Shown: in pieces, positions 1 to 64,000 of the stretch
How the letters are laid out: each line of letters begins with the position of its first letter
Position numbering within the stretch: position 1 is the stretch's first letter
Source of the DNA: a virus
Length of the DNA stretch: 64,000 nucleotides
IMG/VR virus record: IMGVR_UViG_3300047496_000172
Location: 1 to 64,000 of that record
Reading direction: 5' to 3' (one strand)
Made by a program: the position numbers and the translations under genes
Notes under the pieces: model-generated
Database searches by the model: none
What the model was told of the DNA's origin: nothing
What the model saw: the letters and a program-made list of their open reading frames with translations, nothing else

Positions 1-1092
1 GGTGATTGGTGGGTATTGAACCCTCAACGAGGCCGCTCAAATAATTCGGCGGTTGTGGTTCGGCATAGGGTTGATGAAGAAGTATTTTTTGATTTATGGA
101 AAAAAATAGAATTATCCGGTTCAGGAGAACCAGGATTCTTTTTCACAAACGATGCCGATTGGGGATTGAATCCTTGTGCTGAAATTAGCTTACGAGCTTT
201 TCAATTTTGTAATCTCTGCACAATTCATGCAGGAAATATTGAAAGCCAAGAAGATTTTAACGCTCGTGCGAAAGCGGCAGCTTTTATAGGAACACTACAA
301 GCTTCATACACAAATTTTCATTATCTTCGTGATATATGGAAAAAGACAACCGAAAAGGAAGCTTTGATCGGAATTTCTATGACTGGAGTAGCTTCTGGCG
401 GCGTATTAGAATTAGATATTAAAGAAGCTGCCAAAATTGTCAAAGATGAAAATCAAAGAGTGGCAAATATTATTGGTATAAAGCCAGCCGCGCGCACTAC
501 AACGGTAAAACCAGAAGGAACTTCTAGTTTAGTTTTAGGAACATCTTCTGGTATACACGCTTGGCACAACGATTATTATGTACGTAGATTAAGAGTTGGA
601 AAAGATGAGCCAATATATACATATCTCATAAATAATCATCCTGAAATTATTGAAGACGAATATTTTAAACCTCATCAGCAAGCGGTTATTTCTATTCCAC
701 AAAAAGCTCCAAATGGTGCTATTACAAGACAAGAGACAGCACTTGATCTTTTGAAAAGAGTAATAACCATCAATAAAAATTGGATTGTACCGGGTCACCG
801 TAAAGGGGTTAATAAAAATAATGTATCTACAACCGTAACGATTAAGCCAAACGAATGGGATAGTGTAGGAGAATGGATGTGGGCAAATCGAGATAATTTT
901 ACCGCTCTTTCTGTTTTACCATACTCAGATCATAGTTATATCCAAGCACCGTTTGAAGATATATCAGAAATCGATTATAATAATGCCGTAAAAAGTTTAC
1001 ATTCTATAAACTTGGACAATATAATTGAAGTCGATGATAATACCGTATTAGCAGATAATTTAGCCTGCTCAAATGGGGGATGCGAGCTTTAA
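1..1092 (+). CDS. nrdJ: Class II (B12-dependent) ribonucleotide reductase, 3' part; begins before the window
   Basis: Frame open from base 1. Motifs EPG, NPCAEI, TTVKPEGT and C-terminal redox pair ACSNGGCEL. Confidence 0.9.
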   Translation, partial: GDWWVLNPQRGRSNNSAVVVRHRVDEEVFFDLWKKIELSGSGEPGFFFTNDADWGLNPCAEISLRAFQFCNLCTIHAGNIESQEDFNARAKAAAFIGTLQASYTNFHYLRDIWKKTTEKEALIGISMTGVASGGVLELDIKEAAKIVKDENQRVANIIGIKPAARTTTVKPEGTSSLVLGTSSGIHAWHNDYYVRRLRVGKDEPIYTYLINNHPEIIEDEYFKPHQQAVISIPQKAPNGAITRQETALDLLKRVITINKNWIVPGHRKGVNKNNVSTTVTIKPNEWDSVGEWMWANRDNFTALSVLPYSDHSYIQAPFEDISEIDYNNAVKSLHSINLDNIIEVDDNTVLADNLACSNGGCEL

Positions 1093-1105
1093 TTTTAACA
1101 TCTAA

Positions 1106-1366
1106 TTGAAAGAAAATGAAATGAACGCTGAAATTTATTCAAAAGACAACTGCACTTATTGCACCATGGCCAAGAAACTTTTTGAAAAGGAAAATATTTC
1201 CTACATAGAAGTTAATGCCGTTGAAAACCGGGAATATTTATTCGAAAGAGTTACCAAAGAAACCGGATTTCCACCGAAAACAGTTCCTCAAATATGGATT
1301 GATGACAAATATATTGGAGGATTTTCTCATTTACAAGAATGGATAAAGGCTCCGTGGGAGCGATAG
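1106..1366 (+). CDS. Glutaredoxin (likely start ATG 1121)
   Basis: CTYC, TVPQIWI and YIGGF motifs; next to RNR. Confidence 0.92.
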   Translation: MKENEMNAEIYSKDNCTYCTMAKKLFEKENISYIEVNAVENREYLFERVTKETGFPPKTVPQIWIDDKYIGGFSHLQEWIKAPWER

Positions 1367-1372
1367 ACTCCG

Positions 1373-1663
1373 ATGATTAACAAAAAAATCGAGTTCATCA
1401 TGAATTTGATTACCGAAACTCGGAAAATAAAAACTGATCTTGGAATAGCCAACAAAATAATTCCTGGATTGTATATAACTCCTTCCGAAAAATGGCAATT
1501 AGACATTATAAACGAAATGATGGATCAAATAAAGGCCATGTGTAAAGTTAATGATATTATAATAGTACCTAACCATTTGTGTGTAGACGAAAATTTTATT
1601 AACGACCACATCAATGTATTCATGTCATCATCTTCAGATAAACCATTAATTAAAATATTTTAA
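1373..1663 (+). CDS. Hypothetical protein
   Basis: ORF tightly packed between the two glutaredoxins. Confidence 0.6.
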   Translation: MINKKIEFIMNLITETRKIKTDLGIANKIIPGLYITPSEKWQLDIINEMMDQIKAMCKVNDIIIVPNHLCVDENFINDHINVFMSSSSDKPLIKIF

Positions 1664-1672
1664 GAAAGAAAA

Positions 1673-1945
1673 ATGAACGCTGAAATTTATACGAAATCAA
1701 TTTGTCCATACTGCACCAGAGCTAAAAGAATTTTTGAAAAAGAAAATATTTCCTACACAGAAATTAACGCAGTTGAAAATTTAGAAGAATTAAAAACGAA
1801 GGTGATTGCCGCTATCGGGTCTCCACCTCAAAAAGTTCCTCAAATTTGGATTGATGAAAAATATATTGGGGGTTACGACCAATTGGTGTCATGGGTTGAA
1901 AAAATGAAAACACCGCTGATTGAAAATTCTTTATCGACCATATAA
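1673..1945 (+). CDS. Glutaredoxin, paralog of 1106..1366
   Basis: CPYC, KVPQIWI and YIGGYD motifs; shares the MNAEIY start with the upstream copy. Confidence 0.92.
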   Translation: MNAEIYTKSICPYCTRAKRIFEKENISYTEINAVENLEELKTKVIAAIGSPPQKVPQIWIDEKYIGGYDQLVSWVEKMKTPLIENSLSTI

Positions 1946-2064
1946 ACGTTTCATAAACAGCCAAAAAATATTTTTCGAATCTGGTTGACGAACCCGAAGT
2001 TTTAGGCGTATGTTTATGGCCTGGATCAATTCGATCCAAACTTTAACCAGGATTAACGAAATAC

Positions 2065-2760
2065 ATGTCGATTTTCGATAAGATTCACGACGAACTTTTT
2101 GAAAGTGATCCAAAAACTAAACAAGTAGTCAAGCCGGTAACAGTACCGCCTATCGCTACTTCTCCATCTCCGATCACACCTTATAATTTTGGTACAGATA
2201 CCGCGCCAGTAGTTGGCGGGGCTCCAGCGGCTCCGGTGTATGCTCCTTCTACGGGCGGCACAATTAACCCAGATGCCATGAAGGCCGTTACAGATGGCGT
2301 CTTTGTTCCAATAAACGGGCGGCCTTCACGTTATGTGATTTTCTCAAAGATTTATGAGACGGTTGGTCACAATCCACAAACTGCTCTTATGACCATGCAA
2401 GCTATGGACCCATCCATTACCGCCAAAACAATTTTGGATGATATCAGTTCTCACCTATCTTTGCTTGATCAAGTTACCGCAAGCGCGGAAGCCACATTCA
2501 TTCGTGTGGCTACTGAACGTCTGGGTGGCGCCGATCAAAAGATCAAGGAATTGACTACGCTTAACGAACAAGCGCAAGCAGAAATTGCTCGTCATCAAAA
2601 AGAAACAGGTGAACGCATCGGGCAAATTTCTCAATTACAAAATGAGCGCGCAACAGACGAAGCTCAAATTGGGCAAGCTAAAGCTGCGGCCATTGCTGCT
2701 GAAGGAGTTGTGAAGTCGCAACTTTTGACGGCACAAACAATCCTGTCAACTATTCAATAA
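2065..2760 (+). CDS. Coiled-coil protein, first gene of the ABC/OmpA operon
   Basis: Pro-rich linker followed by an Ala/Gln/Glu heptad-like C-terminus. Confidence 0.65.
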   Translation: MSIFDKIHDELFESDPKTKQVVKPVTVPPIATSPSPITPYNFGTDTAPVVGGAPAAPVYAPSTGGTINPDAMKAVTDGVFVPINGRPSRYVIFSKIYETVGHNPQTALMTMQAMDPSITAKTILDDISSHLSLLDQVTASAEATFIRVATERLGGADQKIKELTTLNEQAQAEIARHQKETGERIGQISQLQNERATDEAQIGQAKAAAIAAEGVVKSQLLTAQTILSTIQ

Positions 2761-2772
2761 GGAACTCATTTA

Positions 2773-3768
2773 ATGAGCAATGAAGTTACCGAGTGGCATC
2801 CGCCACAGGAAAAGATTATCCATGGCGTTGTTCAATGGAGCCTGATTGGCGTCGGCATTGTTGCGGCTGCATTCGCAGTTAAGACGTTTGTTCCAACTAT
2901 TCGTGATGCAGTAGCTCTTCTTACCGATCTTTTAACCAATTTGTGGCATGGTGGCATCGCCATAATGGCATGTTTGACTTTGTATATCATCTATGTACAA
3001 GTTTTCACTAAAAAGGGAAAAATCAACGCTCTGTTCGCGCAAGCATATTCAAGTGCTATTCATCAACTGACACTTGAACTCCTGAACGTTGATCCCATGT
3101 CACCTCTGAAAGATAATTTGGTTGCTGTTCAATTAAAGAAGGCAAATTTTGATGAACAATTTGCCAAATTTGATGGTCAAATTTCTGCATTTAAGATGCA
3201 AGAAGATGATTTGCGAGCACAATCAGATAAAGCCGAAAAGATGGCAAAGGCTGCGCATGGCCAAGGCAATGATATAAAAATGAACCAACTTCTTTATCAA
3301 GCTGGCAGCACTAAAAGTGCCGCCGATGATATCGAGAAAATGCGTATGCGTTTGGTTCCTGTGCGCGCCATCATTGTTCGGCTTCAAAGTGAAGCGGCAG
3401 ATATTATCTGGAAACTTGGAATTGACATCCAAACTACCGAAAAAAAGTGGAATGCTGCTAATGCTTTGACTGGTCTCGAAAAGTCGGCTCGTAGTATTAT
3501 GTCTTCCTCTGACAAGAGTGGATTGGCTGCTGAAGCGCAGAATATTATCAATACCAAGTATTCTGTTGCCATTGGTCGCCTAGCAAATCTGGAAACTACC
3601 GCTATGCCACTGTTGGATTCTGCCGATCTTGAAAAGGCCACTTATAGCCAAGAATATCTCGACAAATGGAATGCTGAAGCCGCGCCTATGATCACGGCCC
3701 AAGTTATTCCAATGTCGCAAACCCTTCCTGCTCCGTCTTCTTTTGATGCTCTATTGACAAAGAGATAA
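2773..3768 (+). CDS. Membrane-anchored coiled-coil protein (PspA/IM30-like)
   Basis: Two N-terminal hydrophobic helices, then DP followed by a long coiled coil; SD AAGGA. Confidence 0.6.
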   Translation: MSNEVTEWHPPQEKIIHGVVQWSLIGVGIVAAAFAVKTFVPTIRDAVALLTDLLTNLWHGGIAIMACLTLYIIYVQVFTKKGKINALFAQAYSSAIHQLTLELLNVDPMSPLKDNLVAVQLKKANFDEQFAKFDGQISAFKMQEDDLRAQSDKAEKMAKAAHGQGNDIKMNQLLYQAGSTKSAADDIEKMRMRLVPVRAIIVRLQSEAADIIWKLGIDIQTTEKKWNAANALTGLEKSARSIMSSSDKSGLAAEAQNIINTKYSVAIGRLANLETTAMPLLDSADLEKATYSQEYLDKWNAEAAPMITAQVIPMSQTLPAPSSFDALLTKR

Positions 3769-3845
3769 AAAACTAGCTTAGCTACGAACTAACGCAAGAA
3801 CCTTTCCACACATTCACACACAAAAACAGGAGATAAAAGGTCATC

Positions 3846-5627
3846 ATGGCCGGATTAAAGACTCGATATAAGGTTGCTTTAGGTGCTGTCGGCTTGGGAG
3901 TTTCCCTTTTTGCAGGCCATGCCGCACTAAAAGCAGGCTTTCTTCCCTCAGTAGCCAAAATGGTTGCTGTTGTACCCGACAAGGTGAATATCGCTACCCT
4001 TGGTGGCAATATTCAAAAGCAGCCATCTCAAAACTATGAGCTTCCTGCGGCGCCGGAAGCGGGGGCTCCAACTCGAACCCTTCTGGTTATTCCGTGGCAA
4101 GCGGACGGTTCGATTATTCTTGCGAACAATGGTGTCGGCAACGATTGCAGCGGTTCTCTGATGCAAAAGTTTGCAGGCGCCTGTCTAGTCATCGGTCGCC
4201 AAGATGACTACGGAAAGATGGCTGACGCTATCTTGAAGTTTGCTACCGATTTTTCCTCTGGAAATCCTAATCCTGGTGGTGCTGCCTACATCTCGATCAT
4301 GGGCGGCGGCGAAGCGGCTTGGCTTGCGGGGCTCAAGCCTCAAATGGACAAGCTCGGCCTGCACCTGAAGGTGTTCGGTGTTACTGGCTTCTCCTATGGG
4401 GAAGACAAGTGCATGGGGCCTGATTTGGGTGGCGATCCGAACAAGGCCAAGGGTGCTCTGATTGCGGCCAGCCCGCGAGACGGAGATTGGGACGTTTGCT
4501 TGAAGTGGGCGTCAGATAATAATATTCCGGTAAACTCTGACAGCACAATTTATGATCCCGGCGCGATTAATTTCGTGGATACAGACGGCTTCCAAACGGC
4601 GGATGACAAGTTCATTACCGGCGCCTGCGAAGATCGGGACGAAGCTAAGGGCGGCGTAAAGACCGGCAAGCGCGTGCATGTCTGCGTCAACGGTGTTGCA
4701 ACGTGGACACCCGGTGACGTGACGGTCATGCAAAAGAAGGGTGGTATTGTGACTTGGGCTTCAACGAAGCTCTATGATCAGCAAATGCCAGCCGTTCTCA
4801 TCGGTATCAAGGAAGAAATGGATAAGCATCCTGCCTTTGTGACGGGTATGCTCCGTGCGACTGACCGTGCGTCATTCCAAATTCGGACTACTCCGGATGG
4901 CGTTCACCGTATGGCCGTGGCGGAAGCCAAGGTCTTTGGGACTGCCGGTGGTGACGAAGCTGATCCCGCGTATTGGGAAAAGTATTTCGTCGGATATGAT
5001 TCGCCCGATGGCAAGGTTCGTCTCGGTGGTTCGCGTGTTTCGACCTTGGCCGAAGTTCGAGATTTCATGGGAATGACTCCTGGCACCTTCAATATCTACA
5101 AGGGCGTGTATGAAGTCTTTGGCGGCTACGATGTGAAGTATTATCCTACGACGGTTCCTTCGGTTCCGAAGTTCGAAGATATTATGGACACCAGCTATAT
5201 TTCGGCGGCTCTTGCTGGCGTGAATATGTCTGCGCCGACGACTACGGATTTTGCCACGGCAAAGACCATCACGTCTCCGGTCTCTACCAAGGCGGTTCAC
5301 ATCGAATTCGATACTGGTAAGGCGACTATTCGGCCTTCGTCGCGGCCCCAACTGCTTGATATTGCCAACATGGCGGCGCAAACCAATCTGATCATTCGAA
5401 TCAGCGGTTTCACTGACAATACGGGCGATCCCGATGCGAACGTAGCTCTGTCTCGGGCTCGCGCTAAGGCCGTTGCTGATGCTCTGACGAAGATGGGTGC
5501 GCTCACCTTCGGCGGGAACCGGATCGAACCGCCGCGTGGTTACGGTGCGGATCAACCGGTAGCCGATAACTCGACCCCGGAAGGCCGCGCTGCTAACCGG
5601 CGTGTGGAAATCGTCCTCGGTCAATAA
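3846..5627 (+). CDS. ABC substrate-binding protein fused to an OmpA-like peptidoglycan-binding domain
   Basis: N-terminal signal/TM, periplasmic-binding core, and OmpA motifs FDTGKA, GFTDNTG, LSRARAKAV, GYG, NRRVEI. Confidence 0.85.
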   Translation: MAGLKTRYKVALGAVGLGVSLFAGHAALKAGFLPSVAKMVAVVPDKVNIATLGGNIQKQPSQNYELPAAPEAGAPTRTLLVIPWQADGSIILANNGVGNDCSGSLMQKFAGACLVIGRQDDYGKMADAILKFATDFSSGNPNPGGAAYISIMGGGEAAWLAGLKPQMDKLGLHLKVFGVTGFSYGEDKCMGPDLGGDPNKAKGALIAASPRDGDWDVCLKWASDNNIPVNSDSTIYDPGAINFVDTDGFQTADDKFITGACEDRDEAKGGVKTGKRVHVCVNGVATWTPGDVTVMQKKGGIVTWASTKLYDQQMPAVLIGIKEEMDKHPAFVTGMLRATDRASFQIRTTPDGVHRMAVAEAKVFGTAGGDEADPAYWEKYFVGYDSPDGKVRLGGSRVSTLAEVRDFMGMTPGTFNIYKGVYEVFGGYDVKYYPTTVPSVPKFEDIMDTSYISAALAGVNMSAPTTTDFATAKTITSPVSTKAVHIEFDTGKATIRPSSRPQLLDIANMAAQTNLIIRISGFTDNTGDPDANVALSRARAKAVADALTKMGALTFGGNRIEPPRGYGADQPVADNSTPEGRAANRRVEIVLGQ

Positions 5628-5634
5628 TGGAATA

Positions 5635-5667
5635 GGGAGGCGTCGAAACGCCTCCCGACTTCTTTTG
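5635..5667 (+). terminator. Intra-operon hairpin or terminator after the SBP-OmpA gene
   Basis: GGGAGGCGT-CGAA-ACGCCTCCC followed by a T-rich tail. Confidence 0.7.
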
Positions 5668-5675
5668 TAAAAATA

Positions 5676-6521
5676 ATGAACCTACAAATTGTCCACAATC
5701 CGACTGAAACATCCAAGAATCTTTTCGGAAAACTTTTCGAGCCGCGAGCCAAAGTTTCGGCAATTACTAATTGGACACTATTTGTTGGGTGGCTTTTGTT
5801 CACCATTTTTTGTTGGCAAATTGTTATTCCACATATGTCTAAACTGGTTCCGATGCCTTCTGAAGTCATGCATTCATTTGCGACACTTTGGAAGCAAGGT
5901 CTGATTGTCAATCTTTCCAGCGGTAACGGTGGAAATATGGTGGCCAGCATTATTACCAGCCTGAGTGCGATTTTTATCGCAATGATCCTGGGTCTCAGCC
6001 TGTCTTATCTTTCAACAATTTCATTTTTTTCCGCACCTGTCAGAGCCATTGGGAGTGGTCGTGTTCTCAGTTTAACGGGTATGACCTTCATTTTCGTTTT
6101 GGCCACGCCTAACGGTTTTTGGTTGAAAGTCGCAACCTTGACGTTCTCAATTGTTGTCTTTTTGATTAACAGTATGCTTCAAGTTATTGATGATATCCCA
6201 GAATCTAAGTTTGATCATGCTCGCACATTAGGTCTTTCAAAAATTCAAGTGTTGTATGAGGTTGTCATTCGTGGAACATTGGCTTCAGCATTTGATATTA
6301 TTCGAATGAATGCCGCCATGGCTTATATGATGTTGGCGGCGGTCGAAGCTAATTCTCGTTCAGATGGTGGTATTGGTATTGTGTTAATCGAACTGGCTAG
6401 ACAATCAAATTATGCCGGTATCTTCGCCGTCCAATTGATGATATTTGTTGTCGGTATGGGTCAAGATCAACTTATTCAGTTCGTAAAAAATACAGTGTGC
6501 CCATACACCAAAACGAAATAA
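5676..6521 (+). CDS. ABC transporter permease (NitT/TauT-like)
   Basis: Multiple TM helices and an EAA-loop-like DHARTLGLS...EVVI. Confidence 0.85.
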   Translation: MNLQIVHNPTETSKNLFGKLFEPRAKVSAITNWTLFVGWLLFTIFCWQIVIPHMSKLVPMPSEVMHSFATLWKQGLIVNLSSGNGGNMVASIITSLSAIFIAMILGLSLSYLSTISFFSAPVRAIGSGRVLSLTGMTFIFVLATPNGFWLKVATLTFSIVVFLINSMLQVIDDIPESKFDHARTLGLSKIQVLYEVVIRGTLASAFDIIRMNAAMAYMMLAAVEANSRSDGGIGIVLIELARQSNYAGIFAVQLMIFVVGMGQDQLIQFVKNTVCPYTKTK

Positions 6522-6532
6522 GGAGAATTTAA

Positions 6533-8395
6533 ATGGAAACCGGATATGAATATTCTTTCGGCAAGTCTCTCCTTGATGTTAAGGGCCTCTCTGTAAAATT
6601 TAAAAATAAAAATGGCGACGAAACTGTCGTTCTCCGAGACGTAAATTTCGATATAAAAAATATTACACGTCCTGGTAGAAAGCAAGGTCAAGTTGATGCT
6701 CTTCTGGCGCCCAGTGGTTGTGGAAAATGTTTTGCCAAAGGCACTATGATATTGATGCATGATGGTTCAATCAAACCAGTTGAAAATGTATCTGTTGGTG
6801 ATAAAGTTATGGGACCTGATAGCAAAGCAAGAAATGTTACAAGTCTTGGTAATGGTTTTGAGAAAATGTATAAAATCAAACCCGTAAAAGGAGAATCATT
6901 TACTGTAAATGGTTCTCATATATTACATTTATCATATAATTCAGATCATAATAAAATGAGAAATAATGAAACAGTAGATATATCAGTAAATGATTATTTG
7001 TTAAAATCAAATAATTTTAAAAATCTGACAAAATTAAAAAGAACAGGAGTCGATTTTCCAAGCCAAAAAGTAGAGCTTTCGGCATATATGCTTGGCCTTT
7101 GGTTAGCTGATGGAAATTCAGATTGTTTTAGGATAACGAATGAAGACGCTGAAATAGTTGACCATATTATCGAATTTGCCAATATATATGATCTTAAAGT
7201 TAGTCCATATGTGCCTAATATCTATGGACTAACTGCTGGACATGATAGGACAAAATCACCAACCTCATTTTTACATAGATTGAACTTATTGAATAACAAA
7301 CATATACCATCTTGCTATCTAATAAATGATAGAAATACCAGATTAGAGCTTTTAGCTGGTTTGCTAGATGGTGATGGACATTTACATGGAAATTGTTTTG
7401 AAATAATTACCAAATTTTCAGAATTAGCGAAAAATATTTTGTTTCTCTCGCGTTCTTTGGGTTTAGCTGCATATAGCAAGCCTTGCGTAAAAACCATGAA
7501 AAGAAAAGATGGTAGTGTGTTTTCCGGCAATTATTTTCGAATCGGTATTTCAGGAAATACTGATGAAATTCCGGTTAAAATAAATGCAAAACGAGCAAAA
7601 CCTAGGAAACAAATTAAAAATGTGCTTAGAGTAGGATTTGAAATTATACCCGAAGGAATAGGTGAATATTTTGGTTTTACTATTGATGAAGACCATTTAT
7701 TTCTTTTAGCAGATTTTACAATAACTCATAACACAACCCTCTTCCGCGCCATTTCTGGCCTAGACAAAATACAAACAGGTTCCGTTGATATATGCATAAA
7801 TGGTGATGATACGATGGTTCCTGTGCATGTTGGTCTTGTTGGTGTTGTGGCACAAGATTATCCATTATTCAATCATATGACGGTTATGGGAAATCTTTTA
7901 AAGGCGGCCACAATCAAAAATAAAAATAAAGACTCTGCTAAAGAAATTGTAATGAAATATTTGGAACTTTTCCAGTTGGTTGATAAAATCAACCATTATC
8001 CTCATCAACTGTCGGGTGGTCAGCGTCAAAGGGTGGCCATTATTCAACAAATGGTTTGCGATAATCATCTTTTGCTGATGGATGAACCGTTTTCAGGTTT
8101 GGATATTCTCATGAAAGAAGAAGTTCAACACATGATTTGCGGTGTGGCTTCGCAAAATGATTTGAACTCTGTCATCATCACAACGCACGATATTCAAAGT
8201 GCTATTGCTGTAGCCGATACGATCCTGCTTCTTGGACATGAGCGGGATGCTGCCGGGAATGTTGTGCCTGGGGCCTTTGTCAAGTATACTTACAACTTGA
8301 TTGATATGGGTCTTAGCTGGCGTCCGGACGTTGCCGAATTACCCGCTTTTACCGCTTTAGAAAAAGAAATCAAAGCTAGATTCAAAGAGCTTTGA
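6533..8395 (+). CDS. ABC transporter ATP-binding protein interrupted by an intein
   Basis: Walker A APSGCGK|TT split by the intein; signature LSGGQRQR, Walker B LLMDEPFSGLD, H-loop TTHD. Confidence 0.92.
   Translation: METGYEYSFGKSLLDVKGLSVKFKNKNGDETVVLRDVNFDIKNITRPGRKQGQVDALLAPSGCGKCFAKGTMILMHDGSIKPVENVSVGDKVMGPDSKARNVTSLGNGFEKMYKIKPVKGESFTVNGSHILHLSYNSDHNKMRNNETVDISVNDYLLKSNNFKNLTKLKRTGVDFPSQKVELSAYMLGLWLADGNSDCFRITNEDAEIVDHIIEFANIYDLKVSPYVPNIYGLTAGHDRTKSPTSFLHRLNLLNNKHIPSCYLINDRNTRLELLAGLLDGDGHLHGNCFEIITKFSELAKNILFLSRSLGLAAYSKPCVKTMKRKDGSVFSGNYFRIGISGNTDEIPVKINAKRAKPRKQIKNVLRVGFEIIPEGIGEYFGFTIDEDHLFLLADFTITHNTTLFRAISGLDKIQTGSVDICINGDDTMVPVHVGLVGVVAQDYPLFNHMTVMGNLLKAATIKNKNKDSAKEIVMKYLELFQLVDKINHYPHQLSGGQRQRVAIIQQMVCDNHLLLMDEPFSGLDILMKEEVQHMICGVASQNDLNSVIITTHDIQSAIAVADTILLLGHERDAAGNVVPGAFVKYTYNLIDMGLSWRPDVAELPAFTALEKEIKARFKEL
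6728..7732 (+). mobile_element. Intein (335 aa) with LAGLIDADG homing endonuclease
   Basis: Starts CFAKGT and ends ITHN followed by Thr. Internal LGLWLADG and LAGLLDGDG blocks; lower GC than the exteins. Confidence 0.93.
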
Positions 8396-8685
8396 TTATT
8401 TAATTTTTAAATCACAAACGGAGAATTGACATGACTTTTTCGGAAAACTAAACTTAGCTCACCAATATCGTCGTCTTAGCATGAGGGATGGTTGGAAATA
8501 TACCCAACAAAGTCCAGATTGCTGGGTAAAAACTGAAGAAAGATGCCCTGATCCAGTAGATGCCGGATACTGGATTTTGGCTGCATGGGACGTTCTGGTT
8601 TCGACTTGGCTTTGAGTTCATTCATAATCCTTGACTTAATTTTGTTTTTCTGTATTCTCAATCAACCTCAAACTAGGAGAATGTT

Positions 8686-9048
8686 GTGAAAACTTTCTAC
8701 ACTTCGAACTATGATCGTAACGGTAAGAATGAAGCTGCCGTGGCGATTAGTGTTCCCTCGCTTGTTCCGGCTGATTATACCGGCATTCGCGATGCTAATC
8801 TGGCGCCGTCTCAAGAACTTTTAGACGAATATCATGATAAACATATCGACCATGACACCTACACCGCGCATTATACCGCGCTTCTGGATAGTCGTGGTAT
8901 CACTCCTCAATCTATCGTTTGTCAATTCAATGAAGGAACTGTTTTCATTTGTTTTGACTATGAAGACGGTGATGAAAGCATTTGCCATCGCTTTATTTTG
9001 GCCGATTGGTTGAATGCTTCGGGTTTGGCTTCCGTCAAAGAAGTCTGA
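8686..9048 (+). CDS. DUF488-like protein
   Basis: FYTS..., LAPS.EL and CF.....CHR..LA.WL pattern. Confidence 0.65.
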   Translation: MKTFYTSNYDRNGKNEAAVAISVPSLVPADYTGIRDANLAPSQELLDEYHDKHIDHDTYTAHYTALLDSRGITPQSIVCQFNEGTVFICFDYEDGDESICHRFILADWLNASGLASVKEV

Positions 9049-9054
9049 CTTAGA

Positions 9055-9378
9055 TTGGGGTTGGACTTTCGTCCAACCCCAATCTCTATAGGTTTTGAAA
9101 TGTCACTAGACGAAACTGTTAAGCGTATTCATTCAATCGCTAACGAAGCGCAACTAGACCTTCAAGCTAGTGCCTATATTCAATTGGCTGACGTATATAA
9201 ATTACTAAATGCAATTACAGATATGCGAGAAACATTGATCGGTGCTGCCGCACAATTCGCAAAGTATGAATCTTATCATCTGGCAAAACCGACTCCCGAT
9301 ATCAAGAAAGTTGAAACTAATACGATCTGGAAAACTGCATGCACTAAAGCTGCCGATCTAGACCCGAAATGTAAATAA
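9055..9378 (+). CDS. Hypothetical protein
   Basis: ORF in a co-oriented run. Confidence 0.5.
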   Translation: MGLDFRPTPISIGFEMSLDETVKRIHSIANEAQLDLQASAYIQLADVYKLLNAITDMRETLIGAAAQFAKYESYHLAKPTPDIKKVETNTIWKTACTKAADLDPKCK

Positions 9379-9663
9379 ATATGTTTAAAAGACTTTCTTG
9401 CTTTAAACAAGCAGTATCCGGATTTGCTTCTTGCCGGTATTATGATGAACTATTAGAAATACAATTAGGCGAAAGTCGTCAAAAAAAACGAATCTGGTGA
9501 ATGGAAACCGAATTGGGTAGTATCTATTACTGATCAAGATGATTGGATTATGAACAAAGGTCATTCTGATTATAATGAGGCGTTAGAGCTTTTTATCATT
9601 ATCTGCCAAATGGAAAAAATCGACATAGATGACTGTTTAAATCTTGGCTTGGAATTTTGAAAC

Positions 9664-10206
9664 GTGAACGAAGCCGATAAAATCTTTACAAATAATTGGT
9701 GGTCTGCTCTCCTAAAAGATGAAGAGCGGCTTCAAAAATGGCTGATCAAACTCGAAACCACTGAACGCCAAGGTTTTGATGACAATATTGATGCTATTGA
9801 AAATTACGCTCAAGACAATCTTCCCGCTAAAACAATTCTCCACGCGACTGCGAACTGTTAAAATTTTTGCAAGCATGTCTGCGTGACGAAGTTCGTCCCA
9901 GGCGATCCATCTTGGAAAGAACAGCCCGCTCCAATTCCTTCTAATTATTGGGAGGAAATGTATAAAGGAATTGTAGACCTATCCTCTTGTGCAGCGGCTT
10001 TTGCGTTGGGAGAAGGTCTCGCCGCTGAACGTTTTGAAGTCCTTCAAGCCCATCCAGAAACGCCCTCAGATATTAAATGGTTTTTGGATAACGCTCTTCC
10101 TGATGAACAGCACCATCAAAGAATATTTCTCAAATTGGCTGGTGATGCTATGGATAAAATGCTAATACGGCATCTTTCAGCCGTAGAAAACTTGAAGAAG
10201 AAATGA
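9664..10206 (+). pseudogene. Ferritin-like diiron protein broken by a 54-bp inversion (9850..9903)
   Basis: Two same-frame ORFs separated by TAA at 9859. Reverse-complementing 9850..9903 gives a continuous 180-aa ORF with DELRH; the second ExxH (DEQHH) lies downstream. Confidence 0.85.
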
Positions 10207-10805
10207 CCACCAAAATCGTTTATAATTCGAAAAAATATCAAAAACCAGATGAACCGCATCCCACTTTGGGCGAAGGATTTTGGCTTTCGTTTCCTCTTGG
10301 TGATGACGGTTCTCCGGTCATGCCTTTTCCCAGAGTTTATTTTAGGTTGGATGGAACGAAAGATTTTCTAAACGAAAGCGATATTGATTCCAAGTTCGCA
10401 AAAATTTTGTGCAACTTAATTACTAATGAACTTCTATCTTATTTGAACCTGATTGATTTAGAGATTGAATACAGCCCCATACCACCAGAATATATGAACG
10501 AGTTAGCTATTCTTGTTCATGAGAAGAAAATTTCGTCTAAGACGGCCAAAGAAGTTTTTCAATTAATGACGGAAAGCTTTCTGTCACCAAAACAAATTGT
10601 GGCTGATAGAAATCTGGAAATCGACACCAACACTGGCGAACTTGAAAAATTCATTGAAGAATTGGTTGCCAGTAATCCGAAACAGGTCGAAGCTTGCAAG
10701 TTGAAGCCGCAAGCGATTGGCTGGTTTATCGGTCAAATTATGAAGAACTTCAAGAATTCTGATCCAACTCAGATCAGAGAATTGCTGATGGAAAAACTTG
10801 TCTAA
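10203..10805 (+). CDS. GatB C-terminal/Yqey domain protein
   Basis: ISSKTAKEVF, V..NPKQV, GWFIGQIMK and DP motifs; the GatB catalytic domain is absent. Confidence 0.8.
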   Translation: MTTKIVYNSKKYQKPDEPHPTLGEGFWLSFPLGDDGSPVMPFPRVYFRLDGTKDFLNESDIDSKFAKILCNLITNELLSYLNLIDLEIEYSPIPPEYMNELAILVHEKKISSKTAKEVFQLMTESFLSPKQIVADRNLEIDTNTGELEKFIEELVASNPKQVEACKLKPQAIGWFIGQIMKNFKNSDPTQIRELLMEKLV

Positions 10806-11094
10806 AATATTATATGATTGGGAAACTTACGTTCCAGATATGAAGTTCCTTCATATAAGTGAAGGTGTAAAACGTTACATTGATAATGTAGAGTTAGACT
10901 ACCAAGTCACTATACATTATACTCACCCATTATTGATGGTAAATAAAAGTAAATCAATTTATAGTTATTATTTTGGTCCAGAAATAAAAGAATGGATTAA
11001 AGGAAAAAAGTATAGTGTTTCTTCTCAAGGCTATAATTGTCAAATAAGAATGACAAAACAGGACATGGCACTCTTTCGATTATTTTTCTGTTAG
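10798..11094 (+). CDS. Small FK(L/M)xW/F-family protein
   Basis: C-terminus DMALFRLFFC. Confidence 0.65.
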   Translation: MSKILYDWETYVPDMKFLHISEGVKRYIDNVELDYQVTIHYTHPLLMVNKSKSIYSYYFGPEIKEWIKGKKYSVSSQGYNCQIRMTKQDMALFRLFFC

Positions 11095-11334
11095 AACTTA
11101 CGAAGAAGATTATCCGCGCGCTTTCCTGCTTGCCCTCTTGCCAAACTAAACAGTTGATTTTTCGTAGCCTTACGCTTAGGTCGTGGATTATAATTTCCAG
11201 CTATAGCATCGCGTGTTTTCGCAAAGTTGCGTCTTACATCTTTAAAACCACCTACAATTATTTGCATGACGTACTCCTCTATTAGTATAGAAATACTATC
11301 ACAATTTATATAGTTGTAAAGCAATATTTGGGGG

Positions 11335-11622
11335 TCAAAGCCAAAAAAGTTTGAATAAAATAAAATCACGATCATCGTCATATTCTAATAAAAAATATAA
11401 TATGAGATTATCATCTCGAACGTTAATTGAGGTTTCTAGCTTTATATTAAACTTACCATATATATTATAATCTATCCATTGTTGGATATCGTCTATCCAT
11501 TGTATCGGATAGTATTTAATGATAGCATTAACCTTATCATATTTTTCAAATAATAAATCTTCTATGACCATATCATTACTAAATTTTACTAAAGAAGAAA
11601 TGTTTGGAAGATATCTATACAT
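11335..11622 (-). CDS. Small FK(L/M)xW/F-family protein
   Basis: C-terminus DRDFILFKLFWL. Confidence 0.7.
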   Translation of the reverse strand: MYRYLPNISSLVKFSNDMVIEDLLFEKYDKVNAIIKYYPIQWIDDIQQWIDYNIYGKFNIKLETSINVRDDNLILYFLLEYDDDRDFILFKLFWL

Positions 11623-12163
11623 ATTTCATTAATTTTCGAATAGCCAATTTTCCATTGTTGGACAAATCTCTACTTCCAATTCCGGCCCAAATACCATGAG
11701 GCATAGGCGGCTGATCTATTTTAACCCATTGGTTATCCCACATGAACCAAGCATCTTCTACTTGATCAAACACGTAGCATTCGCTTGGCTCATCGTTATG
11801 CCGATCTAACCACATCGAAATCGCCCAACCGGTTCCACCCTGAACCAAACCATCCTTGATAGTGGCTACGGCGTAGACGCGCTCGGCATCTTTTACCTGA
11901 TACCAATTACGCCGAAGAAGATTTCTAACGAAGAGGCTCTTGGGAGGAAACCATCGTTTAATTCTTTTACTGGCGGCCATACATGCCTCGTCAGCGGCTT
12001 CTAGTTGATCTTTGGACAGTATTATGACTTCTACATCTGGGGCCTGTGTCCGATGCCCAGCAAACGAAAAATGAACAACAGAATGGCCAGCCATTCCAGC
12101 GGTCATACCCCATTGAAGGTCTGCTCCTGATGCTCCTCCTGATAACAATACATTATCGTTCAT
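11615..12163 (-). CDS. SLOG/DprA-like Rossmann-fold protein
   Basis: SGGASGAD, RRNW, GGTGWA and AGIGSR motifs. Confidence 0.55.
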   Translation of the reverse strand: MNDNVLLSGGASGADLQWGMTAGMAGHSVVHFSFAGHRTQAPDVEVIILSKDQLEAADEACMAASKRIKRWFPPKSLFVRNLLRRNWYQVKDAERVYAVATIKDGLVQGGTGWAISMWLDRHNDEPSECYVFDQVEDAWFMWDNQWVKIDQPPMPHGIWAGIGSRDLSNNGKLAIRKLMKYV

Positions 12164-12169
12164 TGCTCA

Positions 12170-12412
12170 TTATTCATCTTCAATAAAATTGTTTGTAACA
12201 TCCAAACGAGAAGTCCAGTCTAAATCTTGTTGGTTATCAATATACTTGAACACTTTTATGTCATCAAATGAAAAACAATCACCAGTATGTCCGCCACCAA
12301 GAATATTCTTATAAAAACTATCCAACCAAGAAGCACATTCATGCTTTACTGTGAACAGTCTTATGACTACATCACCTTTCTGTATGGACCAAATAGTATT
12401 TGACCTAGCCAT
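12170..12412 (-). CDS. Hypothetical protein
   Basis: ORF in a co-oriented run. Confidence 0.55.
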   Translation of the reverse strand: MARSNTIWSIQKGDVVIRLFTVKHECASWLDSFYKNILGGGHTGDCFSFDDIKVFKYIDNQQDLDWTSRLDVTNNFIEDE

Positions 12413-12415
12413 TAT

Positions 12416-12796
12416 TTATTCCTCCAATTGCAATGGTGACATTTTCTTCTTCATTTCCAAAACATCTAAGCTATCTCTGTTAAGTGAGAAATCGTTCCAT
12501 CGCAATTTAAATAACAAATCAATATTATTATAATCAGTAATTGTAATTACTCCAATGATAAAAACGGGATTCTTATTTATTAGTGTAGGAAATTTTTCCA
12601 AAATTGTCTTAGGATTTACGTAACTAAATGTTGTTGACATTACATAATATTTTGAACAATTTTTTACTGCCCATGCTTTAATGTCATCATAAACATCCAT
12701 GACGAAATAAAATGTAATCATAACTTCAACTTTCGACGTGGTTCTCTGTAAGGATATCCAACATTCAATGCCCCTGTTCGAAATAAATCCGAACAA
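12416..12796 (-). CDS. FK(L/M)xW-family protein with a C-terminal extension
   Basis: IKAWAVKNC ... DLLFKLRW. Confidence 0.6.
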   Translation of the reverse strand: MFGFISNRGIECWISLQRTTSKVEVMITFYFVMDVYDDIKAWAVKNCSKYYVMSTTFSYVNPKTILEKFPTLINKNPVFIIGVITITDYNNIDLLFKLRWNDFSLNRDSLDVLEMKKKMSPLQLEE

Positions 12797-13166
12797 GATT
12801 GCATTTGCGATTGACGACGGAACAACTCAATGGCCGAATGTGATATCATACGAATTCGCCATTGAACATCATATGTGCGATAAAAAGGATAATAGCACTT
12901 GCTGAAAATAACAGGAAGCGTGCCATAAACGCGCTTCGCAGCATCTCCATACCTACGTGTATGGAATCTATGTATAATATTCCCCTTCATCTTCATCATC
13001 ATCATCATCTTCTTCTCTAAAAAACTGCTCTACTGTCGTTTTCTTAATTTCAAACTTAGGGGTTTAGTCCAAGCTCCATCCCAAGTATCCAATGGACTTA
13101 TTTTATTCCAAAGATTATGCGAATTGCAGCGAGGACAAGGCATTTGTAGTCTCCTTTATTCTGTTT

Positions 13167-13595
13167 TTAATGAAAAAGATTTGATTTTTTGAACTCAATG
13201 ATTTCTTCAAGAAACTTCGAACCTTTTTCTAGCATGAAAAACTTAGTAAGATCAGCCATTGATTCTGCTTCAGGATCAGCCATTTTTCTGTTTAAATGCA
13301 TCATTCGATCCCATACATCCAAATATTTATCCAGTGCTTCTAACATTTTTGAGATATCTCGAATGTTATGTTCATCAAGTAATCTTCTAGATATCGGAAG
13401 AAGAATACCTAATTTTGTAGGATAGTTTTTAAAAGCCTCTGTCATAACTGTTCGCATTTGCTCATGTGCTTCAGTTCGAAGTTCTTCACACAAAACAGCA
13501 TGCGTTCTATCAAAAACACTTGGAGTAGATATTGTATTCATTGATTTTTGCCTTTCAAATGTTAACAAAGTTAAAGGGTTCAGATACGCCGCCAC
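13167..13595 (-). CDS. Hypothetical helical protein
   Basis: ORF in a co-oriented run; likely start at MNTIS. Confidence 0.55.
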   Translation of the reverse strand: MAAYLNPLTLLTFERQKSMNTISTPSVFDRTHAVLCEELRTEAHEQMRTVMTEAFKNYPTKLGILLPISRRLLDEHNIRDISKMLEALDKYLDVWDRMMHLNRKMADPEAESMADLTKFFMLEKGSKFLEEIIEFKKSNLFH

Positions 13596-14094
13596 TAAAG
13601 TTAGCTGCGGCTGATAAAGCTTGCTCTATACGCCATTCAGGCTTCAACGTTTTGTCCATGTCGGTTGTATGAAGAGAACCAAGCGCATATGCCTCTCCAC
13701 ATCCTATGGCCATGTATCCACACAAATTTTCGCCCACTTGGAAGTCTCTCTGTATATTAAAAAGTCGTCCACGTCCACCAACTAAAAAAGAGCCGCCATG
13801 CTCCTGGCTGGATTCAATCGAAGTGTATGCACCTTCCTTGAATACGGCTCTCAATGATGGGATAAATGTTTTCACCATATAAACCATCAAATCATCATAC
13901 TCTACTTCGGGCGGATCAAAATCATACTGTAATATTTGACCCATTCGAAAAGAACTTGAAAAGCCAAACACAAATTCACCATTATAAAATACCTTCTTAT
14001 CTTTTCTAATTACTTTGTCTAAACCCGAAATACCACAAGAGTCGCCACCAATATGAACTCTTCCTTTGGAAGCCACACCAACAATGCATGTCAT
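13555..14094 (-). CDS. Proteasome-beta/HslV-like Ntn hydrolase
   Basis: N-terminal MTCIVG (Thr nucleophile), GDS, KVF and AIGCG..ALG. Confidence 0.75.
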   Translation of the reverse strand: MTCIVGVASKGRVHIGGDSCGISGLDKVIRKDKKVFYNGEFVFGFSSSFRMGQILQYDFDPPEVEYDDLMVYMVKTFIPSLRAVFKEGAYTSIESSQEHGGSFLVGGRGRLFNIQRDFQVGENLCGYMAIGCGEAYALGSLHTTDMDKTLKPEWRIEQALSAAANFSGGVSEPFNFVNI

Positions 14095-14179
14095 ATATTA
14101 TTTCTTTCTATTTTACAGGCATATACGAGCCACTTCCGCATGTAAATGCATGACAGTTAAGTCGTTATTTATCACATGA

Positions 14180-14974
14180 TCAATACAACCAACACTTATT
14201 TACGAATGGTTCTATTTTAGACCATTTACGTTGTAAGCCTCTTCCTTTATATATTTTTTTATATAAAGCAACTGCACTTTTACCACTAAAAACGATTTCA
14301 TATAAATTTGGTATATTTTTGTGATTTCTGATAGAACAAGGTAAATCTGTCCAAACGCCAATAAAGTCTATAATTTCTTTTGAGGCCAACAGATTAATTA
14401 ATACATTTTTTTGTTCTTTTGAAGAAAAATAAATACAACCATCACCGTCAATTAATCCTACTAACCATTGTGATATCAAAGTATCATCTCCTTTAATACA
14501 CTCTGGAACTCGATTAACTTTGGATTTCCTCGGAAAAATTTCCCATAGTTTCATATCTTCAATTATATAAGGATTGTTTATAACACAAGAATATTTAATC
14601 TTTCCATTTGATTTCTGTGAACGATAGTATAATGGTTTAGTTGAACCAACAAATTGTTTTAGCCCATTTACTAATTCATAATCTAAACAACTTAGTTCCA
14701 ATACATAACTTTCAGATTTCCCACTTTTCTTAATACAACCATCTGCGCTAATAACACCAGCCCAATAAGCCGTTTCTTCCGTTGGAGTTAAAAATATATT
14801 TTCATTACTACATGAATATTTTTGGTTACCTATTGGTAACGGAATCATATATGAAGATGCCCACCAAACAATTTTATCTCTACTACAATTCCATTGTTGA
14901 GCTAACAAAGTTGGACTGTTATTCTTAAGCCCGTCAATTAAATCATTTCTTGATGGCACATTTTTTTTAGTCAA
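14180..14974 (-). CDS. Free-standing LAGLIDADG homing endonuclease
   Basis: AYWAGVISADGC and WLVGLIDGDGC. Confidence 0.88.
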   Translation of the reverse strand: MTKKNVPSRNDLIDGLKNNSPTLLAQQWNCSRDKIVWWASSYMIPLPIGNQKYSCSNENIFLTPTEETAYWAGVISADGCIKKSGKSESYVLELSCLDYELVNGLKQFVGSTKPLYYRSQKSNGKIKYSCVINNPYIIEDMKLWEIFPRKSKVNRVPECIKGDDTLISQWLVGLIDGDGCIYFSSKEQKNVLINLLASKEIIDFIGVWTDLPCSIRNHKNIPNLYEIVFSGKSAVALYKKIYKGRGLQRKWSKIEPFVNKCWLY

Positions 14975-15025
14975 TTTTTTGTTTAAATTATTGATGAATA
15001 GTCTAAAACTATATAATATCTATGA

Positions 15026-15604
15026 TTAATTTGTATTGTTTATAAGAACATAATTAAAATCGGTTCGAAGTAAAGAAGTTTCACTTTCATGATTTGAATA
15101 ATCCCAATTTGAAGGTCTAAATAAATAAATACATATTCCTCCCATTTCTTCTATCATTTCTCTTTCATTGGAAAATCTTATATCATCAAAAAAACATTTC
15201 TCTAAATTTGCTATTCTTTCTTTAGTTTTTCTAATATGAATATTAGAATCGTGTTTTCTAAGCACATCTGTTCCAACAAATTGAAGCATCTCTCTTATAT
15301 TTTTTAATTTTTTATTTACCACAAAATTTAAATCTAGATTTGCTAAATCTGATAATTCCATACATTTGTCAATATTCCACAAACAATGAACATCAAATAT
15401 TTTTTCTTTTTCTAATGCATCATAAAATTTTTCAATGTTTATATTGAAAAGCTTTGAGCAAGTTTCTTTTAAAAAATCAGCAAAACTTACCCTAATATAT
15501 CCACAAGATAGTAATTCTTTACCAATGGTCGTTTTTCCACTACCCTTACGACCAGCGATGCCTATTAATTTCATAAAGAAGAATATCCACAGATTATTCC
15601 TCAT
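15026..15604 (-). CDS. Deoxynucleoside monophosphate kinase
   Basis: GIAGRKGSGKTT, SFAD.LK, REMLQFVGTD, DIRF.NE and HESE. Confidence 0.88.
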   Translation of the reverse strand: MRNNLWIFFFMKLIGIAGRKGSGKTTIGKELLSCGYIRVSFADFLKETCSKLFNINIEKFYDALEKEKIFDVHCLWNIDKCMELSDLANLDLNFVVNKKLKNIREMLQFVGTDVLRKHDSNIHIRKTKERIANLEKCFFDDIRFSNEREMIEEMGGICIYLFRPSNWDYSNHESETSLLRTDFNYVLINNTN

Positions 15605-16129
15605 ATTACCGTAAACGCGATCTCTACGTCATTATTTTTCGAACTCGTAGAACATTTTCATAAAAACGAAATCTTTGTAATCTACCGTGCAAATGAAGTC
15701 CCAAACATGCGAATTACGTTCACTTAGTTCATAGGTGAATGCTGCACTTTTGTATTGTTCTTTAAACATATTTTTACCAAAGAGTTATTACGAGACGCGT
15801 TCGGCGATAAGACGTGTAAATACCAATCTCTAATGAATACTTTGAAAATTGCGAAATCCCCCTCATACCGTTTGAAGTAAAAAATGGCAAGAGAAGCCGT
15901 AACTTCATCAGATGATAAAGTCGATCCATTAGAATCAAAACTTATCGCAATTTCTTTCATGTTAAATCTTTATTACTATAACCTTCGTCCCAAAGTTGAT
16001 CTAAATGATCGTCTTTGTCACCTAAATATACGAACCAAGATTGTATTTCTTCGGCTGTGCCTGACGGATTAGATACAAAAATTTTCTTTACTTCCAAACA
16101 CTTTTCACATTTGGCGAAATACCAAGTCT

Positions 16130-16879
16130 TCATATTGTAAAAATCTCGTATCCAGTTTCCGTAACACCAATTGAATGCTCCCACTGAGCACTTAATGTTT
16201 TGTCCTTAGTGACAGCCGTCCAACCATCACTAAGAATCTTCGTATCTGGCTTTCCAATATTGATCATCGGCTCAATAGTGAAGAACATTCCTGGAACAAA
16301 CGGTATTCCTTTGTAATCTGCATGTGGCATGAAGTGTAAAATTTGAGGATCATCATGGAAAACTCTTCCAACACCATGACCAACAAAAGTTTCAACCACC
16401 GAAAACCCATTTTTATGAGCATGATCTTCAATTGCTTTAGCAATATCACCCGTAAAACCACCCGGCTTTACCTGTTCAATTGCCAAATATAAACATTCTC
16501 GGGTAACATCGATCAATTTCTTAGCCTTGGCATTAATCGAACCAACTGCATACATTCGACTATGGTCGCCGTGCCAGCCATCAAGGATGACCGTATAATC
16601 AATATTGGCGATGTCGCCCTCGCGTAAAATCTTGGCACCAGGAATGCCATGACAGACCACATGATTGACGCTGATGCACAACGTCTTTGGATATCCTTTG
16701 TAGCCAAGACAAGCGGGAATACCATTATTTGCAAGCATGAACTCTCTTGCTAAGTTGTCAAGAGTTTCTGTTGCCACGCCTGGAACCACGAATTGTGTCA
16801 GATAGTCAGCGCATTGCGCTGCAAGCTTTCCAGCAGCACGCATGCCATTCCAATCTGCTTCATCTGTATGAATAATCAT
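16130..16879 (-). CDS. map: Methionine aminopeptidase type I
   Basis: CISVNHVVCHGIP, DHSR, GHGVG..FH, FTIEPM and SAQWEH. Confidence 0.96.
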   Translation of the reverse strand: MIIHTDEADWNGMRAAGKLAAQCADYLTQFVVPGVATETLDNLAREFMLANNGIPACLGYKGYPKTLCISVNHVVCHGIPGAKILREGDIANIDYTVILDGWHGDHSRMYAVGSINAKAKKLIDVTRECLYLAIEQVKPGGFTGDIAKAIEDHAHKNGFSVVETFVGHGVGRVFHDDPQILHFMPHADYKGIPFVPGMFFTIEPMINIGKPDTKILSDGWTAVTKDKTLSAQWEHSIGVTETGYEIFTI

Positions 16880-16889
16880 TGATTATTTA

Positions 16890-18251
16890 TCAATCAACCA
16901 AGCCGCCAGTCTTCTTTTCCAGATCAAAATTAGCTTCGATGAAGTCAATAACTTCTGCCGCTGGCGTGTTTCGATTGAAAACAATATTCGGGCCATGATT
17001 ATCGAGCATTACGGCATGAATATCATTAGAATATGGGCGAAGATTACGGCTGGTGTTGGCTCCGCAATTGTGCGATCCACATTCGTATTCCATCTGTGAA
17101 GCAATGTTCACAAAGTCTCGTGGATTTTCCTTAAGAGGAACGTGGGCATGCACGATGCAATCAAGTTCCGGATGCTCACGGAAAACAATTCGCTGCGATT
17201 GTCCACCAACAGATGGTTTCGCGCCGTGAGCGATGACCTTTGTATCATCTTCGTATTCAACCAACACCAATCCTTCGTCAGAAAGATTGTTGAAATTTCT
17301 CTTACGCTTCGACGTAAGGACGCGTCCTTCATCTAGCTTAACGGCGAAGTGACCAGCCGTTACACCACGGAAAGGTTTGTATGCGCCGCGATTGATACAA
17401 TGATTCACAACTTTACGAAGATTATCAGGAATCAAATCTGAATCCCAAGGAACCGATGTGCCTTCGTCAATAACAGTGGATCGAGTGAAGGTATTGGTAG
17501 AACGAGCCAAAACCATCTTGACTAGACCGTCAAGCATTTCATCACGATTGGTAGTCTCGAAATAGCGGGTTTCTTCGGGAGCTACAATCATGTTGTTACG
17601 AGTTACAGTATCATTGGCTACCACTAAATTAACACTATCGCGTTTTAGTGCATTCAGAGCTATTTTATACTGTTCGTCCGAAGTTGCACCAGTAGTGGTT
17701 TTGAAGGCAACCACGAAAATATCTTTGCGAACCTTTCGAATGCTGCCTACCAATTTATCGGCTGGAACAAGTTTCATTTCTTGATTGCCGTCAGAAGTCT
17801 TAAGGCGGATATCATGTGACCCAGACAAGGTAATCTTCTTTTTATTGGAAAAAGTAGAATTTTCTGGATCGTTCTCTAAAATAAAACCATTATAATCACA
17901 GAGAGCAGCATTCAAAATGATGACGCGGGTTTCCGGATCAGCAATGAGAGTATTGAGTAAAGCCGCAACATCATCATTTGTCACCAACTTACTTGTTGGA
18001 TCAGCCATCTTGGTCAAATGAAGATAATAATCATTGGCCCAAACCATTTCATCCCAACCACCTTGCGGATCAGTATTTGCTTTACCGGGATCATTGCTCG
18101 CAAACTTGTGCGCCAACTCACGAGCAGTTGTTCCAAACGCAGGAGCGGCCAACGCCAAATGATTGCGAACATGCGATAGTGTGCCTCCTCCAATAATGTG
18201 AATTTTACTCATTGAGTTTTCCTTTCGCAAATATCTATTACTCCGATCCAT
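16890..18251 (-). CDS. CoaB-like (phosphopantothenoylcysteine synthetase) domain fused to a class II aldolase-like domain
   Basis: N-half has GGGT..VR, AALCDY, VAFK and VVAND. C-half has HAH and NHG metal-binding pattern. Confidence 0.6.
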   Translation of the reverse strand: MDRSNRYLRKENSMSKIHIIGGGTLSHVRNHLALAAPAFGTTARELAHKFASNDPGKANTDPQGGWDEMVWANDYYLHLTKMADPTSKLVTNDDVAALLNTLIADPETRVIILNAALCDYNGFILENDPENSTFSNKKKITLSGSHDIRLKTSDGNQEMKLVPADKLVGSIRKVRKDIFVVAFKTTTGATSDEQYKIALNALKRDSVNLVVANDTVTRNNMIVAPEETRYFETTNRDEMLDGLVKMVLARSTNTFTRSTVIDEGTSVPWDSDLIPDNLRKVVNHCINRGAYKPFRGVTAGHFAVKLDEGRVLTSKRKRNFNNLSDEGLVLVEYEDDTKVIAHGAKPSVGGQSQRIVFREHPELDCIVHAHVPLKENPRDFVNIASQMEYECGSHNCGANTSRNLRPYSNDIHAVMLDNHGPNIVFNRNTPAAEVIDFIEANFDLEKKTGGLVD

Positions 18252-18870
18252 ACAAATGAAAACGAGACAACAGAGACTTCAATTCACCGTTTCTACCAAA
18301 AACATACCCGCAGGTATCAATAGAAAGCGAGTGAAAAGTTTCACCGTCCTTGATTTTATAATCGGGATCATTGACGATACCCACATGAAAACCATTCTTC
18401 TTGGCGGTAGCAACCGTCTCGTGCATTTCTTGTTCGTTGACTGACAAAACAATACCTGTTCCGAAACCTGCGCCAGTTTCGTCTTCCCAATCCTTCAGTA
18501 ATTCGCGGCGAACATCATCAAGAGGCATACAAAATTGAAGTTCAAAAACCATTTGGTTAGCTGCATGCATGGCTTGAGCACATGCGCGGCCACTATTAAG
18601 ACTTTCCATGTCATTTCGCATCAAAATGTATTGGCGCGGCTGGATCATTAGCATGTAATGATCCAATGCTTTTTCGAGAGATTCATAATCTACAGGAGAA
18701 TTGAGTATGGAATTCGCGCGGATGCTTGCCAGAAAATTATCAATGGCGATATCCAAACCATAATACTCTTCTTCGGAAGAGATTTTAGATTGAATAACTG
18801 TTGTCAGCCAACCTTCATAATGACTTCTACGCGTGGGCACATAGTAGGAAATATCTTCTTTCGTCAGCAT
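18238..18870 (-). CDS. Peptidyl-tRNA hydrolase, Pth2 type
   Basis: YILMRNDM..GRACAQAMHAA, W...GF..IVL, DP and TC. Confidence 0.8.
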   Translation of the reverse strand: MLTKEDISYYVPTRRSHYEGWLTTVIQSKISSEEEYYGLDIAIDNFLASIRANSILNSPVDYESLEKALDHYMLMIQPRQYILMRNDMESLNSGRACAQAMHAANQMVFELQFCMPLDDVRRELLKDWEDETGAGFGTGIVLSVNEQEMHETVATAKKNGFHVGIVNDPDYKIKDGETFHSLSIDTCGYVFGRNGELKSLLSRFHLYGSE

Positions 18871-19177
18871 AAAATGATCTCCTTTATTCTAAATCATTAT
18901 AGACTATTTTTATTTATTGTCAAGGTCAGATTTAGACATTTTCAAAAACACACAAAAACGTTTCCATTCGCTCTGAATCAAAGGATTAGTCTTAATTTCC
19001 TCGTGATATTGCATAATTAGTTGTATTTCTGGAATGTCTTCCAACGCAAAATATTGATGAATAGCTTGTGTCATCAAATCCCCTTTACTAATTTTCTTTC
19101 GAAAAGATTTTATCCGAAGTTTATCATCATCGGTGTTATCCAAATAGAGCGTTCGTAAAACCCGGCCCATTCTGCAA

Positions 19178-19384
19178 TTATAGTTCTTTTTTAAGAAAAC
19201 TGCCCGTTTGAAGTTCAGTCCAACCAAGGTCTTCATCGATCTCGGCTCCATTTTTACGTGAAAATGTCCACCAACCACAGATAATATGGTCTTCGGTAAG
19301 TTCCGTAACTTGCAGCCGCATTGGAATGGAGCCTGCCAGAAGACGCGTCACAACATCTCCAACTTCAATATGCTCAAACATCAC
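19178..19384 (-). CDS. Hypothetical phage protein
   Basis: ATG ORF overlapping its neighbours. Confidence 0.55.
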   Translation of the reverse strand: MMFEHIEVGDVVTRLLAGSIPMRLQVTELTEDHIICGWWTFSRKNGAEIDEDLGWTELQTGSFLKKEL

Positions 19385-19691
19385 ATTTTTCTCACATCTA
19401 GATATAAAGGTTCTAATTGTTGGTTTTTATTCGGATTGTCAACTAATATTTTCCATTTTATCCCAAGATCGACAACAAGGCCGCCAACATTGCATCCCCA
19501 CGGATAAATCCACCATCCGAAAAATCCCCAACAATCAAAAATAAATGCCAGTTCACATAAAAAATATGAAAACCAATCTAAGGTATCATATACAAAAAAC
19601 TTAATTTTCATCATTTTAAACCGCGCACCACTCCGCTTTAAGCATGCAAAAGATATCCGAAAAATAATTTTCGTCAAGTTTCAAAAACATG

Positions 19692-19722
19692 TTGACATAA
19701 AAATCATCAGCGAGTATAAATA
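19692..19722 (+). promoter_or_regulatory. Dual sigma70/late promoter of the tRNA cluster
   Basis: TTGACA-17 bp-TATAAA, overlapping TATAAATA; ATG 19728 lies 7 nt after the -10 box. Confidence 0.8.
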
Positions 19723-19727
19723 AGATT

Positions 19728-19859
19728 ATGACTTACGCACTCAACATCTCCCGCACCGGTTCGGCCTTCGGCCAGGATCGTGGAGATATGGGCGGTCGCG
19801 GCGAACGAGAACTTCGCGCCGGGGCCATTTGTCGTGCGGATGGCGGAACCCAAGTCTAA
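19728..19859 (+). CDS. Putative leaderless leader peptide (43 aa, Gly/Arg/Asp/Glu-rich) upstream of the tRNA-Asp/Gly/Glu cluster
   Basis: MTYALNISRTGSAFGQDRGDMGGRGERELRAGAICRADGGTQV*. The stop lies inside the GGAACC/GGTTCC hairpin. Confidence 0.65.
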   Translation: MTYALNISRTGSAFGQDRGDMGGRGERELRAGAICRADGGTQV

Positions 19860-19943
19860 GGTTCCCCCTTCTCCCAAAGACAATTTGCTCCCGGCGACTG
19901 GTTAATTACCAGCACGGATGACTCTATCCAAAATCAAAATAAT

Positions 19944-20019
19944 GGTCGTGTTTCAATCTGGTTGATTGTATTCCGCTGTCTACGGAACAAGGCTGGTTCG
20001 ATTCCTGTCACGACCGCCA
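19944..20019 (+). tRNA. tRNA-Asp(GUC)
   Basis: GGTCGTG/CACGACC acceptor, TTCCG-CT GTC TA-CGGAA, GTTCGATTC, encoded CCA. Confidence 0.9.
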
Positions 20020-20027
20020 TTTTTGAT

Positions 20028-20103
20028 GCGGGTATGATGTTTAATGGTAGCATGTGCGATTGCCTGTCACACTGATTCGGTTCGAGTCCGAATATCCGCT
20101 CCA
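20028..20103 (+). tRNA. tRNA-Gly(GCC)
   Basis: GCGGGTA/TATCCGC acceptor, U73, loop TT GCC TG, GTTCGAGTC, CCA. Confidence 0.9.
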
Positions 20104-20136
20104 TTGATTTTGGATAGAGTCATCCGTGCTCCGTTT

Positions 20137-20211
20137 GGAGCCTTCGTATATCAGCGAATACATCTGACCTTCACTCAGAAAAGGCCGGGGCAGCACCGGT
20201 AGGCTCTTCCA
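20137..20211 (+). tRNA. Atypical tRNA-Glu(UUC)
   Basis: GGAGCCT/AGGCTCT acceptor, TCTGA-CC TTC AC-TCAGA, non-canonical T-loop GGCAGCA, CCA. Confidence 0.75.
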
Positions 20212-20213
20212 AT

Positions 20214-20288
20214 GCTCCCTTCGTCTAATGGTAGGACAACAGATTCTCAGTCTGAAAACATTTCGGTTCGATTCCGATAATACTCTTC
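20214..20288 (+). pseudogene. tRNA-Glu(CUC)-like gene with a non-pairing acceptor 3' strand
   Basis: D-arm, anticodon loop TT CTC AG and T-arm are present. The 3' strand AATACTC cannot pair with 5' GCTCCCT, and there is no CCA. Confidence 0.65.
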
Positions 20289-20546
20289 CTAACACCACCT
20301 CATCTTAAAGTGAATGGCATCTTCAACATGAGTGAAGCAATAAACCGTATATAATGAAATGATATACCAACTCCATCCTCTATCGATTGTTGGGACCGGG
20401 ACGTCAATCGGCCAAAAATCTTCTCCTATATTTTCTCTGCACCATAATTTTTCTTGATGTTGAAAAACTGTATTTTCGTTTTTTATTTTAACTATATTTG
20501 GAGCAATTTGGTGTAAAAAATCAATATTCATACTCATCCGTGCCAT
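20289..20546 (-). CDS. FKMRW-family small protein
   Basis: WCRENIG.DFWP ... FTHVEDAIHFKMRWC. Confidence 0.8.
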   Translation of the reverse strand: MARMSMNIDFLHQIAPNIVKIKNENTVFQHQEKLWCRENIGEDFWPIDVPVPTIDRGWSWYIISLYTVYCFTHVEDAIHFKMRWC

Positions 20547-20935
20547 CGCAGTTTAAATAAAATTGCCGATTTGATGTCTACAAAATAAAAAATTATTTTT
20601 TCATTGGCAAAAATAAAAGTCCATTTTCCTTCAAGTTTATCTGCATATATCGGCAACGATACCTTTTCATTTGGCCAGAAATCTCTTCCAATCTTATAGG
20701 TTTTACACCATTTTTTGAAAAAAGGTTCAACGCCACCCTTTCCATTAGGAATAGTTTTAATATTTTGATCATTTTCAGAGAACACGATTTCATGCAAATC
20801 ATATTTTTCCTTCAATATATCAATATGTTTAAATATTAAACCAGTTTTGTCGTTATCATAGTATCCAGTGGCTGATTTGTTCGCGCAGATTTTGTTGTAA
20901 TTTTTGAAACTCCTCGGCATCTCTAGCAGGATCAA
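20534..20935 (-). CDS. FKLRW-family small protein
   Basis: WC...IGRDFWP ... SAILFKLRWHG. Confidence 0.8.
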   Translation of the reverse strand: MILLEMPRSFKNYNKICANKSATGYYDNDKTGLIFKHIDILKEKYDLHEIVFSENDQNIKTIPNGKGGVEPFFKKWCKTYKIGRDFWPNEKVSLPIYADKLEGKWTFIFANEKIIFYFVDIKSAILFKLRWHG

Positions 20936-21267
20936 TCTTCATCAACTTTATGCCTGAAATTATCAAATAACTTAGCGAGGGTTAGCTGTCGTTCGAATTC
21001 GGCATAAAAACCAGGAACTAACTGTTCAATATTATTAATCGGAATTTCCTTGTACGCACCATTTTTACGAGGCGAACATTTTTCATTTGCTTTTCGTTGC
21101 AAATCGTGAGCAGTAGAATAGTTTAATTCATGTTTTTGGAAGGCAAATTTCTTGCCTCTTCGCCCCCAAAAATTATAAAGTTGATTGTCCCCCATAGACA
21201 CATAGCCCCAAACCTTGTCGTGATTGGCTTCGGAACAATGTCCAAAAAATTCAATTTTGTATGCCAT
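20932..21267 (-). CDS. WGR-like domain protein
   Basis: HDKVWG ... FWGRRG ... K...Y pattern. Confidence 0.55.
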   Translation of the reverse strand: MAYKIEFFGHCSEANHDKVWGYVSMGDNQLYNFWGRRGKKFAFQKHELNYSTAHDLQRKANEKCSPRKNGAYKEIPINNIEQLVPGFYAEFERQLTLAKLFDNFRHKVDED

Positions 21268-21365
21268 CTTCTTTCCCTATGATGGAATAAACTCTATCGA
21301 TCAACTTTTCGATTGTCAACCAAAAATAGGAATGATATATCCACACGTTAAAATGAGATGGTCTA

Positions 21366-21653
21366 ATGTTTAGCGTGAATCCACAGATAATAGCAGATTT
21401 ACAGAAAGTTGCGGCCTATGGGGTTGTGATAAAAAAATCTGAAAATTCTGTATTCATATATGACAAATGTCGATTATGGTGTGAAGAAAATATAGGAGAA
21501 AAAGATTTCTGGCCATCGAGTAGCGAAGATATGACTGTTCCAGAAACAATATCTGGTAGAGCGTGGACTTGGTATTATAACCAAGAAGGTGCTATTACTT
21601 TTTATTTTACCAACGTGGAAGATGCTATCCACTTCAAAATGAGATGGCTATAA
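21366..21653 (+). CDS. FKMRW-family small protein
   Basis: WCEENIG..DFWP ... FYFTNVEDAIHFKMRWL. Confidence 0.8.
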   Translation: MFSVNPQIIADLQKVAAYGVVIKKSENSVFIYDKCRLWCEENIGEKDFWPSSSEDMTVPETISGRAWTWYYNQEGAITFYFTNVEDAIHFKMRWL

Positions 21654-21935
21654 ATGAGTGAAGAACTTACACATAATAATTTGCAAAAAATTGCTCCTTT
21701 TGTAATTAACGCCCATATATTCTTCAGCGTAAACAATCCACATTTTTATCGTGATTGTCAAACATGGTGCGAAGAAACCATAGGAAAAGACTTTTGGCCA
21801 GCAGGTAGCTCAAAAATACCAAAAAATTTATCTGGTAGAGCTTGGACTTGGTATAACCATCCCAATTCCAATTCTATTGATTTCTATTTTACCAACGTTG
21901 AAGACGCTATCCACTTCAAAATGAGATGGTGTTAA
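21654..21935 (+). CDS. FKMRW-family small protein, tandem paralog
   Basis: FYFTNVEDAIHFKMRWC; 3' DNA nearly identical to the upstream copy. Confidence 0.8.
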   Translation: MSEELTHNNLQKIAPFVINAHIFFSVNNPHFYRDCQTWCEETIGKDFWPAGSSKIPKNLSGRAWTWYNHPNSNSIDFYFTNVEDAIHFKMRWC

Positions 21936-22609
21936 AACCCACTTTCCGCACTATCTGCGCATATATCACATTGATATCCTTGGCGGACATCCGCTGGGGT
22001 TAACATATTTTCTCGACCACATGTTGGACAAGGACAATTACGAGGATTCATATTGCTCGCAGCACGTAAGGCACTTCGGCCGCCGGGATCAGCAAAATCT
22101 ATATCTTCTGGATCGTCAGGAAATTCTTCATCATCAAAATACCCATCGTCATCGTAATTATCAAAATACCCTTCATCAACTACTTCTTCATCGACAACAT
22201 GCTCATGTTTTCCACAAACATAATCAACAACATTGCCGCCTTCAAAATCCGTTCCACTATGAAGATCAAAATTTATGGAGTAATATGGGTCCTCTGGTTC
22301 CCCGTTTTGATCCCTTTTAATGTCTTGAACATGATATGGAAGAATACTTTCTCTCCATTTATCCGCTTCTAAAAGTTCATCTGGTTCTAACCCAGAAGAA
22401 TCACCGTTTACAAGATAGCTCGCCCAATAAGCAGGGCCAGTAAAAACAGCAAAATCAGGTTCGTCTGATGATTCAACTAAAGTTTGAGTTTTACCCCAAC
22501 TTTTAAAAGAAGAAAATACATCAACATTTTCTTTTAATGTTTTCGTAGGAACTTTTTTATAATCAAGCAGATTTATAATCTTACGCATATCAGTCATGGG
22601 AATCTCCAA
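21932..22609 (-). CDS. Acidic late protein with a C-terminal zinc ribbon (putative internal virion protein)
   Basis: TAAATA upstream, MRKIINLL start, CPTC...CDIC. Confidence 0.55.
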   Translation of the reverse strand: MEIPMTDMRKIINLLDYKKVPTKTLKENVDVFSSFKSWGKTQTLVESSDEPDFAVFTGPAYWASYLVNGDSSGLEPDELLEADKWRESILPYHVQDIKRDQNGEPEDPYYSINFDLHSGTDFEGGNVVDYVCGKHEHVVDEEVVDEGYFDNYDDDGYFDDEEFPDDPEDIDFADPGGRSALRAASNMNPRNCPCPTCGRENMLTPADVRQGYQCDICADSAESGF

Positions 22610-22724
22610 TTATCCCATGTATTTATTACAAAGCTAAGTTTCACTCAAAATTAGCGATTACACTTTCCATGTATAGATGAGTAACCAAATTTTCCTGGAA
22701 TGGTTACACTTTCACGTGTTCGTT

Positions 22725-22943
22725 TCATTGTTCGTCATACTTATAAAGTTTAACGGCATATTCAACACCATCTGGGTGTTTAATCATACCTTTCTTAACG
22801 TCACAATTGACATATTGAATGCCTACTCGTTCCATCCATATGCTAAGACTTTCGTCTTGTTCGTCCAGGCCTTCAAACCAATCAAGAAAAGCTTTCGCTT
22901 GCTCTTGAGTTTCAAAACCCGAAAAAATAGCTTTGAACGACAT
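22725..22943 (-). CDS. Hypothetical protein
   Basis: ATG with SD AGGAG. Confidence 0.6.
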   Translation of the reverse strand: MSFKAIFSGFETQEQAKAFLDWFEGLDEQDESLSIWMERVGIQYVNCDVKKGMIKHPDGVEYAVKLYKYDEQ

Positions 22944-23022
22944 TTCTCGTCTCCTAAATTTCTTCTGAGCTTAAATCAAGACATTCTTGACAAACTCGAT
23001 CATATTTCAATTATATTATTTG

Positions 23023-24108
23023 TCAAGAACCAAAACCCATCATTTTCAAAAATGCTTCTAATCCTGGAACCTTACTGAACATAGACCTAATATGTGGCTG
23101 TTTCAACATTTCCTTGAAGTATTCCTTATTCCCAATAAGATATTTAATAGATTCTCCGGTATCTTCGTAATTAAATTTCATTCCACCGTCAGGCATAATA
23201 TCTGGCTTATGACCACCAAAAACAGAATCAGGAATAGTTGCTATAATGGCTTTAATAAAAAGACCGGCCCCCGGAAGTTTATGCGGAGCAATCATGCCAC
23301 ATTTTTTAGATATCGCAGCCAGCGCCGCCGAAACTGCTCCCCAAATGGGACCACCTTCTGCTTGAAGTTCAGCAAAGCCTTTCAGAACCGATCTAAAATC
23401 ACCAGCCGTAGCTACCAACTTTTTCATTCCCGATGCTTGAACCCGGACAGCGACGAAACCTTTTTCATCCCCATAGAACGTCCAATCTCTGGCGCGAGAC
23501 ATAAGCTTATCGTAACCCCAACTTGACCCCGTTTCCTTTTCATAACTCGTCTTGAAAATGTGATAGAAAGATTGAAGGTCATGCACGTCCCGAATGTGAT
23601 AGGATTCATCTAACTTTTTCTCATCAATAGATGCTGACCAATTCTTTTTTATCGGAGAAAATTTTTCTGGACCAAGTTTAATATTACCTTCATACGGTTC
23701 TATATCAGACAACTTCAAATCTTTTGGAAGTCCATCATAAGAAATAGTTATATGAGCCGACAATTTTGAGTAATCGCTAGTAGCACCAAATTTATCTATG
23801 AATTCATGCCAACGATCATCCAATTCTTTACTCTCAAAAGTTAGAACTACGGCATCTTTATCGTCACCAAATAATTTTATGGTCCGTTTTCCCCCTTTGA
23901 TGATAAGTTTTTCTTTATTTTCTTCTATTTCATTCCAATCTATTTTAGTTTTAGAATAAACAATCGTTACATGCATATCATCAGAGACACAAGATGTAAA
24001 ACCTTGTTCCTTTGCCCATTTCACAATATCTTTACCATTCAAAATATCACGCTTACAATAAAGCGTTTCCATTTTGATTGTTTCTTCAAATAATTCAATA
24101 ATTTTCAT
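23023..24108 (-). CDS. Acb1/T4 gp57B-like 2H phosphoesterase fused to a second unknown domain
   Basis: HVTIVYS and HITISY (two HxT motifs); a second domain follows KKLDES. Confidence 0.75.
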   Translation of the reverse strand: MKIIELFEETIKMETLYCKRDILNGKDIVKWAKEQGFTSCVSDDMHVTIVYSKTKIDWNEIEENKEKLIIKGGKRTIKLFGDDKDAVVLTFESKELDDRWHEFIDKFGATSDYSKLSAHITISYDGLPKDLKLSDIEPYEGNIKLGPEKFSPIKKNWSASIDEKKLDESYHIRDVHDLQSFYHIFKTSYEKETGSSWGYDKLMSRARDWTFYGDEKGFVAVRVQASGMKKLVATAGDFRSVLKGFAELQAEGGPIWGAVSAALAAISKKCGMIAPHKLPGAGLFIKAIIATIPDSVFGGHKPDIMPDGGMKFNYEDTGESIKYLIGNKEYFKEMLKQPHIRSMFSKVPGLEAFLKMMGFGS

Positions 24109-25678
24109 AACTCTTTCTAATCACGTGCTTTATATCTGCAACGAGATATTCTTTATCGCGAGTTGATAACTTTTCGTATATATTTAGTTCATCTTCTAAT
24201 TTATAGTCTAAATATCCATTGAATGATAATCCGCTGTTAACTGCTAACCATCCAACAAATCTCTTCCAAACATCGTCACCATAAAATTTAGGACGATACC
24301 AAGTTTCGCTACCATCTTGGCGAACCCAAAGCTGCTCTGCGTTTGATAACGATTCTAGAAAATAAGTCAAAGTATCTCTGGAACAACCACGATTATAAAA
24401 ATCATATACTTCATTATTGTTACCATAAGAAATCACTTGATCATTTATTTCTAATCTAACTGAAACGTTAAAGTAAGTCTTATAAATATTATAGTATACT
24501 ATAGACGTTACTTTTATACCATCCACATTTTTTTCATATAAACCTCTAATTCTCATAGAGGCATACTTTTTATCGTCTCTATATAACTCATTAGAGACAT
24601 CAGTATTCCATTTTACTGTTGCGTTAGGTTCAAAAAATCTATCTTCTCCTAATTTAATTGCTTGATCTTGGGATATTATAGGCTCAAACAACAAATCAGA
24701 TTTTAGAGCAACAACGTTTTCTATACGATTTTCGATATATTCTATTAAATGTTCAATAGACATCTCACGCATCATTTTAGATGGAATACCAAAACTATCA
24801 GTTGACCTACCATAAATAAAATCGACATGTAATCCGGAATCCCATTTGTCATTGTACTCCATTCGAAATTTTTTATCATCGATTTCGAATAACAAAATAG
24901 GGCGTTTCTTATCCCATTTGATATAACCTTTATATTGTTCAGCAAGTAGTTTCATGATGTTGAGTACAGCGACTTTCCACTCTTCCCAATTTGACTGATC
25001 CGCAAACGACGATACCTCCTTTCGCTTTGTATGGACATTACTATCAACAATCTTGATAATTTTAGTATTCAATACCAATATTTGATGAGGTTCATAGTTA
25101 TAGATAACGGAATTATTATCATCGTAAATATATGCTATGTTTTTCAGAGATTGAGCCCATGACATGATTTTATTCTTTTGCATAAGATAACAAAAAGTCC
25201 AAAGAGCACTTGCTGGACTATCTGGCTTAAAATGTGCAGGAAATGTTAGTTCAGCCTTATAGTGATTACCCTTCAAATTTTCAGTTGGAAGAAACAATTC
25301 TCCATTATCATAACGATCAACTTGAGCCCAAATATCAGCCCAACCATTCATTTTAGATACGCGATTAAAATCATCCCAATTAAATGATGATAGAACTATA
25401 CCTGGACTACTGAAATCTATACTAACAATAAAATAGTAAGGAAATTTTACTCCAAACTGATTACCACTTTTTACGCGGTCGCTATCATTATGGAGAAGCC
25501 AATTTGTTGGATAAAAATATATCCCATGGGGATCATTGTGGTGCTTCTTGGGATTTATTCCAAGCTTAGGAATATGAGAAAAATGAATGAACTTACCGGG
25601 ATATTTTTTAAGAACTGGAATGATAGGACTTTTGTCATACCAATTCAATTCGGTCAAAATTTCCATAAATTCGCGCAT
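24095..25678 (-). CDS. Late protein of unknown function sharing a domain with 33622..34818
   Basis: F.HFS..KLGINP....PHGIYFYP matches FVSFT...KIGINP....PYGIFAYP; TAAATA upstream. Confidence 0.6.
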   Translation of the reverse strand: MREFMEILTELNWYDKSPIIPVLKKYPGKFIHFSHIPKLGINPKKHHNDPHGIYFYPTNWLLHNDSDRVKSGNQFGVKFPYYFIVSIDFSSPGIVLSSFNWDDFNRVSKMNGWADIWAQVDRYDNGELFLPTENLKGNHYKAELTFPAHFKPDSPASALWTFCYLMQKNKIMSWAQSLKNIAYIYDDNNSVIYNYEPHQILVLNTKIIKIVDSNVHTKRKEVSSFADQSNWEEWKVAVLNIMKLLAEQYKGYIKWDKKRPILLFEIDDKKFRMEYNDKWDSGLHVDFIYGRSTDSFGIPSKMMREMSIEHLIEYIENRIENVVALKSDLLFEPIISQDQAIKLGEDRFFEPNATVKWNTDVSNELYRDDKKYASMRIRGLYEKNVDGIKVTSIVYYNIYKTYFNVSVRLEINDQVISYGNNNEVYDFYNRGCSRDTLTYFLESLSNAEQLWVRQDGSETWYRPKFYGDDVWKRFVGWLAVNSGLSFNGYLDYKLEDELNIYEKLSTRDKEYLVADIKHVIRKSYENY

Positions 25679-26054
25679 TCGGGTATTTATCGATAAACTG
25701 TTAACCCAACAACTTTTTCAAAAATACATTTGTGTCTATGATAGAATCTTATCACACCCTCTGCCGAGTTTTCATAATAAAGTGGAATTCCAAATATAGT
25801 TCCAAAATATGTACCAATAAATACATTCATATTAGAAAAATTCATCTCGTGCGTATAGTAATATGGCGTATCATTAATATTAGATTGTTTTCTAAGTATA
25901 TTATAAACAAAAAAGGATATAGTTATATATTCAAAAAAATTATTCTCTGATATTTTGTTTTTAATAATATTTAATATCTCTTCTTCTTTCATGAAGATTT
26001 CTTTCGAAGTCAGTAGGATGGATTGAGATTGATGAACTCTCCTAACTACTTTTT

Positions 26055-26294
26055 TCATGACCATTTCATTTTGAAATAAATCATATCAGTAATACTATCG
26101 AATTCTACAAAATTGTTTTCATAAGAAGCGCGATATTCAGTCTTTAAAACATCTTCAATCAGCTTTTTACCTTCTATTGTAGAATTTTTGTTTATTTCTT
26201 TAACGAAATTTATCCAAAAGAATGAACAAGCATGAAGCGTTGTCGCTAATTTGAAACCTATACGTTCGTCATTCATATGGAATCTGTGCTCCAT
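26055..26294 (-). CDS. FKMKW-family small protein
   Basis: C-terminus FDSITDMIYFKMKWS. Confidence 0.7.
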   Translation of the reverse strand: MEHRFHMNDERIGFKLATTLHACSFFWINFVKEINKNSTIEGKKLIEDVLKTEYRASYENNFVEFDSITDMIYFKMKWS

Positions 26295-26730
26295 TCAAAT
26301 ATACGACCGGCTGGAAGTTGGTCGATTCTTCTTCGATAATTTGACTGATAATTTTCCACGAACCATTTGCTAACCCTGCGCCAATAAGAGGAAACGCAAT
26401 CGGGTCAGGAATGATCCGATTCATCTCTTTAACGGCAATACGGATAGCGTCATAGGCCACATAGACAATATTTGGGTTTCGACCATAATATTTTTGAGAA
26501 ATGACATTTAACAGCACTCTTCCATCGCAATCCACTGGAATTATTTGACCTAATTCAAGATGATTGCCTTGATCAACATAAATTTTATGGTATTCGTCAA
26601 AAACATGCGGCCACTTTTCTCTAATAATCTTGGCCAGACCGCTATTTTGAACGCCGCGTGAATTGCAACCTTGCACAAAATAATGTTCATTACATTCTAG
26701 CAAATCACCGGATTTATAAACGATTTTCAT
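26269..26730 (-). CDS. Macro domain protein (ADP-ribose processing)
   Basis: GDLL, GCN..G...GLA..I..KWP and FPLIGAGLANGSW. Confidence 0.88.
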   Translation of the reverse strand: MKIVYKSGDLLECNEHYFVQGCNSRGVQNSGLAKIIREKWPHVFDEYHKIYVDQGNHLELGQIIPVDCDGRVLLNVISQKYYGRNPNIVYVAYDAIRIAVKEMNRIIPDPIAFPLIGAGLANGSWKIISQIIEEESTNFQPVVYLNGAQIPYE

Positions 26731-27317
26731 AATCTTCGCATTTCATGATAATCATAAACATCCGTAGCATCCTCACCATATTGCATTTTAGCATAGATCA
26801 AATCTTCTTCCGACGAAAGAAGAAGAAATGTATAGACACTATTGACTCTAAAACCTAAAGAAGAAGTTTTCGGATTTATCCTTCTTACACCATGTCCAAT
26901 CTTACATTTTGTAGCTATACCTAACGGTTTTTCATGATGATTTTCAGCTATTAGAATATATTTGAACACATATCCGGATTTAACTGAATTTTTTATAAAA
27001 GAAATTTCGTCATTTCTATTCAATTTCCAGTAAGGTTCATTAAAAACCTTGTAAACAAATTCCTTAAAATATGTAAAATCAAACGCCGTATTAGGATATC
27101 GAACAACCTCATGAATTTCTATTTCGAGTATTTCAATAATTGGCCAATTCCCTTGAGATAATAAACTATATCTTTCAAGGGTAGGTAATGGATTTTTGGC
27201 AAACAATTGAGGACGTTTAGTAAATTTCGGATAAGGACCACTAGAACTCCAATTCCAATCATATCCTATGAAATCTTCCCCCGTTTGGGCATTACACACA
27301 CGAAAATATTTTGTCAT
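26727..27317 (-). CDS. Hypothetical protein with a divergent family-like C-terminus
   Basis: SEEDLIYAKMQY. Confidence 0.55.
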   Translation of the reverse strand: MTKYFRVCNAQTGEDFIGYDWNWSSSGPYPKFTKRPQLFAKNPLPTLERYSLLSQGNWPIIEILEIEIHEVVRYPNTAFDFTYFKEFVYKVFNEPYWKLNRNDEISFIKNSVKSGYVFKYILIAENHHEKPLGIATKCKIGHGVRRINPKTSSLGFRVNSVYTFLLLSSEEDLIYAKMQYGEDATDVYDYHEMRRL

Positions 27318-27357
27318 ACCTTTTTATATCGAACGGCATCCTATTTTGTCAAGTTCG

Positions 27358-28701
27358 TTAAAGGCGCAACCTCCAATAACCAGGGCCATAAACACCATCA
27401 AGTGCGAGCATCCATTCACTGCCCGTCCACTTAAGTTGCCGCCCACTTTGTAAGTTTACGACATATTGCGGCGGGCTACCAAAAGCCGAGAAACTAACAA
27501 CCCATCTTGATAGCGATACATTATACTGAATTATGTCTCCATATCTAGCTGATAATGTTCCCCAGGCAACACTATTTCCTATATCATGCACAAGTAAATA
27601 TCTTTGACCATCTACCGCCGCTGGTAAACTACCATCTCCTGGATAATTTAAAACTGGATTGATAATCGCGTTCACTGCTGGTAAAGTATTAGCTGGAAGC
27701 GTTGAAGGATCAATTTGCCATAATAAATTTAAAGCATTTGAAGGATCAATTTGAAACGTTCCCGTTACGCCTGGACCATTTATATCTGTCGTAGTCAGCA
27801 AAGTTAATTCACTTGACGATGGGCGCAATTCACCATATTGTTTTAAGAACGTACTCCATACATAGGCATTACCGGTAGGATCAGTTTGTCCTTCTTTTTG
27901 AATATATGTTATAACTCCGTTTGAAACTGATATGTGTTGTTCTTCTGGAGTAACAATAATTTGAACATAAGTATTCCCGGCATGAGAATCATAAATTAAT
28001 CCTGGAACGCGTGCAGTATCGTTTATGTTCGTAATGATTTGGTTAATTATTTTTTGTTGTTTTATTTTTGCTGGTGGAGAAAGCCAAATTGGAATACGTA
28101 AAGTTATCGTCATAACATCAATTTCATCAGACGTTCCTATTGGAATAGAACGAGAAGAATAATTTATATCTTCAACATAGGCTGTAGTTAAAGCCGACCA
28201 GTCAAGTGCATTTTGGCTATTTTGTATGTCAAAAGAAGGATATATTGCTGTAAGAATTTGTTCACTCAACTGATATTTTTGACTTAAATTTGAAGTCCAA
28301 ATATCAATTTGAATTTTCATTTCAAATGGTAAAGGCATAATCCGATCAACCGTATATCTACGACCATCGTTCTCAGTATAGATATTATTGACAATTTCTC
28401 GTTCCACCACTTGACGAGAATCTACATAGCTTCTGTTCTGCAATCTATCTGGAGTACCAGTTAAAGCAGTTTGCCAAACGGTAATCATTGGAACCGTCAA
28501 TAATGTATTTTCCGATTGATTTCGCATGATATTAGCTACAACTCTATTAGTAGTAGCCATTCGACATGGAACGAGCATTTCTACCGGAGGATTCCCTCCA
28601 CTACTACCGGTTTTATATTGAAAACCAGAAAATCCGCGTATTATCTGCTCAAGAAATCGTTCTTGCTGGCGATCATAAAAATAATCTATATGTTGTATCA
28701 T
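27358..28701 (-). CDS. Tail terminator/sheath stabilizer (T4 gp15-like) with a C-terminal extension
   Basis: YFYD.Q..RF..Q..R.FS, MP.PF.M....DIWT, EQI...F and IW.SPP pattern. Confidence 0.75.
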   Translation of the reverse strand: MIQHIDYFYDRQQERFLEQIIRGFSGFQYKTGSSGGNPPVEMLVPCRMATTNRVVANIMRNQSENTLLTVPMITVWQTALTGTPDRLQNRSYVDSRQVVEREIVNNIYTENDGRRYTVDRIMPLPFEMKIQIDIWTSNLSQKYQLSEQILTAIYPSFDIQNSQNALDWSALTTAYVEDINYSSRSIPIGTSDEIDVMTITLRIPIWLSPPAKIKQQKIINQIITNINDTARVPGLIYDSHAGNTYVQIIVTPEEQHISVSNGVITYIQKEGQTDPTGNAYVWSTFLKQYGELRPSSSELTLLTTTDINGPGVTGTFQIDPSNALNLLWQIDPSTLPANTLPAVNAIINPVLNYPGDGSLPAAVDGQRYLLVHDIGNSVAWGTLSARYGDIIQYNVSLSRWVVSFSAFGSPPQYVVNLQSGRQLKWTGSEWMLALDGVYGPGYWRLRL

Positions 28702-28759
28702 AGTGCTATTTATGTAAAAAAATATTGAAAGAAACGATCATCATCCGTCATAATAAATT

Positions 28760-29407
28760 ATGAAAAAAACTAAACCATTAGCCAACCGCGCCGCAAAGCG
28801 TATGAACAACAACTATACCGGAACGGTGTTAAAAGTATCACCAAATTATAACCAAAATAATTCGCCAAATAACGCCGTTGGTTCGTGTAGTAATAGTGGA
28901 TCACAATATGGCGGCAAAAACACAACAATATCTCCTAACAAAAAATATTTAGCTATGGTAGTACAAAGAGTACATGGTGGATGGGGCTATGTAAGAACAA
29001 ATACGCATTGTTTAGATGTAACATCAGAACCCATATTATACTTAGAAGAATACGGAAATGAACTTATTGAATTATGGAAACGAGTGGTTATAGATAACGC
29101 AATCCCGTGGGAAGATAGTGTTCGGTATGAAACTTTGCGAATTGTTAAATATTCTTCTAATATTGAAGATAAGACTTTAGAATTACTTGGTGATTTTGAT
29201 CAAGCAAATGAGATTATTAGGCGTTCTGCGGTGTCGAAACTCACTGCGATGGAATCTAAATTGTTAGGATTAGATTTTCACAAAACCAAACAAATAATGA
29301 TGTCTAATTCTGAGTTTGATATTAGTGCTAAACAAACATTAAATACTTTAAGTAAAACTTCTGCGCATTTGACATTAGAATTACAATTAAAAGACCTAAT
29401 TAACTAA
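28760..29407 (+). CDS. Hypothetical protein
   Basis: Long ORF convergent on 29404. Confidence 0.55.
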   Translation: MKKTKPLANRAAKRMNNNYTGTVLKVSPNYNQNNSPNNAVGSCSNSGSQYGGKNTTISPNKKYLAMVVQRVHGGWGYVRTNTHCLDVTSEPILYLEEYGNELIELWKRVVIDNAIPWEDSVRYETLRIVKYSSNIEDKTLELLGDFDQANEIIRRSAVSKLTAMESKLLGLDFHKTKQIMMSNSEFDISAKQTLNTLSKTSAHLTLELQLKDLIN

Positions 29408-29958
29408 ATTCTTTGAATAGTAAATAAACTATTTGTTTTTGATACAGTTGGTTGACCTTCTACAACTGTAAAAGGAATATTTCCTACATTTCTGTTTCGT
29501 TTCTGACGACATGCTTCGATATATTCTGATTTTGTCGCGGAACGAATAAATCGAGAATTATTGAAACGTTTATCGATATTCCGAGAAAAAATTGTATCAA
29601 TCCAAACCCCGCCGGATGCTGGAAACCACACCAAGGCCCCAGGCTTCATTTCTAGGCCGCCTCTATCTAAAGAGATATATCCATCATCCAAATACTCACG
29701 AATGGTTCCAGCCTCATCAGGAATATAAGAATCAATAATATTAGCGGCAATGAACGATTCCATCTTCTTATAATTTATTTCATCATTTCGTTGCTTTTTA
29801 AGTTTTTTTAAAGCTAACCGATACCATGGAAGAGGTACTTGAACGGTTTCTAAATAATCGTCAGATATAGAACCTATATTATCAACTAAAAGACGAATAT
29901 CTGGTTTTCTTGTGGCTTCATAAAGCAATAAATCTATTTGTGATCTCATATTAATCAA
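29404..29958 (-). CDS. Hypothetical late protein
   Basis: Overlaps the gp14-like stop; MRSQIDLLLYE start. Confidence 0.55.
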   Translation of the reverse strand: MINMRSQIDLLLYEATRKPDIRLLVDNIGSISDDYLETVQVPLPWYRLALKKLKKQRNDEINYKKMESFIAANIIDSYIPDEAGTIREYLDDGYISLDRGGLEMKPGALVWFPASGGVWIDTIFSRNIDKRFNNSRFIRSATKSEYIEACRQKRNRNVGNIPFTVVEGQPTVSKTNSLFTIQRI

Positions 29959-31237
29959 ATGCTACTGCATTCCCAACCGCTTCTATAGTACCATAAGAAT
30001 TTGCAAAAGACATTCCACCCGCAGACACATTACTAATATCAGTGATTGATCCAACACCGGAGAACAATACTAATCCGGCACTTTCTGCTTCTCCGTCATC
30101 TTCTATATCACCAATAGCCGGAATAATATCCGCCATAGCAGGTTGCGTTAAAGTTATACCACCATAATTTTTATTAATGGCAACCGCATTCGAAAGACCT
30201 TGCTTTTGTGGAATTACAGTACCATCTGAAAATTCAGTATTATTATCGTTATTGATAAAATCATGAAGTAGACGATTTGCAACCGACCATTCTTGTTGAC
30301 GGCGGTCAAATTCTTGTATTTGCCAGCCATTTATAACTCGTTTGAAAAGAGTTGCTGGAGAATAATCAGTTCTTAAAAAATAATCTCCAACGGTTGGTGA
30401 TCCTGGGAAAGAGGTTCCTTGAGACAAAAGTTGACCATTAGGTGGAATGCCATCTGAAGCAAATACCCATGGATATTCTGAGCCCAATTCTGTTCCTGGC
30501 ATAATCCAAAATTGTTGCGTTTCAAAATAGCGATATTTAAAATTAGCAACCGCTGCATCTACAACAGAATTATTGATGCCTTGCTCAGTAGCAAGCGTGG
30601 ACATAAGACTTCCCAGAGTCCCTACATCATTCAGTCCAAACGGATCAGTGGCTTGTTGATTTAGAATATCAGCAAATTCCTGACTTGCAGTCATGGGAGA
30701 ACATTTAATTCGCCAAATATGTTGGAACCAAGTAGAAGAATAACCATCAGTAGCCCAGCTACCTTCATCTACAACAAAAAATGCATTGATGGCGGGAGCA
30801 TCACCTGGAATTTGATCGTCTCTACGGTGAGGAAGTTCAATAACATCTCCAGCAATAATACGACGACCGCACGCAGCAACCATATCATTTAAATGTATTT
30901 CTAAAAATAAAGTATCATCCGTAAGAAAAATACCAAATTGTTTCATATCAAAACTTATATCTTGTACGTTATAAGTTCCTCTTAATTCTCTAATGCATGG
31001 ATCATATTTACGATCTCTGTTTTCAAGAAATAACGTATCTTGAATACTCGAAATACCGCCAGCCATAATCGCTCCATTAGCGGCCGCTTGATCATAAACT
31101 CCCGCATACAAATGGACATATACCGCTGTTCCAGAAACATACATGAACCGAGAAATATTTTTATCCATGAAATTATAATTTTTACCGTGGCGAGCATTAA
31201 CACCATGCCATAAAGCCAATTTAGGCATGTTGTCCAC
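29951..31237 (-). CDS. Head closure/neck protein (T4 gp14-like)
   Basis: IQD.LFLENRDRKYD, FGIFL, GDVIELPH and GYS.TW..H.WR.KC.P; structural gene context. Confidence 0.7.
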   Translation of the reverse strand: MDNMPKLALWHGVNARHGKNYNFMDKNISRFMYVSGTAVYVHLYAGVYDQAAANGAIMAGGISSIQDTLFLENRDRKYDPCIRELRGTYNVQDISFDMKQFGIFLTDDTLFLEIHLNDMVAACGRRIIAGDVIELPHRRDDQIPGDAPAINAFFVVDEGSWATDGYSSTWFQHIWRIKCSPMTASQEFADILNQQATDPFGLNDVGTLGSLMSTLATEQGINNSVVDAAVANFKYRYFETQQFWIMPGTELGSEYPWVFASDGIPPNGQLLSQGTSFPGSPTVGDYFLRTDYSPATLFKRVINGWQIQEFDRRQQEWSVANRLLHDFINNDNNTEFSDGTVIPQKQGLSNAVAINKNYGGITLTQPAMADIIPAIGDIEDDGEAESAGLVLFSGVGSITDISNVSAGGMSFANSYGTIEAVGNAVAFD

Positions 31238-31871
31238 CGCTAATCTTATCTAATAATTCTGGTAATTTTCGAACAAATTGTTGATCGTTTCCAGGATTCA
31301 AATTAAACGAGTCATGCTCAAACATTATTGGAGGATGGCTCATTTTTCCATCCAAATATATCAACTCTAATTCTGTAGTCATATGATGGTATTTAGAATG
31401 AACAAAGATAGCCCTGCAATTAAACAAACGATCTTCCCAAATTTTCATAGCTTCTACCATTTCATCGAATATCTCTGGACATCCAAATACAGTGATACAA
31501 TTTCTGAAAAAATAACCATCAAAATTCCAAATAGTATATTCGGCTCTTCCTTTTTTACCAAGAGATAATTCATCCATCTTTTCTTGAAAGTAATCCGAAT
31601 GATGAAAATTCTTACCAAATGTCGATTTTTTAGGAATTGATACTTGAGGATTAGCTTTTGTCAAAATATCGGTAGCATCACTTATTTCTTTGAAAATTTC
31701 AGAATTTCCACCCATATCGGGATGGTGCTTTCTAGCAAATTCCTTAAATTTCTGCTTAATTTGCTCTGGCGTTTTATTCCTTGCATCGTATCCGTATTTT
31801 CGAAATACCGCTATAGCTTGAGGCACAGAGGTTGCCTCCATAACAATGTTGATAAAATCACGAATATTCAT
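31221..31871 (-). CDS. J-domain (DnaJ-like) protein
   Basis: IKQKFKEFARKHHPDMGG..E.FKEI..A..IL. Confidence 0.85.
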   Translation of the reverse strand: MNIRDFINIVMEATSVPQAIAVFRKYGYDARNKTPEQIKQKFKEFARKHHPDMGGNSEIFKEISDATDILTKANPQVSIPKKSTFGKNFHHSDYFQEKMDELSLGKKGRAEYTIWNFDGYFFRNCITVFGCPEIFDEMVEAMKIWEDRLFNCRAIFVHSKYHHMTTELELIYLDGKMSHPPIMFEHDSFNLNPGNDQQFVRKLPELLDKISGGQHA

Positions 31872-31942
31872 TTGATTATTTATCTAGTTGACAAAAGATT
31901 TTAATGAAGTAAAATATCTTCAATAATCGAAGGAGAAATCTG

Positions 31943-32377
31943 ATGCATAGTCAAATTTGGATGGATGGCTACAATTATTTGATGGCGCGGACGGCCAATC
32001 CTTATCCTCGTGACTCGGTGGAACATCGCGATTGGTTCGACGGTTGGACGCATCGTTTTCGTGGCATTCCGATTGATGAACCGCTTCCCCAAGACCTTTT
32101 TGATGAATATTGTGGAATTAGCGACGACGAACTTATTCGCCGTCACGCCATAGCGCGTCAAGCTCACGCAATGGCAGACGAAGCTGCCTTTGAAAATAGA
32201 GGCGAGATTCCCGAAGGAGAGATCATTCTTGCTGGTCCTGCACCAAAACGTGGGCGGCCTCCGGGTTCAAAAAACAAAACTATCGGAAATGGGAACAGCC
32301 TCTCTATGATTCCTACGGCTACCGGTCAAAAGCGGCGTGGGCGCCCGCCGGGTTCAAAAAATAAAAAGAAGGGTTGA
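31943..32377 (+). CDS. AT-hook DNA-binding protein with an RMF-like N-terminus
   Basis: Two RGRPPGSKNK hooks; N-terminal GY...NPY......W..GW. Confidence 0.7.
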   Translation: MHSQIWMDGYNYLMARTANPYPRDSVEHRDWFDGWTHRFRGIPIDEPLPQDLFDEYCGISDDELIRRHAIARQAHAMADEAAFENRGEIPEGEIILAGPAPKRGRPPGSKNKTIGNGNSLSMIPTATGQKRRGRPPGSKNKKKG

Positions 32378-32490
32378 CAGTTCCAACCTGCCTCTTTATA
32401 GAGAGGATACTCCTTTTGGAGCGGATGGCTTAAATGTCATTCTAAAGCTACTGATGCCAGTCGCCCCCCAACTGTGCATCGGTAGCTTTT

Positions 32491-32982
32491 TTAATTTTGC
32501 ATTACCATGTTTATATCGTCAATATAAGCATCCCCATTTACTGGAAATAATATCATTAGACCGTCATTGACGGTAAATCCTATTGGAAAATCTATAAATA
32601 TTCTGGCAAATATAGGATTTTGTTTAGCTCTTAACCAATCAGAGTGATTTAATTTAACCAATTCATCTAAACTATTTTCAGATGCTATACCATTCCCCCA
32701 AAATAAAACGTGTTCAGTATTTGCCCAACCTTGCATTGTATTTTCCGGAAAATTAACACCAAACAAATTTCCAGCATCATTGACCAGATCGCCATGCGTG
32801 GAATGCCAGTGATTTCCCATAAGCATATGACGATCACCCACAATGATCCTTGCTTGTTCGCTTTCAAACGTTTTTATAAACGAATTGAACTGATGCCGCG
32901 TTGGATCAAGAATGATAGGCGTTTTACCTCCATCTCTTAATTCAATCATCTCTACCTTTTCTAATAACTCTATGAAGCGCAT
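32491..32982 (-). CDS. Hypothetical late protein
   Basis: MRFIELLE start; TAAAT-like motif upstream. Confidence 0.55.
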   Translation of the reverse strand: MRFIELLEKVEMIELRDGGKTPIILDPTRHQFNSFIKTFESEQARIIVGDRHMLMGNHWHSTHGDLVNDAGNLFGVNFPENTMQGWANTEHVLFWGNGIASENSLDELVKLNHSDWLRAKQNPIFARIFIDFPIGFTVNDGLMILFPVNGDAYIDDINMVMQN

Positions 32983-33049
32983 ACATTAATTTATCCAAGA
33001 ATCTAAATATTGACTTGAAGTTGGATTTGATTCTAATATCACAAAATTA

Positions 33050-33585
33050 AGGTAAGCGTCGTTGTCAATACTTTGAGGACATCGATAAGTAAAATCATTC
33101 AGGGGCTATTGGTTCGCGGTTCCCCAACGCAAAACGAGTAGGACTGAGTTATCAGTCTTCATGAGACAGGATGAGTCGCAGAGGCAGACATTTGAGGCGG
33201 ACTGTGCTCTTAGAAGCGCGTCATCAAAGTAATGGCACCTCTCCGGTGTATAGCTCCGGAAAATTTGCACAAAAATGAGGGAGGAATCTGTGATAATTCA
33301 GAACCTCCCGGATACAATTTGTTCCTCAAAATGCAGATTGTATTGCTTGAAATTTTTATTTCATAACCGTTCAGATAATAAAAACTACTGAAGACGCAAG
33401 GCTTTAAAATAGCCCCGAGTCTAATATTTACCGTGAGTTTTATCGAGATTGGGTAGTCATATGCTGGTTGTCGGTGAACCCCCAGCTTCCGAGAAGTCGG
33501 ATCGCTACTTTTTGAGAATGCCGAATAAACGCATTAAATCTCTCCTTGTTAATTCTTTTATTAGGATTAACAGGGAGGGAGAAAG
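33050..33585 (+). ncRNA. Putative large structured non-coding RNA
   Basis: ORF-free gap of about 640 bp with nested long-range helices, an upstream TTGACT promoter element and a long 3' hairpin. Confidence 0.65.
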
Positions 33586-33621
33586 ATAATACCTCATTCC
33601 GCATGTATATATAAATATAAT

Positions 33622-34818
33622 ATGGATATTTTTGAGTTATTTGATTCGCCAGTTCAGACTAATCTGAAGCCAATAAAACGTAAAGCTTATAAAAAATTTC
33701 TTGCTGGAGAACGCGAAGACAATTTCCCTAAGAAATTCGTTAGAAGATTCAAAGTAGATAATAAATCATATGTTATATATGTTAACAACATTGACTTAAA
33801 TAGTTATGATATACAATATGCTTTAGTTACAAACAGAAAAGAATTTGATTTAAATTATTCTCCAACTAATGATAATAATAAAAAACATACTTTAGAAGTT
33901 TTTCATCATGTGGCCGCATACTTAAAGTTTTTCTTCTCTAAATTGAAACCCAATAAAAAATATACCATCACTTTTGGTGGAACGGTTTCGGATCAGCAAG
34001 ATTTATACAGAATCGCTGTTAGATATCTCAAAAGAATAGTTCCACCAGGATATGAAATAACATCTGATGATCGTAAGGTAACTATTACAAATAAAAACAC
34101 AATGGTTGAAACTACTTTGACTGAATTACGAAGAAATCCTGAATTAAATAAAAAACTCACGGTATTTGAACAACTCAGTAAATATGCTGGACAAAAAGAT
34201 GTGTTCGTATCTTTTACTGAAAATGTAGGAAGAATGAGTCATCCAACTGATTGGTCCCTGGATATGAAACAAAAGTCTTCAAATACTCATGGTCATAAAA
34301 TTGGTATAAATCCAAGATCAAATTGGAAATATGCTCCTTATGGGATTTTTGCTTATCCTATAGATTATGTCTTATCACAAAAGGGGGACATGCCGTTCGC
34401 GGCAGGAAGACCTTATCTTTATGTGTTTAAAGCTATAGGCAATTTTATTGATATAGATGCCTATAGTTATGATGATTTAGAACGAGATTCAGAAAAATTG
34501 CCTATGTTTGGTATTAATAGAAATGAATTTTTGAAGAACGCTATCGGGTTACCGGCAAAATATTTGTTTTTTAATTGTTTACGCAAACTTGTTACTAAAG
34601 AAAGTAAAAGTCGTTATTCTTCTACTACTATAGACACAATAGCATGGTCTAAATTAATCAGACAATTAGGTTATGATGGTATATTAGATTATGGTGGATA
34701 TAATATAACTCCAGATATAAAGGCACAAGCAGTATTTTTTACAATAAAAAGTATTAAGCCATTAGAGGTGATAGATAACAAAACTCACTGGCTTGGCCGC
34801 AATGGTGTAGATAAATAA
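33622..34818 (+). CDS. Two-domain late protein (putative internal virion protein)
   Basis: TATAAATA leaderless start, MDIFELFD, internal MVETTLTEL linker. Confidence 0.6.
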   Translation: MDIFELFDSPVQTNLKPIKRKAYKKFLAGEREDNFPKKFVRRFKVDNKSYVIYVNNIDLNSYDIQYALVTNRKEFDLNYSPTNDNNKKHTLEVFHHVAAYLKFFFSKLKPNKKYTITFGGTVSDQQDLYRIAVRYLKRIVPPGYEITSDDRKVTITNKNTMVETTLTELRRNPELNKKLTVFEQLSKYAGQKDVFVSFTENVGRMSHPTDWSLDMKQKSSNTHGHKIGINPRSNWKYAPYGIFAYPIDYVLSQKGDMPFAAGRPYLYVFKAIGNFIDIDAYSYDDLERDSEKLPMFGINRNEFLKNAIGLPAKYLFFNCLRKLVTKESKSRYSSTTIDTIAWSKLIRQLGYDGILDYGGYNITPDIKAQAVFFTIKSIKPLEVIDNKTHWLGRNGVDK

Positions 34819-34822
34819 AAAT

Positions 34823-35584
34823 ATGAATACTCAAACGCCTCGTCAAAAACTTATAAGTCAAATACATACGGCTTTAGGTGGTAATATGCTTGAAATTGAT
34901 CTTGAGCCATCGGATTATGATTATGCTGTTGATGTGACTCTAGATCGTTATCGCCAAAGATCAGGAAATTCTATAGAAGAATCCTTTATATTTTTGGATG
35001 TACAACCGGAAGTTTTTGTTTATACGCTTCCACAATGTGTACAAGAAGTTAAATCAGTTTATAGAAATGTTATTGGAAATTCTGGAGGAACAGCTATTGA
35101 TCCATTTTCCTTAGGATTTACAAATAATCTTTATCTTTTGCAAAATCCCGGTGGAATGGGTGGTTCTGGCGCAGGCCAATTAGCGACATATGATTATGCC
35201 ATGCAATTCCAAAATTTAGCCGCAAAAATGTTTGGTAGAGACGTAACTTTTACTTGGGATACATTTTCTAAAAGATTGACATTTCATCGTAAGTTCGTCG
35301 CGGTTGAACAAATTGCTTTACATGTTTATAACGAACGTCCAGAAGAAATTTTAATTCAAGACGTCTATTCACGACCTTGGATTCGTAGTATGGCAATCGC
35401 ACAAGCAAAAATGCTGCTAGGTCAAGCACGTTCTACCTATGGTTCAATCGCTGGTCCACAAGGCGGAATAACACTCAATGGCGATTCGTTGAAAACAGAG
35501 GCTCAAGCCGATATGGACAAATTAGAAGAAGAATTGAAAAACCTTATAGACCAACGCGAAGGATATGGCTTCGTAGTGGGCTAA
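34823..35584 (+). CDS. Neck/head-tail adaptor protein (T4 gp13-like)
   Basis: LGG...I.L, WI...A.A..K..LG.ARS and GG.TLNG..L..EA. Confidence 0.85.
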   Translation: MNTQTPRQKLISQIHTALGGNMLEIDLEPSDYDYAVDVTLDRYRQRSGNSIEESFIFLDVQPEVFVYTLPQCVQEVKSVYRNVIGNSGGTAIDPFSLGFTNNLYLLQNPGGMGGSGAGQLATYDYAMQFQNLAAKMFGRDVTFTWDTFSKRLTFHRKFVAVEQIALHVYNERPEEILIQDVYSRPWIRSMAIAQAKMLLGQARSTYGSIAGPQGGITLNGDSLKTEAQADMDKLEEELKNLIDQREGYGFVVG

Positions 35585-35706
35585 ACCAATGAAGACCAAA
35601 ACAAAGATGTTGGCATATATTAAATAGTTTATACACGCGCCCTTTATGCCCGGTTACTGGACAGGAAGTTTCTTGGTTTGAAAATAGATATCTTGGTCAT
35701 ATTTCA

Positions 35707-36372
35707 TTGAAGGCATCTAGAGCTAACCCAAAAGTTCTATCTAAATGTGTAGAAACATATAAACAACGATCTGGACATGATGGACATTGGTCGTCCAATC
35801 CAAAAGTAAAAGAGAAAAAACTAAAAACATTTTATTCTACGATGGCTACTCATCTTCCTCAGGATTGGGCGAAATCTCGATCAAAAGATAGTGCATGGTA
35901 TGAAGGAGTTCAAAAAGCTTGGACCGAAGAAAAACGAGAGGAAACGGGACTAAAATCCAAAGAACATTTTTCTAGTATGACATTAGAAGAAAAACAACAT
36001 TTTATTCAAAACTGTAAAAATGTTTGGACAAAAGAAAAACGACACGCTCATTCATTAAGAATGAGAAAACCTTACTCTGTTGCCAGAGAATATTATTTAG
36101 AAGTCATTTTTTGGACGAATTATTATTGGAATACGAAACAGGAAACTATTAACCCGAACAATTTTGAACGAAGCTATTGGAAATATCAATTAGATCACAT
36201 ATACACTATTCGTGATGGTTTTCGGAATGATATTCCTGCTAAAATCATAGGCCATTGGACAAATCTTCAAATGCTACCTCGGGTAGAGAATAAGTCAAAA
36301 GGTGGTAATTCCACGAGATTACTCGAAGAAACTCTGGATTTATATATGAGAAACATAGATGATATCACTTGA
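35707..36372 (+). CDS. HNH-like homing endonuclease (5' end uncertain)
   Basis: YQLDHIY..GF....IGHWTNLQML...EN.SKG; frame open upstream (RCWHIL..CPVTG). Confidence 0.7.
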   Translation: MKASRANPKVLSKCVETYKQRSGHDGHWSSNPKVKEKKLKTFYSTMATHLPQDWAKSRSKDSAWYEGVQKAWTEEKREETGLKSKEHFSSMTLEEKQHFIQNCKNVWTKEKRHAHSLRMRKPYSVAREYYLEVIFWTNYYWNTKQETINPNNFERSYWKYQLDHIYTIRDGFRNDIPAKIIGHWTNLQMLPRVENKSKGGNSTRLLEETLDLYMRNIDDIT

Positions 36373-36652
36373 AGAATTGAAAATATTTAATCCTAACATA
36401 TCTTTTTGGATTAGAAATAATGAAACCAATTGGTTTCCGCACACTCATCAACCAAAAACTTTTGAACATGTAGTAATGATTGAACATACATATGAGGAAG
36501 ATATTAATGCCGCCGCCATTTCTTTGAAAATGGAAAATTGGTGCAAATATAATTGTGTAGATGAGTGGACTAGCTATTATTTTTATAGCAATTTTGTTTT
36601 TTCATTCAAAAACAAAAGAGACGCTACTTTGTTTAAGATGTTTCACGCATGA
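36359..36652 (+). CDS. FK(L/M)F-family small protein
   Basis: WC..NC...W ... FKNKRDATLFKMFHA. Confidence 0.75.
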   Translation: MISLEELKIFNPNISFWIRNNETNWFPHTHQPKTFEHVVMIEHTYEEDINAAAISLKMENWCKYNCVDEWTSYYFYSNFVFSFKNKRDATLFKMFHA

Positions 36653-36903
36653 CTTATTTTTTTAATGATGAAACATTAGAATGGCATTGGGATGCCAGCC
36701 AATCAGATTACAAATATAAAATATTTTTAAGAAGAACTTTCTTGGAAGAAAATATGGATAATTTCTATAGTATAAAATTATGGTGTGAAGTTAATTCAAA
36801 GAAATGGCAGATAACTTGGAATGTTTTAATTAATACTGATTTTTATGTCGTTTCGTTTCCAGATAAAAAAGAGGCTACTTTATTCAAATTATTTTTCGGA
36901 TAA
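36649..36903 (+). CDS. FK(L/M)F-family small protein
   Basis: WC..N...W ... FPDKKEATLFKLFFG. Confidence 0.75.
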   Translation: MTYFFNDETLEWHWDASQSDYKYKIFLRRTFLEENMDNFYSIKLWCEVNSKKWQITWNVLINTDFYVVSFPDKKEATLFKLFFG

Positions 36904-36921
36904 TTGATCATAAATACACCT

Positions 36922-37293
36922 ATGAGTCAAGTTTTAACATATTCTAATCATGATGGTGGATTAGTTCGAGAATTACAGATTCCTGGTCCTGTTATGTCTG
37001 GTGTAATTGAATATGATGCTTTTGAGGTAAATGATAATCCTTTTGGTTATACGCCAGTGCAATCGGGCACTTTACGATTCATGGGCGATCACATTTCCTC
37101 TTTAATTCAGGATAACAATATTGTCATCTCTGATACGGTTTTGGGTTTTTCTATTTCTTCATTATTAGATAAACCTTCTTATATAGAAGGGGATTATGAG
37201 CAATATTTCAATATAAGTGTTTCAAATAATAGCAACACGGTAGTTCTATTCATGAGAAAAACGGTAATAACGATAACATCTACCCCTTTCTAA
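36922..37293 (+). CDS. Stand-alone C-terminal domain of the 52200/53012 tail-protein family
   Basis: LTYS, IEYDAF, GTLR and LFMRK align by eye with 53012 and 52200; TAAATA 5 nt before the ATG. Confidence 0.6.
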   Translation: MSQVLTYSNHDGGLVRELQIPGPVMSGVIEYDAFEVNDNPFGYTPVQSGTLRFMGDHISSLIQDNNIVISDTVLGFSISSLLDKPSYIEGDYEQYFNISVSNNSNTVVLFMRKTVITITSTPF

Positions 37294-37665
37294 TGTTGGA
37301 GACATTAGAGGGTTCTTCAGATCAACAAGATTATTCTGCCCCGCTTACCAACATAACAAGCATGAATGCAACATTTACTATTCCATTCACCAGCATGGTT
37401 CAAGGAGGCGACGCTAATAATGCGGCCTTTTTTGATTGGAGATGGTTTAGGCGCGACGAGCGAACTTAGTGTGGACTTGACTTCTTTTTCGGTTTGGAAA
37501 CTTTCATAATATAGGTTGACAGTATGTTGAACTATGTTATCTTGGATGCATAATCATCATTCGGATAAGGGAAATCTTCCTACTCCGATTCATATTGATG
37601 AAAACGATTTTCGTAACGCTGATATTATGTCAAGTGCGCCATGATCACTTTTAATAGGAGACAAC

Positions 37666-38244
37666 ATGCAATCGAATAAGGTCGTCAAGAGAATTGAAAA
37701 AACGGTTTTTGCCGTTAGATGGATGCTTATGCCGCTCTATGCAGGGCTGGTTGTAGCTCTTGGCTTGTATATCGCGCATTTCATTCATGAAGTTGTCGAT
37801 ATGTGCGACAATTTTCTCTACAACTACAGTCAACAAAATGTGCTGATGCTTTTTTGTCTTGAACTGGTCGATATGGTGCTGATCAGTCAGCTTATCGTGA
37901 TGACCATCCAGGGTGGATTTTCTATCTTCGTCAAGGAATTCGACTATACTTTGACCGGCCGCCCCCGTTGGTTGAATGCCAGTTTTGGATCATCCGAGCA
38001 AAAGATCAAGCTTGGGATGAGTATCATGGGGATCATGGTTGTCCACTTTCTGAAAGATTTCATTGAATCAAAGCCTCTTCAGACCGAATTGATGAACCAA
38101 CAGGTCATTCTTTTGGTTTGCGTAACCGGGGCAACTTTGGCTTTCTGTCTCTTTAATATTCTGATGCATCTTCCGATGCTGTCTCATCATGATCCGGAGC
38201 CGGTTCATACTTCTGAAAATGACCACGATACGGCTCATAAATAA
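37666..38244 (+). CDS. YqhA/UPF0114 family membrane protein
   Basis: RW..MPLY.GL, L.LVD..LI..L..M...G....FV and K.KL..SI..I...H.LK.F. Confidence 0.8.
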   Translation: MQSNKVVKRIEKTVFAVRWMLMPLYAGLVVALGLYIAHFIHEVVDMCDNFLYNYSQQNVLMLFCLELVDMVLISQLIVMTIQGGFSIFVKEFDYTLTGRPRWLNASFGSSEQKIKLGMSIMGIMVVHFLKDFIESKPLQTELMNQQVILLVCVTGATLAFCLFNILMHLPMLSHHDPEPVHTSENDHDTAHK

Positions 38245-38304
38245 TTTTAGAAAAAGAAGAAAAAATTGTTGACATATGTTCCATAAAGGCTTACAAGTTA
38301 AATC

Positions 38305-38374
38305 GAAATGACGCATGGATGTGCTTCCTTCTATTTTACTTTTGGAAAAAAATAGCTGTCCGATTTGTCATTTC
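38305..38374 (+). promoter_or_regulatory. Structured leader RNA upstream of the RING/TerD gene
   Basis: GAAATGAC/GTCATTTC closing stem with an inner CTATTTT/AAAATAG hairpin; TTGACA at 38269. Confidence 0.55.
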
Positions 38375-38417
38375 ATAAATGATTATTGTGAATTAAAAAC
38401 TAAAGTTTTGATATACT

Positions 38418-38444
38418 AAGGCCGCGTTTGTCGCGGCCTTTTTT
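38418..38444 (+). terminator. Intrinsic terminator in the leader of the RING/TerD gene
   Basis: AAGGCCGCG-TTTGT-CGCGGCCTT followed by a T run. Confidence 0.85.
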
Positions 38445-38466
38445 ATAGAAGATAGAATGTGAGGGA

Positions 38467-40599
38467 TTGATTATGAAAGAATTAATTCAATTATTCTCGA
38501 TGGTGAACGTGGATTTCCCATCTGAGGTTCCTCACGTCCAGCCGAAGAATGTTTCTGCTTTCACGTTGGAAGTGGCTTCACTGGGCTACACGATGGACTC
38601 CGTTCTTATCTCTGCAATTTCTGGTTTGAATGATCAGTCGTTCAACAAAGTTCGTAAGGAACTTTTGAATACGCTTATTGATATAACGGGCTCAAACGCC
38701 AAGACTTCTAATGTGTTGTTTAACAAATTTCCATATGAAATTCCGTATCATCATGCCTATCTTATGGATAGAATTTTCAGTTATTTTGATAATATTTTTG
38801 ATATCAAACCAAATGATTATACGACCCTTTCATGTGGACATTTCGTAGATAATTCCAGATTTGATCTGAATGATTTTGGGGCTTGCCCTATTTGTCAGCA
38901 TCAAGTGGAAGGATTGGAATCTGTTGAAAATATCCAACACGAGTTTTCCAATATCACGCCCCTCAAGGTTCTAACTCTTGCAAATAAGAGACGCGTCGTA
39001 TCGTCGCTGTTGGCAAGAAATAGTTCATTGTCAGCCGTTGAAAAATCATTTCTCAACAAGTCTAAGGATGTATCTGGAGTTAAGAGACCGGATAAAGTTT
39101 ATCGTGAAAATTTGCCGTTTGTTCATGTTTATTTTAATGATGCGGTTTATACCGCGTCCCTGCTATCTGGAGCCACGGATGTACTGCGTATAGCTACGTA
39201 TATGTCTGATGAAAATGCTGATCTATCTTTGAAGGATAACGTTAAATTTAAATTTTCGACTTCTAAGAAGAAGCAACTTCTTATCCTTCTGGAAGGTCTT
39301 TCTTCATTAGAAGAAGACATGATGCGTCATCGTGAAAAGTGGCTACGGATCGGCGAAAAGTTAAATCCTAATACCGCTGAAAATAAGAAACGGTTCCCTA
39401 AGGTTTCTGAAGCTTTCAACAATCTTCGTAATAACGAAAAAAACATAACGACCTTCAATAGAACCGTGGAAACGGCTATTCGATCACATCGTTATGATGA
39501 TAATTTTTTGGCTACGCTGCAATCTCGTCCTTCTGAATTCATTCGTAGACTGGATACGCTTTTGCGTTATGCTGCGATTAAGGATTCAACCTTGGTTCTT
39601 TCGGCGTTGTCAAAGACTATTAAGGATGTTCCCACGCGTCTCCTTTTTGATACACTAAAGTATTTCGAATATCGATCTAATAATTTTGGCGAAGATCGCA
39701 TGTTCTTCCCTAAGGGCGCCTCTAACAAAGTTAAGATCATTCCTGAAAATAGAAAATCTATTTCACCGGACATTTTGATTACTTTGTTTGATGTATTTGA
39801 AAACGAAATTATGTCGCGTTTCAAGCGTGATATTTCGTTGAATGCGACGATCAACAATGATCTGAAGAATATGCTTTTGCCTTTTAATCGTAGGGGAGAT
39901 TCCTCTACGAATACAGATGTTATGAAAGGTTCTCGGTATTCTGTAAATCCAGAAGCCAAAGTTGTTCGCATGTTCATCTATTGGAAGTATGACACGGATA
40001 TTGATTTGTCTATGCTATGTCTTAATGACAAATTTGTTTATGTGGATCAAGTCTCCTTCACTAATACGGCATCGTCAGGAATTGTTCATTCGGGCGATAT
40101 TCAGCGTGCAATTAATGGTGGTTCTGAGTATATTGATTTTGATATTGACAAGCTACTATCTCGTAATATCAGATATGCATTGATGTCAATCATTTCATAT
40201 CGAGGATTGATGTTTAAGGCCATTCCAGAATGTTTTGCTGGTTTTATGGAACGCGATAGTTTGCGCTCTGGTGCAAAATATGAACCGCAAAGCATTGCGT
40301 TAAAGTTCGACGTCAATTCTGAATCGACTACACATTCTCCAATTATCTTTGATTTGTTGACTAAAGAATTTATCTTTGCAGATATTTCTGGCGGGAGATC
40401 ATCACATGGGTCTATGTTTTCGGATCATGGGAAATTTGCCAAGTTGGTCAAAAACCTTTTGACGCTTCCTGATCGTAAGCCCACTGCGTATGATGTTATG
40501 AGGCTTTTCGCTAAGGCTAATCATGATGCGTCGGCAAAAAAAGCAGAGATTTCTTCTTCAAATATTACTATGGAAGAAGTGTTGAAAATCATAGAATGA
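38467..40599 (+). CDS. Prokaryotic RING-domain (MXAN_6230/SCO0854-like) protein with a C-terminal TerD-like domain
   Basis: CGH...CPIC, ATDVLR, RP.EF.RRLD.LLR, DIDLS, HSGDI and G.EYID. Confidence 0.7.
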   Translation: MIMKELIQLFSMVNVDFPSEVPHVQPKNVSAFTLEVASLGYTMDSVLISAISGLNDQSFNKVRKELLNTLIDITGSNAKTSNVLFNKFPYEIPYHHAYLMDRIFSYFDNIFDIKPNDYTTLSCGHFVDNSRFDLNDFGACPICQHQVEGLESVENIQHEFSNITPLKVLTLANKRRVVSSLLARNSSLSAVEKSFLNKSKDVSGVKRPDKVYRENLPFVHVYFNDAVYTASLLSGATDVLRIATYMSDENADLSLKDNVKFKFSTSKKKQLLILLEGLSSLEEDMMRHREKWLRIGEKLNPNTAENKKRFPKVSEAFNNLRNNEKNITTFNRTVETAIRSHRYDDNFLATLQSRPSEFIRRLDTLLRYAAIKDSTLVLSALSKTIKDVPTRLLFDTLKYFEYRSNNFGEDRMFFPKGASNKVKIIPENRKSISPDILITLFDVFENEIMSRFKRDISLNATINNDLKNMLLPFNRRGDSSTNTDVMKGSRYSVNPEAKVVRMFIYWKYDTDIDLSMLCLNDKFVYVDQVSFTNTASSGIVHSGDIQRAINGGSEYIDFDIDKLLSRNIRYALMSIISYRGLMFKAIPECFAGFMERDSLRSGAKYEPQSIALKFDVNSESTTHSPIIFDLLTKEFIFADISGGRSSHGSMFSDHGKFAKLVKNLLTLPDRKPTAYDVMRLFAKANHDASAKKAEISSSNITMEEVLKIIE

Positions 40600-40980
40600 T
40601 TAAGAAAATATAGAAATAATTTTTCTTTTTATGCTGGCGGTATCCCAACCATTAGCAAATGCTTTTTCTACATTTTCTAACGCGGTTGATAGTTCTAATT
40701 TTTGAGTTTTGAGATACCGACGAACATCAAAAGCATTCTGCGGTGGTATGCTCAACGCTAAAACCAAAAATATATACGAAACATTACTTGGATTTGGTAC
40801 TTCTACTTTATTAGCGATAATGCTGGCGACCGCTCTAATAACTCTATGAGGAAGAATGAACATTGTAGCGTCTTGATCGTAGCCTTCAATATTTCTAAGG
40901 TCATAATCGTTTGTAAGAGATGCTATCGATTTTAGCATCGATAATCGAATTGTATTTTCAAATATATCGGTGATAAACAT
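40600..40980 (-). CDS. Hypothetical late protein
   Basis: MFITDIFE start. Confidence 0.55.
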   Translation of the reverse strand: MFITDIFENTIRLSMLKSIASLTNDYDLRNIEGYDQDATMFILPHRVIRAVASIIANKVEVPNPSNVSYIFLVLALSIPPQNAFDVRRYLKTQKLELSTALENVEKAFANGWDTASIKRKIISIFS

Positions 40981-42176
40981 TATCGATTAAGCTCTGCTTT
41001 AACAATGGCTAAATATTTTTTTGGATTATCAAAGGAATTATTTCCAAATTTGTTCTGAATATACATACCTTTTTCAAAAAGCTTTCCGTATTTTCCTACC
41101 CAAGATAAAAGGGTTTTTTTGGCGTCATCAGACGGATAAAGCCAGTTTAATGACATATAATTAGCCCAAGTTGATACCTGAATCCATCCATTATCAACGG
41201 CGGCTTCTAGTGCCATATTTTTTACTTCCCATCCATCATCCTCATGTTCTTCGCCATCGTCTAAATCAAAATGTTTCAATGCTATATCGGCATGATGTAA
41301 ATTTTGTTCATGATCGCACTCTAATATTTCTCCATTTTCTGTAATCCAAAATCCTCCTTTGGTATCGTTCAATCCTTCTGTGAGACCTTCAGACATCAAT
41401 TGACCGGTATCCATAATATTTGGATATTTTTCTTTCAACCATTCCCAAAGTTTGTAGAGACGTTTGTCGAAACGTTTTTTGGTTTCGGCTGTCATATGGT
41501 TCCGAAAATCTTCTCTGAAATCTATTAGAAAGTTTTTCTTGAAATCCTCGAACGTTCTTAACTTTCGTTTAGCCCCAATGCTTTTATCTATTATCAATTC
41601 TTTCATTACCGAATGCATTCCTTGTTGAAAAAATGCATTGAATTCTTTTGGACTGTTAAAATATTCTGTATTATTTTTTAGTTTTGGGCTTGAAAAGCCA
41701 TACGGAGCATTGCGATCAGATGTTTTTTGTCGTTTAGCATCAAAATAATGAATAAGCTCATGAACAATAGACGATCTATGACTGTCCGAAGTTTTCCATA
41801 TTAATTCTGTCTCATCGGCGATATCTTCCAATTTTATAGATGGTTTTGGCACAAATACTACTGTATATTCTATTCCATCGGTGTAGATCGCGGTAGTTAT
41901 ATATGCTTTGATGTTTCGAGAAGAATCATAAGACGGTCCTAAACCGATAAACAAATCCTTGTATTCTTGTGGTAACCCCAACTCTAATGCGCTAACAGCA
42001 TACACTTTGAAGTCATGATTTTTAGCATGTAGTGTTTTTCTACCCATTATCATTTTTATGGGTTTCTCTTCATTATTATCATGCATCCATTTGAAAAATT
42101 TGTAACATATCATCTCTGCTTTACGCAAAGATAAAATATCACTTTCGGCACTTTCAAAAATGTCATAGAGATTCAT
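40980..42176 (-). CDS. Two-domain late protein with an HExxH zincin motif
   Basis: IVHELIHYFD ... YFNSP.E..A; linker LMSEGLTEG; TAAATA upstream. Confidence 0.65.
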   Translation of the reverse strand: MNLYDIFESAESDILSLRKAEMICYKFFKWMHDNNEEKPIKMIMGRKTLHAKNHDFKVYAVSALELGLPQEYKDLFIGLGPSYDSSRNIKAYITTAIYTDGIEYTVVFVPKPSIKLEDIADETELIWKTSDSHRSSIVHELIHYFDAKRQKTSDRNAPYGFSSPKLKNNTEYFNSPKEFNAFFQQGMHSVMKELIIDKSIGAKRKLRTFEDFKKNFLIDFREDFRNHMTAETKKRFDKRLYKLWEWLKEKYPNIMDTGQLMSEGLTEGLNDTKGGFWITENGEILECDHEQNLHHADIALKHFDLDDGEEHEDDGWEVKNMALEAAVDNGWIQVSTWANYMSLNWLYPSDDAKKTLLSWVGKYGKLFEKGMYIQNKFGNNSFDNPKKYLAIVKAELNR

Positions 42177-42243
42177 CGGTTATTTATTCGATTGACAACA
42201 AATGAAAAACTGATATGATGAAATCTTCCGGTAGAAAGGCTTT

Positions 42244-44214
42244 ATGATGATTAATACTATTCAACTTGCTCGTATGATGATTTCTGGTGATATGGAGCCA
42301 GATGAAAATATTATTGTTGGCGTTCTTTCTGACGCATCAAGCCTTTATCATAATGGTGAACAAAGTTTCTTTAGCGACGCGGAATATGATGTTCTCGAAC
42401 GGTTTCTGAAAACCATTAATCCCAATAATCCATTTTTGGCTCAAACGGGTTCGGACGTTCGTGGAGGAAAGGTTAAGCTTCCCCATGTAATGGCAGGTCT
42501 GGATCAAGTGCATGAAGGCGACACCGAGAAGTGGATTATCGCTAATGGTTGGCAAAATCAAGAATTCGTCGTGTCCGATAAGGAAGATGGCACTTCCGGT
42601 CTTCTGATTTATGGTAAGGGTCCGAGGGCGGCTCCTTTTACGGCTGCTTATTCTCGCGGTAATGGAACTGAAGGCGCCGACATTTCACGCCACGTTCGAC
42701 GCATGGGAAATGTTCCCCGGACTATGCCTTACCCTTGTGTCGTTCGAGTTGAATTCATTCTTCAAGAAACAATCTTCATTGAGTTGATGAAAACCGCCGA
42801 AAAACATTATGAAAACTCTCGCGGTTATCTTGCTGGACGAATGAACAAAGAAGATGCTGGCCAAGATTTCTATGATGTCGTTGATGTTGTTGCTACCTCT
42901 CTGGTAGAACCGGGATTGAACAAAATTGACCAGCTACATTTTTTAGAGGATAATGGGTTTCAAATTACGCCGTTTATTACGGCGAAAGGCTATGAACTAA
43001 CTGAAAAAATGCTTAGCGATTATCTGAAAGTGCGCCGAACAGCATCTATTTCTCGCGGAGATACAGTATATCTAAATCACGAAGGTCATGCTATTGATGG
43101 CATAGTTATTACGCTAAATGACTATGCACTTGGCCAAAGTCTAACTCGTAAGAGTAGTTCTCTATGCCCCATGTATGCTAAGAAATACAAGGAAGGTGCG
43201 GAAGAAAATCAAGCGATCACTACCGTTGTAAAGGTTCACTGGAAAGCTTCCAAAACAAGCTATCTTAAGCCTCGGGTTGAAGTTGTTCCAGTTCGGGTAG
43301 GTGGCGTAACGATTACTTTTGCTACCGGATTTAACGCAAAGTATATCATTGATAATGGAATTGGTCCTGGAGCCAAAATTCGTCTGGTTCGCAGCGGTGA
43401 CGTTATCCCGTTCATTACTGATGTTCTTGAAAGTGTCGAACCGTCCCTTCCGGACGAATCAGAATATGGAGAAACGGCTTGGAATGAAACAAACGTCGAT
43501 CTCTATGTTGTGAATTCGGAAAACAATGAAGAAATCATTATCAATAGATTGATTAGTGTCTTCACCTCTCTTGATGCACCGAACCTTAAGGAAGGTAGTA
43601 TCAAGGCTTTGTATGAAGCTGGCTATACAACGGCGGCTTCGATTATCAAGGCCACGGAACGCCAACTGGTATCGGTTATCGGCCAAAATGGCAGCAAGAT
43701 TTATGAAGGGCTGAAGGCCAAGCTGAATCCAATCCATTTGGGTAAGCTGGCTGGCGCCTCGCAGATTTTTGGTCGTGGTATTGGCCGAAGGACCATGATC
43801 AAACTGGTCGATACGGTTGCTTTAGAAACAACCGATGATTGGCTAAATCTAGTTCCTTCTACTATTGTATGTATTGAAGGTTTTGAAGATATAACCGCAC
43901 AAAAAATCTACGATAAAATTCCAGCTTTTATAGATTTTCTAAAAGAAATCGACGGATATTACACCTTGGAAACGTCAAAGACAGCTTCAAGTGCTGATCT
44001 AGCCGGGCATGTCGTGGTTTTCACTGGCGTTCGTGATGCGGCTCTTGAAGCTATTATCATTGACAAGGGTGGCACAATTGGGAGTAGTGTCAGTAAGAAG
44101 ACTACCCATTTGGTTTGCCTGGACCCTGCCAGCAATTCAGGCAAGATTCAGAAGGCAAAGGATTTTGGCATCAATGTATTGACATTAGAAACAGCCCGAA
44201 CACAGTGGGGATAA
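42244..44214 (+). CDS. ligA: NAD-dependent DNA ligase
   Basis: D.EYD, KEDG, SRGNG.EG.DI, IDGIV, RSGDVIP, HhH repeats and BRCT (VFTG...VSKKT). Confidence 0.95.
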   Translation: MMINTIQLARMMISGDMEPDENIIVGVLSDASSLYHNGEQSFFSDAEYDVLERFLKTINPNNPFLAQTGSDVRGGKVKLPHVMAGLDQVHEGDTEKWIIANGWQNQEFVVSDKEDGTSGLLIYGKGPRAAPFTAAYSRGNGTEGADISRHVRRMGNVPRTMPYPCVVRVEFILQETIFIELMKTAEKHYENSRGYLAGRMNKEDAGQDFYDVVDVVATSLVEPGLNKIDQLHFLEDNGFQITPFITAKGYELTEKMLSDYLKVRRTASISRGDTVYLNHEGHAIDGIVITLNDYALGQSLTRKSSSLCPMYAKKYKEGAEENQAITTVVKVHWKASKTSYLKPRVEVVPVRVGGVTITFATGFNAKYIIDNGIGPGAKIRLVRSGDVIPFITDVLESVEPSLPDESEYGETAWNETNVDLYVVNSENNEEIIINRLISVFTSLDAPNLKEGSIKALYEAGYTTAASIIKATERQLVSVIGQNGSKIYEGLKAKLNPIHLGKLAGASQIFGRGIGRRTMIKLVDTVALETTDDWLNLVPSTIVCIEGFEDITAQKIYDKIPAFIDFLKEIDGYYTLETSKTASSADLAGHVVVFTGVRDAALEAIIIDKGGTIGSSVSKKTTHLVCLDPASNSGKIQKAKDFGINVLTLETARTQWG

Positions 44215-44215
44215 T

Positions 44216-44479
44216 TCATCCCCACCATAATTTGAATAAAGTCGCGCTATTTTTGTCGGTGAAATACATTTTTGGTGCAAGTTTTTCAATTTTTGCATCC
44301 CAATAAGATATAAATGTGCATAGCCATTCTTCATTTAATAAATTGTTTTCGCACCATTCTATAGCATCTAGAACATAATCTTGGTATGTAACGGAATATA
44401 TAAACTGCGCTGGAATATCAGCTTCTATGAACTCAGTTGATTCAAAGTCTTTATATCCAGGTATGTCATAATATCGCAT
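44216..44479 (-). CDS. FKLWW-family small protein
   Basis: WCENNL...W ... FTDKNSATLFKLWWG. Confidence 0.8.
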   Translation of the reverse strand: MRYYDIPGYKDFESTEFIEADIPAQFIYSVTYQDYVLDAIEWCENNLLNEEWLCTFISYWDAKIEKLAPKMYFTDKNSATLFKLWWG

Positions 44480-44480
44480 A

Positions 44481-44699
44481 TTATCTCCAAAACATTTTGA
44501 ATAAAGTCGCCGATTTTTTATTCGTAAAATTCATAATAAGTAAATTTAATTCGGGCCAATCATAATTTTGTTCCGTATAATAACCCCATTCATCGTTGTT
44601 TAAATTATCAACACACCATTCGTATGCTCTAATGTAATCAGTTGCATTGAATTTGACTTCTATTGGATGTGTCGGCGGCGGCGGCGTGTCGTAGTTCAT
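44481..44699 (-). CDS. FKMFW-family small protein
   Basis: WCVDNL...W ... FTNKKSATLFKMFWR. Confidence 0.8.
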   Translation of the reverse strand: MNYDTPPPPTHPIEVKFNATDYIRAYEWCVDNLNNDEWGYYTEQNYDWPELNLLIMNFTNKKSATLFKMFWR

Positions 44700-44989
44700 A
44701 CGATGTTATCCTTCTAGCGGCTTCTCTTAAAATATGTTCGCGAGGATGACAACCTTCTTTTGCACAGGCGTTAGCATGCTGGACGACCATATCTAAAAAA
44801 TCTTTTGTAGATAAACTGCTCATAAATTCGTTCATTATATTTTCCTTAGATATATGAAATTATTAGATAAAATGGAAAAAATAGTCAATATTTATCACCA
44901 TAACAAAGAGGTTAAATCATCTTGACAATATTGAAATTTTGATATAAATATACTTTTCAGTTTTGAAACGGTGTTAAAAAGGATTTATC

Positions 44990-45640
44990 ATGAAGTTTGG
45001 TTTTCTCGCGGGCATTCTTGCTCTTACAATCGCAAGCTCTGCCAGAGCGGTAGTTATTACGGATGTTGAATTTGCTGGTCCAGGACCGATTTACATCATT
45101 TCGGATAACGTTCCCGGTTATGGTGCTGATACTTTTTATGATGATGCCTTGGTTTTGACGGCATTGGATGGCACCAAGTATTATGTGAACTGTGATGATT
45201 TGGTTCACAACATTACTATTGGTTCAGGTCAACATATTGACTACACTGTTGGAAAGGTCGATTCCAACTTTCGTGGCGGTGTTTACACGGTTGCTCAAAT
45301 TGGCGAAATGGCATACCTGGACAAGGTACTGAACCAAATCATCATTAAGGGTGGTCCAAACGAAGCGGTTGATTTGGCTGCTGAACAGGCTGCAAGTTGG
45401 ATTGTAAGTAATCCGGATGTAACATTTTCTGTCGATCCGGTGATTCAATCTCGCACGGATTATTATATTAAGTCCGCAGAAGGCAAGACTGGCACAATTG
45501 CCCAATTTACTGATCTTGGTAACGGTGCGCAGGGACAAACGCTAGGCGCCGTTCCTGAAATTTCAACTTGGGTTATGATACTGGTTGGCTTTGGGGGTGT
45601 TGGTGTAGCCCTTCGCAAGCGTCGGGCGACTCTGATTTAA
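44990..45640 (+). CDS. PEPxxWA-CTERM-type exosortase-sorted surface protein
   Basis: Signal peptide and C-terminal VPEISTWVMILVGFGGVGVALRKRR. Confidence 0.9.
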   Translation: MKFGFLAGILALTIASSARAVVITDVEFAGPGPIYIISDNVPGYGADTFYDDALVLTALDGTKYYVNCDDLVHNITIGSGQHIDYTVGKVDSNFRGGVYTVAQIGEMAYLDKVLNQIIIKGGPNEAVDLAAEQAASWIVSNPDVTFSVDPVIQSRTDYYIKSAEGKTGTIAQFTDLGNGAQGQTLGAVPEISTWVMILVGFGGVGVALRKRRATLI

Positions 45641-45675
45641 ATCAGAGTCTCCGATTGCGGAAATAAAGAGGTTCG

Positions 45676-46236
45676 TCATCTATGATGATCTTGAGAAACA
45701 AAATCAGGCAAAGTTTTCATTTTTTCTCTAATTTCCCGTAAGGTTATAGGAGAATAATTCCAGCAATCTACGCCAACATCAATCTGTTGTTTGTTTTGGG
45801 AAGCCCCACCATGTGAATGTCCAAATAATTGAACGGCACCTTTGTGGCATTTATTAAATATAGCAAATTTAAAATGGCACAAGACAATTTTTTGATTTTG
45901 GTCGATAATCTCCAAATAAGGTTGAACCGATGCCCAGCGATAAGATTCGATTGTCGTTGGACCATCGTGATTTCCGGTAATCAAATGTAATTCTTTTCCT
46001 TGAAGACGAGAAAGAATGGCGTTTGGATTTGCTTTGTGTCTCCCCAACAAAACATCTCCAAGGACATAAACGCGATCATCATCACTGACAACATTATTCC
46101 AATTTTTGATTAATGCTTCGTCATGTTCTTCAATGGTCTGGAAGGGCCTGTTGCAAAATTTTAAAATATTTCGCTCTGAACTTGTGTAATGTCCGTAATG
46201 AGGATCGCTTGTATAAAATGTTTTCATCATATCCAT
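45676..46236 (-). CDS. Calcineurin-like metallophosphoesterase
   Basis: SDPH, LGDV, GNHD, LCH, GHSH and DVGVD. Confidence 0.92.
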   Translation of the reverse strand: MDMMKTFYTSDPHYGHYTSSERNILKFCNRPFQTIEEHDEALIKNWNNVVSDDDRVYVLGDVLLGRHKANPNAILSRLQGKELHLITGNHDGPTTIESYRWASVQPYLEIIDQNQKIVLCHFKFAIFNKCHKGAVQLFGHSHGGASQNKQQIDVGVDCWNYSPITLREIREKMKTLPDFVSQDHHR

Positions 46237-46299
46237 TTACACAAAATTATTTTTCTTGTCAACTATTGATTATTTAAAAAATTATGATATTGTACAGAA

Positions 46300-46620
46300 A
46301 TGTATTACCGAGAACCCATATTTCCGCAAACGGTAAAACCAGTATATCTGGTTAAAAATATATTTAGACCTATTGGTGGTGTTGATCTCAATAAAAAACA
46401 ACCTAATCATGTAAGTCGTTCTAAAATAAGCCGTCGTCATAAATTTCCAGAGTTGGTTATCCTTGAAAGTAGAGCGACGCTTGATCCACCTATCAATAAA
46501 AATAGAGCGTCTTGTCGCTATTACTCGGTCAAAGGTAGTGGACGAGACTGGGACTACGATGAACTTATCCATTCAAAAGAATACGCTTATGCTTGGCTGA
46601 ATTATTATAGGTCTTGGTAA
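46300..46620 (+). CDS. Hypothetical protein, paralog of 46788
   Basis: Shared IFPQ...PVY and LD.PIN.NRA..RYYSVKG.G.DW.YD.LI. Confidence 0.7.
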   Translation: MYYREPIFPQTVKPVYLVKNIFRPIGGVDLNKKQPNHVSRSKISRRHKFPELVILESRATLDPPINKNRASCRYYSVKGSGRDWDYDELIHSKEYAYAWLNYYRSW

Positions 46621-46787
46621 CGTGATCGATTTAATTTTTTATTTGCTTCTATATCTGCTTTATTTCATTAGCCTTCGATTGGCTAAACTGCGAAATAGTG
46701 CCACATGCAAAATAATCACGGAAGCTATTTTATTTATAGGCTTAATTACTTTTCTTTTCACGCCAATGAAAATTTAAGAGAGATAAA

Positions 46788-47117
46788 ATGCGTAAAAGAT
46801 ATCATAAAAGACGGAGATATCAAATTTTCCCGCAGAGGATTAGCCCTGTATATATAATTAAGTTTGGAAAATATGGTAGATACATACCGCATATCGAAAA
46901 ATCTTACGCAAAATTGGATGAACCGATCAATGGTAATCGCGCCAATTACAGATACTATTCTGTAAAAGGGGATGGCGGCGATTGGGCTTATGACGATTTG
47001 ATTCTAACAAAATCCCAATCCATATTAGCGTTGGCCCATTACCGGTTGCATAATATTCATGCTAGGTTTATAGATTACGAGAAGAACAGCTTGAAAATTG
47101 GAGATCATTCAGCATAG
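46788..47117 (+). CDS. Hypothetical protein, paralog of 46300
   Basis: Same motifs as 46300..46620. Confidence 0.7.
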   Translation: MRKRYHKRRRYQIFPQRISPVYIIKFGKYGRYIPHIEKSYAKLDEPINGNRANYRYYSVKGDGGDWAYDDLILTKSQSILALAHYRLHNIHARFIDYEKNSLKIGDHSA

Positions 47118-47710
47118 TTTTCCCAGCTATCAGCATATATTCCTTTAAGTTTTTCCAAATATGCGCGCGTTTTTATTTTAACCATAAAGTCTTCGCCCTT
47201 GCAAACGACGCCTTCTTCAACCGGATATTTTCCAGCCCGAACATCTTCTATGAATTCGGAAGTTAGCTCGCCTTCATAAATTATTTCCGGACACCACTTA
47301 AAATCGCAGAATATATTCATAAATTTTTTAACAGGGATGAAACCTTTCTTGAACACGAATATGTCCAATAGTTTCAACTGTTTTTCTTCTCCGTCAATAT
47401 GAGAGCCAGCAAAACTACCTTCTCCAAAGAATTCGGTGAATGCCGTTATACGCTGGCACTTCTTATCCATAGATAAAATCATATCTTTAATGGTTTCTGC
47501 TGGACCATTGAGAAATAATGGAATGGCTTCATTGTAAATCAGCGTCGTATGATCAAAAAGTTGATGCCGCGTGCCAAACTTATGCCAACCTTTTTTAGGA
47601 GACCACTCCCAGCGAAGTGAACTCCCATCATATTTATATTGAGCAATAATCGGTTTTCCTAAATACTGAAAAGCTATTTTAGAACCCGGTATAGATGGAT
47701 ATTGTTGCAT
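47105..47710 (-). CDS. RNA ligase-like nucleotidyltransferase (Rnl2-like)
   Basis: YPSI, KYDGS, E.FG, EGVVCK and KIK; adjacent to a tRNA. Confidence 0.8.
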   Translation of the reverse strand: MQQYPSIPGSKIAFQYLGKPIIAQYKYDGSSLRWEWSPKKGWHKFGTRHQLFDHTTLIYNEAIPLFLNGPAETIKDMILSMDKKCQRITAFTEFFGEGSFAGSHIDGEEKQLKLLDIFVFKKGFIPVKKFMNIFCDFKWCPEIIYEGELTSEFIEDVRAGKYPVEEGVVCKGEDFMVKIKTRAYLEKLKGIYADSWENYAE

Positions 47711-47899
47711 AACCGCCTCAAACTTTAGATAAATACTATTAACAAACTAATTGAAAAATATAATCTGTAATCATTGACACGAACAAATGCCTATCTAAAT
47801 AGATTAATAAGTCTATATAAGGGAAAGATTATGACAAAATATAGATGCGATATTTGAAAAACAAATAGGTGATGAAGTTTGTAATCGTTTAGATTAATT

Positions 47900-47973
47900 T
47901 GGTGCCGATAGTAAGAATCGAACTTACATCTCCATATTACGAGTATGGCCGTCTACCACTGACATATACCGGC
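47900..47973 (-). tRNA. tRNA-Thr(CGU)
   Basis: GCCGGTA/TATCGGC acceptor, CCATA-CT CGT AA-TATGG, GTTCGATTC, CCA. Confidence 0.93.
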
Positions 47974-47997
47974 TTCTTGTTCGCCTAGCTCAAACCG

Positions 47998-48042
47998 TCA
48001 GGCGATGCTGGTCGTTCGCGTCAATGTTAGGACGTTGATCAT
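47998..48042 (-). CDS. Putative leaderless Thr-rich leader peptide upstream of tRNA-Thr
   Basis: MINVLTLTRTTSIA* with codons ACA, ACG, ACG, ACC; TAAATA 6 nt before the ATG; the stop overlaps the TCGCCT/AGGCGA hairpin. Confidence 0.65.
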   Translation of the reverse strand: MINVLTLTRTTSIA

Positions 48043-48051
48043 AAAAACTAT

Positions 48052-48294
48052 TTAGCTGACTTTTTTCTTATTGCCAAACCATTTTAGACGAATATACCAA
48101 AAATAATAAAATAGAGTGGCGATAGGTCGAGTGAAAGGTCTTCCATAGAAAGTCCATTCTGGTGTTTTCATGTAGGCATCCATTCGAAGTTTTCCTTCTT
48201 CAATAGGAATGATTTTACCCAGACCTTCTCCTTGTAGAATAGTTATCTTCTTACCATTTTCGTAACGAATTATTTCCTTAACCATAGTTGACAT
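48052..48294 (-). CDS. Hypothetical protein
   Basis: ATG ORF upstream of the Thr leader. Confidence 0.5.
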   Translation of the reverse strand: MSTMVKEIIRYENGKKITILQGEGLGKIIPIEEGKLRMDAYMKTPEWTFYGRPFTRPIATLFYYFWYIRLKWFGNKKKVS

Positions 48295-48370
48295 TCCGCA
48301 ATTTTGTGTTAATGTTAGTTTACCATAGCAAAAAAGGTTTTACAATGCCATTTCGACGGAGAGAAATATA

Positions 48371-49159
48371 ATGTCTAAAGTGACCTGGATTCTTGAACGC
48401 GATGTTTTCGCGGAAGTTTGCTTCAATGAAATGATCGATCATTTCAAGGCGAACGATATTCCTTATCGTGTCGTCAGGATCATTCCATTTATTCATGAAA
48501 TTGAAGGAAAGGTTCCGCAGGTTTCCGATCCGGTTGTCGTCTATGGCAGCATCGGTGTGCAAACCCTGGCTCAACGCCATGGATGGGTTCCTGGCGTATG
48601 GACTAATGACAATTTCGCATCTGGTGGTTCGACCGAGATTTCTGATCTTCTGGTAAACGGTTCTTTTGAAATTATGAAGTTGAGCGAAGTCGCCGACAAG
48701 GTAATGCTCGATGAATTTTTCATCAAACCCAATAGCGACAACAAAGAATTCGCTGGAATGGTTATTACTCGCGAAGAATTTGGTGTTTGGCATGCTAAGA
48801 TGCTCGACATCAACTATTTGGAAACCGATGACTTTGATGTTATCGTGGCGCCATATCGAAAGCTTGGTTGCGAATGGCGAGTGGTCGTAGTGAATGGAAA
48901 GATCAGTTCAGCATCGATCTATCGGCAATACGGTATCGTCAAGCCAGAACGTCATATTATTCCAGAAGTGGAAAGCATTGTAATGGAAGCGCATAGCCGA
49001 TTTGTGCCCGCACCAGTATATGTAGTAGACGTAGCACAGGTCGGAGATGAATACAAAATCATCGAATATAACACCTTCAATTCAGCCGGTCTGTATGCTT
49101 GTGATGTTGGAAAGATCATCGATGACATTAACGCTTTCCTTTTAGATCAAGCTCAATGA
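48371..49159 (+). CDS. ATP-grasp domain protein (DUF4343/R2K-like)
   Basis: FIKP...K.F.G, EWR..VV, YVVDV and IIEYN....G.Y. Confidence 0.8.
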   Translation: MSKVTWILERDVFAEVCFNEMIDHFKANDIPYRVVRIIPFIHEIEGKVPQVSDPVVVYGSIGVQTLAQRHGWVPGVWTNDNFASGGSTEISDLLVNGSFEIMKLSEVADKVMLDEFFIKPNSDNKEFAGMVITREEFGVWHAKMLDINYLETDDFDVIVAPYRKLGCEWRVVVVNGKISSASIYRQYGIVKPERHIIPEVESIVMEAHSRFVPAPVYVVDVAQVGDEYKIIEYNTFNSAGLYACDVGKIIDDINAFLLDQAQ

Positions 49160-49166
49160 TCTAAAT

Positions 49167-49382
49167 ATGCTCATGATAAAGTGGTCACCATTGCTGGTTT
49201 TTGGACCTATCACCGCTTTGCTGGTGGCGATGGTGATCATTCATTGGAGCAAGAAAAATTATGGTCAAGCCATGATTTATGCCACTATACTTTCTTTTTG
49301 GGTAATTTTTGAATTGCCCTTAGTTGGATGGATGGCAATACATCTTCATCAACAATTAGCTGGTCTTTTTCATTGGAGCTAA
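49167..49382 (+). CDS. Small membrane protein
   Basis: Two hydrophobic helices. Confidence 0.55.
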   Translation: MLMIKWSPLLVFGPITALLVAMVIIHWSKKNYGQAMIYATILSFWVIFELPLVGWMAIHLHQQLAGLFHWS

Positions 49383-49383
49383 A

Positions 49384-50079
49384 TTACCAAACTTGATCCA
49401 TATACCCTTTCATGAATTTTTTAGCTGACATAGACTTTCCTTTTTCGTGATTTACAACGGTATCATCTTGAAATCTTAGCGTAAAATTTTTATCAGATCG
49501 CATTCCACTACCGACTTGGTTTTTTCTATCTTTTGCGATAGCGGAATATTTTTCTGAATTACTTCTTTCGTCGAGTGTTTTTATGATCGCTTCTTTTGCG
49601 TCTCGTAGATTAGATATTCTTTCTCTTCCTTGTCTTGCTTCTATAATACCAGTTGGTATATGAATTAATCGACAAGAGTTGGGGTGACGATTTCGATGTT
49701 GGCCGCCATTTCCGGTTCCAGAGAACCATTCCACGCGAAAATCGTCATCAGATCGTTTTGAATAAATGTCTGAAGTTGTTGTTTCAGGATTTATGACAGC
49801 ACAAGTTATAGTTGAGGAATGAACGCGTCCTCGTTTTTCAGTAGGAGAAACACGCTGGGTTCTTATTCCACCAGAACCATTATGTAAAATTTCGAGATCG
49901 GCGCCAATAATTTCGATTGCAACTTCGGCATACCCTGCATCAGATGGGCGTTCTCTGACGATGCGGGACTTTCAACCTTTACGAGTCGCCAGCTTTAAAT
50001 AAGCCTTCATCAAATCAGCACAAAACATACTCGCGTCGAGTCCGCCTTCACCTGATCGTAATTCCACAATGCGAATCAT
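49384..50079 (-). CDS. Class I peptide chain release factor homolog lacking domain 1, with in-frame UGA at codon 36 (231 aa if read through)
   Basis: MIRIVELRSGEGGLDASMF...RKG*KSRI...QRVSPTEKRGRVHSS...GNGGQHRN in a single frame; SD AAGGAG and TAAATA upstream. Confidence 0.88.
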
Positions 50080-50185
50080 AATAAAATCTCCTTCGTATTT
50101 TTATTTAGCATTATAGGTTGACTTTTGTCAAGAAATTAGTTAAAAAATAATATGACAACCTTCCGGCAAACCATGGATTTTTTAA

Positions 50186-50623
50186 ATGGACAGTAATATT
50201 ACATACGAAGAGTTTGAAGAACTCTGCCGTGAAGCTATTCGCGATAAAGAAAAAGCGTATTGGTTAGCTGAAGAAGGTAATTTGAATCGATACAATCCTA
50301 CTGTCGATCTTCAATATTATACTGAAGGTAGATGGTCTACTGGCGGCCAGGGTGGCGGTAGTTGCTGGGATGAAGGTGAATCTCATTACTACGCGTTAGA
50401 AGGTGAGCAAGAGCCAAAGGACGAATATCTATCCTTGTTTTTGTTAAAAATCGTTCCAGAATTGACTTACGCGCAATTTGTAAATCTTGAAAAATCTGAA
50501 TTTTTTGAGTATTCTACGGAATATCAAAACGAATATTACGGAAATTATACGACATATGGTATTCGTAAGTTCAACTTACGAACTCTCTATGATGTTTTAA
50601 AACAGATGTCTGTAAATGGATAG
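50186..50623 (+). CDS. Hypothetical protein, paralog of 50616
   Basis: Shared W..GG..GG.CW and EYYGNYT.Y. Confidence 0.7.
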   Translation: MDSNITYEEFEELCREAIRDKEKAYWLAEEGNLNRYNPTVDLQYYTEGRWSTGGQGGGSCWDEGESHYYALEGEQEPKDEYLSLFLLKIVPELTYAQFVNLEKSEFFEYSTEYQNEYYGNYTTYGIRKFNLRTLYDVLKQMSVNG

Positions 50624-51050
50624 CAATACGACATACGAAGAATTCGAGAACAAAGTCAGAGATGTTATTATCTCTGTCCATAAGCCGCAAATCTGCGTCA
50701 GAGATAATAAGGCCAAGGTTGGATACAAATACATTCCAGATACGAAATTTGATATTAACACTTATCTAACGCTTAAATGGGAAATTGGTGGAGCCAGGGG
50801 CGGAAATTGTTGGGGTGATGATGCTTGCCAATATACCAGCTATACAGAAGAACCCGATTTTACTTTATTGGATAGCATCTTAGAAGCAATTGTTCCTGAT
50901 ATTTCTTTTTTGAAATACAAATCAATCGTTTCGCAAGTTATCATAAGAAAAAGTGGGACTGATATGGAGTATTATGGAAATTATACTGATTATAAGACCA
51001 AAACTCTTGATCTTCAAAAACTTTATTATTTGTTGTTTGGTGACCAATGA
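50616..51050 (+). CDS. Hypothetical protein, paralog of 50186
   Basis: Same motifs as 50186..50623; MDSN.TYEEFE start. Confidence 0.7.
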   Translation: MDSNTTYEEFENKVRDVIISVHKPQICVRDNKAKVGYKYIPDTKFDINTYLTLKWEIGGARGGNCWGDDACQYTSYTEEPDFTLLDSILEAIVPDISFLKYKSIVSQVIIRKSGTDMEYYGNYTDYKTKTLDLQKLYYLLFGDQ

Positions 51051-51442
51051 TCGAAGTAAAAGTTCTGGTAGGATTGCCTGGATCGGGTAAATCTTACTAT
51101 GCCAACACGATTGTTGATGCTGAGACAACCATCATTGATGATTTGAATAGAAATCTGACGGCATTAGAAGAATTCAAAAATAATCCTACGTCAAAATTGA
51201 TCATTACTGATCCCTCAGCTTCACTATCATCTCCTGATAAAATAAAAGAAAAGGTTATTCAATGGCTCGGTGAAGATGCGACAGTTGATATCTTCGCATT
51301 TGAAAATGATTTAGAAGCTTGCTGGGCTAATGTCGTTCGGCGAAATGATGGTCGGATCATATCTAAACCCTACATGAAATCGTTGAGTAAGTTTTACGAT
51401 CCAGCCATATTTGATAAAATTTTACCTGTTTATCGACCTTAA
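51047..51442 (+). CDS. P-loop kinase (PNK/AAA_33-like)
   Basis: VGLPGSGKS, IDD and C..N...R. Confidence 0.7.
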   Translation: MIEVKVLVGLPGSGKSYYANTIVDAETTIIDDLNRNLTALEEFKNNPTSKLIITDPSASLSSPDKIKEKVIQWLGEDATVDIFAFENDLEACWANVVRRNDGRIISKPYMKSLSKFYDPAIFDKILPVYRP

Positions 51443-52200
51443 AGTTTGATCAATCCATTTAATGTTACTATATTAGTAGCCGAAGCGGGGTCTGTCCCAA
51501 ATACTATTTGGTTATAACCACCAAACCCAAGAAATCCACTAGATTTAGCGACGCTATAATATGGTAAAAAATTAATACCATCTCCTGGCCATCCTATGTA
51601 TATATTTGTTCCATTATCATGAAGTTGATACCAAGTTGGAACATACATAAAATCGCCACCTGTTGCCAAATCATATGAATTTAGACTTGTAGGATTATCG
51701 TATTTTTTATGAACTACTCGATTGTTAGTTTGTGGGGCGATACCTTCTATTTTACCGGAAACACTGTCACACCATCCAATCATCATTAGCGGACCACCAT
51801 CACCACTGGTGCTAATAAAATTCACAAGAAAATTGACTGTATAAGGTGGAGTTGGTGCTGTCATAGCTAATAAATGTAATCCATCATTAGAATTTCCTAT
51901 TATGCTTACACCAGGAAGACCCGCAGTAGCATTTGCGGTAGATTGGTTTATCCAGCCTATATCAAAAGTAGCAAGATTAGGAACAGGAATGCCAGCAGCA
52001 ACGTTTGCTATTGCGGCATTGGTATAACTTTCAGAAGTAGCAATAGCATAAGTCACTTGAGTATTAGTATAGTTGGTTGCTGCCAAATTTATTTGATCAG
52101 GCGTGATTTTCACATTCACGCCGCCTTGGACACCAGCCAAGTATTCACCACCGCCTAGAGTTGATGCATTCGCAAATGCTGAAATTTTTGTGTTAGCCAT
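51439..52200 (-). CDS. Tail fibre/receptor-binding-like protein
   Basis: MANTKIS...GVQGG.NVK fibre-type N-terminus and a beta-rich body. Confidence 0.6.
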   Translation of the reverse strand: MANTKISAFANASTLGGGEYLAGVQGGVNVKITPDQINLAATNYTNTQVTYAIATSESYTNAAIANVAAGIPVPNLATFDIGWINQSTANATAGLPGVSIIGNSNDGLHLLAMTAPTPPYTVNFLVNFISTSGDGGPLMMIGWCDSVSGKIEGIAPQTNNRVVHKKYDNPTSLNSYDLATGGDFMYVPTWYQLHDNGTNIYIGWPGDGINFLPYYSVAKSSGFLGFGGYNQIVFGTDPASATNIVTLNGLIKL

Positions 52201-52964
52201 TATGTTACCTCTAATTCAATATATCCAGAACCATCTTCAAGTTCATATTCGCCACTACCATCCTCCAATTCCATTCCAAATGATTCTAAGCTTGGAGCAA
52301 TAGGAGTCCCATACAATCCTATATTTACCTTCCTCAAAAATAAATTAACATCTGAAACGGTATTGTTGGTGACACCCAACATGTAATACGGTCCATCTTT
52401 GTCTTGACTCAATGCACTAATTGAAAAAGTTAAACTATCGACATCGATGATGGTATTCTGAGTATCTTGAATAACGGTTGAATTTCCTGCGGCCATTACT
52501 TGAACAACACCGGATTTTGTTGGTGAACTACCATCTATGTAAAAACCATGATATTCAAATTTTGCAGAAATTATATTTCCATCTAAACGAGTTGGAATGG
52601 CAAGAGTGTTACTATAATCTGAAAAAAGAATAGGACCACTATACAAACCCGGAATAACCGTAGGGACGAAGAAATCGTTTCTATTTTGATCCATATAAAA
52701 TTGATTAAATAGTTGCTGATTTACTGGACTTGCTTCGGTCAAAACTTCAATATTTTGATACGGAAAAGTCGTTCTCTGATAGTTTATATCTCCAACATTT
52801 GGAGTATGGCCTATAAACATTCTACCAGTGTCGGTCGAAAATGCAGGCTCTCCGACCGCCAAGGGTTTATTAAAAACGGGTGGAGAGGTTGAAATGGGTG
52901 AGCCAGGAAGTAAACTCTCTTTACCTCTTCTGAATTTTATTTTTCCAACCAAAATTATAGACAT
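52200..52964 (-). CDS. Tail-associated protein with an Mtd-N-like module
   Basis: IKFRRG....L..GEPAFSTDT.R.FIG. Confidence 0.65.
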   Translation of the reverse strand: MSIILVGKIKFRRGKESLLPGSPISTSPPVFNKPLAVGEPAFSTDTGRMFIGHTPNVGDINYQRTTFPYQNIEVLTEASPVNQQLFNQFYMDQNRNDFFVPTVIPGLYSGPILFSDYSNTLAIPTRLDGNIISAKFEYHGFYIDGSSPTKSGVVQVMAAGNSTVIQDTQNTIIDVDSLTFSISALSQDKDGPYYMLGVTNNTVSDVNLFLRKVNIGLYGTPIAPSLESFGMELEDGSGEYELEDGSGYIELEVT

Positions 52965-53011
52965 AGTGTATTTATGATTGTTTAAATTTTATCATTAAAT
53001 ATAGAGGTAGT

Positions 53012-54040
53012 TCACGATATTACTATTCGTCTCATATATAGACTTATGTTGTTTAAAGTTAAATTTAAGATGTTCAACATATAATATGTGCCGCCTCCAT
53101 CAGATTGAGCAGAACCTACTGAAAATTGTAAACTCGTGCTTCCATTCAATAAATTAAAGTCAGATACAGAACTTTGATCGTATTGATTGGCTAAAATTCG
53201 TAAAGTGCCATTTTCCAATGGTGAATATGTCGAGCCTATAACTTTGAAAGCATGGTATTCGAATGCGGCAGAAACATTCGCTCCATAAATTTTGGAAGGA
53301 ATAACTGGAATATCTGTTACATCGGAATATGTTATTGGGCCATTATAGTTTCCAGTTATTACAGTTGGAGGGAAAAAGGCATCTTGATTTTGATTTCTTA
53401 CGAAATGATCGAATAATTCCTTCATTCTTGGAGAAGTCTCGGTCAAAACTTCTATATTTTGATATGGAAAAACAAGACGATGATAATCTACATCGCCGGG
53501 TTTAGGGGTATGACCTATAAGGACTCGACTGGTATCCGTGGTGAAAGCCAATTCCCCGACATCCAAACTTTTTGGGAAAACTATTGGAGGAAATCCCTTT
53601 GGAACTCCTGGTAATTCTGCCTCGGTTCCTCTGCGAAATTGAGTTGATTTTACCGTAATTTGATTGGCGACGATGTTGTTTACGACTTGTGATATACCTG
53701 AACCAAAAACCGTAGAAACTCCGTGAGATGATCCTACTCCGGAATCATGAATAACAGTAGCATTAGCATCTCCTGATGCTACAGCAACACCATTACTTGT
53801 TCCATTAGCAAATTGATAGGTATTTAAAATTACATAAGCAACAACTTTTGAAATTCTTGTGAAGTCAGGTTGAAATCCGGTTGCAACATAGCCAACAGAT
53901 TTATAAACGTGAATTTGTTCGTTATTACCATCAGGCGTAGTTACGGTATACCCTACAACTTTAGGGACTGTTAAAGTATTTGATTGCGCTCCTTGGGCAG
54001 CATAACTTACTATTTTTGATGTTGAAATATAATCTACCAC
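53012..54040 (-). CDS. Tail-associated protein with N-terminal xKVVxY repeats and an Mtd-N-like module
   Basis: SKIVSY/PKVVGY/YKSVGY/SKVVAY repeats; QFRRG...GELAFTTDT. Confidence 0.65.
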   Translation of the reverse strand: MVDYISTSKIVSYAAQGAQSNTLTVPKVVGYTVTTPDGNNEQIHVYKSVGYVATGFQPDFTRISKVVAYVILNTYQFANGTSNGVAVASGDANATVIHDSGVGSSHGVSTVFGSGISQVVNNIVANQITVKSTQFRRGTEAELPGVPKGFPPIVFPKSLDVGELAFTTDTSRVLIGHTPKPGDVDYHRLVFPYQNIEVLTETSPRMKELFDHFVRNQNQDAFFPPTVITGNYNGPITYSDVTDIPVIPSKIYGANVSAAFEYHAFKVIGSTYSPLENGTLRILANQYDQSSVSDFNLLNGSTSLQFSVGSAQSDGGGTYYMLNILNLTLNNISLYMRRIVIS

Positions 54041-54049
54041 AATAATCCT

Positions 54050-54268
54050 TTAAGCTATGCTTTTTACTCCATATAATCCAGCAAGATCATCAGCTTGCCA
54101 AGCTACATTGGTATTTGGATTAATATTCCATACATTTTCTGTTGCTCTATAATCAGAACCTAAAGGAACAGAATTAGAAGTATATTCTGTTCCACCTTCG
54201 TAAATAGTATTATCAGATGGAACAAATGCTCCCATTTCACCGCCAGCAAAAATTATTGTATTAGGCAT
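54050..54268 (-). pseudogene. Internally deleted paralog of 54287..55267
   Basis: The first ~24 aa and last ~48 aa match the neighbour; about 250 aa are missing, in frame. Confidence 0.75.
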
Positions 54269-54286
54269 ATATTCCTTTCTTTCCTT

Positions 54287-55267
54287 TTAGGCGACACTTA
54301 CTACGCCATAATATAATCCAGCAAGATCAGAAGCTTGCCAAGCTACATTAGTATTTGGATTAATATTCCAAACATTTCCATTAGCTCTAAAATCAGTTCC
54401 TAAATCTACAGAATTTGAAGTATATTCTGTTCCTCCAACATTTAATTCTAATTGAAGATGCTGTGGACCATCTACACCACAACTTGCTCTTGCCGTGACA
54501 GCCACGGCGATTATCTCACCATTCACTGACCCAGGTTGAGAAAAATTAGAAGTCAATCCTGCGGTATTTGCGGAAATATAATTAGTATCATTGTAACTAA
54601 TTTCATTTACATCAGTATAAGTTCCATTCCATTGATCTGTTAAGCCATTAGCTGTAATAGGAATAGTGGATAATTTATAGCCAATCGTAGATTGTGTTGC
54701 TATTATAAGTTGGCTCCATTCTATCCACTGCCAATAACCGTCCTGAGGAACACCGTAAAGAAATATTTTAGATATGTTTGTTCCCGTAATATTAGCGGTA
54801 TCGGTAGTCAGCAATGTTCCTTGAGAATAGAAAGAAGCCGCGCCGCTTGAACCCAGAGTTATATGGAAATCAAAATTTCCGCGACCAATTCCACGTTTAT
54901 ATGCTACATAACAAGAAGAACCAATTTGCACCCAAGATGATCCATTCCACCAAAACATCGCGATATAACTAAAAGAATCTGTATTAATAGCAAATACTGG
55001 ATTGTCAGAATCATCAACAAAAACTAGAGAATTTACGTTACTGCCGCCGCCCTGGACTGATACGGATAATTCACAATGAAACCAAAAATCTGTTAAATTT
55101 TCAAATTTATATGAACGTAAAAATGATGATGTGGCACCTTGTAGCCGCAATGCACATCTTGCATACGCGCTATCATAGCTAGCATCTGAAACCGCTTCAT
55201 ATGAACTGCTATCAGATGGAACGAAATTTCCCATTTCAGCACCGGCAAATATTATTGTATTAGGCAT
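54287..55267 (-). CDS. Virion tail/lectin-like protein
   Basis: Beta-rich; C-terminal NPNT..AW...DL..L..GV motif. Confidence 0.6.
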   Translation of the reverse strand: MPNTIIFAGAEMGNFVPSDSSSYEAVSDASYDSAYARCALRLQGATSSFLRSYKFENLTDFWFHCELSVSVQGGGSNVNSLVFVDDSDNPVFAINTDSFSYIAMFWWNGSSWVQIGSSCYVAYKRGIGRGNFDFHITLGSSGAASFYSQGTLLTTDTANITGTNISKIFLYGVPQDGYWQWIEWSQLIIATQSTIGYKLSTIPITANGLTDQWNGTYTDVNEISYNDTNYISANTAGLTSNFSQPGSVNGEIIAVAVTARASCGVDGPQHLQLELNVGGTEYTSNSVDLGTDFRANGNVWNINPNTNVAWQASDLAGLYYGVVSVA

Positions 55268-55320
55268 ATCACAACTCCATTAATAGTGTGTTATGTATTT
55301 ATGTGTATCTCTACAATTTA

Positions 55321-55510
55321 TTAGGATACTGTTGGCGTGGTAATTATAGTTTTACGCATAAAAATAATTACAGTATTTCCATTATTTGAAACGTTTATGT
55401 TGAAATATTGATCATATATTCCTTCTATATATGAAGGTTTACTACATCAATCCAATTTGCCAGAAGCCCATAATATAGACGTCAAAACCATCCATCATAA
55501 CTATAGCCAT
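55321..55510 (-). pseudogene. Deletion scar joining a tail-gene start to the 3' end of a 36922-like gene
   Basis: SD plus MAIVMMDGFDVY..., then out of frame KPSYIEGIYDQYFNINVSNNGNTVIIFMRK, which matches the 36922 C-terminus. Confidence 0.7.
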
Positions 55511-55543
55511 AATAATACTCCAAAAATATAAGGTATTTATCCG

Positions 55544-56644
55544 TTATAATGGAGGCGCGGAATCAGCGTTTGGTATAGATGCGTTAGAATAATAGGTTGG
55601 GTTTGTATTACCATCAACATAGGGATATATTGCTAATAGTTGATAATATGATCCTTCTAAATTATTACCGGCTGTCGTATTAAAATCTGGCGTTTGTTCA
55701 GGTAGAATTTGAAATTGAAACAAAGATGAAATAGGATCGCTTGGTCCCCAATTTACGGGGGTTGCACCGTTTACGGAAAAAAATGTGTCTCCTGTAGTAG
55801 AATTATATCCTAAAACAGTTCTAAAAACGGTTGTATTGGCTACTGATTGTGGATTGAAACCATTTCTAGTTAATCGAAAGGATGCAAGACAATTACCTTG
55901 AGACGATCTTCCTTGAGAGGTTATGACTAGATTATTACCGCCTCCCATAAATAAATCCCATTCAGCCGTGTTAGAATAATCAGGTCCACCAAACCATTGA
56001 TTATTGGTTATTTGGCAAACAAGCGTAAAACTACAATTTAACATGTATTCGGTTATAAAATCTTGTAAAAGAGTAGTTCCTAATATACCATTACCTTCGA
56101 AATTAACATCTGCTAATGTTCCTGATGGATTTAATACTGCGGCACCAATAGCAAAACCATTTGCGGTTTCTGAAAGATTCCATGTTGTCTGATTTCCACC
56201 ATAAAATCCAGAATTAGCGACAGGTGGTATAAAGAAATCGCTCATTGCATAAGTAGAACCATTAGCGGTATATACTCTGGATACTGAATTACAATAAAGT
56301 TCAGGCTCTATGGTTGGCGGCCCTGGTGGAGAAGGGGATGCCCCATCTATGAAAATTGGATTATAAAAAGCCGTGCGATCTTGATTTCTTACTTGCTGAC
56401 TAAAAATTTCTCTATTTCTTGGAGAAACTTCGGTAAGAATTTCGATTGCGGTTTGTGGAAATCGATCTCTATCAAAGTTTATATTGCCTGAGGAAGGATC
56501 GTGACCAATAACCAATCTTGCGGTATCGGTGGAAAACGCCATTTCACTTGAATTCAAAGAAGTAGTGACGACATTTGCTTGAACATCACTTTTCAATTTT
56601 ATTCTATTTGTTGAAATAATCATCGAGCCATTCCCTTGTTTCAT
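55544..56644 (-). CDS. Tail-associated chimeric protein (Mtd-N-like module plus an unrelated beta domain)
   Basis: EMAFSTDTARLVIGH ... IEILTE.SP ... FYNP, then a Pro linker. Confidence 0.6.
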   Translation of the reverse strand: MKQGNGSMIISTNRIKLKSDVQANVVTTSLNSSEMAFSTDTARLVIGHDPSSGNINFDRDRFPQTAIEILTEVSPRNREIFSQQVRNQDRTAFYNPIFIDGASPSPPGPPTIEPELYCNSVSRVYTANGSTYAMSDFFIPPVANSGFYGGNQTTWNLSETANGFAIGAAVLNPSGTLADVNFEGNGILGTTLLQDFITEYMLNCSFTLVCQITNNQWFGGPDYSNTAEWDLFMGGGNNLVITSQGRSSQGNCLASFRLTRNGFNPQSVANTTVFRTVLGYNSTTGDTFFSVNGATPVNWGPSDPISSLFQFQILPEQTPDFNTTAGNNLEGSYYQLLAIYPYVDGNTNPTYYSNASIPNADSAPPL

Positions 56645-56695
56645 ATATTTATGAAATAGCTTGACGAATGAAATTTTTGTTGTATAAATTAAAAC

Positions 56696-56977
56696 TTGAT
56701 AAGAAGGAGACTCATATTAATGTCTGAAAAGGTTGAATGGTTCGATTTGAATGACGCTCCTAAGGACGGAACATATGTTCGTCTTCGCATTTCGGCGATG
56801 ACCACGATTTTGGATGATCATCCTGGAAGATTTCATTTCAAGACAGTCAAGGCTCGGTGGAGTCCTGGCAAAAGTGTTGATCCAAATGCTCAATGGTGGT
56901 CGCCACATTGGACCAGTGTAGATGGGAGTTGCTTCTACGATCTTCCAGAAAATTGGCGACCGATGACTTCGGCTTGA
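56696..56977 (+). CDS. DUF551-like small phage protein
   Basis: W....APKDGT ... P..WRP. Confidence 0.55.
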   Translation: MIRRRLILMSEKVEWFDLNDAPKDGTYVRLRISAMTTILDDHPGRFHFKTVKARWSPGKSVDPNAQWWSPHWTSVDGSCFYDLPENWRPMTSA

Positions 56978-57034
56978 CAGCCTTTATATTTGTGATAAAG
57001 TAGTTTCATAAATTAGAGCATAAGGAGTTAAACT

Positions 57035-57604
57035 ATGAAGGCGAAGATCGAACGAACCGTTTCTCCCGAATATAGCCATCGCCAGACCGAATATCGCGGT
57101 TTTGGGATCGTTCCTAAGAATGATTTCGGCCAAAGTGGATATCTTGTTCATGGTCATATGGTCACCGAAGGCTATATCGTGACGGAAAATGGTTGTAATG
57201 CCCTTCCAGGCGCCATGTGGGTGCTGACGGTCCAACAAGCCAAGGATGCGATTGATGATTTGCTCAAGGCTCGCGAAGATGGCAATAGCGGAAGTGAACA
57301 TCCTTTCCATAAGCGAAATCGCCTTCGCCGTTCGCTGAACAGTCGTTCGCTCGAACTGTTTGAAGCGGTCATCCATCATCTGGAAGAAACCTATGATGCG
57401 ACTGGTGGCCCTTCTCCGGAACTGGCCAAGGTTCTTCTTGGAATCATCGATGATTGCGATACGCGCACCACGATTACTCGGCGGATTGGGGAGTATGATC
57501 CGCAAATGATTGATATTTTCGCTCAGTATGGTCTCACTGGTTATCCGAGTTTGGGCGAAGGTCTTCGTTTTCTTAAAATTGATAACAATGGCGATGGAGA
57601 ATAA
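57035..57604 (+). CDS. Hypothetical protein
   Basis: Promoter and SD AAGGAG upstream. Confidence 0.65.
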   Translation: MKAKIERTVSPEYSHRQTEYRGFGIVPKNDFGQSGYLVHGHMVTEGYIVTENGCNALPGAMWVLTVQQAKDAIDDLLKAREDGNSGSEHPFHKRNRLRRSLNSRSLELFEAVIHHLEETYDATGGPSPELAKVLLGIIDDCDTRTTITRRIGEYDPQMIDIFAQYGLTGYPSLGEGLRFLKIDNNGDGE

Positions 57605-57606
57605 AT

Positions 57607-57891
57607 ATGGCCACTCCTAAGGGTATTCTCGTCATTCTTATTGATCCTGAAGGTAAAGTTTGGGGTAAAGGCGCGGACTTTGACACCTTTAAGGGTGGAG
57701 ATTCGAACCTTAAGACGGCTCAAGAAAGACGTGCCAATATAGCGTTGGCTAAGGATTTTTTCCACAACACTTGTTCGCCTGTTGTCGGGGATATTCTTGC
57801 GAACGATTTTCAAGGATCGCAAATCATTCGGAGAATTCTGGAAAAGGGTTGGCGACTGGACACTACGGAGATTGGTTATGAGGAGAATTAA
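57607..57891 (+). CDS. Hypothetical protein
   Basis: SD GGAG; co-oriented. Confidence 0.6.
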   Translation: MATPKGILVILIDPEGKVWGKGADFDTFKGGDSNLKTAQERRANIALAKDFFHNTCSPVVGDILANDFQGSQIIRRILEKGWRLDTTEIGYEEN

Positions 57892-58185
57892 AAATGATGT
57901 ATGATGATTTGCCGGATGTACCGGATTTATTTTTTGTAAGTTTTGAAAATGATGATCCAGACATTGGATTTTTCCTTCAATTTTTTGGTGAAACGGCTGA
58001 TGCAACGTTGGATGGTATTTCGTTCATGGTTGATGCTGAAAAATTGATGGCATCATTTTAGTAAACGAAGATAATTGACACAAAAATATTTTAAATTTAT
58101 GATCTGAATCTAACGAAAGGGATTTTATGAAAACGTTCGGATATTTTATGGTAGTCACTCTTATTATTGCGGCAATTCCACAATA

Positions 58186-58515
58186 ATGGACGCTTTGCGT
58201 AAAGCGGCACTTCTGACCCTAGAAGGGTTGGATGTGCCGAATACAAAGCAATATACTAATATTGCTGGTTATGATATTCAAATTAGAACTGAATGGGCCT
58301 TCACTAATCTTGTTTGGATGAAACAAACATGTATAGATAATATTGAAACTTTTCCAATTGATAAAATAAATCGTTGGATTGGTTTCATACAAGGTGCCCT
58401 TGCTGCTCAAGGTATGCTTAATGTGTCCCAAGAGCGAGATCGCACTCGACCATTTTTTCATGCAGCGTATAAAGAATTGGAAATAAATATTCCAGATACC
58501 TTGACTAAACCTTAG
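58186..58515 (+). CDS. Hypothetical phage protein
   Basis: DK..RW.GF.QG...ERDRTRP pattern. Confidence 0.6.
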   Translation: MDALRKAALLTLEGLDVPNTKQYTNIAGYDIQIRTEWAFTNLVWMKQTCIDNIETFPIDKINRWIGFIQGALAAQGMLNVSQERDRTRPFFHAAYKELEINIPDTLTKP

Positions 58516-58778
58516 CTTATGTTAATATAAGTTTCCTATCCATTTGAGAGGAAATAATATGTTAAAATTTGGTAAGCGATAATGGAACAGTCAGATATGC
58601 TCGCGAAATATAAACGCGAAAAAGAATCGGCTTATCGCAATTTTCGTCTTAATAAACGGTTCATGGCATTTGATATGATAAAAATGAAAGGCGAACGATA
58701 ATTCGTCAGTGGTTCAGAGATCGATTGAAAAATCTAAAAACTGCTTGACTTAACCTGATTTTTTTCGTAGATAAAAGA

Positions 58779-58913
58779 GGCCGGTCTTATGACTTAACAG
58801 AGACCTAAAATAAGTTAGTCCGGTTTTCCAAGGGTTCCGAGAAACCCGATGCTGTTGTTAGAAATAGTAACCATTCTTAAAAAAGCCCTCGACGTTGCCA
58901 ACGTCGAGGGCTT
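58779..58913 (+). ncRNA. Putative small pseudoknotted RNA with its own promoter and palindromic end
   Basis: TTGACT-17-TAGATA promoter; GGTCT/AGACC stem whose loop pairs with GTTAGTC; perfect palindrome at 58883-58913. Confidence 0.5.
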
Positions 58914-58962
58914 GACTATAATTAAATGTCAATTATAATGATCATAATAAAGGAGATTTATT

Positions 58963-59580
58963 ATGAAATTTGAAAAACAACTTCTTGTTCTGCGCTCACA
59001 CCTTATCGGAGCCAAATATTATAATGCTTTGTCCGCAATGGAATTCGCGGCGAAATATCACACTGGTATGCGTAAAGATGGTGTGACTCATGAATTTTCA
59101 CACCAAACGAGCATCGCCCTTCATGCGCTGACCCTTCCCGATCTCATGTTCCGCGAAGAAGTCATCGCGACGATTTTCCTGCATGATGTGCGTGAAGATT
59201 ACGGGATCACAGACACCGAAGTTCGAAACCTCTTCAATGATGAAAAGTTCGCAGAGCGTGTTGCTCAAGCTGTTGAACGGATGACTAAAGAATTCCGTGG
59301 TGTGAAATGTGATGAAGAAGAACTCTTCGCCATCATGGCTACCGATCCTATTGCCAGTATCGCCAAAGGTTGCGACAGAGTCCACAACTTCCAATCAATG
59401 GTTGGTGTGTTCACGAAGACCAAGCAACAGTCTTATATTGCGGAATGTAAGGCTCTTTTCTTCCCGATGCTTAAGACTGCTCGTAGAAACTTTCCACACC
59501 AAGTCATGGCTTATGAAAATATCAAGCATACTCTTCGAAGCCAAATCGAACTGATTGAAGCTATGCATGAGCATATGTAA
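58963..59580 (+). CDS. HD-domain hydrolase (RelA/SpoT/Mesh1-like)
   Basis: H.G.RKDG...F.H, LHDV.ED, TK and K..DR.HN. Confidence 0.85.
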   Translation: MKFEKQLLVLRSHLIGAKYYNALSAMEFAAKYHTGMRKDGVTHEFSHQTSIALHALTLPDLMFREEVIATIFLHDVREDYGITDTEVRNLFNDEKFAERVAQAVERMTKEFRGVKCDEEELFAIMATDPIASIAKGCDRVHNFQSMVGVFTKTKQQSYIAECKALFFPMLKTARRNFPHQVMAYENIKHTLRSQIELIEAMHEHM

Positions 59581-59867
59581 TGAAAATAATGTTAGAACTC
59601 AGAATGAATAGAATCAATGTTGCGTTCGGTAACGGCAAATATTTACCTAATGGGTTGCCATTTGTTTTTAGTATAGAAGCTGATATTTTGGAAGTATTGC
59701 CTTGGCTTGTGGAACATGCTGGCCAAGAATTTCATACCCACGCTGCTTTTGAAGAGCGCGGATGGAGAATGCATTGGGTCGATTATGGAAAGGATCATGG
59801 TTATAATGCGCTATATTTTACACATGATGTTGATCTAATTCATTTTAAGATGCGATGGGTAGGTTAA
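59580..59867 (+). CDS. FKMRW-family small protein
   Basis: LYFTHDVDLIHFKMRWVG. Confidence 0.75.
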   Translation: MKIMLELRMNRINVAFGNGKYLPNGLPFVFSIEADILEVLPWLVEHAGQEFHTHAAFEERGWRMHWVDYGKDHGYNALYFTHDVDLIHFKMRWVG

Positions 59868-59936
59868 AAAATAATAGATTGACAAACTAAAAAAATTTGT
59901 TATACCAATTTTATCATTAGAACTTAACCAAAGGAT

Positions 59937-60710
59937 ATGAATATGGGTTTTTTCAGTGCGCTTCTGGGTGCAGAAGCGAAGCATGCTGTGCGAGCCGTAA
60001 GTGATCAGATCGTAGCGATGGACCCTTCGACAGCTTCGGCGGCCCAATTGCAAACGATGGAACAAGACCTTGATCGGGTCGGCAGGGAACTGGCCAAGTT
60101 CCAAGCGGAAGCTCTCCGCGAAAATGGCGAAGTCATTAAGATTCAAACTCAATATGATCGTCTTGTAGCCGCCGCCGCAAAGATGACTGCGGATTATGAC
60201 GCGGAAACAGATGAAACTCGCAAGACAGGTTTGGGCATGAGCCTTTCGGGCCTCATGGAAACCTGCGAAAAGCTAAAGTCCGATCTTGCTACGGAAGCCC
60301 AACACAAGGCGGATGCTGACGCTCTGGTTGCTGAAACTGAATCGATCTACAAGGCCAAGGGCGCCGATGTTCTCACCGCCAGAAAGAACCTTGAAAGTGC
60401 GGCACGCGATATGGCCCGCGCTCAAGTTGAGAAGGAACATACCGGTATGATGGCGGAAAATGCCGCGCGTGTTGCCGGTCTTCGAAATAACGAAATCGAC
60501 GGTCTGCATGGTGCGCTCGATGCCATGGCCCGCAAGACGGCGGACGCTAAGGCGGTGGCGGAAGCCAATCGTCTCAAGGTCCAAGTATTGTCACATGTTG
60601 ACGCTGGTAGCGTTGACGACCCCAACGTGAAAGCGGCCTTGGCTGCTGTCTCGGGTGCTCCCAGCACGCAATCCTTTGCGGATCGTCTGGCTGCGCTGAA
60701 GTCCAAGTAA
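59937..60710 (+). CDS. PspA/IM30 (YjfJ-like) coiled-coil protein
   Basis: MGFFSAL...DP, a long coiled coil and C-terminal DRLAALK. Confidence 0.75.
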   Translation: MNMGFFSALLGAEAKHAVRAVSDQIVAMDPSTASAAQLQTMEQDLDRVGRELAKFQAEALRENGEVIKIQTQYDRLVAAAAKMTADYDAETDETRKTGLGMSLSGLMETCEKLKSDLATEAQHKADADALVAETESIYKAKGADVLTARKNLESAARDMARAQVEKEHTGMMAENAARVAGLRNNEIDGLHGALDAMARKTADAKAVAEANRLKVQVLSHVDAGSVDDPNVKAALAAVSGAPSTQSFADRLAALKSK

Positions 60711-60746
60711 ACCATCATCACTTAACAGAAAAGGAATTACATTAAA

Positions 60747-61514
60747 ATGATTAAGCGTAGTTTTATCGGTATTCTAGCAGTGGTGGGCATGCTTGCCTCC
60801 GCTTGTAGCCCGCAACCTCAACAGGTTTATCAGCAACCCGTCGCCGTTTCACAAGTCCAGCAAGTTCAGGCTCCACAGCCAAAGCTCTACAATTCGGTTC
60901 AAGACTGTCAGTCTGACCAGACGAACGTCAACCCTCAACTGTGCGCTACGGCTTTTGCTCAATCTCAAGCCCAACTGACACATTATAATTCATATGCTTC
61001 TTGTTCGGCATATGGCTACAACGACTGCGTTGATCATGGTGGCTGGTTTGGTCCTATGATGACGGGCTTCATGCTCGGCGCCATGACCAACGGTTATTAC
61101 GGTTCGCCGGTCTATGTTCTCCATGGTGGCTACTATGGCGGCGGTTATTACGGACATGCTCTGAATTATGGAGCCCCAATTCGTGTCGGCGGCCATTATG
61201 TTCTCTCCCATGATGTTGTGGTTCATCAACACGTCTATGTGTCTCAACATGCGGCGCCAGCGGCTGTCGTAACTCGCGCCGGGTTCGGCGGTTCTCAGGT
61301 TGCCTCGGTTTCTGCGCCCCGTCCCTCTGTCGCGGCTCCTTCGGCGGCGGCGACTGTTCAACGCGGCGGGTTCGGCGGCGGCTTTGGTGGGGCGACGACG
61401 GTTAACAGCGGCTATCATGCTTCTCCTGCCTATGCGTCTTCTTATCGATCTTCGTCTTCGGGTTCATCCTATCACTCCTCGTTTTCTTCTAGCGGAAGCA
61501 GCCGTCGTCGTTAA
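60747..61514 (+). CDS. DUF1190 (YgiB/YjfM-like) lipoprotein
   Basis: Lipobox LASAC, Y.S..DC...C, Y.S...C...C, P.M.GF.LG and RGGFG. Confidence 0.8.
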   Translation: MIKRSFIGILAVVGMLASACSPQPQQVYQQPVAVSQVQQVQAPQPKLYNSVQDCQSDQTNVNPQLCATAFAQSQAQLTHYNSYASCSAYGYNDCVDHGGWFGPMMTGFMLGAMTNGYYGSPVYVLHGGYYGGGYYGHALNYGAPIRVGGHYVLSHDVVVHQHVYVSQHAAPAAVVTRAGFGGSQVASVSAPRPSVAAPSAAATVQRGGFGGGFGGATTVNSGYHASPAYASSYRSSSSGSSYHSSFSSSGSSRRR

Positions 61515-61520
61515 GAATCT

Positions 61521-61552
61521 AGGCGGGCAAGTCCCGCCTTCTTTCTTTTTTA
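61521..61552 (+). terminator. Intra-operon hairpin or terminator
   Basis: AGGCGGG-CAAGT-CCCGCCT followed by a T-rich tail. Confidence 0.7.
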
Positions 61553-61568
61553 CTGAAGGAAAAAACAA

Positions 61569-62786
61569 ATGAAGCGAATTACACTCACTCCCCGTCCTAC
61601 TTGGCAGAACAATGTTCAAGCTGTTGGATTTAATTGGCATACGCCAAATTTCAATCCATATTGGAATGAAGCCGCTGCCTACCAATTTACCGCCGCCGAA
61701 ATTGAGTCTATTAGACAAGCAACGGTAGATGTTAATGGTATGATGCTCGATACTATCGATGCCATTATTACCAGCCGGTCCCTTCCCATTTTTGGTTATT
61801 CCGATGATCTCATTGCAGTAATTGAAAAGAGTTGGGCAGAAACTGAAGAACCTACCATGTTCGGTCGTTTCGACTTTGCTGTAAATGGAAACGATATCAA
61901 GCTTCTCGACTATAACGGTGATTATCCCAGCACTTTTGTTGAAGCTGGCGCCGTCCAAGCGGCTTGGAAGGATGAAGTTTTTCCAGAATTGTCACAATTC
62001 AATGATATTCATGCAGCGACAGTCGATGTTTTTCGTGATATCGCCAATACTCTTCGCGGTCAGCTTCGAACGGATGGTGCTCCTGATTTCCGAAATGTTT
62101 ATATCGGCGGCATGTCTCCAGATGTAGAAATCGACGGTGTTGCGGCATATCTCCAACGTGTCGCTCAAGAAGGCGGTCTCGCGACTCGATTCATTTCCTT
62201 TTCGGATATTGGCCGCGCCGTAGAAAATTTCTATGATGAAGATGATGATCTTTATGAGGTTGTTACTTTTGTCGATCTCCAAAATCAGCCGATTACCAAT
62301 CTGATTCATCTTGCGCCTCTTAACTGGATGTTGGCTGGTACTTTCGGGCCTGACTTGATCAACCAAGTTGTGCAAGGTCGGATTCGTCTGATCGAACCGG
62401 CATGGAAGATTTTGGCTTCAAATAAGCGTCTCATGGTCGAAATGTGGAATCGAAATGCCTTTCATCCAAATCTTCTGAAGACTTCAACCATTGTCGAACC
62501 GGAATTTCCACTTCTTGGATATGTGTCAAAGCCCGTCACCGGTCAAGGTGGACAGAACGTAACGATCTTTGGCCCCAATAACCAAATCGTAGATCAAACC
62601 CAAGGTGATTTAGCCAGCGAACAAATGATCTATCAAGAGCGCGCCAATTTGTCCGAAACCGATGGCAACTTTGCCGTCGTTAATTCTTGGTGGATCGGTG
62701 GTCAAAGCGTTGGTTTGGGTATTCATGAGGCATCCGTGCCTATTATTGATGCATCCGGAACATTTGTTCCACATGTTATTGTCTAA
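61569..62786 (+). CDS. Glutathionylspermidine synthase family ATP-grasp protein (YgiC/YjfC-like)
   Basis: R..W...GF, YW.E..Y.F, GRFDF, EP.WK...NK, KP, YQE and FVPH. Confidence 0.88.
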   Translation: MKRITLTPRPTWQNNVQAVGFNWHTPNFNPYWNEAAAYQFTAAEIESIRQATVDVNGMMLDTIDAIITSRSLPIFGYSDDLIAVIEKSWAETEEPTMFGRFDFAVNGNDIKLLDYNGDYPSTFVEAGAVQAAWKDEVFPELSQFNDIHAATVDVFRDIANTLRGQLRTDGAPDFRNVYIGGMSPDVEIDGVAAYLQRVAQEGGLATRFISFSDIGRAVENFYDEDDDLYEVVTFVDLQNQPITNLIHLAPLNWMLAGTFGPDLINQVVQGRIRLIEPAWKILASNKRLMVEMWNRNAFHPNLLKTSTIVEPEFPLLGYVSKPVTGQGGQNVTIFGPNNQIVDQTQGDLASEQMIYQERANLSETDGNFAVVNSWWIGGQSVGLGIHEASVPIIDASGTFVPHVIV

Positions 62787-62919
62787 AGGAGGGAAATATG
62801 TATGTAAATGATTTGGCCAATACAAAGGACCAAGTGATTTAAGTTCCTACCGAAGGCGGTCTGCTGATTTTGGAGGCTGGACATAAACCCAAGTATCCAA
62901 TTTATGGATGTTCGAAATT

Positions 62920-62945
62920 AGGGAGCCTTTTGGCTCCCTTTTTTG
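62920..62945 (+). terminator. Intrinsic terminator
   Basis: AGGGAGCC-TTTT-GGCTCCCT followed by a T run. Confidence 0.85.
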
Positions 62946-63057
62946 TATTTTTAGAAATAGACTTTTTGATCTCCATTGCGGTAATATTAAAAATTACCAC
63001 AATAAGCATTATGTTAATTATTAACTAAATACTTTTTGAACATATGGAGACAAATGT

Positions 63058-64000
63058 ATGACTACTAATTTGTTTGATTTCTTTAAAGAAAACTTTGCTA
63101 AGACCAAAGTAGAATATCTCGGGTTAGAAGAGTATCTTACCATTTGTAAGAATGATCATTTAGCTTATGCCACTGCTGCCGAGAGAATGGTACATGCTAT
63201 TGGAAAACCGGTTAGCATAGATACATCTAACGATCCAAGATTATCTCGTATTTTTATGAATCGAACAATAAAAATTTATCCATCTTTCAAAGATTTTTAT
63301 GGGATGGAAGATACGATTGAGCGCGTCGTATCATTTTTCAAACATTCAGCCCAAGGTTTGGAAGAACGTAAACAAATCCTTTATTTGCTTGGTCCAGTAG
63401 GGGGCGGAAAGTCTTCCTTGGCGGAACGTTTGAAGGCTCTTATGGAAGCGTATCCTATATACGTTTTGTGTGCTGGTGAAGAACTAAGTCCAGTGTTTGA
63501 GACTCCTTTGGGTCTTTTTCCTGGTGAACGTTACGCCGAGATCATTAAGGATCAATATGGTATTGATTCTCGTTATCTGAACAATATTTTGAGTCCATGG
63601 GCGGTAAAACGTTTAAAAGAATTTGATGGTGATATCTCTAAATTTCGTGTTGCCAAAATCATTCCTTCTCGGTTGGAACAAATCGCTATTTGTAAAACTG
63701 AACCCGGCGATGAAAATAATCAGGATATATCCTGTTTAGTTGGGAAGACTGATATTCGCAAACTTGAATATTTCAGCCAAAATGATCCGGATGCCTATTC
63801 TTTTTCTGGTGCGCTCTGCCGCGCTAACCAAGGGCTAATGGAATTTGTAGAAATGTTCAAGGCTCCGATCAAAGTTCTTCACCCATTATTGACCGCCACC
63901 CAGGAAGGCAATTACGTAGGAACTGAAGCCATTAGCGCAATTCCTTTTAACGGGATTATCCTGGCACACAGTAATATGAGCGAATGGTTAACTTTCAAAA
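63058..64000 (+). CDS. prkA: PrkA/YeaG family serine kinase/AAA protein, running off the window
   Basis: Own translation: RLSRIF.NR, GLEERKQILYLLGPVGGGKSSLAE, EPGDENNQDIS.LVGK and ANQGLMEFVEMFKAPIK. Confidence 0.95.
   Translation, partial: MTTNLFDFFKENFAKTKVEYLGLEEYLTICKNDHLAYATAAERMVHAIGKPVSIDTSNDPRLSRIFMNRTIKIYPSFKDFYGMEDTIERVVSFFKHSAQGLEERKQILYLLGPVGGGKSSLAERLKALMEAYPIYVLCAGEELSPVFETPLGLFPGERYAEIIKDQYGIDSRYLNNILSPWAVKRLKEFDGDISKFRVAKIIPSRLEQIAICKTEPGDENNQDISCLVGKTDIRKLEYFSQNDPDAYSFSGALCRANQGLMEFVEMFKAPIKVLHPLLTATQEGNYVGTEAISAIPFNGIILAHSNMSEWLTFK

What the first reader, a model, noticed from the sequence alone, without database searches (positions are those of the whole stretch)
10203..59580. 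A dispersed translation-insurance toolkit with apparent demand-sensing control
Seen: GatB/Yqey domain, MAP, Pth2, five tRNA or tRNA-like genes, an RNA ligase beside tRNA-Thr, a PNK-like kinase, a release factor, an RMF-like protein and a SpoT-like HD hydrolase. Three of these loci carry elements that would be read by the ribosome itself (two codon-matched uORFs, one internal UGA). Inference: a coherent counter-defence layer in which each spare part is induced by loss of its host counterpart.
Basis: inference. Interest (0 to 1): 0.72.

Follow-up and report, generated by a model that had tools for sequence, protein, structure and literature searches.

The report
Huge-phage translation genes, one real gate
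A fragment of a huge phage from a moss metagenome carries the scattered translation and tRNA-repair helper genes typical of such phages; only one of the three proposed ribosome-read switches holds up, a conserved stop codon inside a short release-factor gene.

Summary
The window is the first 64 kb of a 106.6-kb IMG/VR record, about 18% of a huge phage from a moss metagenome.

**Inventory, mostly real.**
- Confirmed: a GatB/YqeY tail domain, type I methionine aminopeptidase (MAP), a Pth2-like protein and a SpoT-type HD hydrolase.
- Confirmed: a minimal RNA-ligase-type enzyme next to tRNA-Thr, a metallophosphoesterase, a small PNK-like P-loop kinase and three tRNAs.
- Also present: one tRNA-shaped RNA and one degenerate tRNA.
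- "RMF-like" fails, at 14.8 bits against a 27.9-bit cut-off.

**Switches.**
- The in-frame UGA at codon 36 of the domain-1-less RF1-type gene is real. All 84 relatives examined (45-61% identity) carry TGA at the same conserved Trp column, and this genome uses TGA as an ordinary stop.
- This scan has already reported the same gate on at least seven other genomes.
- The two "codon-matched" mini-ORFs are not supported. There is no terminator. Enrichment is marginal or absent (p = 0.01 post hoc, and p = 0.13). None of 307 other phage tRNAs shows the pattern systematically.

**Coherence.** The genes do not travel as a set: in 26 related huge-phage records MAP occurs in 0, YqeY in 4, Pth2 in 18 and HD_4 in 15. 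Several have consensus sigma-70 promoters or sit in operons, which suggests programmed rather than demand-induced expression.

**Verdict.** An ordinary huge-phage repertoire. The demand-sensing layer is not supported.

The parts
10203..10805 (+). Stand-alone GatB/YqeY tail domain protein (200 aa). It has a tRNA-binding-type domain only and no amidotransferase catalytic domain. Its start overlaps the upstream gene by 4 nt.
   Evidence: PF02637 E 7.7e-33, residues 64-199. NCBIfam GatB models match only their C-terminal ~140 positions.
16130..16879 (-). Type I methionine aminopeptidase.
   Evidence: PF00557 E 5e-47. TIGR00500 288.6 bits, above the cut-off of 171. TAAATA box 10 nt before the start.
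18238..18870 (-). Pth2-like peptidyl-tRNA hydrolase domain with a 75-aa N-terminal extension.
   Evidence: PF01981 35.1 bits, above the cut-off of 23. phrog_1866 E 2.7e-21. Below the NCBIfam equivalog cut-offs.
18896..18923 (-). Consensus sigma-70-type promoter (TTGACA-16-TATAAT) in front of the Pth2-like gene.
   Evidence: One of 7 such sites in 106.6 kb, against 1.35 in shuffles.
19692..19720 (+). TTGACA-17-TATAAA promoter-like site in front of the tRNA cluster.
19728..19859 (+). 43-codon mini-ORF ('uORF1') inside a GC-rich (about 61-63%) structured leader. Probably not a regulatory leader peptide.
   Evidence: GGY+GAY count is 9 of 41 codons, against 3.9 +/- 1.8 in shuffles (p 0.01, post hoc). 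The leader folds with z -2.3. No terminator. No Rfam match.
19911..20130 (+). Perfect 27-nt inverted repeat (19911-19937 and 20104-20130) enclosing tRNA-Asp and tRNA-Gly. Likely a double-stranded processing stem.
   Evidence: Unique in the genome.
19944..20019 (+). tRNA-Asp(GUC), with U at position 37.
   Evidence: ARAGORN. Rfam tRNA 33.3 bits.
20028..20103 (+). tRNA-Gly(GCC), low-scoring, with U at position 37.
   Evidence: ARAGORN. Rfam only 18.1 bits.
20137..20211 (+). tRNA-shaped RNA: a 75-nt cloverleaf with UUC anticodon, C33 and an encoded UCCA end. D- and T-loops are non-canonical.
   Evidence: The minimum-free-energy fold is a cloverleaf, -24.3 kcal/mol, z -2.2. Not called by ARAGORN or Rfam.
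20220..20279 (+). Degenerate tRNA core with D, anticodon and T arms but no acceptor stem.
   Evidence: Rfam tRNA 28.8 bits, model positions 7-64. No acceptor pairing.
31943..32377 (+). The 'RMF-like' protein: a weak RMF/CrpP-like N-terminal motif followed by two KRGRPPGSKNK AT-hook-like repeats. Not a supported RMF.
   Evidence: PF04957 14.8 bits, below the cut-off of 27.9. Sequence. Sigma-70-type promoter at 31888-31915.
45676..46236 (-). Metallophosphoesterase. Candidate end-healing phosphatase or cyclic phosphodiesterase.
   Evidence: phrog_547 'phosphoesterase' E 2e-48. PF12850 weak, 23 bits against a cut-off of 27.
47105..47710 (-). Minimal ATP-dependent RNA-ligase-type nucleotidyltransferase (201 aa).
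   Evidence: KYDG, EFFG, EGVVCK and KIK motifs. phrog_548 E 5.9e-6. Top fold matches are T4 Rnl1, Rnl3 and Rnl2. Homologues lie in tRNA arrays in 5 of 6 loci, which are 4 of 5 distinct because L090 and L091 are duplicates.
47900..47973 (-). tRNA-Thr(CGU).
   Evidence: ARAGORN. Rfam 64.3 bits.
47998..48042 (-). 14-codon mini-ORF MINVLTLTRTTSIA ('uORF2'). Most likely a chance ORF.
   Evidence: ACG x2 gives p 0.13 and ACN x4 gives p 0.06 against dinucleotide shuffles. No terminator upstream of the tRNA. Six other phage tRNA-Thr(CGU) genes lack such a leader.
48371..49159 (+). R2K-clade ATP-grasp protein between tRNA-Thr and the RF gene. Role unknown.
   Evidence: PF14243 E 8.7e-16. phrog_7313 E 3e-63.
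49384..50079 (-). Short RF1-type class I release factor (231 codons). It lacks domain 1, has GGQ, and its tripeptide motif reads SPT.
   Evidence: PCRF and RF-1 domains are seen only on read-through. prfA model positions 115-342, 161 bits. Alignment A1.
49972..49974 (-). In-frame TGA at codon 36, in the column of a conserved Trp. This is the translational gate.
   Evidence: All 84 relatives have TGA here, preceded by a Gly codon and never followed by T. TGA is a normal stop in 47 of 159 ORFs, and recoding it does not raise coding density.
51047..51442 (+). Small P-loop kinase (131 aa), PNK-like by fold. It overlaps the upstream gene by 4 nt.
   Evidence: AAA_33 P-loop E 2.6e-4. Fold matches to Trl1-type kinase, PNKP, Pnkp1/Rnl/Hen1 and T4 Pnk at E 2e-3 to 1.5e-2.
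58912..58939 (+). Near-consensus sigma-70 promoter (TTGACT-16-TATAAT) in front of the HD hydrolase.
58963..59580 (+). SpoT/Mesh1-type HD hydrolase. Candidate small alarmone hydrolase.
   Evidence: PF13328 32.3 bits, above the cut-off of 27.2. phrog_15275 E 3e-33. LHDVREDYG HD/ED motif.

Best explanation
This is an ordinary accessory region of a huge phage. It holds independently acquired helper genes for translation and RNA repair, interleaved with anti-defence genes (Acb1, macro domain), homing endonucleases and structural genes.

**Likely roles, all inferred**
- The tRNAs, the ligase-type enzyme, the metallophosphoesterase and the PNK-like kinase replace or reseal tRNAs damaged by host nucleases.
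- The HD hydrolase removes (p)ppGpp-type alarmones or toxSAS-installed tRNA 3'-pyrophosphate.
- MAP, the Pth2-like protein, the YqeY domain and the short release factor keep ribosomes productive during infection.

**Expression**

It most likely follows the phage's fixed transcription programme. Pth2-like, the tRNA cluster and HD_4 have host-type consensus promoters. MAP and the structural genes have TAAATA boxes. YqeY and the kinase sit in operons.

**The one ribosome-read control element**
- It is the in-frame UGA at Trp codon 36 of the release-factor gene.
- Full-length protein requires near-cognate reading of UGA by tRNA-Trp, or by a suppressor tRNA, in competition with host RF2.
- This either holds output at a few percent or couples it to the ratio of Trp-tRNA to RF2.

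The two mini-ORFs before the tRNAs are most likely chance ORFs in structured tRNA leaders.
For: **Inventory**
-.

**UGA gate**
- 84 of 84 relatives at 45-61% identity have TGA in the same column, with a conserved N-terminal segment.
- The genome uses the standard code.

**Programmed expression**
- Only 7 consensus sigma-70 sites occur in 106.6 kb, against 1.35 expected. They precede Pth2-like, the tRNA cluster, HD_4 and the 'RMF-like' ORF.
- YqeY and the kinase overlap upstream genes by 4 nt.
- A TAAATA box lies 10 nt before MAP, as it does before the tail-sheath stabiliser and other genes.

**No set-wise co-occurrence**
- In 26 related huge-phage records: MAP 0, YqeY 4, Pth2 18, HD_4 15, small ligase 6. 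Four of those six ligase records were in the set because they carry the ligase, so among the 22 release-factor-selected records the count is 2.

**tRNA linkage of the repair and termination genes**
- 55 of 84 release-factor loci have tRNAs within 3 kb, and 328 of 330 of these tRNAs are co-directional with the gene.
- Ligase homologues lie in tRNA arrays in 5 of 6 loci, which are 4 of 5 distinct loci.

**Literature**
- Huge phages carry RF1/RF2, tRNAs and tRNA-ligation genes, and none carries the full set (PMC7162821).
- tRNA arrays carry RF-1, Pth and tmRNA (PMC5966550).
Against: - No expression data exist. The only runs holding this DNA are moss-metagenome DNA, so constitutive expression is inferred from promoter-like motifs alone.
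- uORF1 does show nominal enrichment of GGY and GAY codons in its frame (p 0.01), and it starts at the predicted transcription start. A regulatory role in this one phage is therefore not excluded.
- No close relative of the tRNA loci was found, so conservation could not be tested directly.
- The ligase and kinase assignments rest on weak fold matches from medium-confidence models.
- The contig is about 18% of the genome, so missing parts such as tRNA-Trp or suppressor tRNAs cannot be judged.
Confidence: 0.72

Rival explanations
1. The genes form one coherent counter-defence layer, and each spare part is switched on by loss of its host counterpart, read out by the ribosome at two codon-matched uORFs and one internal UGA.
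For: - The gene set is real.
- The UGA is conserved.
- uORF1 is nominally enriched for codons read by the downstream tRNAs.
- Both mini-ORFs start a few nucleotides after promoter-like boxes.
Against: - Only 3 of about 10 loci have any candidate switch.
- No terminator or antiterminator exists at either leader.
- uORF2 is not enriched (p 0.13).
- 307 other phage tRNAs show no systematic cognate-codon leaders.
- The UGA senses RF2 while the product is RF1-type.
- The parts do not co-occur.
- Several have consensus constitutive-type promoters or are operonic.
- YqeY is a tail domain only and Pth2 is not the bacterial Pth type, so they are not literal spares.
Confidence: 0.06
2. Only the tRNA-Asp/Gly leader (uORF1) is a genuine ribosome-dependent sensor. 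Stalling at GGY or GAY codons remodels the GC-rich leader and the 27-bp stem, and so changes processing or stability of the tRNA precursor. The rest is an ordinary repertoire.
For: - 9 of 41 codons are GGY or GAY in that frame, against 0 and 2 in the other frames and 3.9 in shuffles.
- The ORF starts at the predicted +1 of a TTGACA-17-TATAAA promoter.
- The leader is structured, z -2.3.
- The stop codon lies in a hairpin.
Against: - It is a post hoc single case. A GC-rich structured RNA can give Gly-rich frames.
- There is no U-tract terminator.
- No relatives are available to test conservation.
- I know of no precedent for leader-peptide control of tRNA genes (own knowledge).
- The strong structure would hinder translation of a leaderless ORF.
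Confidence: 0.1
3. The translation genes are decaying passengers picked up by horizontal transfer and have little current function.
For: - There is a degenerate tRNA core and low-scoring tRNAs.
- The CCA-adding enzyme is split, with a TAG in the second part.
- GC content is patchy, at 30-52%.
- A LAGLIDADG endonuclease and an intein lie nearby.
- MAP is absent from all 26 related records.
Against: - MAP scores above its equivalog cut-off.
- HD_4 keeps its catalytic motifs.
- The release factor and its gate are conserved in 84 of 84 relatives.
- The ligase family keeps 73% mean column identity and its tRNA linkage.
- Dedicated consensus promoters are present.
Confidence: 0.1

Closest known systems
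Translation-gene repertoires of huge phages (Al-Shayeb et al. 2020, PMC7162821) and tRNA arrays carrying RF-1, Pth and tmRNA (Morgado & Vicente 2018, PMC5966550)
   Same: - tRNAs, release factor, peptidyl-tRNA hydrolase, tRNA-ligation genes and a CCA-adding enzyme on a huge-phage genome.
- The release factor and the ligase are physically tied to tRNA arrays in relatives.
- No phage carries the whole set.
   Different: - This fragment adds a full type I MAP. MAP occurs in 0 of 26 related records and 38 of 50,697 phage records, several of which look like bacterial contamination.
- It also adds a stand-alone YqeY domain.
- Its tRNA complement is small and partly degenerate.
prfB (RF2) autoregulatory recoding: an early in-frame UGA bypassed by a +1 frameshift (reviewed in PMC5009743 and PMC12421855)
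   Same: A release-factor gene is interrupted early (codon 36 here, codon 26 in E. coli prfB by own knowledge) by a UGA whose termination efficiency sets the yield of full-length factor.
   Different: - Here the UGA is in frame, so read-through is needed rather than a frameshift.
- It sits exactly at a conserved Trp codon.
- The product is RF1-type (PPT in 77 of 80 relatives, SPT here), so in most of the family it should not recognise its own gate.
- No significant downstream hairpin is present in this window (z 0.24).
T4 Pnkp + Rnl1 tRNA repair against the PrrC anticodon nuclease, and bacterial Pnkp/Hen1 or Pnkp1-Rnl-Hen1 RNA repair
   Same: - A ligase-type nucleotidyltransferase with KxDG and motifs III-V.
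- A P-loop polynucleotide-kinase-like fold.
- A phosphoesterase.
- Placement next to tRNA genes.
   Different: - The three activities are on separate small proteins spread over 6 kb and both strands.
- The ligase is only 201 aa and has no C-terminal domain.
- The healing phosphatase would be a calcineurin-type metallophosphoesterase, as in Clostridium Pnkp, rather than the T4 DxDxT type (own knowledge).
- No activity has been shown.
Leader-peptide transcription attenuation (trp, his, thr operons)
   Same: A short ORF upstream of the regulated genes, containing codons related to the downstream product.
   Different: - There is no terminator or antiterminator pair and no U-tract.
- The Rfam leader models match only as noise elsewhere in the window.
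- The regulated product would be a tRNA, not a biosynthetic operon.
- The pattern is not seen in other phage tRNA arrays.
Phage small alarmone hydrolase PaSpo (Salmonella phage SSU5), which counteracts toxSAS toxins (bioRxiv 10.1101/2024.07.05.602228; PMC9712102)
   Same: A stand-alone SpoT-type HD domain of about 200 aa on a phage, with intact HD and ED motifs.
   Different: - The substrate is unknown.
- The phage's tRNA-Gly and tRNA-Thr keep the G1-C72, C2-G71, G4-C69 and Pu5-Py68 determinants that FaRel2 recognises (read), so they are not obvious escape variants.

Membership tests
Class I release factor RF1 (prfA) | PCRF and RF-1 domains with a GGQ motif | tested here: met
   PF03462 E 9e-21 and PF00472 E 4e-13 on the read-through product. 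GNGGQHRN is present in the sequence.
Class I release factor RF1 (prfA) | Full length including N-terminal domain 1; score above the equivalog cut-off | tested here: not met
   The match covers prfA model positions 115-342 of 361 only, at 161 bits against a cut-off of 423.
Class I release factor RF1 (prfA) | PxT tripeptide 'anticodon' (PMC1586002) | tested here: not met
   The window reads SPT. Of 80 relatives, 77 read PPT and 1 reads SPT.
prfB-type autoregulatory recoding | Early in-frame UGA conserved across the family | tested here: met
   TGA at the same column in 84 of 84 relatives.
prfB-type autoregulatory recoding | +1 frameshift required; product recognises the gating codon | tested here: not met
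   The reading frame is unchanged across the UGA. The family motif is RF1-type PPT, which should not read UGA. That last step is inferred from PMC1586002 and was not assayed.
Leader-peptide attenuator | Intrinsic terminator with an alternative antiterminator between the leader ORF and the regulated gene | tested here: not met
   No terminator-like sites in 19300-20600. None lies between the mini-ORF and tRNA-Thr.
Leader-peptide attenuator | Regulatory codons enriched beyond local composition | tested here: inconclusive
   uORF1 p 0.01 (post hoc). uORF2 p 0.13 for ACG and 0.06 for ACN.
Leader-peptide attenuator | Conservation of the arrangement in relatives | tested here: not met
   No close relatives of the loci were found. 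Among 307 other phage tRNAs, only about 6 non-Met mini-ORFs have 2 or more cognate codons. Six tRNA-Thr(CGU) genes have no Thr-rich leader.
ATP-dependent RNA ligase (Rnl) nucleotidyltransferase | Motif I KxDG lysine plus motifs III, IV and V | tested here: met
   KYDG, EFFG, EGVVCK and KIK are invariant in 6 homologues.
ATP-dependent RNA ligase (Rnl) nucleotidyltransferase | Significant sequence or fold match to solved RNA ligases | tested here: inconclusive
   No PDB sequence match. Foldseek top hits are all RNA ligases, but at E 1.4e-3, TM 0.49 and pLDDT 64. phrog_548 E 5.9e-6.
Polynucleotide kinase (T4 Pnk / PNKP type) | P-loop kinase fold closest to PNK-family structures | tested here: inconclusive
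   GLPGSGKS P-loop. Best matches are Trl1-type kinase, PNKP, Pnkp1 and T4 Pnk at E 2e-3 to 1.5e-2, with pLDDT 62.
Ribosome modulation factor (RMF, PF04957) | Score above the Pfam gathering threshold; a small stand-alone protein of about 55 aa | tested here: not met
   14.8 bits against 27.9. The match is part of a 144-aa protein with AT-hook-like repeats.
Type I methionine aminopeptidase | Equivalog model above its cut-off over the full length | tested here: met
   TIGR00500 288.6 bits against 171.35, residues 6-248.
Peptidyl-tRNA hydrolase Pth2 | PF01981 above gathering; equivalog models above cut-off | tested here: inconclusive
   Pfam 35.1 bits against 23, so that criterion is met, covering profile positions 2-81 of 115. 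NCBIfam 28.5 against 126 and 20 against 82, so those are not met.
GatB amidotransferase subunit | Catalytic GatB N-terminal domain plus the YqeY tail | tested here: not met
   Only the C-terminal ~140 positions of the GatB models match. The first 60 residues have no match.
SpoT/Mesh1-type small alarmone hydrolase | HD_4 domain above gathering, with HD and ED catalytic motifs | tested here: met
   32.3 bits against 27.2. The LHDVREDYG motif is in the sequence. The substrate was not tested.

The most novel reading that the evidence does not exclude
The 43-codon leaderless ORF in front of the tRNA-Asp/Gly cluster would be a true ribosome-read sensor. Stalling on GGY or GAY codons when those host tRNAs are cleaved or depleted would remodel the GC-rich leader and the 27-bp processing stem and raise output of the phage's replacement tRNAs. 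Together with the UGA-gated release factor, this would mean huge phages tune spare translation parts by translational feedback.
Probability: 0.07. Interest if true: 0.8.

Novelty: new member of a known kind. Interest (0 to 1): 0.3.

Why it matters
If the demand-sensing idea were right, it would show that phages measure the state of the host translation machinery and dose their counter-measures accordingly. That would be a new regulatory principle.

The evidence here instead points to a familiar picture. A huge phage carries a variable, independently assembled set of translation and tRNA-repair helpers expressed on its normal programme.

The part of lasting interest is the UGA gate in the short RF1-type release factor:
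- It is a large family: 360 IMG/VR contigs by tblastn, and 84 of 84 examined carry the TGA.
- It is tightly linked to phage tRNA arrays.
- I did not find it described in the papers I searched.
- This scan has already reported it on several other genomes, so this window adds one more member, distinguished by its SPT motif.

Tried and rejected
**Genome-wide TGA recoding (code 4 or 25): rejected**
- 47 of 159 ORFs end in TGA.
- Coding density does not rise when TGA is read as sense: 0.910 against 0.915.

**Pseudogene or sequencing error at the release-factor UGA: rejected**
- All 84 relatives carry the TGA.

**Stimulatory hairpin after the UGA: not supported in this window**
- z 0.24.

**Search for close relatives of the tRNA loci: nothing usable**
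- Megablast and blastn against phages found nothing.
- Pth2-like protein in viral contigs gave only 36-43% identity hits without synteny.
- The metagenome scan gave no hit.
- An exact tRNA-Asp 25-mer in viral contigs gave no hit.
- Conservation of uORF1 and uORF2 could therefore not be tested directly.

**Rfam leader-like matches: treated as noise**
- Trp_leader at 38374-38446, His_leader at 58877-59027 and PYLIS at 16811-16893 are all far below their gathering scores.
- The tRNA leader has no Rfam match.

**Low-stringency ARAGORN calls: false positives**
- tRNA-Leu at 36990 and tRNA-His at 89464 lie inside ORFs.

**toxSAS escape by the phage tRNAs: no sign**
- tRNA-Gly and tRNA-Thr keep the FaRel2 acceptor-stem determinants.

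**RNA evidence**
- No RNA holder is listed. The only holders are two moss-metagenome DNA runs that may be the source.

**Two other in-frame TGA 'merges'**
- 8686-9378 and 18910-19707 were judged likely chance and not pursued.

**Literature searches**
- Four searches for a phage release factor with an in-frame UGA found no description.
- This is not proof that it is unpublished.

Full report
**Context**

The window is bases 1-64000 of a single 106,578-bp IMG/VR virus record. The record is classed as linear, with a CheckV completeness of about 18%, so it is a fragment of a huge phage. The only sequencing runs holding it are moss-metagenome DNA runs.

Phage hallmarks and accessory genes are interleaved:
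- a T4-gp15-type tail-sheath stabiliser;
- an Acb1 anti-CBASS homologue and a macro domain protein;
- a DnaJ-domain protein;
- an NAD-dependent DNA ligase;
- a LAGLIDADG endonuclease;
- an intein-bearing ABC ATPase.

No phage record is similar at the DNA level.

**Inventory**

| Item | Coordinates | Evidence |
|---|---|---|
| GatB/YqeY tail domain | 10203-10805 (+) | E 7.7e-33; only the C-terminal ~140 positions of GatB models match |
| Type I MAP | 16130-16879 (-) | TIGR00500, 288.6 bits, above cut-off |
| Pth2-like domain | 18238-18870 (-) | Pfam above cut-off, NCBIfam equivalogs below |
| SpoT-type HD hydrolase | 58963-59580 (+) | HD and ED motifs intact |

The 'RNA ligase beside tRNA-Thr' is 47105-47710 (-). 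It has all the nucleotidyltransferase motifs (KYDG, EFFG, EGVVCK, KIK) and a PHROG 'RNA ligase' match. Its top fold matches are T4 Rnl1, Rnl3 and Rnl2, though they are weak. Its homologues lie inside tRNA arrays in 5 of 6 other phage loci, which are 4 of 5 distinct loci because L090 and L091 are duplicates. That is good contextual support for a tRNA-directed role.

A metallophosphoesterase (45676-46236, phrog_547) lies within 6 kb. So does a 131-aa P-loop protein (51047-51442) whose best fold matches are polynucleotide kinases. With the ligase-type enzyme they give a plausible heal-and-seal trio.

The 'RMF-like' protein fails. It scores 14.8 bits against a 27.9-bit cut-off, and the match is the N-terminus of a 144-aa protein with two AT-hook-like repeats.

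**tRNAs**

- ARAGORN finds Asp-GUC, Gly-GCC and Thr-CGU, and nothing more in the whole contig.
- tRNA-Asp scores low (33.3 bits) and tRNA-Gly is below the Rfam gathering score (18.1 bits). Both have U at position 37.
- Downstream lies a 75-nt RNA that folds as a perfect cloverleaf with a UUC anticodon and a UCCA end. It lacks canonical D- and T-loops (20137-20211).
- After that comes a tRNA core with no acceptor stem (20220-20279).

'Five tRNA or tRNA-like genes' is therefore a fair description, but only three are credible tRNAs.

A perfect 27-bp inverted repeat encloses tRNA-Asp and tRNA-Gly.

**Switch 1: the internal UGA**

From ATG 50079, which has a GAAGGAG ribosome-binding site, one frame runs to the stop at 49384. 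It has a single interruption, TGA at 49972-49974. Read through, it gives PCRF and RF-1 domains. It matches RF1 model positions 115-342, so it is an RF1-type factor without domain 1.

The genome is not TGA-recoded.

Relatives are abundant: 360 IMG/VR contigs by tblastn. In all 84 examined, at 45-61% identity, there is exactly one in-frame stop. It is always TGA, always after a conserved Gly codon, and never followed by T. The N-terminal 35 residues are conserved in frame, so they are translated as part of the protein.

By my own recollection of RF1 sequences, the column corresponds to the conserved Trp of RF1. Near-cognate reading by tRNA-Trp would therefore restore the native residue.

The family motif is PPT (RF1-type) in 77 of 80 relatives. 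This window and L052 read SPT.

Release-factor loci sit in co-directional tRNA arrays: 55 of 84 have tRNAs within 3 kb, and 328 of 330 of those tRNAs are on the same strand.

There is no significant hairpin after the UGA here.

This gate is real. However, earlier agents of this scan have already reported it on at least seven other genomes.

It also does not fit 'induced by loss of its host counterpart'. UGA is read by RF2, while the product is RF1-type.

**Switches 2 and 3: the mini-ORFs**

uORF1 (19728-19859) has 9 GGY or GAY codons among 41. Dinucleotide shuffles give 3.9 +/- 1.8 (p 0.01, chosen post hoc). It lies in a 61-63% GC stretch that folds significantly (z -2.3).

uORF2 (47998-48042) is not enriched beyond local composition: p 0.13 for ACG and 0.06 for ACN.

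Neither leader has an intrinsic terminator or any Rfam match.

I surveyed 307 non-redundant phage tRNAs from the fetched loci:
- mini-ORFs with two or more cognate codons are rare and scattered, about six besides Met;
- six other tRNA-Thr(CGU) genes have no Thr-rich leader.

No close relative of this phage was found, so direct conservation could not be tested. I therefore treat both mini-ORFs as probably fortuitous, and uORF1 as a low-probability lead.

**Coherence**

Only 7 consensus sigma-70-type promoters occur in the contig, against 1.35 in shuffles. They precede the Pth2-like gene, the tRNA cluster, the HD hydrolase and the 'RMF-like' ORF, among others.

The Pth2-like and HD genes also share very similar 5' leaders. 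MAP has the same TAAATA box at -10 nt as the structural genes. YqeY and the kinase overlap their upstream genes by 4 nt.

This looks like fixed temporal programming rather than individual induction, although no expression data exist.

Occurrence across 26 related huge-phage records (13 at least 90% complete):

| Family | Records with a match |
|---|---|
| MAP | 0 of 26 |
| YqeY | 4 of 26 |
| Pth2 | 18 of 26 |
| HD_4 | 15 of 26 |
| Small ligase | 2 of the 22 release-factor-selected records |

The parts vary independently. This matches published statements that no huge phage has the whole translation set (PMC7162821) and that tRNA arrays carry RF-1, Pth and tmRNA (PMC5966550).

**Verdict**

- The claim of a coherent, demand-sensing layer is not supported.
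- The finding is a new member of a known kind. Its most interesting element, the UGA-gated short release factor, has already been recorded by this scan on other DNA.

Noticed in passing
window 19911-19937 and 20104-20130: A perfect 27-nt inverted repeat encloses tRNA-Asp and tRNA-Gly with 166 nt between the arms. It is unique in the contig. It could be an RNase III-type processing stem or the ends of a small tRNA cassette.
   Followed up: partly
window 20137-20211: A 75-nt RNA folds as a textbook cloverleaf with UUC anticodon, C33 and an encoded UCCA. It lacks D- and T-loop consensus and is invisible to ARAGORN and the Rfam tRNA model. It may be a decoy or a non-canonical tRNA.
   Followed up: partly
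window 23023-24108 and 26269-26730: An Acb1 anti-CBASS domain (E 7e-33) occupies the first 160 residues of a 361-aa protein. A macro-domain protein lies nearby behind a consensus sigma-70 promoter at 27323-27352. This looks like an anti-defence neighbourhood.
   Followed up: no
window 16890-18251: A 453-aa protein between MAP and the Pth2-like gene combines a CoaB/DFP-like (phosphopantothenate-cysteine ligase) region with a class II aldolase/adducin domain. This is an unusual fusion of unknown role.
   Followed up: no
window 6533-8395: An ABC-type ATPase is interrupted by an intein (Hint plus homing endonuclease domains). A free-standing LAGLIDADG endonuclease lies at 14180-14974.
   Followed up: no
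window 59937-62786 and 3846-5627: Two GC-rich patches (about 51-52%) carry host-like genes. One holds a DUF1190 protein and a glutathionylspermidine-synthase-like ATP-grasp protein, a YjfM/YjfC-like pair. The other holds an OmpA-family protein.
   Followed up: no
window 31943-32377: A protein with a weak RMF/CrpP-like N-terminal motif (GY..NPY..W..GW) followed by two KRGRPPGSKNK AT-hook-like repeats, behind a sigma-70-type promoter. It is more likely DNA-binding than a ribosome hibernation factor.
   Followed up: partly
L013 2615-3008; L002 8316-8387: In relatives, a permuted tmRNA gene abuts the start of the UGA-gated release-factor gene (L013). In L002, a tRNA with a UCA anticodon (opal-reading, called 'SeC' by ARAGORN) lies 1.7 kb from it on the opposite strand.
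   Followed up: no
G000:C1 103825-104656 (outside the window): The CCA-adding enzyme (PolyA_pol domain) is split into two adjacent matches. The second contains a TAG.
   Followed up: partly
window 18871-18923 and 58912-58962: The Pth2-like and HD hydrolase genes share near-identical promoter and leader cassettes (TTGAC[AT]-16-TATAATGAT...ATAAAGGAGAT...ATG). This suggests a common early expression class.
   Followed up: partly
related huge-phage records G001-G026: Pth2-type hydrolase domains are common in these huge phages, in 18 of 26 records and with up to three matches per genome. Bacterial hosts normally use the unrelated Pth1 type.
   Followed up: partly

Follow-up and report, generated by a model that had tools for sequence, protein, structure and literature searches.

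Why phages bring tRNAs of their own, and when these come into use, is an open question, sharpened by the recent finding that host defences cleave tRNAs while those of phages evade cleavage (PMC10264068, PMC11555353). The locus described here raises the question of whether a short open reading frame (ORF43) in front of a small phage tRNA operon may report on decoding and set the supply of those tRNAs. The window analysed is a stretch of 64,000 nt from a giant phage, positions 1 to 64,000 of virus record IMGVR_UViG_3300047496_000172; the contig is 106.6 kb long. Region 19692-19910 comprises a promoter and a 5' leader that head a small tRNA operon of Asp, Gly and two decayed Glu-type elements (Table 1). 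ORF43 may be a translated, ribosome-sensing leader coupled to tRNA expression, a reading that in our judgement falls a little short of probable and whose mechanism is unproven.

Table 1. Coordinates of features at the two tRNA loci.
Feature	Position	Strand	Basis or remark
-35 hexamer TTGACA	19692-19697	+	36 nt upstream of ATG 19728
TATAAATA: sigma-70-type -10 hexamer (TATAAA) overlapping T4-type late-promoter box	19715-19722	+	5 nt upstream of ATG
ORF43, predicted leaderless 43-codon ORF, 61% GC	19728-19859	+	6 GGY, 3 GAU, 2 GAA codons
Hairpin 1, cUUCGg-type apex, -18.5 kcal/mol	19745-19790	+	predicted fold
Alternative hairpin A, -19.3 kcal/mol in isolation	19794-19826	+	predicted fold
Rod-like 79-nt hairpin, -37.7 kcal/mol	19818-19896	+	predicted fold
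Small hairpin CUGGU-UAAUU-ACCAG	19898-19912	+	predicted fold
27-bp perfect inverted repeat, left arm	19911-19937	+	repeat search
tRNA-Asp(GUC), CCA encoded, U at position 37	19944-20019	+	ARAGORN, Rfam
tRNA-Gly(GCC), CCA encoded, U37, C-A mismatch in anticodon stem	20028-20103	+	ARAGORN, Rfam (18 bits only)
27-bp perfect inverted repeat, right arm	20104-20130	+	begins directly after tRNA-Gly CCA
Atypical tRNA-like cloverleaf, anticodon UUC (Glu), ending UCCA	20137-20213	+	ARAGORN mitochondrial mode, hand folding
Damaged tRNA-Glu(CUC)-like element	20214-20290	+	Rfam tRNA 28.8 bits (cut-off 29), model positions 7-64 only
tRNA-Thr(CGU), only other tRNA locus of the contig	47900-47973	-	tRNA search
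14-codon mini-ORF with TAAATA box	47998-48054	-	TAAATA 48054-48049, N6, ATG 48042, ORF 48042-47998

The promoter letters are exactly those given by an earlier sequence-only reading of this DNA: TTGACA is followed after a 17-nt spacer by TATAAA (19715-19720), with ATG 19728 5-7 nt downstream. No Shine-Dalgarno site precedes this ATG. Across the contig, 17 of 58 ATAAATA boxes carry an ATG 4-6 nt downstream, against a chance expectation of about 3 of 58 (about 5%), and all 17 ATGs open an ORF of at least 43 codons. The other 16 ORFs encode 123-597 aa and include a T4 gp15-like tail gene. In this layout the start codon is joined directly to a T4-type late promoter; the layout recurs contig-wide at gene starts, and an ATG at the gene-start offset is present at both tRNA loci of the contig. 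The leaderless start proposed in the sequence-only reading is better founded than its reader knew, as the promoter-to-ATG layout is shared with 16 real genes, and the start context of ATG 19728 appears credible for translation. Since the RNA would open with AUG, like the RNAs of at least 16 phage protein genes, ORF43 is probably translated without a ribosome-binding leader. In LR756511, a related 595-kb phage, the same box layout opens 15 long versus 3 short ORFs. The same box also lies there 7 nt upstream of tRNA-Gln with no ATG, which indicates that the promoter needs no ATG of its own.

A recount of ORF43 agreed with the earlier figures of 43 codons, 9 Gly (6 GGY), 3 GAT, 2 GAA and 6 Arg; the Gly codons are 4 GGC, 2 GGT, 2 GGA and 1 GGG. 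Between the end of the frame and tRNA-Asp, which is encoded on the same strand, lie 84 nt, and the promoter adjoins the frame on its 5' side. ORF43 is annotated as a gene in the source record. Codons cognate to Gly, Asp and Glu account for 11 of 42 codons (P = 0.001-0.004 with the frame fixed; P = 0.03 when the best of six frames is taken) and fill 8 of the 14 positions from 15 to 28; Asp and Gly codons alone make up 9 of 42 (P = 0.011). GC increases abruptly about 15 nt 3' of ATG 19728 and reaches 68% at 19750-19849, versus 38% in the window. Enrichment is seen for Gly (21%), Arg (14%) and Ala (12%), as GC predicts, in line with the earlier caveat that a GC-rich segment would encode Gly and Arg by chance; Asp (7.0%) and Glu (4.7%) equal the phage mean. 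Arg and Ala equal Gly in their enrichment, and no Arg or Ala tRNA lies downstream. The codon-anticodon match appears to be largely a GC effect. An ORF of at least 43 codons from the fixed ATG was obtained in 40% of composition-matched shuffles, and the codon usage of ORF43 differs from that of the phage (CAI-like value 0.57). Several further frames are open on both strands, among them an antisense in-phase frame of 58 aa (19707-19883) that is as open and as coding-like as ORF43.

Much of the frame is predicted to fold. The stop codon was claimed to lie in a GGAACC/GGTTCC hairpin, and TAA (19857-19859) is indeed found in the 9-nt loop between 19845-19850 and 19860-19865. This loop is the apex of the 79-nt hairpin, whose 5' strand consists of ORF43 codons 31-41. 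The C/U tract said to follow is present; it forms the 3' strand of the 79-nt hairpin and leaves no free tail. Hairpin A draws on the 5' side of the 79-nt hairpin's outer helix and forms in transcripts ending before 19865; in the predicted folds of short transcripts the two helices compete. Fold z-scores were -2.3 (leader) and -5.4 (19720-20300). No intrinsic terminator (hairpin and U tract) was found in 19300-20700, where the hairpin at 19818-19896 is followed by GACUGGUUAAUU; ordinary intrinsic terminators do occur elsewhere in the contig. Attenuation of the hisL/thrL type, as the sequence-only reading had it, is unsupported, since no hairpin with a U tract precedes the tRNAs. The controlled step is not classical intrinsic termination. 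In equilibrium folding, a stall at 8 of the 11 cognate codons left the 79-nt hairpin intact, and only stalls at codon 27 or later perturbed it. The sole Rfam matches were tRNAs, whether 19300-20700 was searched at E up to 10 or the whole window at gathering score; T-box, amino-acid leader, riboswitch, tmRNA, RNase P, Y RNA and GOLLD/ROOL families gave no match. ARAGORN with relaxed settings detected no hidden tRNA inside the leader.

Downstream of the leader, standard tools recovered Asp(GUC) and Gly(GCC) as claimed, whereas the supposed Glu(UUC) and Glu(CUC) genes are atypical or damaged. Apart from folding by hand, the element at 20137-20213 was detected in ARAGORN mitochondrial mode only. 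Its features are C33, an anticodon loop CCUUCAC, a D loop without GG and a T loop GGCAGCA, and its closest counterpart is phage tRNA-Glu UUC. In the element at 20214-20290 the acceptor stem is broken, its strands not being complementary. The 27-bp repeat enclosing tRNA-Asp and tRNA-Gly is the sole perfect inverted repeat of at least 17 nt with arms 40-1200 nt apart in the contig. Small paralogous genes are located on both sides of the tRNA locus.

The other tRNA locus has a mini-ORF of its own. Short TAAATA-N4-6-ATG frames (8-70 codons) number four in the contig, and two of the four directly precede its only two tRNA loci. The mini-ORF before tRNA-Thr(CGU) has Thr at 4 of its 14 codons (ACA, ACG, ACG, ACC), and when the 120 nt upstream of this tRNA were shuffled, an equally Thr-rich ORF arose in 0.15% of cases. 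Its stop codon lies in the loop of a hairpin (48005-47981), 24 nt upstream of the tRNA, and this leader is likewise without an intrinsic terminator. A pattern scan for the tRNA-Thr anticodon arm returned one unrelated phage contig, which has no leader. Leader pairing with the tRNA-Thr body was present in the minimum-energy fold but had a z-score of -0.2 and was rejected. The Thr-rich ORF at tRNA-Thr supports the sequence-only reading; the 32 tRNA arrays of LR756511, which showed nothing comparable, speak against a sensing leader.

Ten cultured, distantly related giant phages keep an analogous ORF before tRNA-Glu/Asp; in cultured giant phages of Caulobacter and Brevundimonas it is a fixed 21-codon frame of the same layout. 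Seven leaders of Dolichocephalovirinae, five of them distinct, were aligned (CcrBL9, CcrSC, RB23, CcrPW, CcrColossus, Kikimora and Bajun; CcrSC is identical to CcrBL9). They precede tRNA-Glu(UUC)/tRNA-Asp(GUC), and their ORF of 21 codons is predicted to be leaderless. Six of the seven have ATGAC at the predicted +1 and TTGAC upstream; CcrBL9 has no TTGAC in the 48 nt upstream of the leader ORF. As in the window, a sigma-70-type -35 box (TTGAC) lies 36 nt before the ATG of ATGAC in RB23, Kikimora and Bajun. All aligned leaders contain a GC hairpin with compensatory changes and place the stop codon at the apex of a long hairpin. Further features in common with the window are the placement of the GC hairpin in the middle of the ORF, a GAU codon in frame close to the end, and a stop at the apex of a long closing hairpin ahead of Asp/Glu tRNAs. 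Every one of these ORFs measures exactly 66 nt, compared with 132 nt in the window, while the stretch 3' of the stop differs in length among them. Their long hairpin stops 5-8 nt short of the tRNA; its U-rich tail is weak, and hairpin 1 competes with this hairpin. In the window, 47 nt, the small hairpin and the 27-bp duplex intervene between long hairpin and tRNA.

In the leader ORFs of two further CcrBL9 arrays, cognate codons make up 22 of 38 (P = 0.012) and 17 of 31 (P = 0.006), and a classic terminator follows one of these ORFs. Substitutions in the analogue leaders were distributed 123/104/92 over the codon positions, and because there is no third-position bias and other frames are open too, translation of the analogue ORF is unproven. 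A covariance model (R1) of the Caulobacter and Brevundimonas leaders gave no match at 19690-19910 at E up to 10, and a peptide HMM built from them left ORF43 unranked among 1207 ORFs. With no detectable sequence or profile similarity, homology of the ORF43 leader to these leaders is unsupported. Bajun and Erythrobacter phage XM05 also have their Gly, Asp and Glu tRNAs grouped. We found no paper on the 21-codon leaderless ORF of Dolichocephalovirinae.

Searches for direct relatives of the locus gave no DNA homologue of 19300-20700 in phage records, and comparison with LR756511 matched tRNA T-loops only. Exact patterns for the stop-codon hairpin, the T arm and acceptor of tRNA-Asp and the repeat arm had no match in viral contigs, nor did the repeat arm in metagenome contigs. 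The ORF43 peptide matched only itself in searches of 1.8-5.8 billion proteins, with no homologue among 1.8 billion representative proteins; the antisense 58-aa frame had no protein matches, and neither frame has a family in Pfam or PHROG. Neighbouring proteins (CoaB-like, PTH2 and FWP paralogues) led to distant phages with 27-43% identity that have no such element. The best PTH2 homologue is only 53% identical, which indicates that no close relative is on record. Sequencing runs containing the stretch were those of the probable source samples (moss metagenome) only, with no RNA run listed. A coding remnant on the minus strand was rejected for lack of homology, and a retron for lack of a nearby reverse transcriptase.

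If ORF43 is a sensing leader, it might work as follows. An early-type TTGACA-17-TATAAA promoter that overlaps the late box TATAAATA would make the A of ATG 19728 the first transcribed base. Ribosomes reading the last third of ORF43 would melt the 79-nt hairpin, and ribosomes delayed on the GGY/GAU/GAA cluster (codons 11-26) would leave it folded, so that the decoding speed of these codons would set the output of the downstream tRNAs. One candidate for the controlled step is access of Rho to the C-rich 3' strand of the hairpin once melted; another is folding or processing of the precursor, in which the 27-bp duplex around Asp and Gly may act as an RNase III-type stem. The same design could underlie the 14-codon Thr-rich frame and the 21-codon frames before tRNA-Glu/Asp in Caulobacter and Brevundimonas phages. 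We regard as doubtful the wider proposal that each tRNA locus stands under its own leaderless mini-gene (19728, 48042) with partly cognate codons, that ribosome speed sets output through a Rho site or processing without an intrinsic terminator, and that these loci together with the Caulobacter and Brevundimonas leaders represent a widespread, unpublished sensor of decoding capacity. A link of the leader to host anticodon nucleases is purely conjectural.

It is also quite possible, and nearly as likely as a translated leader, that the leader is a non-coding structured RNA. The GC-rich 180 nt would then be no more than a folded 5' portion of the tRNA precursor, or else a stable small RNA made in the same transcript, comparable to T4 RNAs C and D, with a role in stability or processing; RNase III/E/P would use the long hairpin and the 27-bp duplex as landmarks, and the AUG and its open frame would be incidental. 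Such a leader would fit the high GC of the segment (68%, against 38% for the genome), its three or four stable hairpins and the z-scores given above. It would also fit a frame that opens readily in shuffles and is one of several on both strands, a low-complexity peptide (Gly/Arg/Ala) with no homologue, the lack of a terminator between ORF43 and the tRNAs, and the LR756511 box that drives a tRNA without any ATG. It does not account for an ATG at the gene-start offset, a placement of about 5% by chance that is nevertheless found at both tRNA loci, or for the enrichment of cognate codons in the ORF43 frame. No Rfam family matches such an RNA, and no covariation is available to mark it as conserved.

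Less probable is a relic start, in which the promoter and ATG of an older leaderless gene were captured by GC-rich foreign DNA that inserted behind them with the tRNAs, any translation being a functionless by-product. Other GC-rich islands, inside genes, look acquired in this contig, and the abrupt rise in GC just after the ATG, the decaying tRNA block with its two damaged Glu elements and the flanking paralogous genes would all suit a capture; the perfect, sharply bounded inverted repeat suggests a recent event at the DNA level. Against this, the second mini-ORF before tRNA-Thr and the cognate-codon excess would be left unexplained, and neither DNA nor protein searches found a source for the GC-rich segment. 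That ORF43 encodes an independent small protein, a 43-aa Gly/Arg-rich peptide with its own job that is merely co-transcribed with the tRNAs, is very improbable. The start context shared with real genes and the gene call in the source record would agree with a protein, but its composition is of low complexity, its CAI-like value is unlike that of the phage, no homologue was found among 1.8 billion representative proteins, and the frame is buried in strong RNA structure.

Should ORF43 prove to be a sensing leader that reports decoding speed, phages would be seen to regulate tRNA supply on demand, and ribosome-mediated attenuation would extend to tRNA genes and leaderless mRNAs. To our knowledge, such attenuation has so far been confined to amino-acid and antibiotic-resistance operons. 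The sequence-only reading knew of no description of this control for phage tRNA genes, and we likewise found no paper describing it. If the sensor is wrong, the locus still exemplifies start codons fused to promoters and an unusual 27-bp duplex enclosing two tRNAs.

Among known systems, the ilvGMEDA, thr, his and trp operons have multivalent leader-peptide transcription attenuators. Like these, the window has a 5' short ORF rich in codons tied to the downstream genes, and the ORF overlaps RNA helices such that ribosome position can set the fold. Unlike these, the genes to be regulated are tRNAs, the mRNA is predicted to be leaderless, no hairpin-plus-U terminator is present, the ORF43 codons are scattered over 29 positions, and Asp and Glu are not above the phage background. 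In the Rho-dependent leader-ORF attenuators of Salmonella mgtL/mgtA and corA, translation of the leader ORF decides the exposure of C-rich RNA and an intrinsic terminator is unneeded, as would hold here; a role of Rho in the window is, however, suggested only by 29 nt that are rich in C and poor in G. The T4 tRNA cluster is co-transcribed with the stable RNAs C and D, and resembles the window in its TATAAATA box, its phage tRNA operon and an extra structured RNA in the precursor. T4 late mRNAs differ in having leaders with Shine-Dalgarno sites, and we know of no leader ORF for T4 tRNA genes. The T4 late-promoter motif TATAAATA is mentioned in PMC1524935 and PMC3014915. The cryptic long tRNA operon of Anabaena is induced under translational stress (PMC8421152) and has the repressor TrcR (PMC10272220). 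It is bacterial and controlled by a protein repressor, not by a leader ORF; common to it and to the sensor proposed for the phage would be the activation of additional tRNA genes under impaired translation.

The sequence-only reading had proposed that ORF43, the 43-codon frame heading the tRNA-Asp/tRNA-Gly operon, is a codon-matched leader peptide acting as a tRNA-depletion sensor. The observation behind this proposal was confirmed. The promoter, the ATG, the codon counts (9 Gly, 6 of them GGY, with 3 GAT, 2 GAA and 6 Arg) and the TAA stop in the loop of GGAACC/GGTTCC are all present, and so is the C/U tract that follows, not as a free tail but as the 3' strand of a larger hairpin. GC content peaks at 68% in the leader versus 38% in the window.

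As for the tRNAs, only tRNA-Asp and tRNA-Gly of the four claimed were accepted by standard detection. The "Glu(UUC)" element forms a cloverleaf whose D, T and anticodon loops are non-canonical and was seen only by the mitochondrial mode of ARAGORN, and the "Glu(CUC)" element, already described as damaged, matched the Rfam model only in part and has a broken acceptor stem. Both tRNA-Asp and tRNA-Gly carry U at position 37 (window 19944-20290), and the Glu(UUC)-like element carries C at position 33; these odd anticodon loops would fit the changes published for nuclease-evading phage tRNAs (PMC10264068). The perfect 27-bp inverted repeat enclosing the two tRNAs is sharply bounded, its right arm beginning at the base after the tRNA-Gly CCA. 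The contig contains no other repeat of this kind, and in LR756511, a related uncultured 595-kb phage, no tRNA is flanked by one. Possible explanations for the repeat are an RNase III-type stem, an invertible segment and a recent DNA event.

The window covers the first 64 kb of a viral contig of 106.6 kb, recovered from a moss metagenome; the contig is an estimated 18% complete, which indicates a phage of about 0.6 Mb. LR756511 is its nearest complete relative (51% amino-acid identity in one neighbouring gene); giant phages of Caulobacter are more distant. Genes for a GatB/Yqey-domain protein, an M24 methionine aminopeptidase and a PTH2 peptidyl-tRNA hydrolase lie around the tRNA locus, together with an Acb1-like protein, a macro domain and a T4 gp15-like tail protein. 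The PTH2 protein has an N-terminal extension, and a CoaB-like/class II aldolase fusion lies within the same cluster. The four small paralogues flanking the locus share the invariant motifs W-C...I-G..DFWP...AI.FK.RW; they matched no Pfam or PHROG family, and one distant relative was found in another tRNA-rich viral contig. Other GC-rich islands, mostly inside genes, suggest repeated uptake of GC-rich DNA.

Features of the leader regions and their surroundings
Feature	Record	Position	Strand	Remark
-35 box TTGACA	window	19692	+	17-nt spacer, TATAAA(TA) at 19715, ATG at 19728
Big hairpin	window	19818-19896		79 nt; -37.7 kcal/mol; ORF43 stop codon at apex
27-bp inverted repeat	window	19911-19937 / 20104-20130		encloses tRNA-Asp and tRNA-Gly
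Example ATAAATA-N4-6-ATG starts	window	16879-16896, 25678-25696, 28701-28719, 33611-33624, 42176-42193		
Translation-related gene cluster	window	10203-18870		GatB/Yqey-domain, M24, PTH2
LAGLIDADG endonuclease ORF	window	14180-14974		free-standing; within the cluster
Small paralogues	window	20289-20546, 20534-20935	-	flank tRNA locus
Small paralogues	window	21366-21653, 21654-21935	+	flank tRNA locus
14-codon ORF, TAAATA-N6-ATG start	window	47974-48054	-	24 nt before tRNA-Thr(CGU)
Other GC-rich islands	contig	4034-5668, 59976-61483, 70146-70316, 88709-88854		58-73% GC vs 38% for genome
ATAAATA before tRNA-Gln	LR756511.1	267288-267310	-	7 nt from tRNA 5' end, no ATG
Leader ORFs before three tRNA arrays	CcrBL9	~80287-80380, ~81307-81427, ~88798-88897		

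ATAAATA-N4-6-ATG is a strict gene-start signal in this phage. All 17 sites in the contig open ORFs of at least 43 codons; one is ORF43 and the other 16 are genes encoding 123-597 aa, among them a tail gene. The layout suggests that a T4-type late promoter is fused to the start codon and that the transcript begins at AUG, so that late mRNAs would be leaderless; other genes of the contig have clear AGGAG ribosome-binding sites. The leaderless start predicted at ATG 19728 thus has the layout of 16 real gene starts. The box is found before genes in LR756511 as well. One copy there lies before tRNA-Gln with no ATG, which indicates that the promoter does not require one; this late-type box would yield a nearly leaderless tRNA transcript.

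A second leader precedes tRNA-Thr(CGU). Only four short frames of 8-70 codons in the contig have the promoter-ATG layout in its TAAATA-N4-6-ATG form, and two of them immediately precede the contig's tRNA loci, of which there are just two. Of the 14 codons in the Thr-leader ORF, 4 encode Thr (ACG twice), and here too the stop codon is located in a hairpin loop. An equally Thr-rich ORF arose in 0.15% of shuffles of the 120 nt upstream, and in 6% when the frame's own composition was shuffled. The TAAATA box of this ORF and the upstream gene's stop codon overlap. The octamer GCGAACGA is common to this leader and the Asp/Gly leader (19801-19808).

The sensor interpretation received partial support. 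The best single reading, held tentatively, is a translated, ribosome-sensing leader; the reading shifted because of the start context, the second (Thr) case in the contig and the analogues in cultured phages. A purely structural, non-coding leader follows close behind as a possible but somewhat doubtful explanation, and a relic start codon is improbable. The open frame of ORF43 is not beyond chance, a frame of at least 43 codons staying open in 40% of composition-matched shuffles, and the antisense frame in phase with it is just as open. The count of ORF43 codons matching the downstream tRNAs is moderately unusual, with P = 0.004 in the fixed frame, 0.011 when Asp and Gly alone are counted and 0.03 as the best of six frames. 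Gly carries this excess; Asp (7.0%) and Glu (4.7%) occur at about the average frequencies of the phage (6.0% and 5.7%), and Arg and Ala are enriched equally with Gly, yet have no downstream tRNA. Leader ORFs for phage tRNA genes were not described in any paper that our literature search found.

A switch of the hisL/thrL type, the precedent cited in the sequence-only reading, is not supported, since neither leader (Asp/Gly or Thr) has an intrinsic terminator though normal ones are present elsewhere in the contig. When the ORF43 leader was folded with a 30-nt ribosome footprint, the big hairpin formed without a ribosome or with a stall at codons 1-26, and was disrupted only during occupancy of codons 27-44. 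The modelled structure would therefore report whether the frame is read through, or is unread or stalled early. Read-through may make the 3' strand (19863-19892), which is rich in C and poor in G, accessible to Rho and turn tRNA output off, and a stall on the GGY/GAU/GAA cluster would keep this strand paired and output on. This folding-based model is coherent but unproven. Another possibility is control of precursor processing by the hairpins together with the 27-bp duplex.

No relatives of the window leader or of the ORF43 peptide were found in any collection searched, and LR756511 has nothing comparable among its 32 tRNA arrays. Analogues occur in the giant phages of Caulobacter and Brevundimonas. 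The window leader is not detectably homologous to theirs: a covariance model gave no match and a peptide HMM of their leaders did not rank ORF43. In Caulobacter phage CcrBL9, two of the three leader ORFs before tRNA arrays largely encode the amino acids that the downstream tRNAs carry (22/38 and 17/31 cognate codons; P = 0.012 and 0.006), and a classic terminator follows one of these two. The tRNA-Glu/Asp leaders of seven phages (CcrBL9, CcrSC, RB23, CcrPW, CcrColossus, Kikimora and Bajun) comprise five distinct sequences. In this family too, translation is unproven: no bias towards third positions is seen among the substitutions, and frames besides the leader ORF are open. The leader ORF is exactly 66 nt in all aligned phages, with indels in the region after the stop. 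All begin with ATGAC and keep an in-frame GAU without variation; they also share a GC hairpin showing compensatory changes, and a long hairpin that adjoins the tRNA and has the stop codon at its apex. The TTGAC -35 box is present in all except CcrBL9, and in three lineages it lies 36 nt before the ATG, exactly the spacing in the window.

Follow-up and report, generated by a model that had tools for sequence, protein, structure and literature searches.

Here we describe a 639-nt intergenic gap (32983-33621) in the genome of an environmental phage that probably holds a stand-alone gene for a large (~540-620 nt), pseudoknotted non-coding RNA of a new family. The element is conserved across phages of 38-63% GC as a unit independent of its neighbouring genes, and all copies of the family known so far come from one small clade of jumbo phages associated with soil and plants, relatives of Atu_ph07, PA5oct and 121Q. 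Since five related phages share this RNA and no match to a known family was obtained, it looks like a new and rare class. An earlier sequence-only reading of this DNA had proposed a large non-coding RNA that it could not assign, and this proposal is supported by the lack of an Rfam match, the existence of homologues and the covariation of base pairs among them.

The window, that is, the whole stretch analysed, comprises the initial 64 kb of an IMG/VR viral contig (106,578 nt) whose completeness is estimated by CheckV at 18%, which implies a jumbo phage. PHROG matches in the window to a tail sheath, a virion protein and a head-tail adaptor, together with the 36-43% identity of this adaptor to those of Atu_ph07, PA5oct, 121Q and their kin, place the contig in the Atu_ph07/PA5oct/121Q group. 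The sequencing runs that contain the stretch are two DNA runs, both of moss metagenomes that probably represent the sample of origin, with no RNA run among them, so that the expression, ends and strand of the RNA are deduced from the sequence only. The gap is flanked by divergent ORFs of 163 aa (32491-32982, - strand) and 398 aa (33622-34818, + strand), neither of which belongs to a Pfam or PHROG family. As the sequence-only reading had noted, there is no ORF in the gap, and the complementary segments that it listed are all in place; what it took for one of the largest gaps is in fact larger than any other non-coding stretch on the 106,578-nt contig, as judged with a crude gene call. No conserved reading frame is found among the homologues either, and where translations of the copies resemble one another, the similar stretches are spread over all six frames and switch between them, which indicates that the element encodes no protein.

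In the nearest relatives, the genes for the virion protein (29951-31237 in the window) and the adaptor are divergent neighbours ~280-650 nt apart; in the window 3.6 kb (31238-34822) lie between them. As this insertion is variable among relatives, the RNA sits in a hypervariable island, and the synteny with Atu_ph07 and PA5oct reveals no gap at the equivalent position in those phages. The interval behaves as an insertion hot-spot, other relatives carrying 1.6-3.4 kb of unrelated cargo there. Within the island of the window, a 144-aa ORF (31943-32377, + strand) has a good ribosome-binding site, a GC content of 51% against 38% for the contig, and two AT-hook-like GRP motifs, and belongs to no Pfam family. 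A TTGACA-type promoter-like site (31889-31920) lies on its 5' side and two terminator-like hairpins (32378-32490) on its 3' side, the second being common to the end of the convergent 163-aa gene. Regarding the 398-aa protein, its C-terminal 230 residues form a conserved domain with no assigned function that is also present in a few metagenomic proteins of 299-507 aa; the relative of this protein in the homologue-bearing contig G001 (L008 12452-12742) lies ~6 kb from the adaptor gene and not beside the RNA. A TATAAATA box of the T4 late-promoter type (33609-33616) stands directly 5' of the 398-aa start codon, and suggests transcription of this gene from a dedicated late promoter, with a very short leader.

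The + strand of the gap folds with a minimum free energy of -168.9 kcal/mol (z = -4.06, with 0 of 100 shuffles as good), and the fold of the - strand is weaker (z = -2.63). Because a single-sequence fold is not evidence of function and about 0.6 perfect 9-mer complements are expected by chance per 560 nt, the case depended on finding relatives. A blastn search with the gap as query gave no match among 50,697 phage records, and single-sequence queries of IMG/VR with the two flanking proteins and the neck protein retrieved no close relatives; for the 398-aa protein we found three distant relatives only, and no similar RNA is present at the four distant loci to which their alignment led. A search with the adaptor protein aligned to two cultured homologues brought up 80 related IMG/VR loci, and the complete records containing these loci were then searched with the gap DNA. 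Among them, the 415-kb contig G001 contains two colinear BLAST patches to the gap (80-84% identity, E 5.9e-8) in a genomic place quite different from that of the window, and the copy of G006 (locus L096) was located through an exact 19-mer from the best-conserved block; loci L151 and L155 belong to the same phage as L096, which is also represented by two JGI metagenome contigs. For the 3' 163 nt, a covariance model built on the G001 copy alone with a hand-drawn structure (R1) has a single match in the 64 kb, at 33429-33584 (52 bits, E 1.9e-14). The model R2, made from three sequences, scores 138.8 bits for the window, 193 for G001 and 182 for L096, and finds a copy in G005 (a 561-kb contig, 97% complete; 52.9 bits, E 1.5e-13) and another in G004 (a 147-kb contig; 40.4 bits, E 2e-10), both of which also show weak colinear BLAST patches upstream. 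Finally, the model R3 (five sequences, 163 positions, 36 pairs) returns one match only on the whole 106-kb contig, namely the window copy at 134.9 bits; a 3' domain of at least 40 bits against R3 is one of three features that we take to define the candidate family, the others being the pseudoknot and the upstream promoter-like site described below.

The five sequences of the comparison set represent four lineages, two of the five being 77% alike. The homologue contigs range from 49 to 63% GC, against 38% for the contig of the window, and the element is ~540 nt long in the window and ~570-620 nt in the relatives. Between G001 and G006 it retains 83% nucleotide identity, the flanking proteins showing 40-44% amino acid identity. 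The family is rare, with five contigs in 2.9 million covered by pattern searches. When viral, metagenome and genome collections were scanned for exact patterns, the hits beyond the known copies proved to be chance matches on checking with nhmmer or R3, and R3 on 50 more related records found none at E<=0.1 save one in Atu_ph07 (13 bits, E 0.095), taken as noise. These records include five complete related jumbo-phage genomes as well as Atu_ph07 and PA5oct, from all of which the element is missing by R3, and it is thus dispensable for the lineage.

The RNA element as a whole would extend on the + strand from ~33046 to 33585 (~540 nt), both ends being predicted. Its 5' domain (33046-33278) is variable, with only two hairpins confidently assigned in the window and extra ones in the relatives; MAFFT and RNAalifold alignments are unreliable in this region, which was compared manually. 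Hairpin P2 (33102-33125) has a 4-5 bp stem at the same place in all five copies, its third pair being G-C in four sequences and A-U in G005 and its fifth varying. Hairpin P4 (33242-33260), directly 5' of a conserved purine-rich junction, is made of five different stems in which five pairs are standard in 5/5 sequences and every position covaries. Hairpin P5 (33279-33309) consists of an outer 6-bp stem, an inner 4-bp stem and an 8-nt loop; double changes occur at three of the six pairs of P5a and at three of the four of P5b, and the sole unpaired cells are A-C, in two sequences. It is followed by P6 (33312-33343), whose stem differs in sequence in each lineage with 8/8 counted pairs standard in 5/5 copies, and whose 12-nt loop bears the 5' strand of a pseudoknot (33325-33331). 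The most conserved core (33363-33414), which corresponds to the 84%-identity BLAST patch to G001, holds near-invariant single-stranded blocks together with helix P7 (33368-33396), whose pairs were counted across copies, and a closing helix P7b (33400-33414). Inside the latter, all four relatives insert a 40-70-nt branched hairpin (P8) that is missing in the window. The 3' domain (33429-33584), the region modelled by R1-R3, contains the hairpins 33463-33486, 33488-33501 and 33517-33535 defined by the covariance models, and the terminal hairpin 33540-33579, after which comes a conserved purine run (33580-33585).

Much of the local folding pointed out by the sequence-only reading is found again in this architecture. 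The TCCGG/CCGGA and GGGAGG/CCTCCC hairpins correspond to P4 and P5 and, like the 3' hairpin, are conserved with compensatory changes; TCCGA/TCGGA (33488-33501) has three covarying pairs, and GCTGG/CCAGC (33463-33486) is conserved with one. The hairpin GACTGA/TCAGTC is the exception, with no clear counterpart in the relatives. The nested long-range helices fared worse. The 9-bp pair 33102/33408 gives way in the relatives to hairpin P2, which uses the same G-run, plus the closing helix 33400-33414, and the pair 33189/33324 is not conserved, the loop 33325-33331 pairing with 33510-33516 instead. The pair 33082/33440 is doubtful: it covaries in three sequences and none was found in G005 and G004; the 5' strand of G001 and L096 is no more than 7 nt from the -10 hexamer, at or before the predicted transcription start. 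The corresponding closing helix P1 (33083-33088/33440-33445) was counted and not accepted. The proposed fold was hence only partly right, since the long-range nesting described differs from the conserved architecture. Two other candidates were rejected as well, one between 33452-33457 and the segment that follows the pseudoknot, dropped because hairpin 33517-33535 covaries instead, and a pairing of the -35 region with 33433-33442, seen in G001 and inconsistent across copies.

Collecting homologues and testing covariation had been suggested as a check on the RNA reading, and the pairs of the four homologues found do covary above both shuffled and slid controls. Over the five sequences, the 77 proposed pairs are ~98% paired, a percentage inflated by the fitting of alignment A10 to the model and by the hand picking of the central helices, and 45 of them have compensatory double changes. 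The 3' domain (alignment A10) accounts for 36 pairs in six helices, 97.7% paired, with changes on both sides at 22 pairs; shuffles reach 9.2 +/- 2.1 double-change pairs (0/500 as high), and sliding the 3' partners by 1-3 columns leaves 5-8. The central domain, where helix coordinates were placed by hand in each sequence between conserved anchor blocks, contributes 41 pairs, 98% paired, with double changes at 23, against 35-45% paired and 4-7 double changes in the slid controls. At least 13 helices are maintained by compensatory changes, and whole hairpins are gained or lost between copies. Wobble pairs represent 38 of 369 paired cells (~10%, our own count over the 3' and central domains), and as G-U pairs would be A-C on the other strand, they fit the + strand only.

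The pseudoknot 33325-33331/33510-33516 appears as the strongest single feature of the predicted structure. It links the loop of P6 to the segment just 5' of hairpin 33517-33535, and 7/7 of its pairs are standard in 5/5 sequences, four being near-invariant and the three variable positions changing together in four lineages. Its 3' strand (33510-33516) also belongs to inverted repeat I6. Near-invariant unpaired junction blocks (33363-33377, 33396-33403 and 33433-33450), and the GNRA-type loops of the relatives, are likely residues of contacts or of a tertiary core. Within the last of these blocks, a 4-nt palindrome (33444-33447) is identical in four copies and in the most divergent one (G004, L162) is replaced by another palindrome, two changes there preserving the self-complementarity. 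It could represent an inter-molecular contact, on the evidence of that one sequence.

The TTGACT that had been noticed upstream lies at 33010-33015 and is followed, 18 nt downstream, by TAATAT. This sigma-70-type promoter-like site (33010-33039, + strand; -35 at 33010-33015, 18-nt spacer, -10 at 33034-33039) recurs as TTGAC(A/T)-18 nt-TAnnnn upstream of 5/5 copies at the same distance, and the 106-kb contig has only three sites like it. We infer that it is a promoter with a start near 33046. An 11-nt direct repeat (10/11 identical) has one copy in the -10 region (33029-33039) and the other inside the RNA (33417-33427, family D3); part of it is conserved upstream of 5/5 copies beyond the needs of a sigma-70 spacer, and its 7-mer occurs 18 times in the contig, none in a promoter-like context.

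The neighbours of the element change from phage to phage. The window, G004 and the group of G001, G006 and G005 have unrelated flanking ORFs, as seen for instance in the upstream divergent ORFs of G001 and the window, and G004 has no neighbour in common with any other copy. In G001, G006 and G005 a syntenic block places the RNA before a cluster ending in DnaJ and ClpB homologues, and in G001 and G006 a conserved convergent gene (E 4e-40) is found directly downstream of the RNA. The chaperone clusters of G001, G006 and G005, just downstream of the RNA (L098 247-3955, L155 3963-8095 and L168 2000-6217), encode a full-length DnaJ homologue with J domain and C-terminal domain and a ClpB-like double AAA+ protein, with 54-83% identity between phages. 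In the window, a J-domain gene lies 1.1 kb from the element, and it may be a trace of that neighbourhood or a coincidence.

Regarding known families, cmscan of the window with Rfam 15 at gathering thresholds detects two tRNAs only and nothing in the gap, and at E<=10 over 32800-33800 there is no family match, only scattered hits at E>1. The same search had been proposed as a check by the sequence-only reading, and it assigns the gap to no family at either threshold. Nor do the four relatives match any family at E<=10 or E<=1. ARAGORN finds three tRNAs and no tmRNA in the window, which together with Rfam bears out the remark that hallmarks of tmRNA and RNase P are lacking. The window tRNAs (19944-20103 and 47900-47973) are 13-14 kb from the RNA element. 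Our literature search found no description of such an RNA.

One alternative is that the element is a structured 5' leader or cis-regulatory RNA, controlling the 398-aa gene here and the DnaJ/ClpB cluster in the relatives. In the window the 398-aa ORF starts 37 nt past the element with no intrinsic terminator after the 3' hairpin, so that read-through into this gene is possible there, the J-domain gene is close by, and in G001, G006 and G005 the element is upstream of and co-directional with the chaperone cluster. Against this, a TATAAATA-type box directly precedes the 398-aa start codon, the immediate downstream gene differs among the window, G005, G004 and G001/G006, the conserved gene on the opposite strand separates the element from the cluster in G001 and G006, and G004 has neither DnaJ nor ClpB within 7.5 kb. 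Flanking genes that are not conserved and a convergent downstream gene in two relatives argue that the RNA is not a leader, and at 540-620 nt with a pseudoknot it would be far larger than known leaders; we regard this explanation as unlikely. It is very unlikely that the region is the remnant of a mobile RNA or a decayed gene, such as an ORF-less intron, an IS-associated guide RNA or a pseudogene. Such an origin would fit the unrelated genomic contexts in different phages and the location of the window copy in a 3.6-kb island hypervariable among relatives, but Rfam yields neither group I/II introns nor HEARO/omega RNAs nor any other family, the neighbours show no domain of a transposase, reverse transcriptase or nuclease, no frame is conserved, and the strong purifying selection on structure argues against decay. 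Moreover, the divergent flanking ORFs leave no exons to splice, and the ORFs around the element in G001 and G006 are divergent and convergent, so the exons expected of an intron are lacking there too.

The region could also act at the DNA level, as a replication origin, a packaging site or a divergent promoter/operator whose hairpins are cruciforms or protein-binding repeats. Its position between divergent genes, its size, larger than that of any other gap of the contig, and promoter-like hexamers on both strands would fit such a role; however, no iterons or tandem repeats occur in the gap, only short two-copy repeats, the GC-skew profile has no gap-specific switch, compensatory changes maintain the hairpins and the pseudoknot, and the ~10% of G-U among paired cells pair only as + strand RNA. 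A replication origin had been named as the fallback should transcript and covariation be lacking; with homologues at hand and base pairs that covary this is not needed, and we consider a DNA-level role highly improbable. Chance complementarity in an AT-rich spacer with no function is practically excluded: single folds of random sequence also look structured and a 9-bp long-range pair has an expectation of ~0.6, yet the element is conserved across 38-63% GC, the models match at E 1e-10 to 1e-14, and covariation is far above both controls.

For the RNA gene that we favour, the promoter-like site suggests transcription by the host RNA polymerase, which would mean that the RNA is made probably early in infection, and the RNA would act in trans. 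Size, pseudoknot, GNRA-type loops in the relatives and near-invariant unpaired junctions across 38-63% GC suggest a defined tertiary core, which may contact a conserved partner or itself. If the RNA gene is granted, the role to which we would give most weight, at somewhat less than even chances, is that of a ROOL/GOLLD-like scaffold or decoy that binds a conserved host or phage macromolecule, or that self-assembles. A ribozyme is a much less probable candidate, and a cis- or operon-linked regulator would be slightly less probable still; the remainder goes to something else. More tentatively, and with doubt outweighing belief, the RNA may belong to an undescribed class of large catalytic or self-assembling RNAs of an environmental jumbo-phage clade, deployed early against a host process. 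Under this catalytic or self-assembling reading, the near-invariant junction blocks would be an active site or an inter-molecular interface, the latter idea being motivated by the palindrome 33444-33447 that becomes another palindrome in the most divergent copy.

To our knowledge, very few bacterial or phage RNAs above 500 nt have intricate conserved folds. They include the rRNAs, RNase P, tmRNA, introns, OLE, GOLLD, ROOL and a handful more, and nearly all that we know of proved to be a ribozyme, the core of an RNP or, in the latest cases, an RNA-only nano-assembly. Another family, confined to jumbo phages, with its own predicted host-type promoter and maintained over a 25-point GC range, is a new test case for the role of large RNAs in infection. 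Its rarity and the lack of a cultured host are limits; the covariance model and the five sequences, together with a secondary structure that is partial but includes a well-supported pseudoknot, provide a basis for searches, probing and cryo-EM.

Several known RNAs share part of this description. The large RNAs already described from big phages, tmRNA, RNase P RNA and self-splicing introns, are likewise pseudoknotted and can be phage-encoded, but ARAGORN and the Rfam models, permuted forms included, give no tmRNA match, neither the window nor the four relatives match the covariance models of bacterial, archaeal or other RNase P RNA, and group I/II introns are set apart by the lack of an Rfam match and by divergent flanking ORFs with no host gene to splice. 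OLE (~610 nt) is of the same size class and also has highly conserved junction nucleotides among covarying helices; it is encoded in the chromosomes of anaerobic extremophilic Firmicutes, next to genes for its dedicated protein partners (PMC3413148), whereas our element is phage-borne and has neither an Rfam match nor a conserved neighbouring protein gene. GOLLD, which is expressed as its own RNA, resembles it in being large, ornate, phage-associated and with no function assigned; the present element is ~200-250 nt shorter, has no Rfam match and no adjacent tRNAs, and its conserved blocks are unrelated. ROOL (~580 nt) resembles it in size, phage-borne location, many hairpins, pseudoknotted long-range contacts, stand-alone gene and lack of an assigned function. 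ROOL forms RNA-only homo-oligomeric cages (PMC12286853) and occurs in rumen and Firmicutes settings, usually beside tRNA genes in phage or prophage DNA (PMC5737381). Our element, in contrast, belongs to soil- and plant-associated jumbo phages, is not next to tRNAs (the nearest at 13-14 kb) and does not match the Rfam model of ROOL at E<=10 over 32800-33800 or in the four relatives. The comparison with ROOL and GOLLD made by the sequence-only reading therefore stands for kind and size, not for membership. ROOL and GOLLD exemplify large, ornate, phage-borne RNAs with no function assigned (PMC5737381, PMC12286853), and our best reading of the sequence evidence is that the element represents a new family within this known kind, distinct from both.

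Follow-up and report, generated by a model that had tools for sequence, protein, structure and literature searches.

A conserved in-frame UGA in the gene of a phage RF1-type release factor, and its probable link to UGA-termination efficiency

The window analysed here is a 64,000-nucleotide stretch of DNA from a huge phage (positions 1 to 64,000 of IMG/VR record IMGVR_UViG_3300047496_000172). On its minus strand lies a release factor gene in which one frame, from ATG 50079 to TAA 49384, is open except for a single TGA (Table 1). A first-pass annotation had claimed this arrangement, with the TGA at 49974-49972, and the sequence bears it out. The table 11 list of open reading frames holds merely two pieces of the gene, one of 35 aa (50079-49972) and a GTG-started one of 116 aa (49734-49384). 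An independent Logan assembly, from what is probably the source run (a moss metagenome), has the identical sequence over 49300-50200 and so reproduces the internal TGA. The annotation had also proposed a Shine-Dalgarno sequence and a promoter, of which the first, AAGGAG at 50093-50088, is present, while the TAAATA promoter candidate was not scored by a sigma-70 consensus scan. The gene's neighbors are an ATP-grasp R2K protein and unknowns, and no RtcB is encoded within about 3 kb of it.

Table 1. Release factor gene, its parts and its putative expression signals (window positions)
Feature	Position	Strand	Remarks
Whole gene, short RF1-type release factor	49384..50079	-	231 codons if TGA codon 36 is Trp (P0001)
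In-frame TGA, codon 36, context GGT TGA A(AG)	49974-49972	-	Conserved RF1 Trp position; read from sequence
Upstream part, 35 sense codons plus TGA	49972..50079	-	First strand and start of the recognition helix (EGG-x-D tip)
Candidate hairpin, 5 nt past the TGA (CCCGCATC ... GATGCAGGG)	49933..49967	-	Weak in the window gene
Stop-codon "tripeptide" position, reads SPT	49840..49848	-	RF1 has PxT and RF2 has SPF here
GGQ catalytic motif	49699..49707	-	Residues 125-127
Shine-Dalgarno-like AAGGAG	50088..50093	-	8-nt spacer to ATG 50079-50077; read from sequence
Promoter-like TTGACA (50131-50126), 18 nt, TAAATA (50107-50102)	50102..50131	-	Read from sequence; putative
Terminator TAA of the release factor gene	49386-49384	-	231 codons from ATG

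When the TGA is translated as Trp, Pfam finds both PCRF (E 9e-21) and RF-1 (E 4e-13) in the full-length product, and the GGQ motif is present. The protein scores 161 bits against the prfA model vs 84 bits against the prfB model, its sequence matches in the PDB are better for RF1 (E 5e-34) than for RF2 (E 3e-19), and the family to which it belongs adjoins RF1 in a tree. Its AlphaFold model (pLDDT 90) has ribosome-bound RF1 as top fold matches, with TM 0.86-0.88. The features of RF2 are missing, with SPT in the place of SPF and prfB not the best-matching model. Because the match to the NCBIfam prfA model (TIGR00019; 161.4 bits, under the 423.25-bit cut-off) covers model positions 115-342 of 361 only, domain 1 is absent, as the first-pass annotation had held, and alignments with PDB sequences begin near E. 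coli RF1 residue 113. The predicted product is an RF1-type class-I release factor with domains 2-4 and GGQ but without domain 1. The TGA occupies the position where the RF1 proteins of E. coli and T. maritima carry Trp in our alignment, again in agreement with the annotation. Its further suggestion of a role in ribosome rescue is without support: the protein retains an intact head for reading stop codons and resembles PrfH only weakly.

The window protein combines an SPT tripeptide, in which Ser replaces the Pro of RF1, with His-Ser, and SPT had been put forward as a hybrid specificity motif. Across the family, this turns out to be a minority variant: in the alignment column of 143 distinct genes the tripeptide is PPT in 134, SPT in 6, PPN in 2, and PLG in 1. 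Gln75 is invariant (143/143), His87, Thr/Ser88, and EGG-x-D are near-invariant, with His-Thr in 127 of the 143, and GGQ is kept in 140. By their sequence, Gln75, His87, Thr/Ser88, and the EGG-x-D tip of the family are RF1-like, and the factor most likely reads UAA and UAG as RF1 does. Because the family is mostly PPT and its other reading residues resemble those of RF1, altered stop specificity would be speculation, and for the SPT-bearing window protein alone.

Relatives of the gene were collected from viral (IMG/VR), metagenome, and bacterial collections down to about 44% identity, giving 170 loci and 143 distinct genes. In IMG/VR, the gene is carried by 501 contigs. In all 170 the gating column is TGA, never TAA, TAG, or TGG. 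The frame is interrupted in every close relative, and no open-frame locus with TGG occurs among the DNA loci examined; homologs with TGG throughout, which would have pointed to a recent nonsense mutation or an error, are the opposite of what the relatives show. Two relatives keep TGG at the gating column and have a TGA five codons downstream, and in one the site reads CTT TAG and is followed by the +1 frame. The position of the gate varies accordingly, lying at codon 36 or 41, and at about codon 46-50 in a sister clade. Selection is purifying on both sides of the TGA, with a dN/dS of 0.076 upstream and 0.107 downstream (777 pairs, pooled and not independent). Because some 170 diverged relatives retain the stop, the TGA is a conserved, built-in gate and not damage. 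Around 20 database proteins (P0002 among them) have been called full-length with W, all of them on contigs of 2.5 kb or less, and these may be code-4 gene calls. Among GenBank phages, megablast gave no match to the gene and tblastn gave solely matches at the level of canonical prfA and prfB, below 38% identity.

Among the 143 genes, the gating TGA is followed 102 times by A, 21 times by G, 20 times by C, and never by T, even though T-initial codons make up 12.7% of sense codons in family genes; where Leu comes right after the TGA (+1), TTR is used in 0 of 19 cases. The codon before the TGA is a Gly GGY in 93%, vs 67% elsewhere in family genes. The true terminators of these genes are TAA in 128 of 143. 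A U at +4 reportedly makes for the strongest termination in E. coli, and the sequences show the gating TGA to avoid this form, as would be expected of a leaky stop.

A different solution appears in a bacterial sister clade, where an SD-like GGAGG is followed after 3-4 nt by CTT TGA C (sometimes CTT TAG) and then by the +1 frame. This prfB-type cassette is found in about 50 bacterial sister-clade loci, where it lies at the homologous codon or some 10 codons further on, and TGA and TAG alternate among close relatives within the clade. Such alternation fits a factor that senses termination generally or that reads both codons. The window gene has no prfB-type +1 site: its context is GGT TGA AAG, and since the reading frame carries on unshifted past the TGA, with neither CTT nor an internal SD, the event there would be readthrough, not frameshifting. 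Bacterial carriers of the family gene also encode canonical RF1 and RF2, and the TGA is kept in isolates of Thalassospira, Jiella, and Gemmobacter, which use the standard code, and on large plasmids of Bosea and Rhizobium. Copies in the cultivable Thalassospira xianhensis MCCC 1A02616 and Gemmobacter caeni DSM 21823 are proviral.

RNA structure past the TGA is a candidate feature of the family more than of the window gene, in which the hairpin region folds at −11.7 kcal/mol with a z of −0.98, which is not significant. In the family, the 40-60 nt past the TGA have a mean z of −1.5 vs −0.1 and −0.5 in control segments. A candidate helix is 73% paired in 17 relatives, as compared with 62% for shuffled sequences and 29-44% for slid positions, and in one subclade 7 of its 9 pairs change on both sides. 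RNAalifold gave no single consensus structure for the 17 relatives, and Rfam had no match in 49300-50200.

In the 106-kb record from which the window is taken, TGA ends 48 of 167 crude genes and TAA ends 101, and a crude gene model under table 11 covers 92% of the sequence with only one convincing TGA-interrupted gene. Two complete genomes of relatives give the same picture. In G001 (578 kb), which holds the closest homolog found (62% identity), TGA ends 371 of 764 genes at a coverage of 92%; in G005 (524 kb) it ends 315 of 808 at 90%. TGA makes up 29-49% of terminators across these three and is the commonest or second commonest in G001 and G005, which upholds the earlier view that there is no genome-wide recoding. 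G001 encodes 69 tRNAs, none with a UCA anticodon. G005 lacks a tRNA-Trp(CCA) and encodes a 77-nt tRNA(UCA) that has G73, a Trp-like anticodon loop, an acceptor stem of the normal 7 bp, and a variable arm that is short, so that in some phages such a tRNA may be what opens the gate. No tRNA(UCA) was found in the 106 kb in hand, which is about 18% of the phage genome (82% is missing), and no tRNA-Sec was found in this record or in G001. The two tRNA-Trp(CCA) genes of G001, with C11:G24 and 5-bp anticodon stems, were also considered for a Hirsh-type tRNA-Trp and proved uninformative.

We consider it fairly probable that Trp insertion at the UGA competes with RF2, the output of the gene reporting the capacity for UGA termination. 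On this reading the gene encodes a third kind of class-I release factor of bacterial type, an offshoot of RF1 that lacks domain 1. RF2 is the sole canonical factor that reads UGA. At the programmed UGA of codon 36, host RF2 would compete with a Trp-inserting tRNA, which would generally be the near-cognate tRNA-Trp(CCA) and, in those relatives that encode one, the phage tRNA(UCA). If RF2 wins, a 35-aa peptide would be released; if Trp is inserted, the usual RF1 residue would be restored and an active 231-aa factor made. From this competition it would follow that output is low and responsive to UGA termination, rising whenever such termination lags behind demand. The proposal of the first-pass annotation that full-length factor is made only when RF2 is low is an inference. 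The factor, presumably a reader of UAA and UAG, could then take over part of the UAA load. Since an RF1-type factor does not read UGA, the feedback loop would close only indirectly, through this sharing of the UAA load, which is a weaker logic than that of prfB. The gate probably ties synthesis of the factor to the efficiency of UGA termination.

Several rival explanations of the TGA have very little probability. That gene callers and RefSeq split or miss family members is what one would expect of a pseudogene, a recent nonsense mutation, or a sequencing error, but the same TGA in 170 loci, a dN/dS of about 0.1 on both sides, and the identical independent assembly refute this and leave it a negligible probability. 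Genetic code 4, in which TGA is Trp either genome-wide or in blocks, would explain both a stop at a Trp position and the full-length W proteins from short contigs; it is very improbable, and refuted for the sequence in hand by the table 11 coverage of this record, G001, and G005, and by the 48 genes that end in TGA against a single interrupted one. Insertion of selenocysteine, directed by a SECIS-like hairpin downstream, could make sense of the local RNA structure enriched right after the UGA. We see next to no chance of it, as this column in homologs holds Trp, Tyr, Phe, or Leu and never Cys, the region has no Rfam match, the acceptor stem of the G005 tRNA(UCA) is a normal one of 7 bp and its variable arm is short, a tRNA of this kind is missing from G001, and in relatives the stop moves or turns into a frameshift site.

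Three further explanations are harder to set aside. The gate might be a timer set by the phage, with a phage opal-suppressor tRNA(UCA) decoding the UGA so that the factor follows the tRNA in a staged change of stop-codon reading, with no sensing of RF2. The tRNA(UCA) of G005, in a genome without tRNA-Trp(CCA), speaks for it, and suppressor tRNA and RF1 modules occur together in the TGA-recoded Jade phages (Borges et al., 10.1101/2021.08.26.457843). We regard it as unlikely, given that G001 has the closest homolog and 69 tRNAs but none with UCA, that TGA is kept in standard-code isolates and on plasmids, that TGA remains a common terminator in G005 itself (315/808), and that the 106 kb in hand, with 82% of the genome missing, contain no tRNA(UCA). 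It is quite unlikely, in our estimate, that the factor is omnipotent or RF2-like and itself terminates at the UGA, as RF2 does in prfB, a possibility that might hold especially for the SPT variants. Within the tripeptide, Ser in first place and Thr in third have each been reported as the permissive residue, and on that basis an SPT motif might in principle admit UAA, UAG, and UGA alike. The constant TGA of the phage clade, the prfB-type cassette of the sister clade, and the alternation there of TGA and TAG between close relatives would agree with such direct autoregulation. However, 134 of 143 members have PPT, the RF1 third-base readers Gln75 and Thr/Ser88 are conserved, sequence and fold are nearer RF1 than RF2, and the constancy of the TGA is explained by the single fact that only UGA can be misread as Trp. 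A plain attenuator, in which the UGA holds a potentially harmful factor at a very low level (from well under one percent up to a few percent) and senses nothing, is decidedly unlikely. Overproduced release factors do lower fitness in B. subtilis (PMC12421855), and a stop whose position varies among codons 36, 41, and, in the sister clade, about 46-50 would serve that end, but a weak promoter or ribosome-binding site would suffice for it, yet the SD is a strong one (AAGGAG), and the cassette of the sister clade points to a coupling with termination efficiency.

Competition between RF2 and a Trp-inserting tRNA is the reading we carry forward, and with it a wider and distinctly tentative one can be framed. 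The family may constitute an old and third lineage among bacterial-type class-I release factors, one lacking domain 1, whose expression is almost always tied to stop decoding, some of whose members (perhaps the SPT ones) may be omnipotent, and with which phages would take over or buffer termination under limiting RF2. In this picture, phages and alphaproteobacterial elements would rely on UGA readthrough, and Myxococcota together with other bacteria on +1 frameshifting at either UGA or UAG. If the wider reading is true, the family would be the first natural readthrough-autoregulated release factor of bacterial type. Apart from this, the family offers bacteria-compatible UGA readthrough in a natural and compact cassette, a route to asking whether phages monitor the termination capacity of their hosts, and a release factor without domain 1 whose codon specificity, PPT vs SPT, can be measured directly. 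For annotation, the consequence is more immediate, since genes of this family are truncated, split, or overlooked by gene callers and in RefSeq.

The full-text literature that we searched contains no description of this release factor family or its recoding, although its parts resemble several known systems. Canonical RF1 (prfA, TIGR00019) shares with it the PCRF and RF-1 domains, GGQ, the Gln reader and in most members His-Thr, the Trp at the gated position, and the fold; the window family differs in having no domain 1, a PPT or SPT tripeptide, and expression gated by recoding, which has been reported absent from prfA (PMC12421855). PrfH, or RF-H (Baranov et al. 2006, PMC1586002; PDB 9mor), is likewise a class-I paralog without domain 1, but the window protein matches its model TIGR03072 at 39.6 bits vs a cut-off of 166.65 and in the GGQ domain only, with a PDB E of 1e-7 and a fold TM of 0.65, and PrfH is partnered with RtcB and has no canonical motif for stop reading. 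In plants, the level of eRF1 is set by readthrough of a stop codon on which the termination machinery itself acts (PMC5397192); this system is eukaryotic, concerns the gene's own terminator, is coupled to mRNA decay (NMD), and has no internal gate. The nearest viral likeness is in Mimivirus R726 and Megavirus mg280 (Jeudy et al. 2012, PMC3521657), where making a release factor requires reading through an internal UGA in weak context and Trp was put forward as the amino acid inserted there. Those factors are of the eukaryotic/archaeal eRF1 type, with reading domains that are not homologous to the ones described here, need an extra frameshift, and belong to viruses of amoebae.

Control of a release factor by readthrough was proposed before prfB was sequenced and was then set aside because no bacterial release factor gene showed it (PMC5009743). 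Atkins et al. 2016 (PMC5009743) describe an early in-frame UGA in a release factor gene, past which the frame runs on and which a near-cognate tRNA would decode at times of slow termination, and stated that this design was known in no RF2 gene and that an RF1/UAG counterpart was likewise unknown. The window gene departs from that design in that an RF1-type paralog is gated by UGA and not by UAG, but an early-UGA readthrough design now appears to be visible in hundreds of phage genomes, with the sister clade solving the same problem by a prfB-type frameshift. The likeness to prfB (PMC12421855, PMC3711429) lies in a class-I release factor gene interrupted early by the RF2-specific UGA, with synthesis that tracks slow termination, and the +1 cassette of prfB (SD-like sequence, CUU UGA C) matches that of the bacterial sister clade at the homologous codon. 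The window gene differs in that readthrough would occur in the same frame, in an RF1-type protein without domain 1, and at a site in domain 2 instead of domain 1, and in that its factor, in contrast to RF2, probably does not read its own gating codon.

The release-factor gene bears out what the first-pass annotation had observed, a single frame interrupted by one TGA (codon 36), and its DNA is identical throughout in an independent Logan assembly of a moss metagenome, the probable source run. The window makes up the opening 64 kb of its IMG/VR record, which is 106,578 bp long, has a GC content of 38% and is about 18% complete by CheckV, so we regard the record as a fragment of a huge phage. 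With the TGA read as Trp, the 231-residue product (P0001) matches the Pfam families PCRF (C-terminal half) and RF-1, and it scores 161 bits against the NCBIfam prfA model (model positions 115-342 of 361), 84 bits against prfB and 40 bits against prfH, in all three cases under the cut-off. A PDB sequence search returns RF1 chains at E 5e-34, RF2 at 3e-19 and PrfH at 1e-7, with the RF1 alignment beginning at about residue 113 of E. coli RF1, and an AlphaFold model built on 20 homologs (pLDDT 90) superposes best on ribosome-bound RF1 (TM 0.86-0.88), slightly less well on RF2 and at 0.65 on PrfH. These domain, model, PDB and fold matches identify P0001 as an RF1-type class-I release factor consisting of domains 2-4, so the earlier claim that domain 1 is missing holds. 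RF1 and RF2 truncated of this domain reportedly retain codon-specific release in vitro and lose their response to RF3.

Coordinates of the release-factor gene, its neighbors and features of related genomes
Feature	Location	Strand	Remarks
Release-factor gene	window, ATG 50079 to TAA 49386-49384	minus	one continuous frame
Internal TGA	window 49974-49972	minus	codon 36; sole interruption of frame; context GGT TGA AAG
AAGGAG	8 nt upstream of ATG 50079	minus	
GGQ	residues 125-127 of P0001		
SPT	tripeptide position of P0001		
Candidate hairpin	window 49967-49933		weak, z -0.98
ATP-grasp R2K protein	window 48371-49159	plus	262 aa; just downstream of release-factor gene, opposite strand
157-aa ORF	window 48320-48793	minus	overlaps ATP-grasp R2K gene on other strand; no family match
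Two neighboring proteins, 254 and 342 aa	window 52200-54040	minus	weak matches to Mtd_N (major tropism determinant N-terminal domain); may be tail-fibre proteins
tRNA(UCA)	G005 190515-190591		77 nt, G73, Trp-like anticodon loop
tmRNA	G005 182959-183462		tag ANDNVFAMAA
Two tRNAs, anticodon CUA	G001 (contig of L008) 109999-110155		amber-suppressor type
Family member L276	Bosea sp. RAC05 plasmid pBSY19_1, 8001-8687		unannotated

Three scans with a homolog alignment found contigs encoding a relative, 501 in IMG/VR, at least 543 in JGI metagenomes and 84 in GTDB species genomes (one genome per species). We compared 246 loci, made up of up to 80 per scan, five from the first IMG/VR scan and the window locus, and used tblastn to find which codon of each aligns with residue 36. 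This codon is TGA in 170 loci, which represent 143 distinct genes (74 on viral contigs, 60 in metagenomes and 8 in bacterial genomes) whose identity to P0001 ranges between 62% and about 44%. The codon is TAA or TAG in none of the 246 loci. TGG occupies it in three close relatives, which have another recoding signal five codons on, and otherwise only in a handful of distant matches from bacteria; every close relative among the loci compared has an interrupted frame. Pooled Nei-Gojobori dN/dS is 0.076 for the 35 codons upstream of the TGA and 0.107 downstream, descriptive figures from 777 non-independent pairs of 75-97% identity, and these low values on both sides indicate that both parts are translated in one frame. 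The first-pass annotation had named TGG in all close homologs as the result that would speak against readthrough; what we find is a retained TGA flanked by purifying selection.

Such genes are easily overlooked in databases, as most relatives in a collection of 5.8 billion proteins are called N-terminally cut, from whichever start codon comes after residue 36, and four of these cut proteins are exact C-terminal parts of TGA-bearing loci compared here. RefSeq misses the gene in Bosea, calling a "hypothetical protein" on the opposite strand, and splits that of Variovorax into a "hypothetical protein" and a "peptide chain release factor-like protein." The member on plasmid pBSY19_1 has Cas6/RAMP/helicase genes on one side and a HipA toxin-antitoxin pair on the other.

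The reading residues of the family are RF1-type, with Gln75 in all 143 distinct genes, His87 in 142 and GGQ in 140, along with Thr/Ser88 and EGG-x-D. The SPT of P0001 sits at the PxT position with Ser in place of Pro, and the alignment column contains PPT in 134 genes, SPT in 6, PPN in 2 and PLG in 1, so what had been taken for a hybrid specificity motif is a minority variant and not a family trait. In the tripeptide, the permissive residue is reportedly Ser at position one and Thr at position three; altered stop specificity is speculative for this member.

Two metagenome relatives have TGG at codon 36 and TGA five codons downstream (ACT TGA C and GAT TGA A), and a Hahella MAG relative reads CTT TAG five codons past codon 36 and continues from there in the +1 frame. 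A bacterial sister clade of about 50 loci (L186, L189, L194, L223 and about 45 more), from Nannocystis, Kofleriaceae, Polyangia, Thiobacillus, one Chloroflexota MAG and others, encodes the same short factor with an SD-like GGAGG or GGGAG, 3-4 nt, CTT TGA C and the remainder in the +1 frame. This arrangement is the prfB cassette (PMC3711429), and it occupies either the homologous codon or a site about 10 codons further on. About 10 of these loci carry CTT TAG in place of CTT TGA, and TAG is a stop that the prfB frameshift motif reportedly never uses. A Cupriavidus plasmid, Variovorax and three MAG contigs (two Gammaproteobacteria and one Rhodospirillales) have an in-frame TGA further along, at about codon 46-50. 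Recoding is absent from four loci, one in a Planctomycetota MAG and three copies in one Myxococcales MAG (L178, L179 and L180) that have Tyr at the gated Trp position. The family member L182, on a contig binned as a Methanobacterium MAG that may be a mis-binned phage contig, has two in-frame stops within its first 60 codons. A quick tree was inferred by maximum likelihood (LG+G4) and rooted on RF2, with SH-aLRT values as support. Canonical RF1 adjoins the clade of the short factors (99% support), and within that clade 39 rows form a readthrough group and 56 rows a frameshift group, with 99% support for each. Recoding of an early stop is therefore a lasting property of the family, and its mechanism has changed.

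The earlier view that TGA is not reassigned genome-wide is sustained by the 106-kb record, where TGA ends 48 of 167 genes, table 11 coverage is 92% and no gene other than that of the release factor is convincingly interrupted by TGA. Coverage is likewise 92% in the complete 578,292-bp phage genome G001, which carries the closest homolog among the loci compared (62% identity) and where TGA ends 371 of 764 genes, and 90% in the complete 523,836-bp phage genome G005, where it ends 315 of 808. Genetic code 4 is excluded by these values or made very unlikely, and a pseudogene, a sequencing error and selenocysteine were similarly excluded or found very unlikely. Despite its CUA tRNAs, G001 has TAG at the end of 175 of 764 crude genes at its 92% standard-code coverage. 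Carriers include the standard-code isolates Thalassospira xianhensis, Jiella sp. and Gemmobacter caeni and large plasmids of Bosea and Rhizobium, and canonical RF1 and RF2 are both present in each of the four carriers searched (these three isolates and Nannocystis punicea).

The base after the internal TGA is A in 102, G in 21, C in 20 and T in none of the 143 distinct genes, compared with T as the first base of 12.7% of their sense codons, and Leu at +1 is encoded by TTR in 0 of 19 cases against 29-40% elsewhere. In E. coli, termination is reportedly strongest when U follows the stop codon, and this context is avoided at the internal TGA. The preceding codon specifies Gly in 139 genes, as GGC or GGT in 93% versus 67% GGY elsewhere, and the true terminator is TAA in 128 genes, TGA in 12 and TAG in 3. 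Folding of the 40-60 nt downstream of the TGA is more stable than that of shuffled sequences (mean z -1.5, with 30-41% of sequences below -2), against -0.1 and -0.5 for two control segments taken from these genes. RNAalifold gives no single consensus structure after the TGA. The subclade nearest the window has a hairpin starting about 5 nt past the stop, and across 17 sequences its helix, derived from those same sequences, is 73% paired versus 62% when shuffled and 29-44% with partners slid, with both-sided changes in 7 of 9 pairs. We treat RNA structure downstream of the TGA as no more than a lead.

UGA is the stop codon that tRNA-Trp(CCA) misreads, and Trp is the RF1 residue at the gated position in the PDB RF1 alignment. 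Most likely, RF2 competes at codon 36 with a tRNA that would insert Trp, as found in RF1 at the same position. If termination wins, a 35-residue peptide would result, and if decoding wins, the active factor would be made, so that output would track UGA termination and rise when it is slow. The reading head looks RF1-like, so UAA and UAG are probably the stops that the factor serves, and the loop would then close only indirectly, by taking UAA stops off RF2. Of the 167 crude genes in the 106-kb record, 101 end in TAA. The readthrough interpretation of the first-pass annotation thus stands in part, favored by the conserved TGA, the selection on both sides and the standard code, and shorn of the hybrid SPT motif as a family trait.

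If a phage tRNA(UCA) decoded the UGA instead, it could act as a timer, and G005 does encode one such tRNA, with an anticodon stem of only 4 pairs and a C-A mismatch at the top; its identity as tRNA-Sec was rejected, and the complete G005 contains no tRNA-Trp(CCA). The timer is harder to reconcile with the complete G001, where none of 69 tRNAs is a tRNA(UCA); the window's record has none among 3. Other rival readings are that the factor itself reads UGA, which would make the autoregulation direct, or that the site is a plain attenuator. Competition between RF2 and a Trp-inserting tRNA remains our preferred reading.

The phage release-factor gene with an internal UGA is a real and widespread recoding device, and one apparently undescribed so far. 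The short RF1-type family is not mentioned in Al-Shayeb et al., Borges et al. (10.1101/2021.08.26.457843), Burroughs and Aravind (PMC6514570) or Baranov et al. on RF-H (PMC1586002). Atkins et al. (PMC5009743) recount that control by readthrough had at one time been entertained for RF2, that it is present in no RF2 gene and that a counterpart in RF1 genes is likewise unknown; Prince et al. (PMC12421855) state that programmed recoding is not found in prfA. The mechanism nearest to the gate described here is prfB autoregulation (PMC12421855), and the nearest viral case is the eRF1-type release factor of Mimivirus and Megavirus, for which UGA readthrough, with Trp proposed, and a frameshift are both required (PMC3521657).
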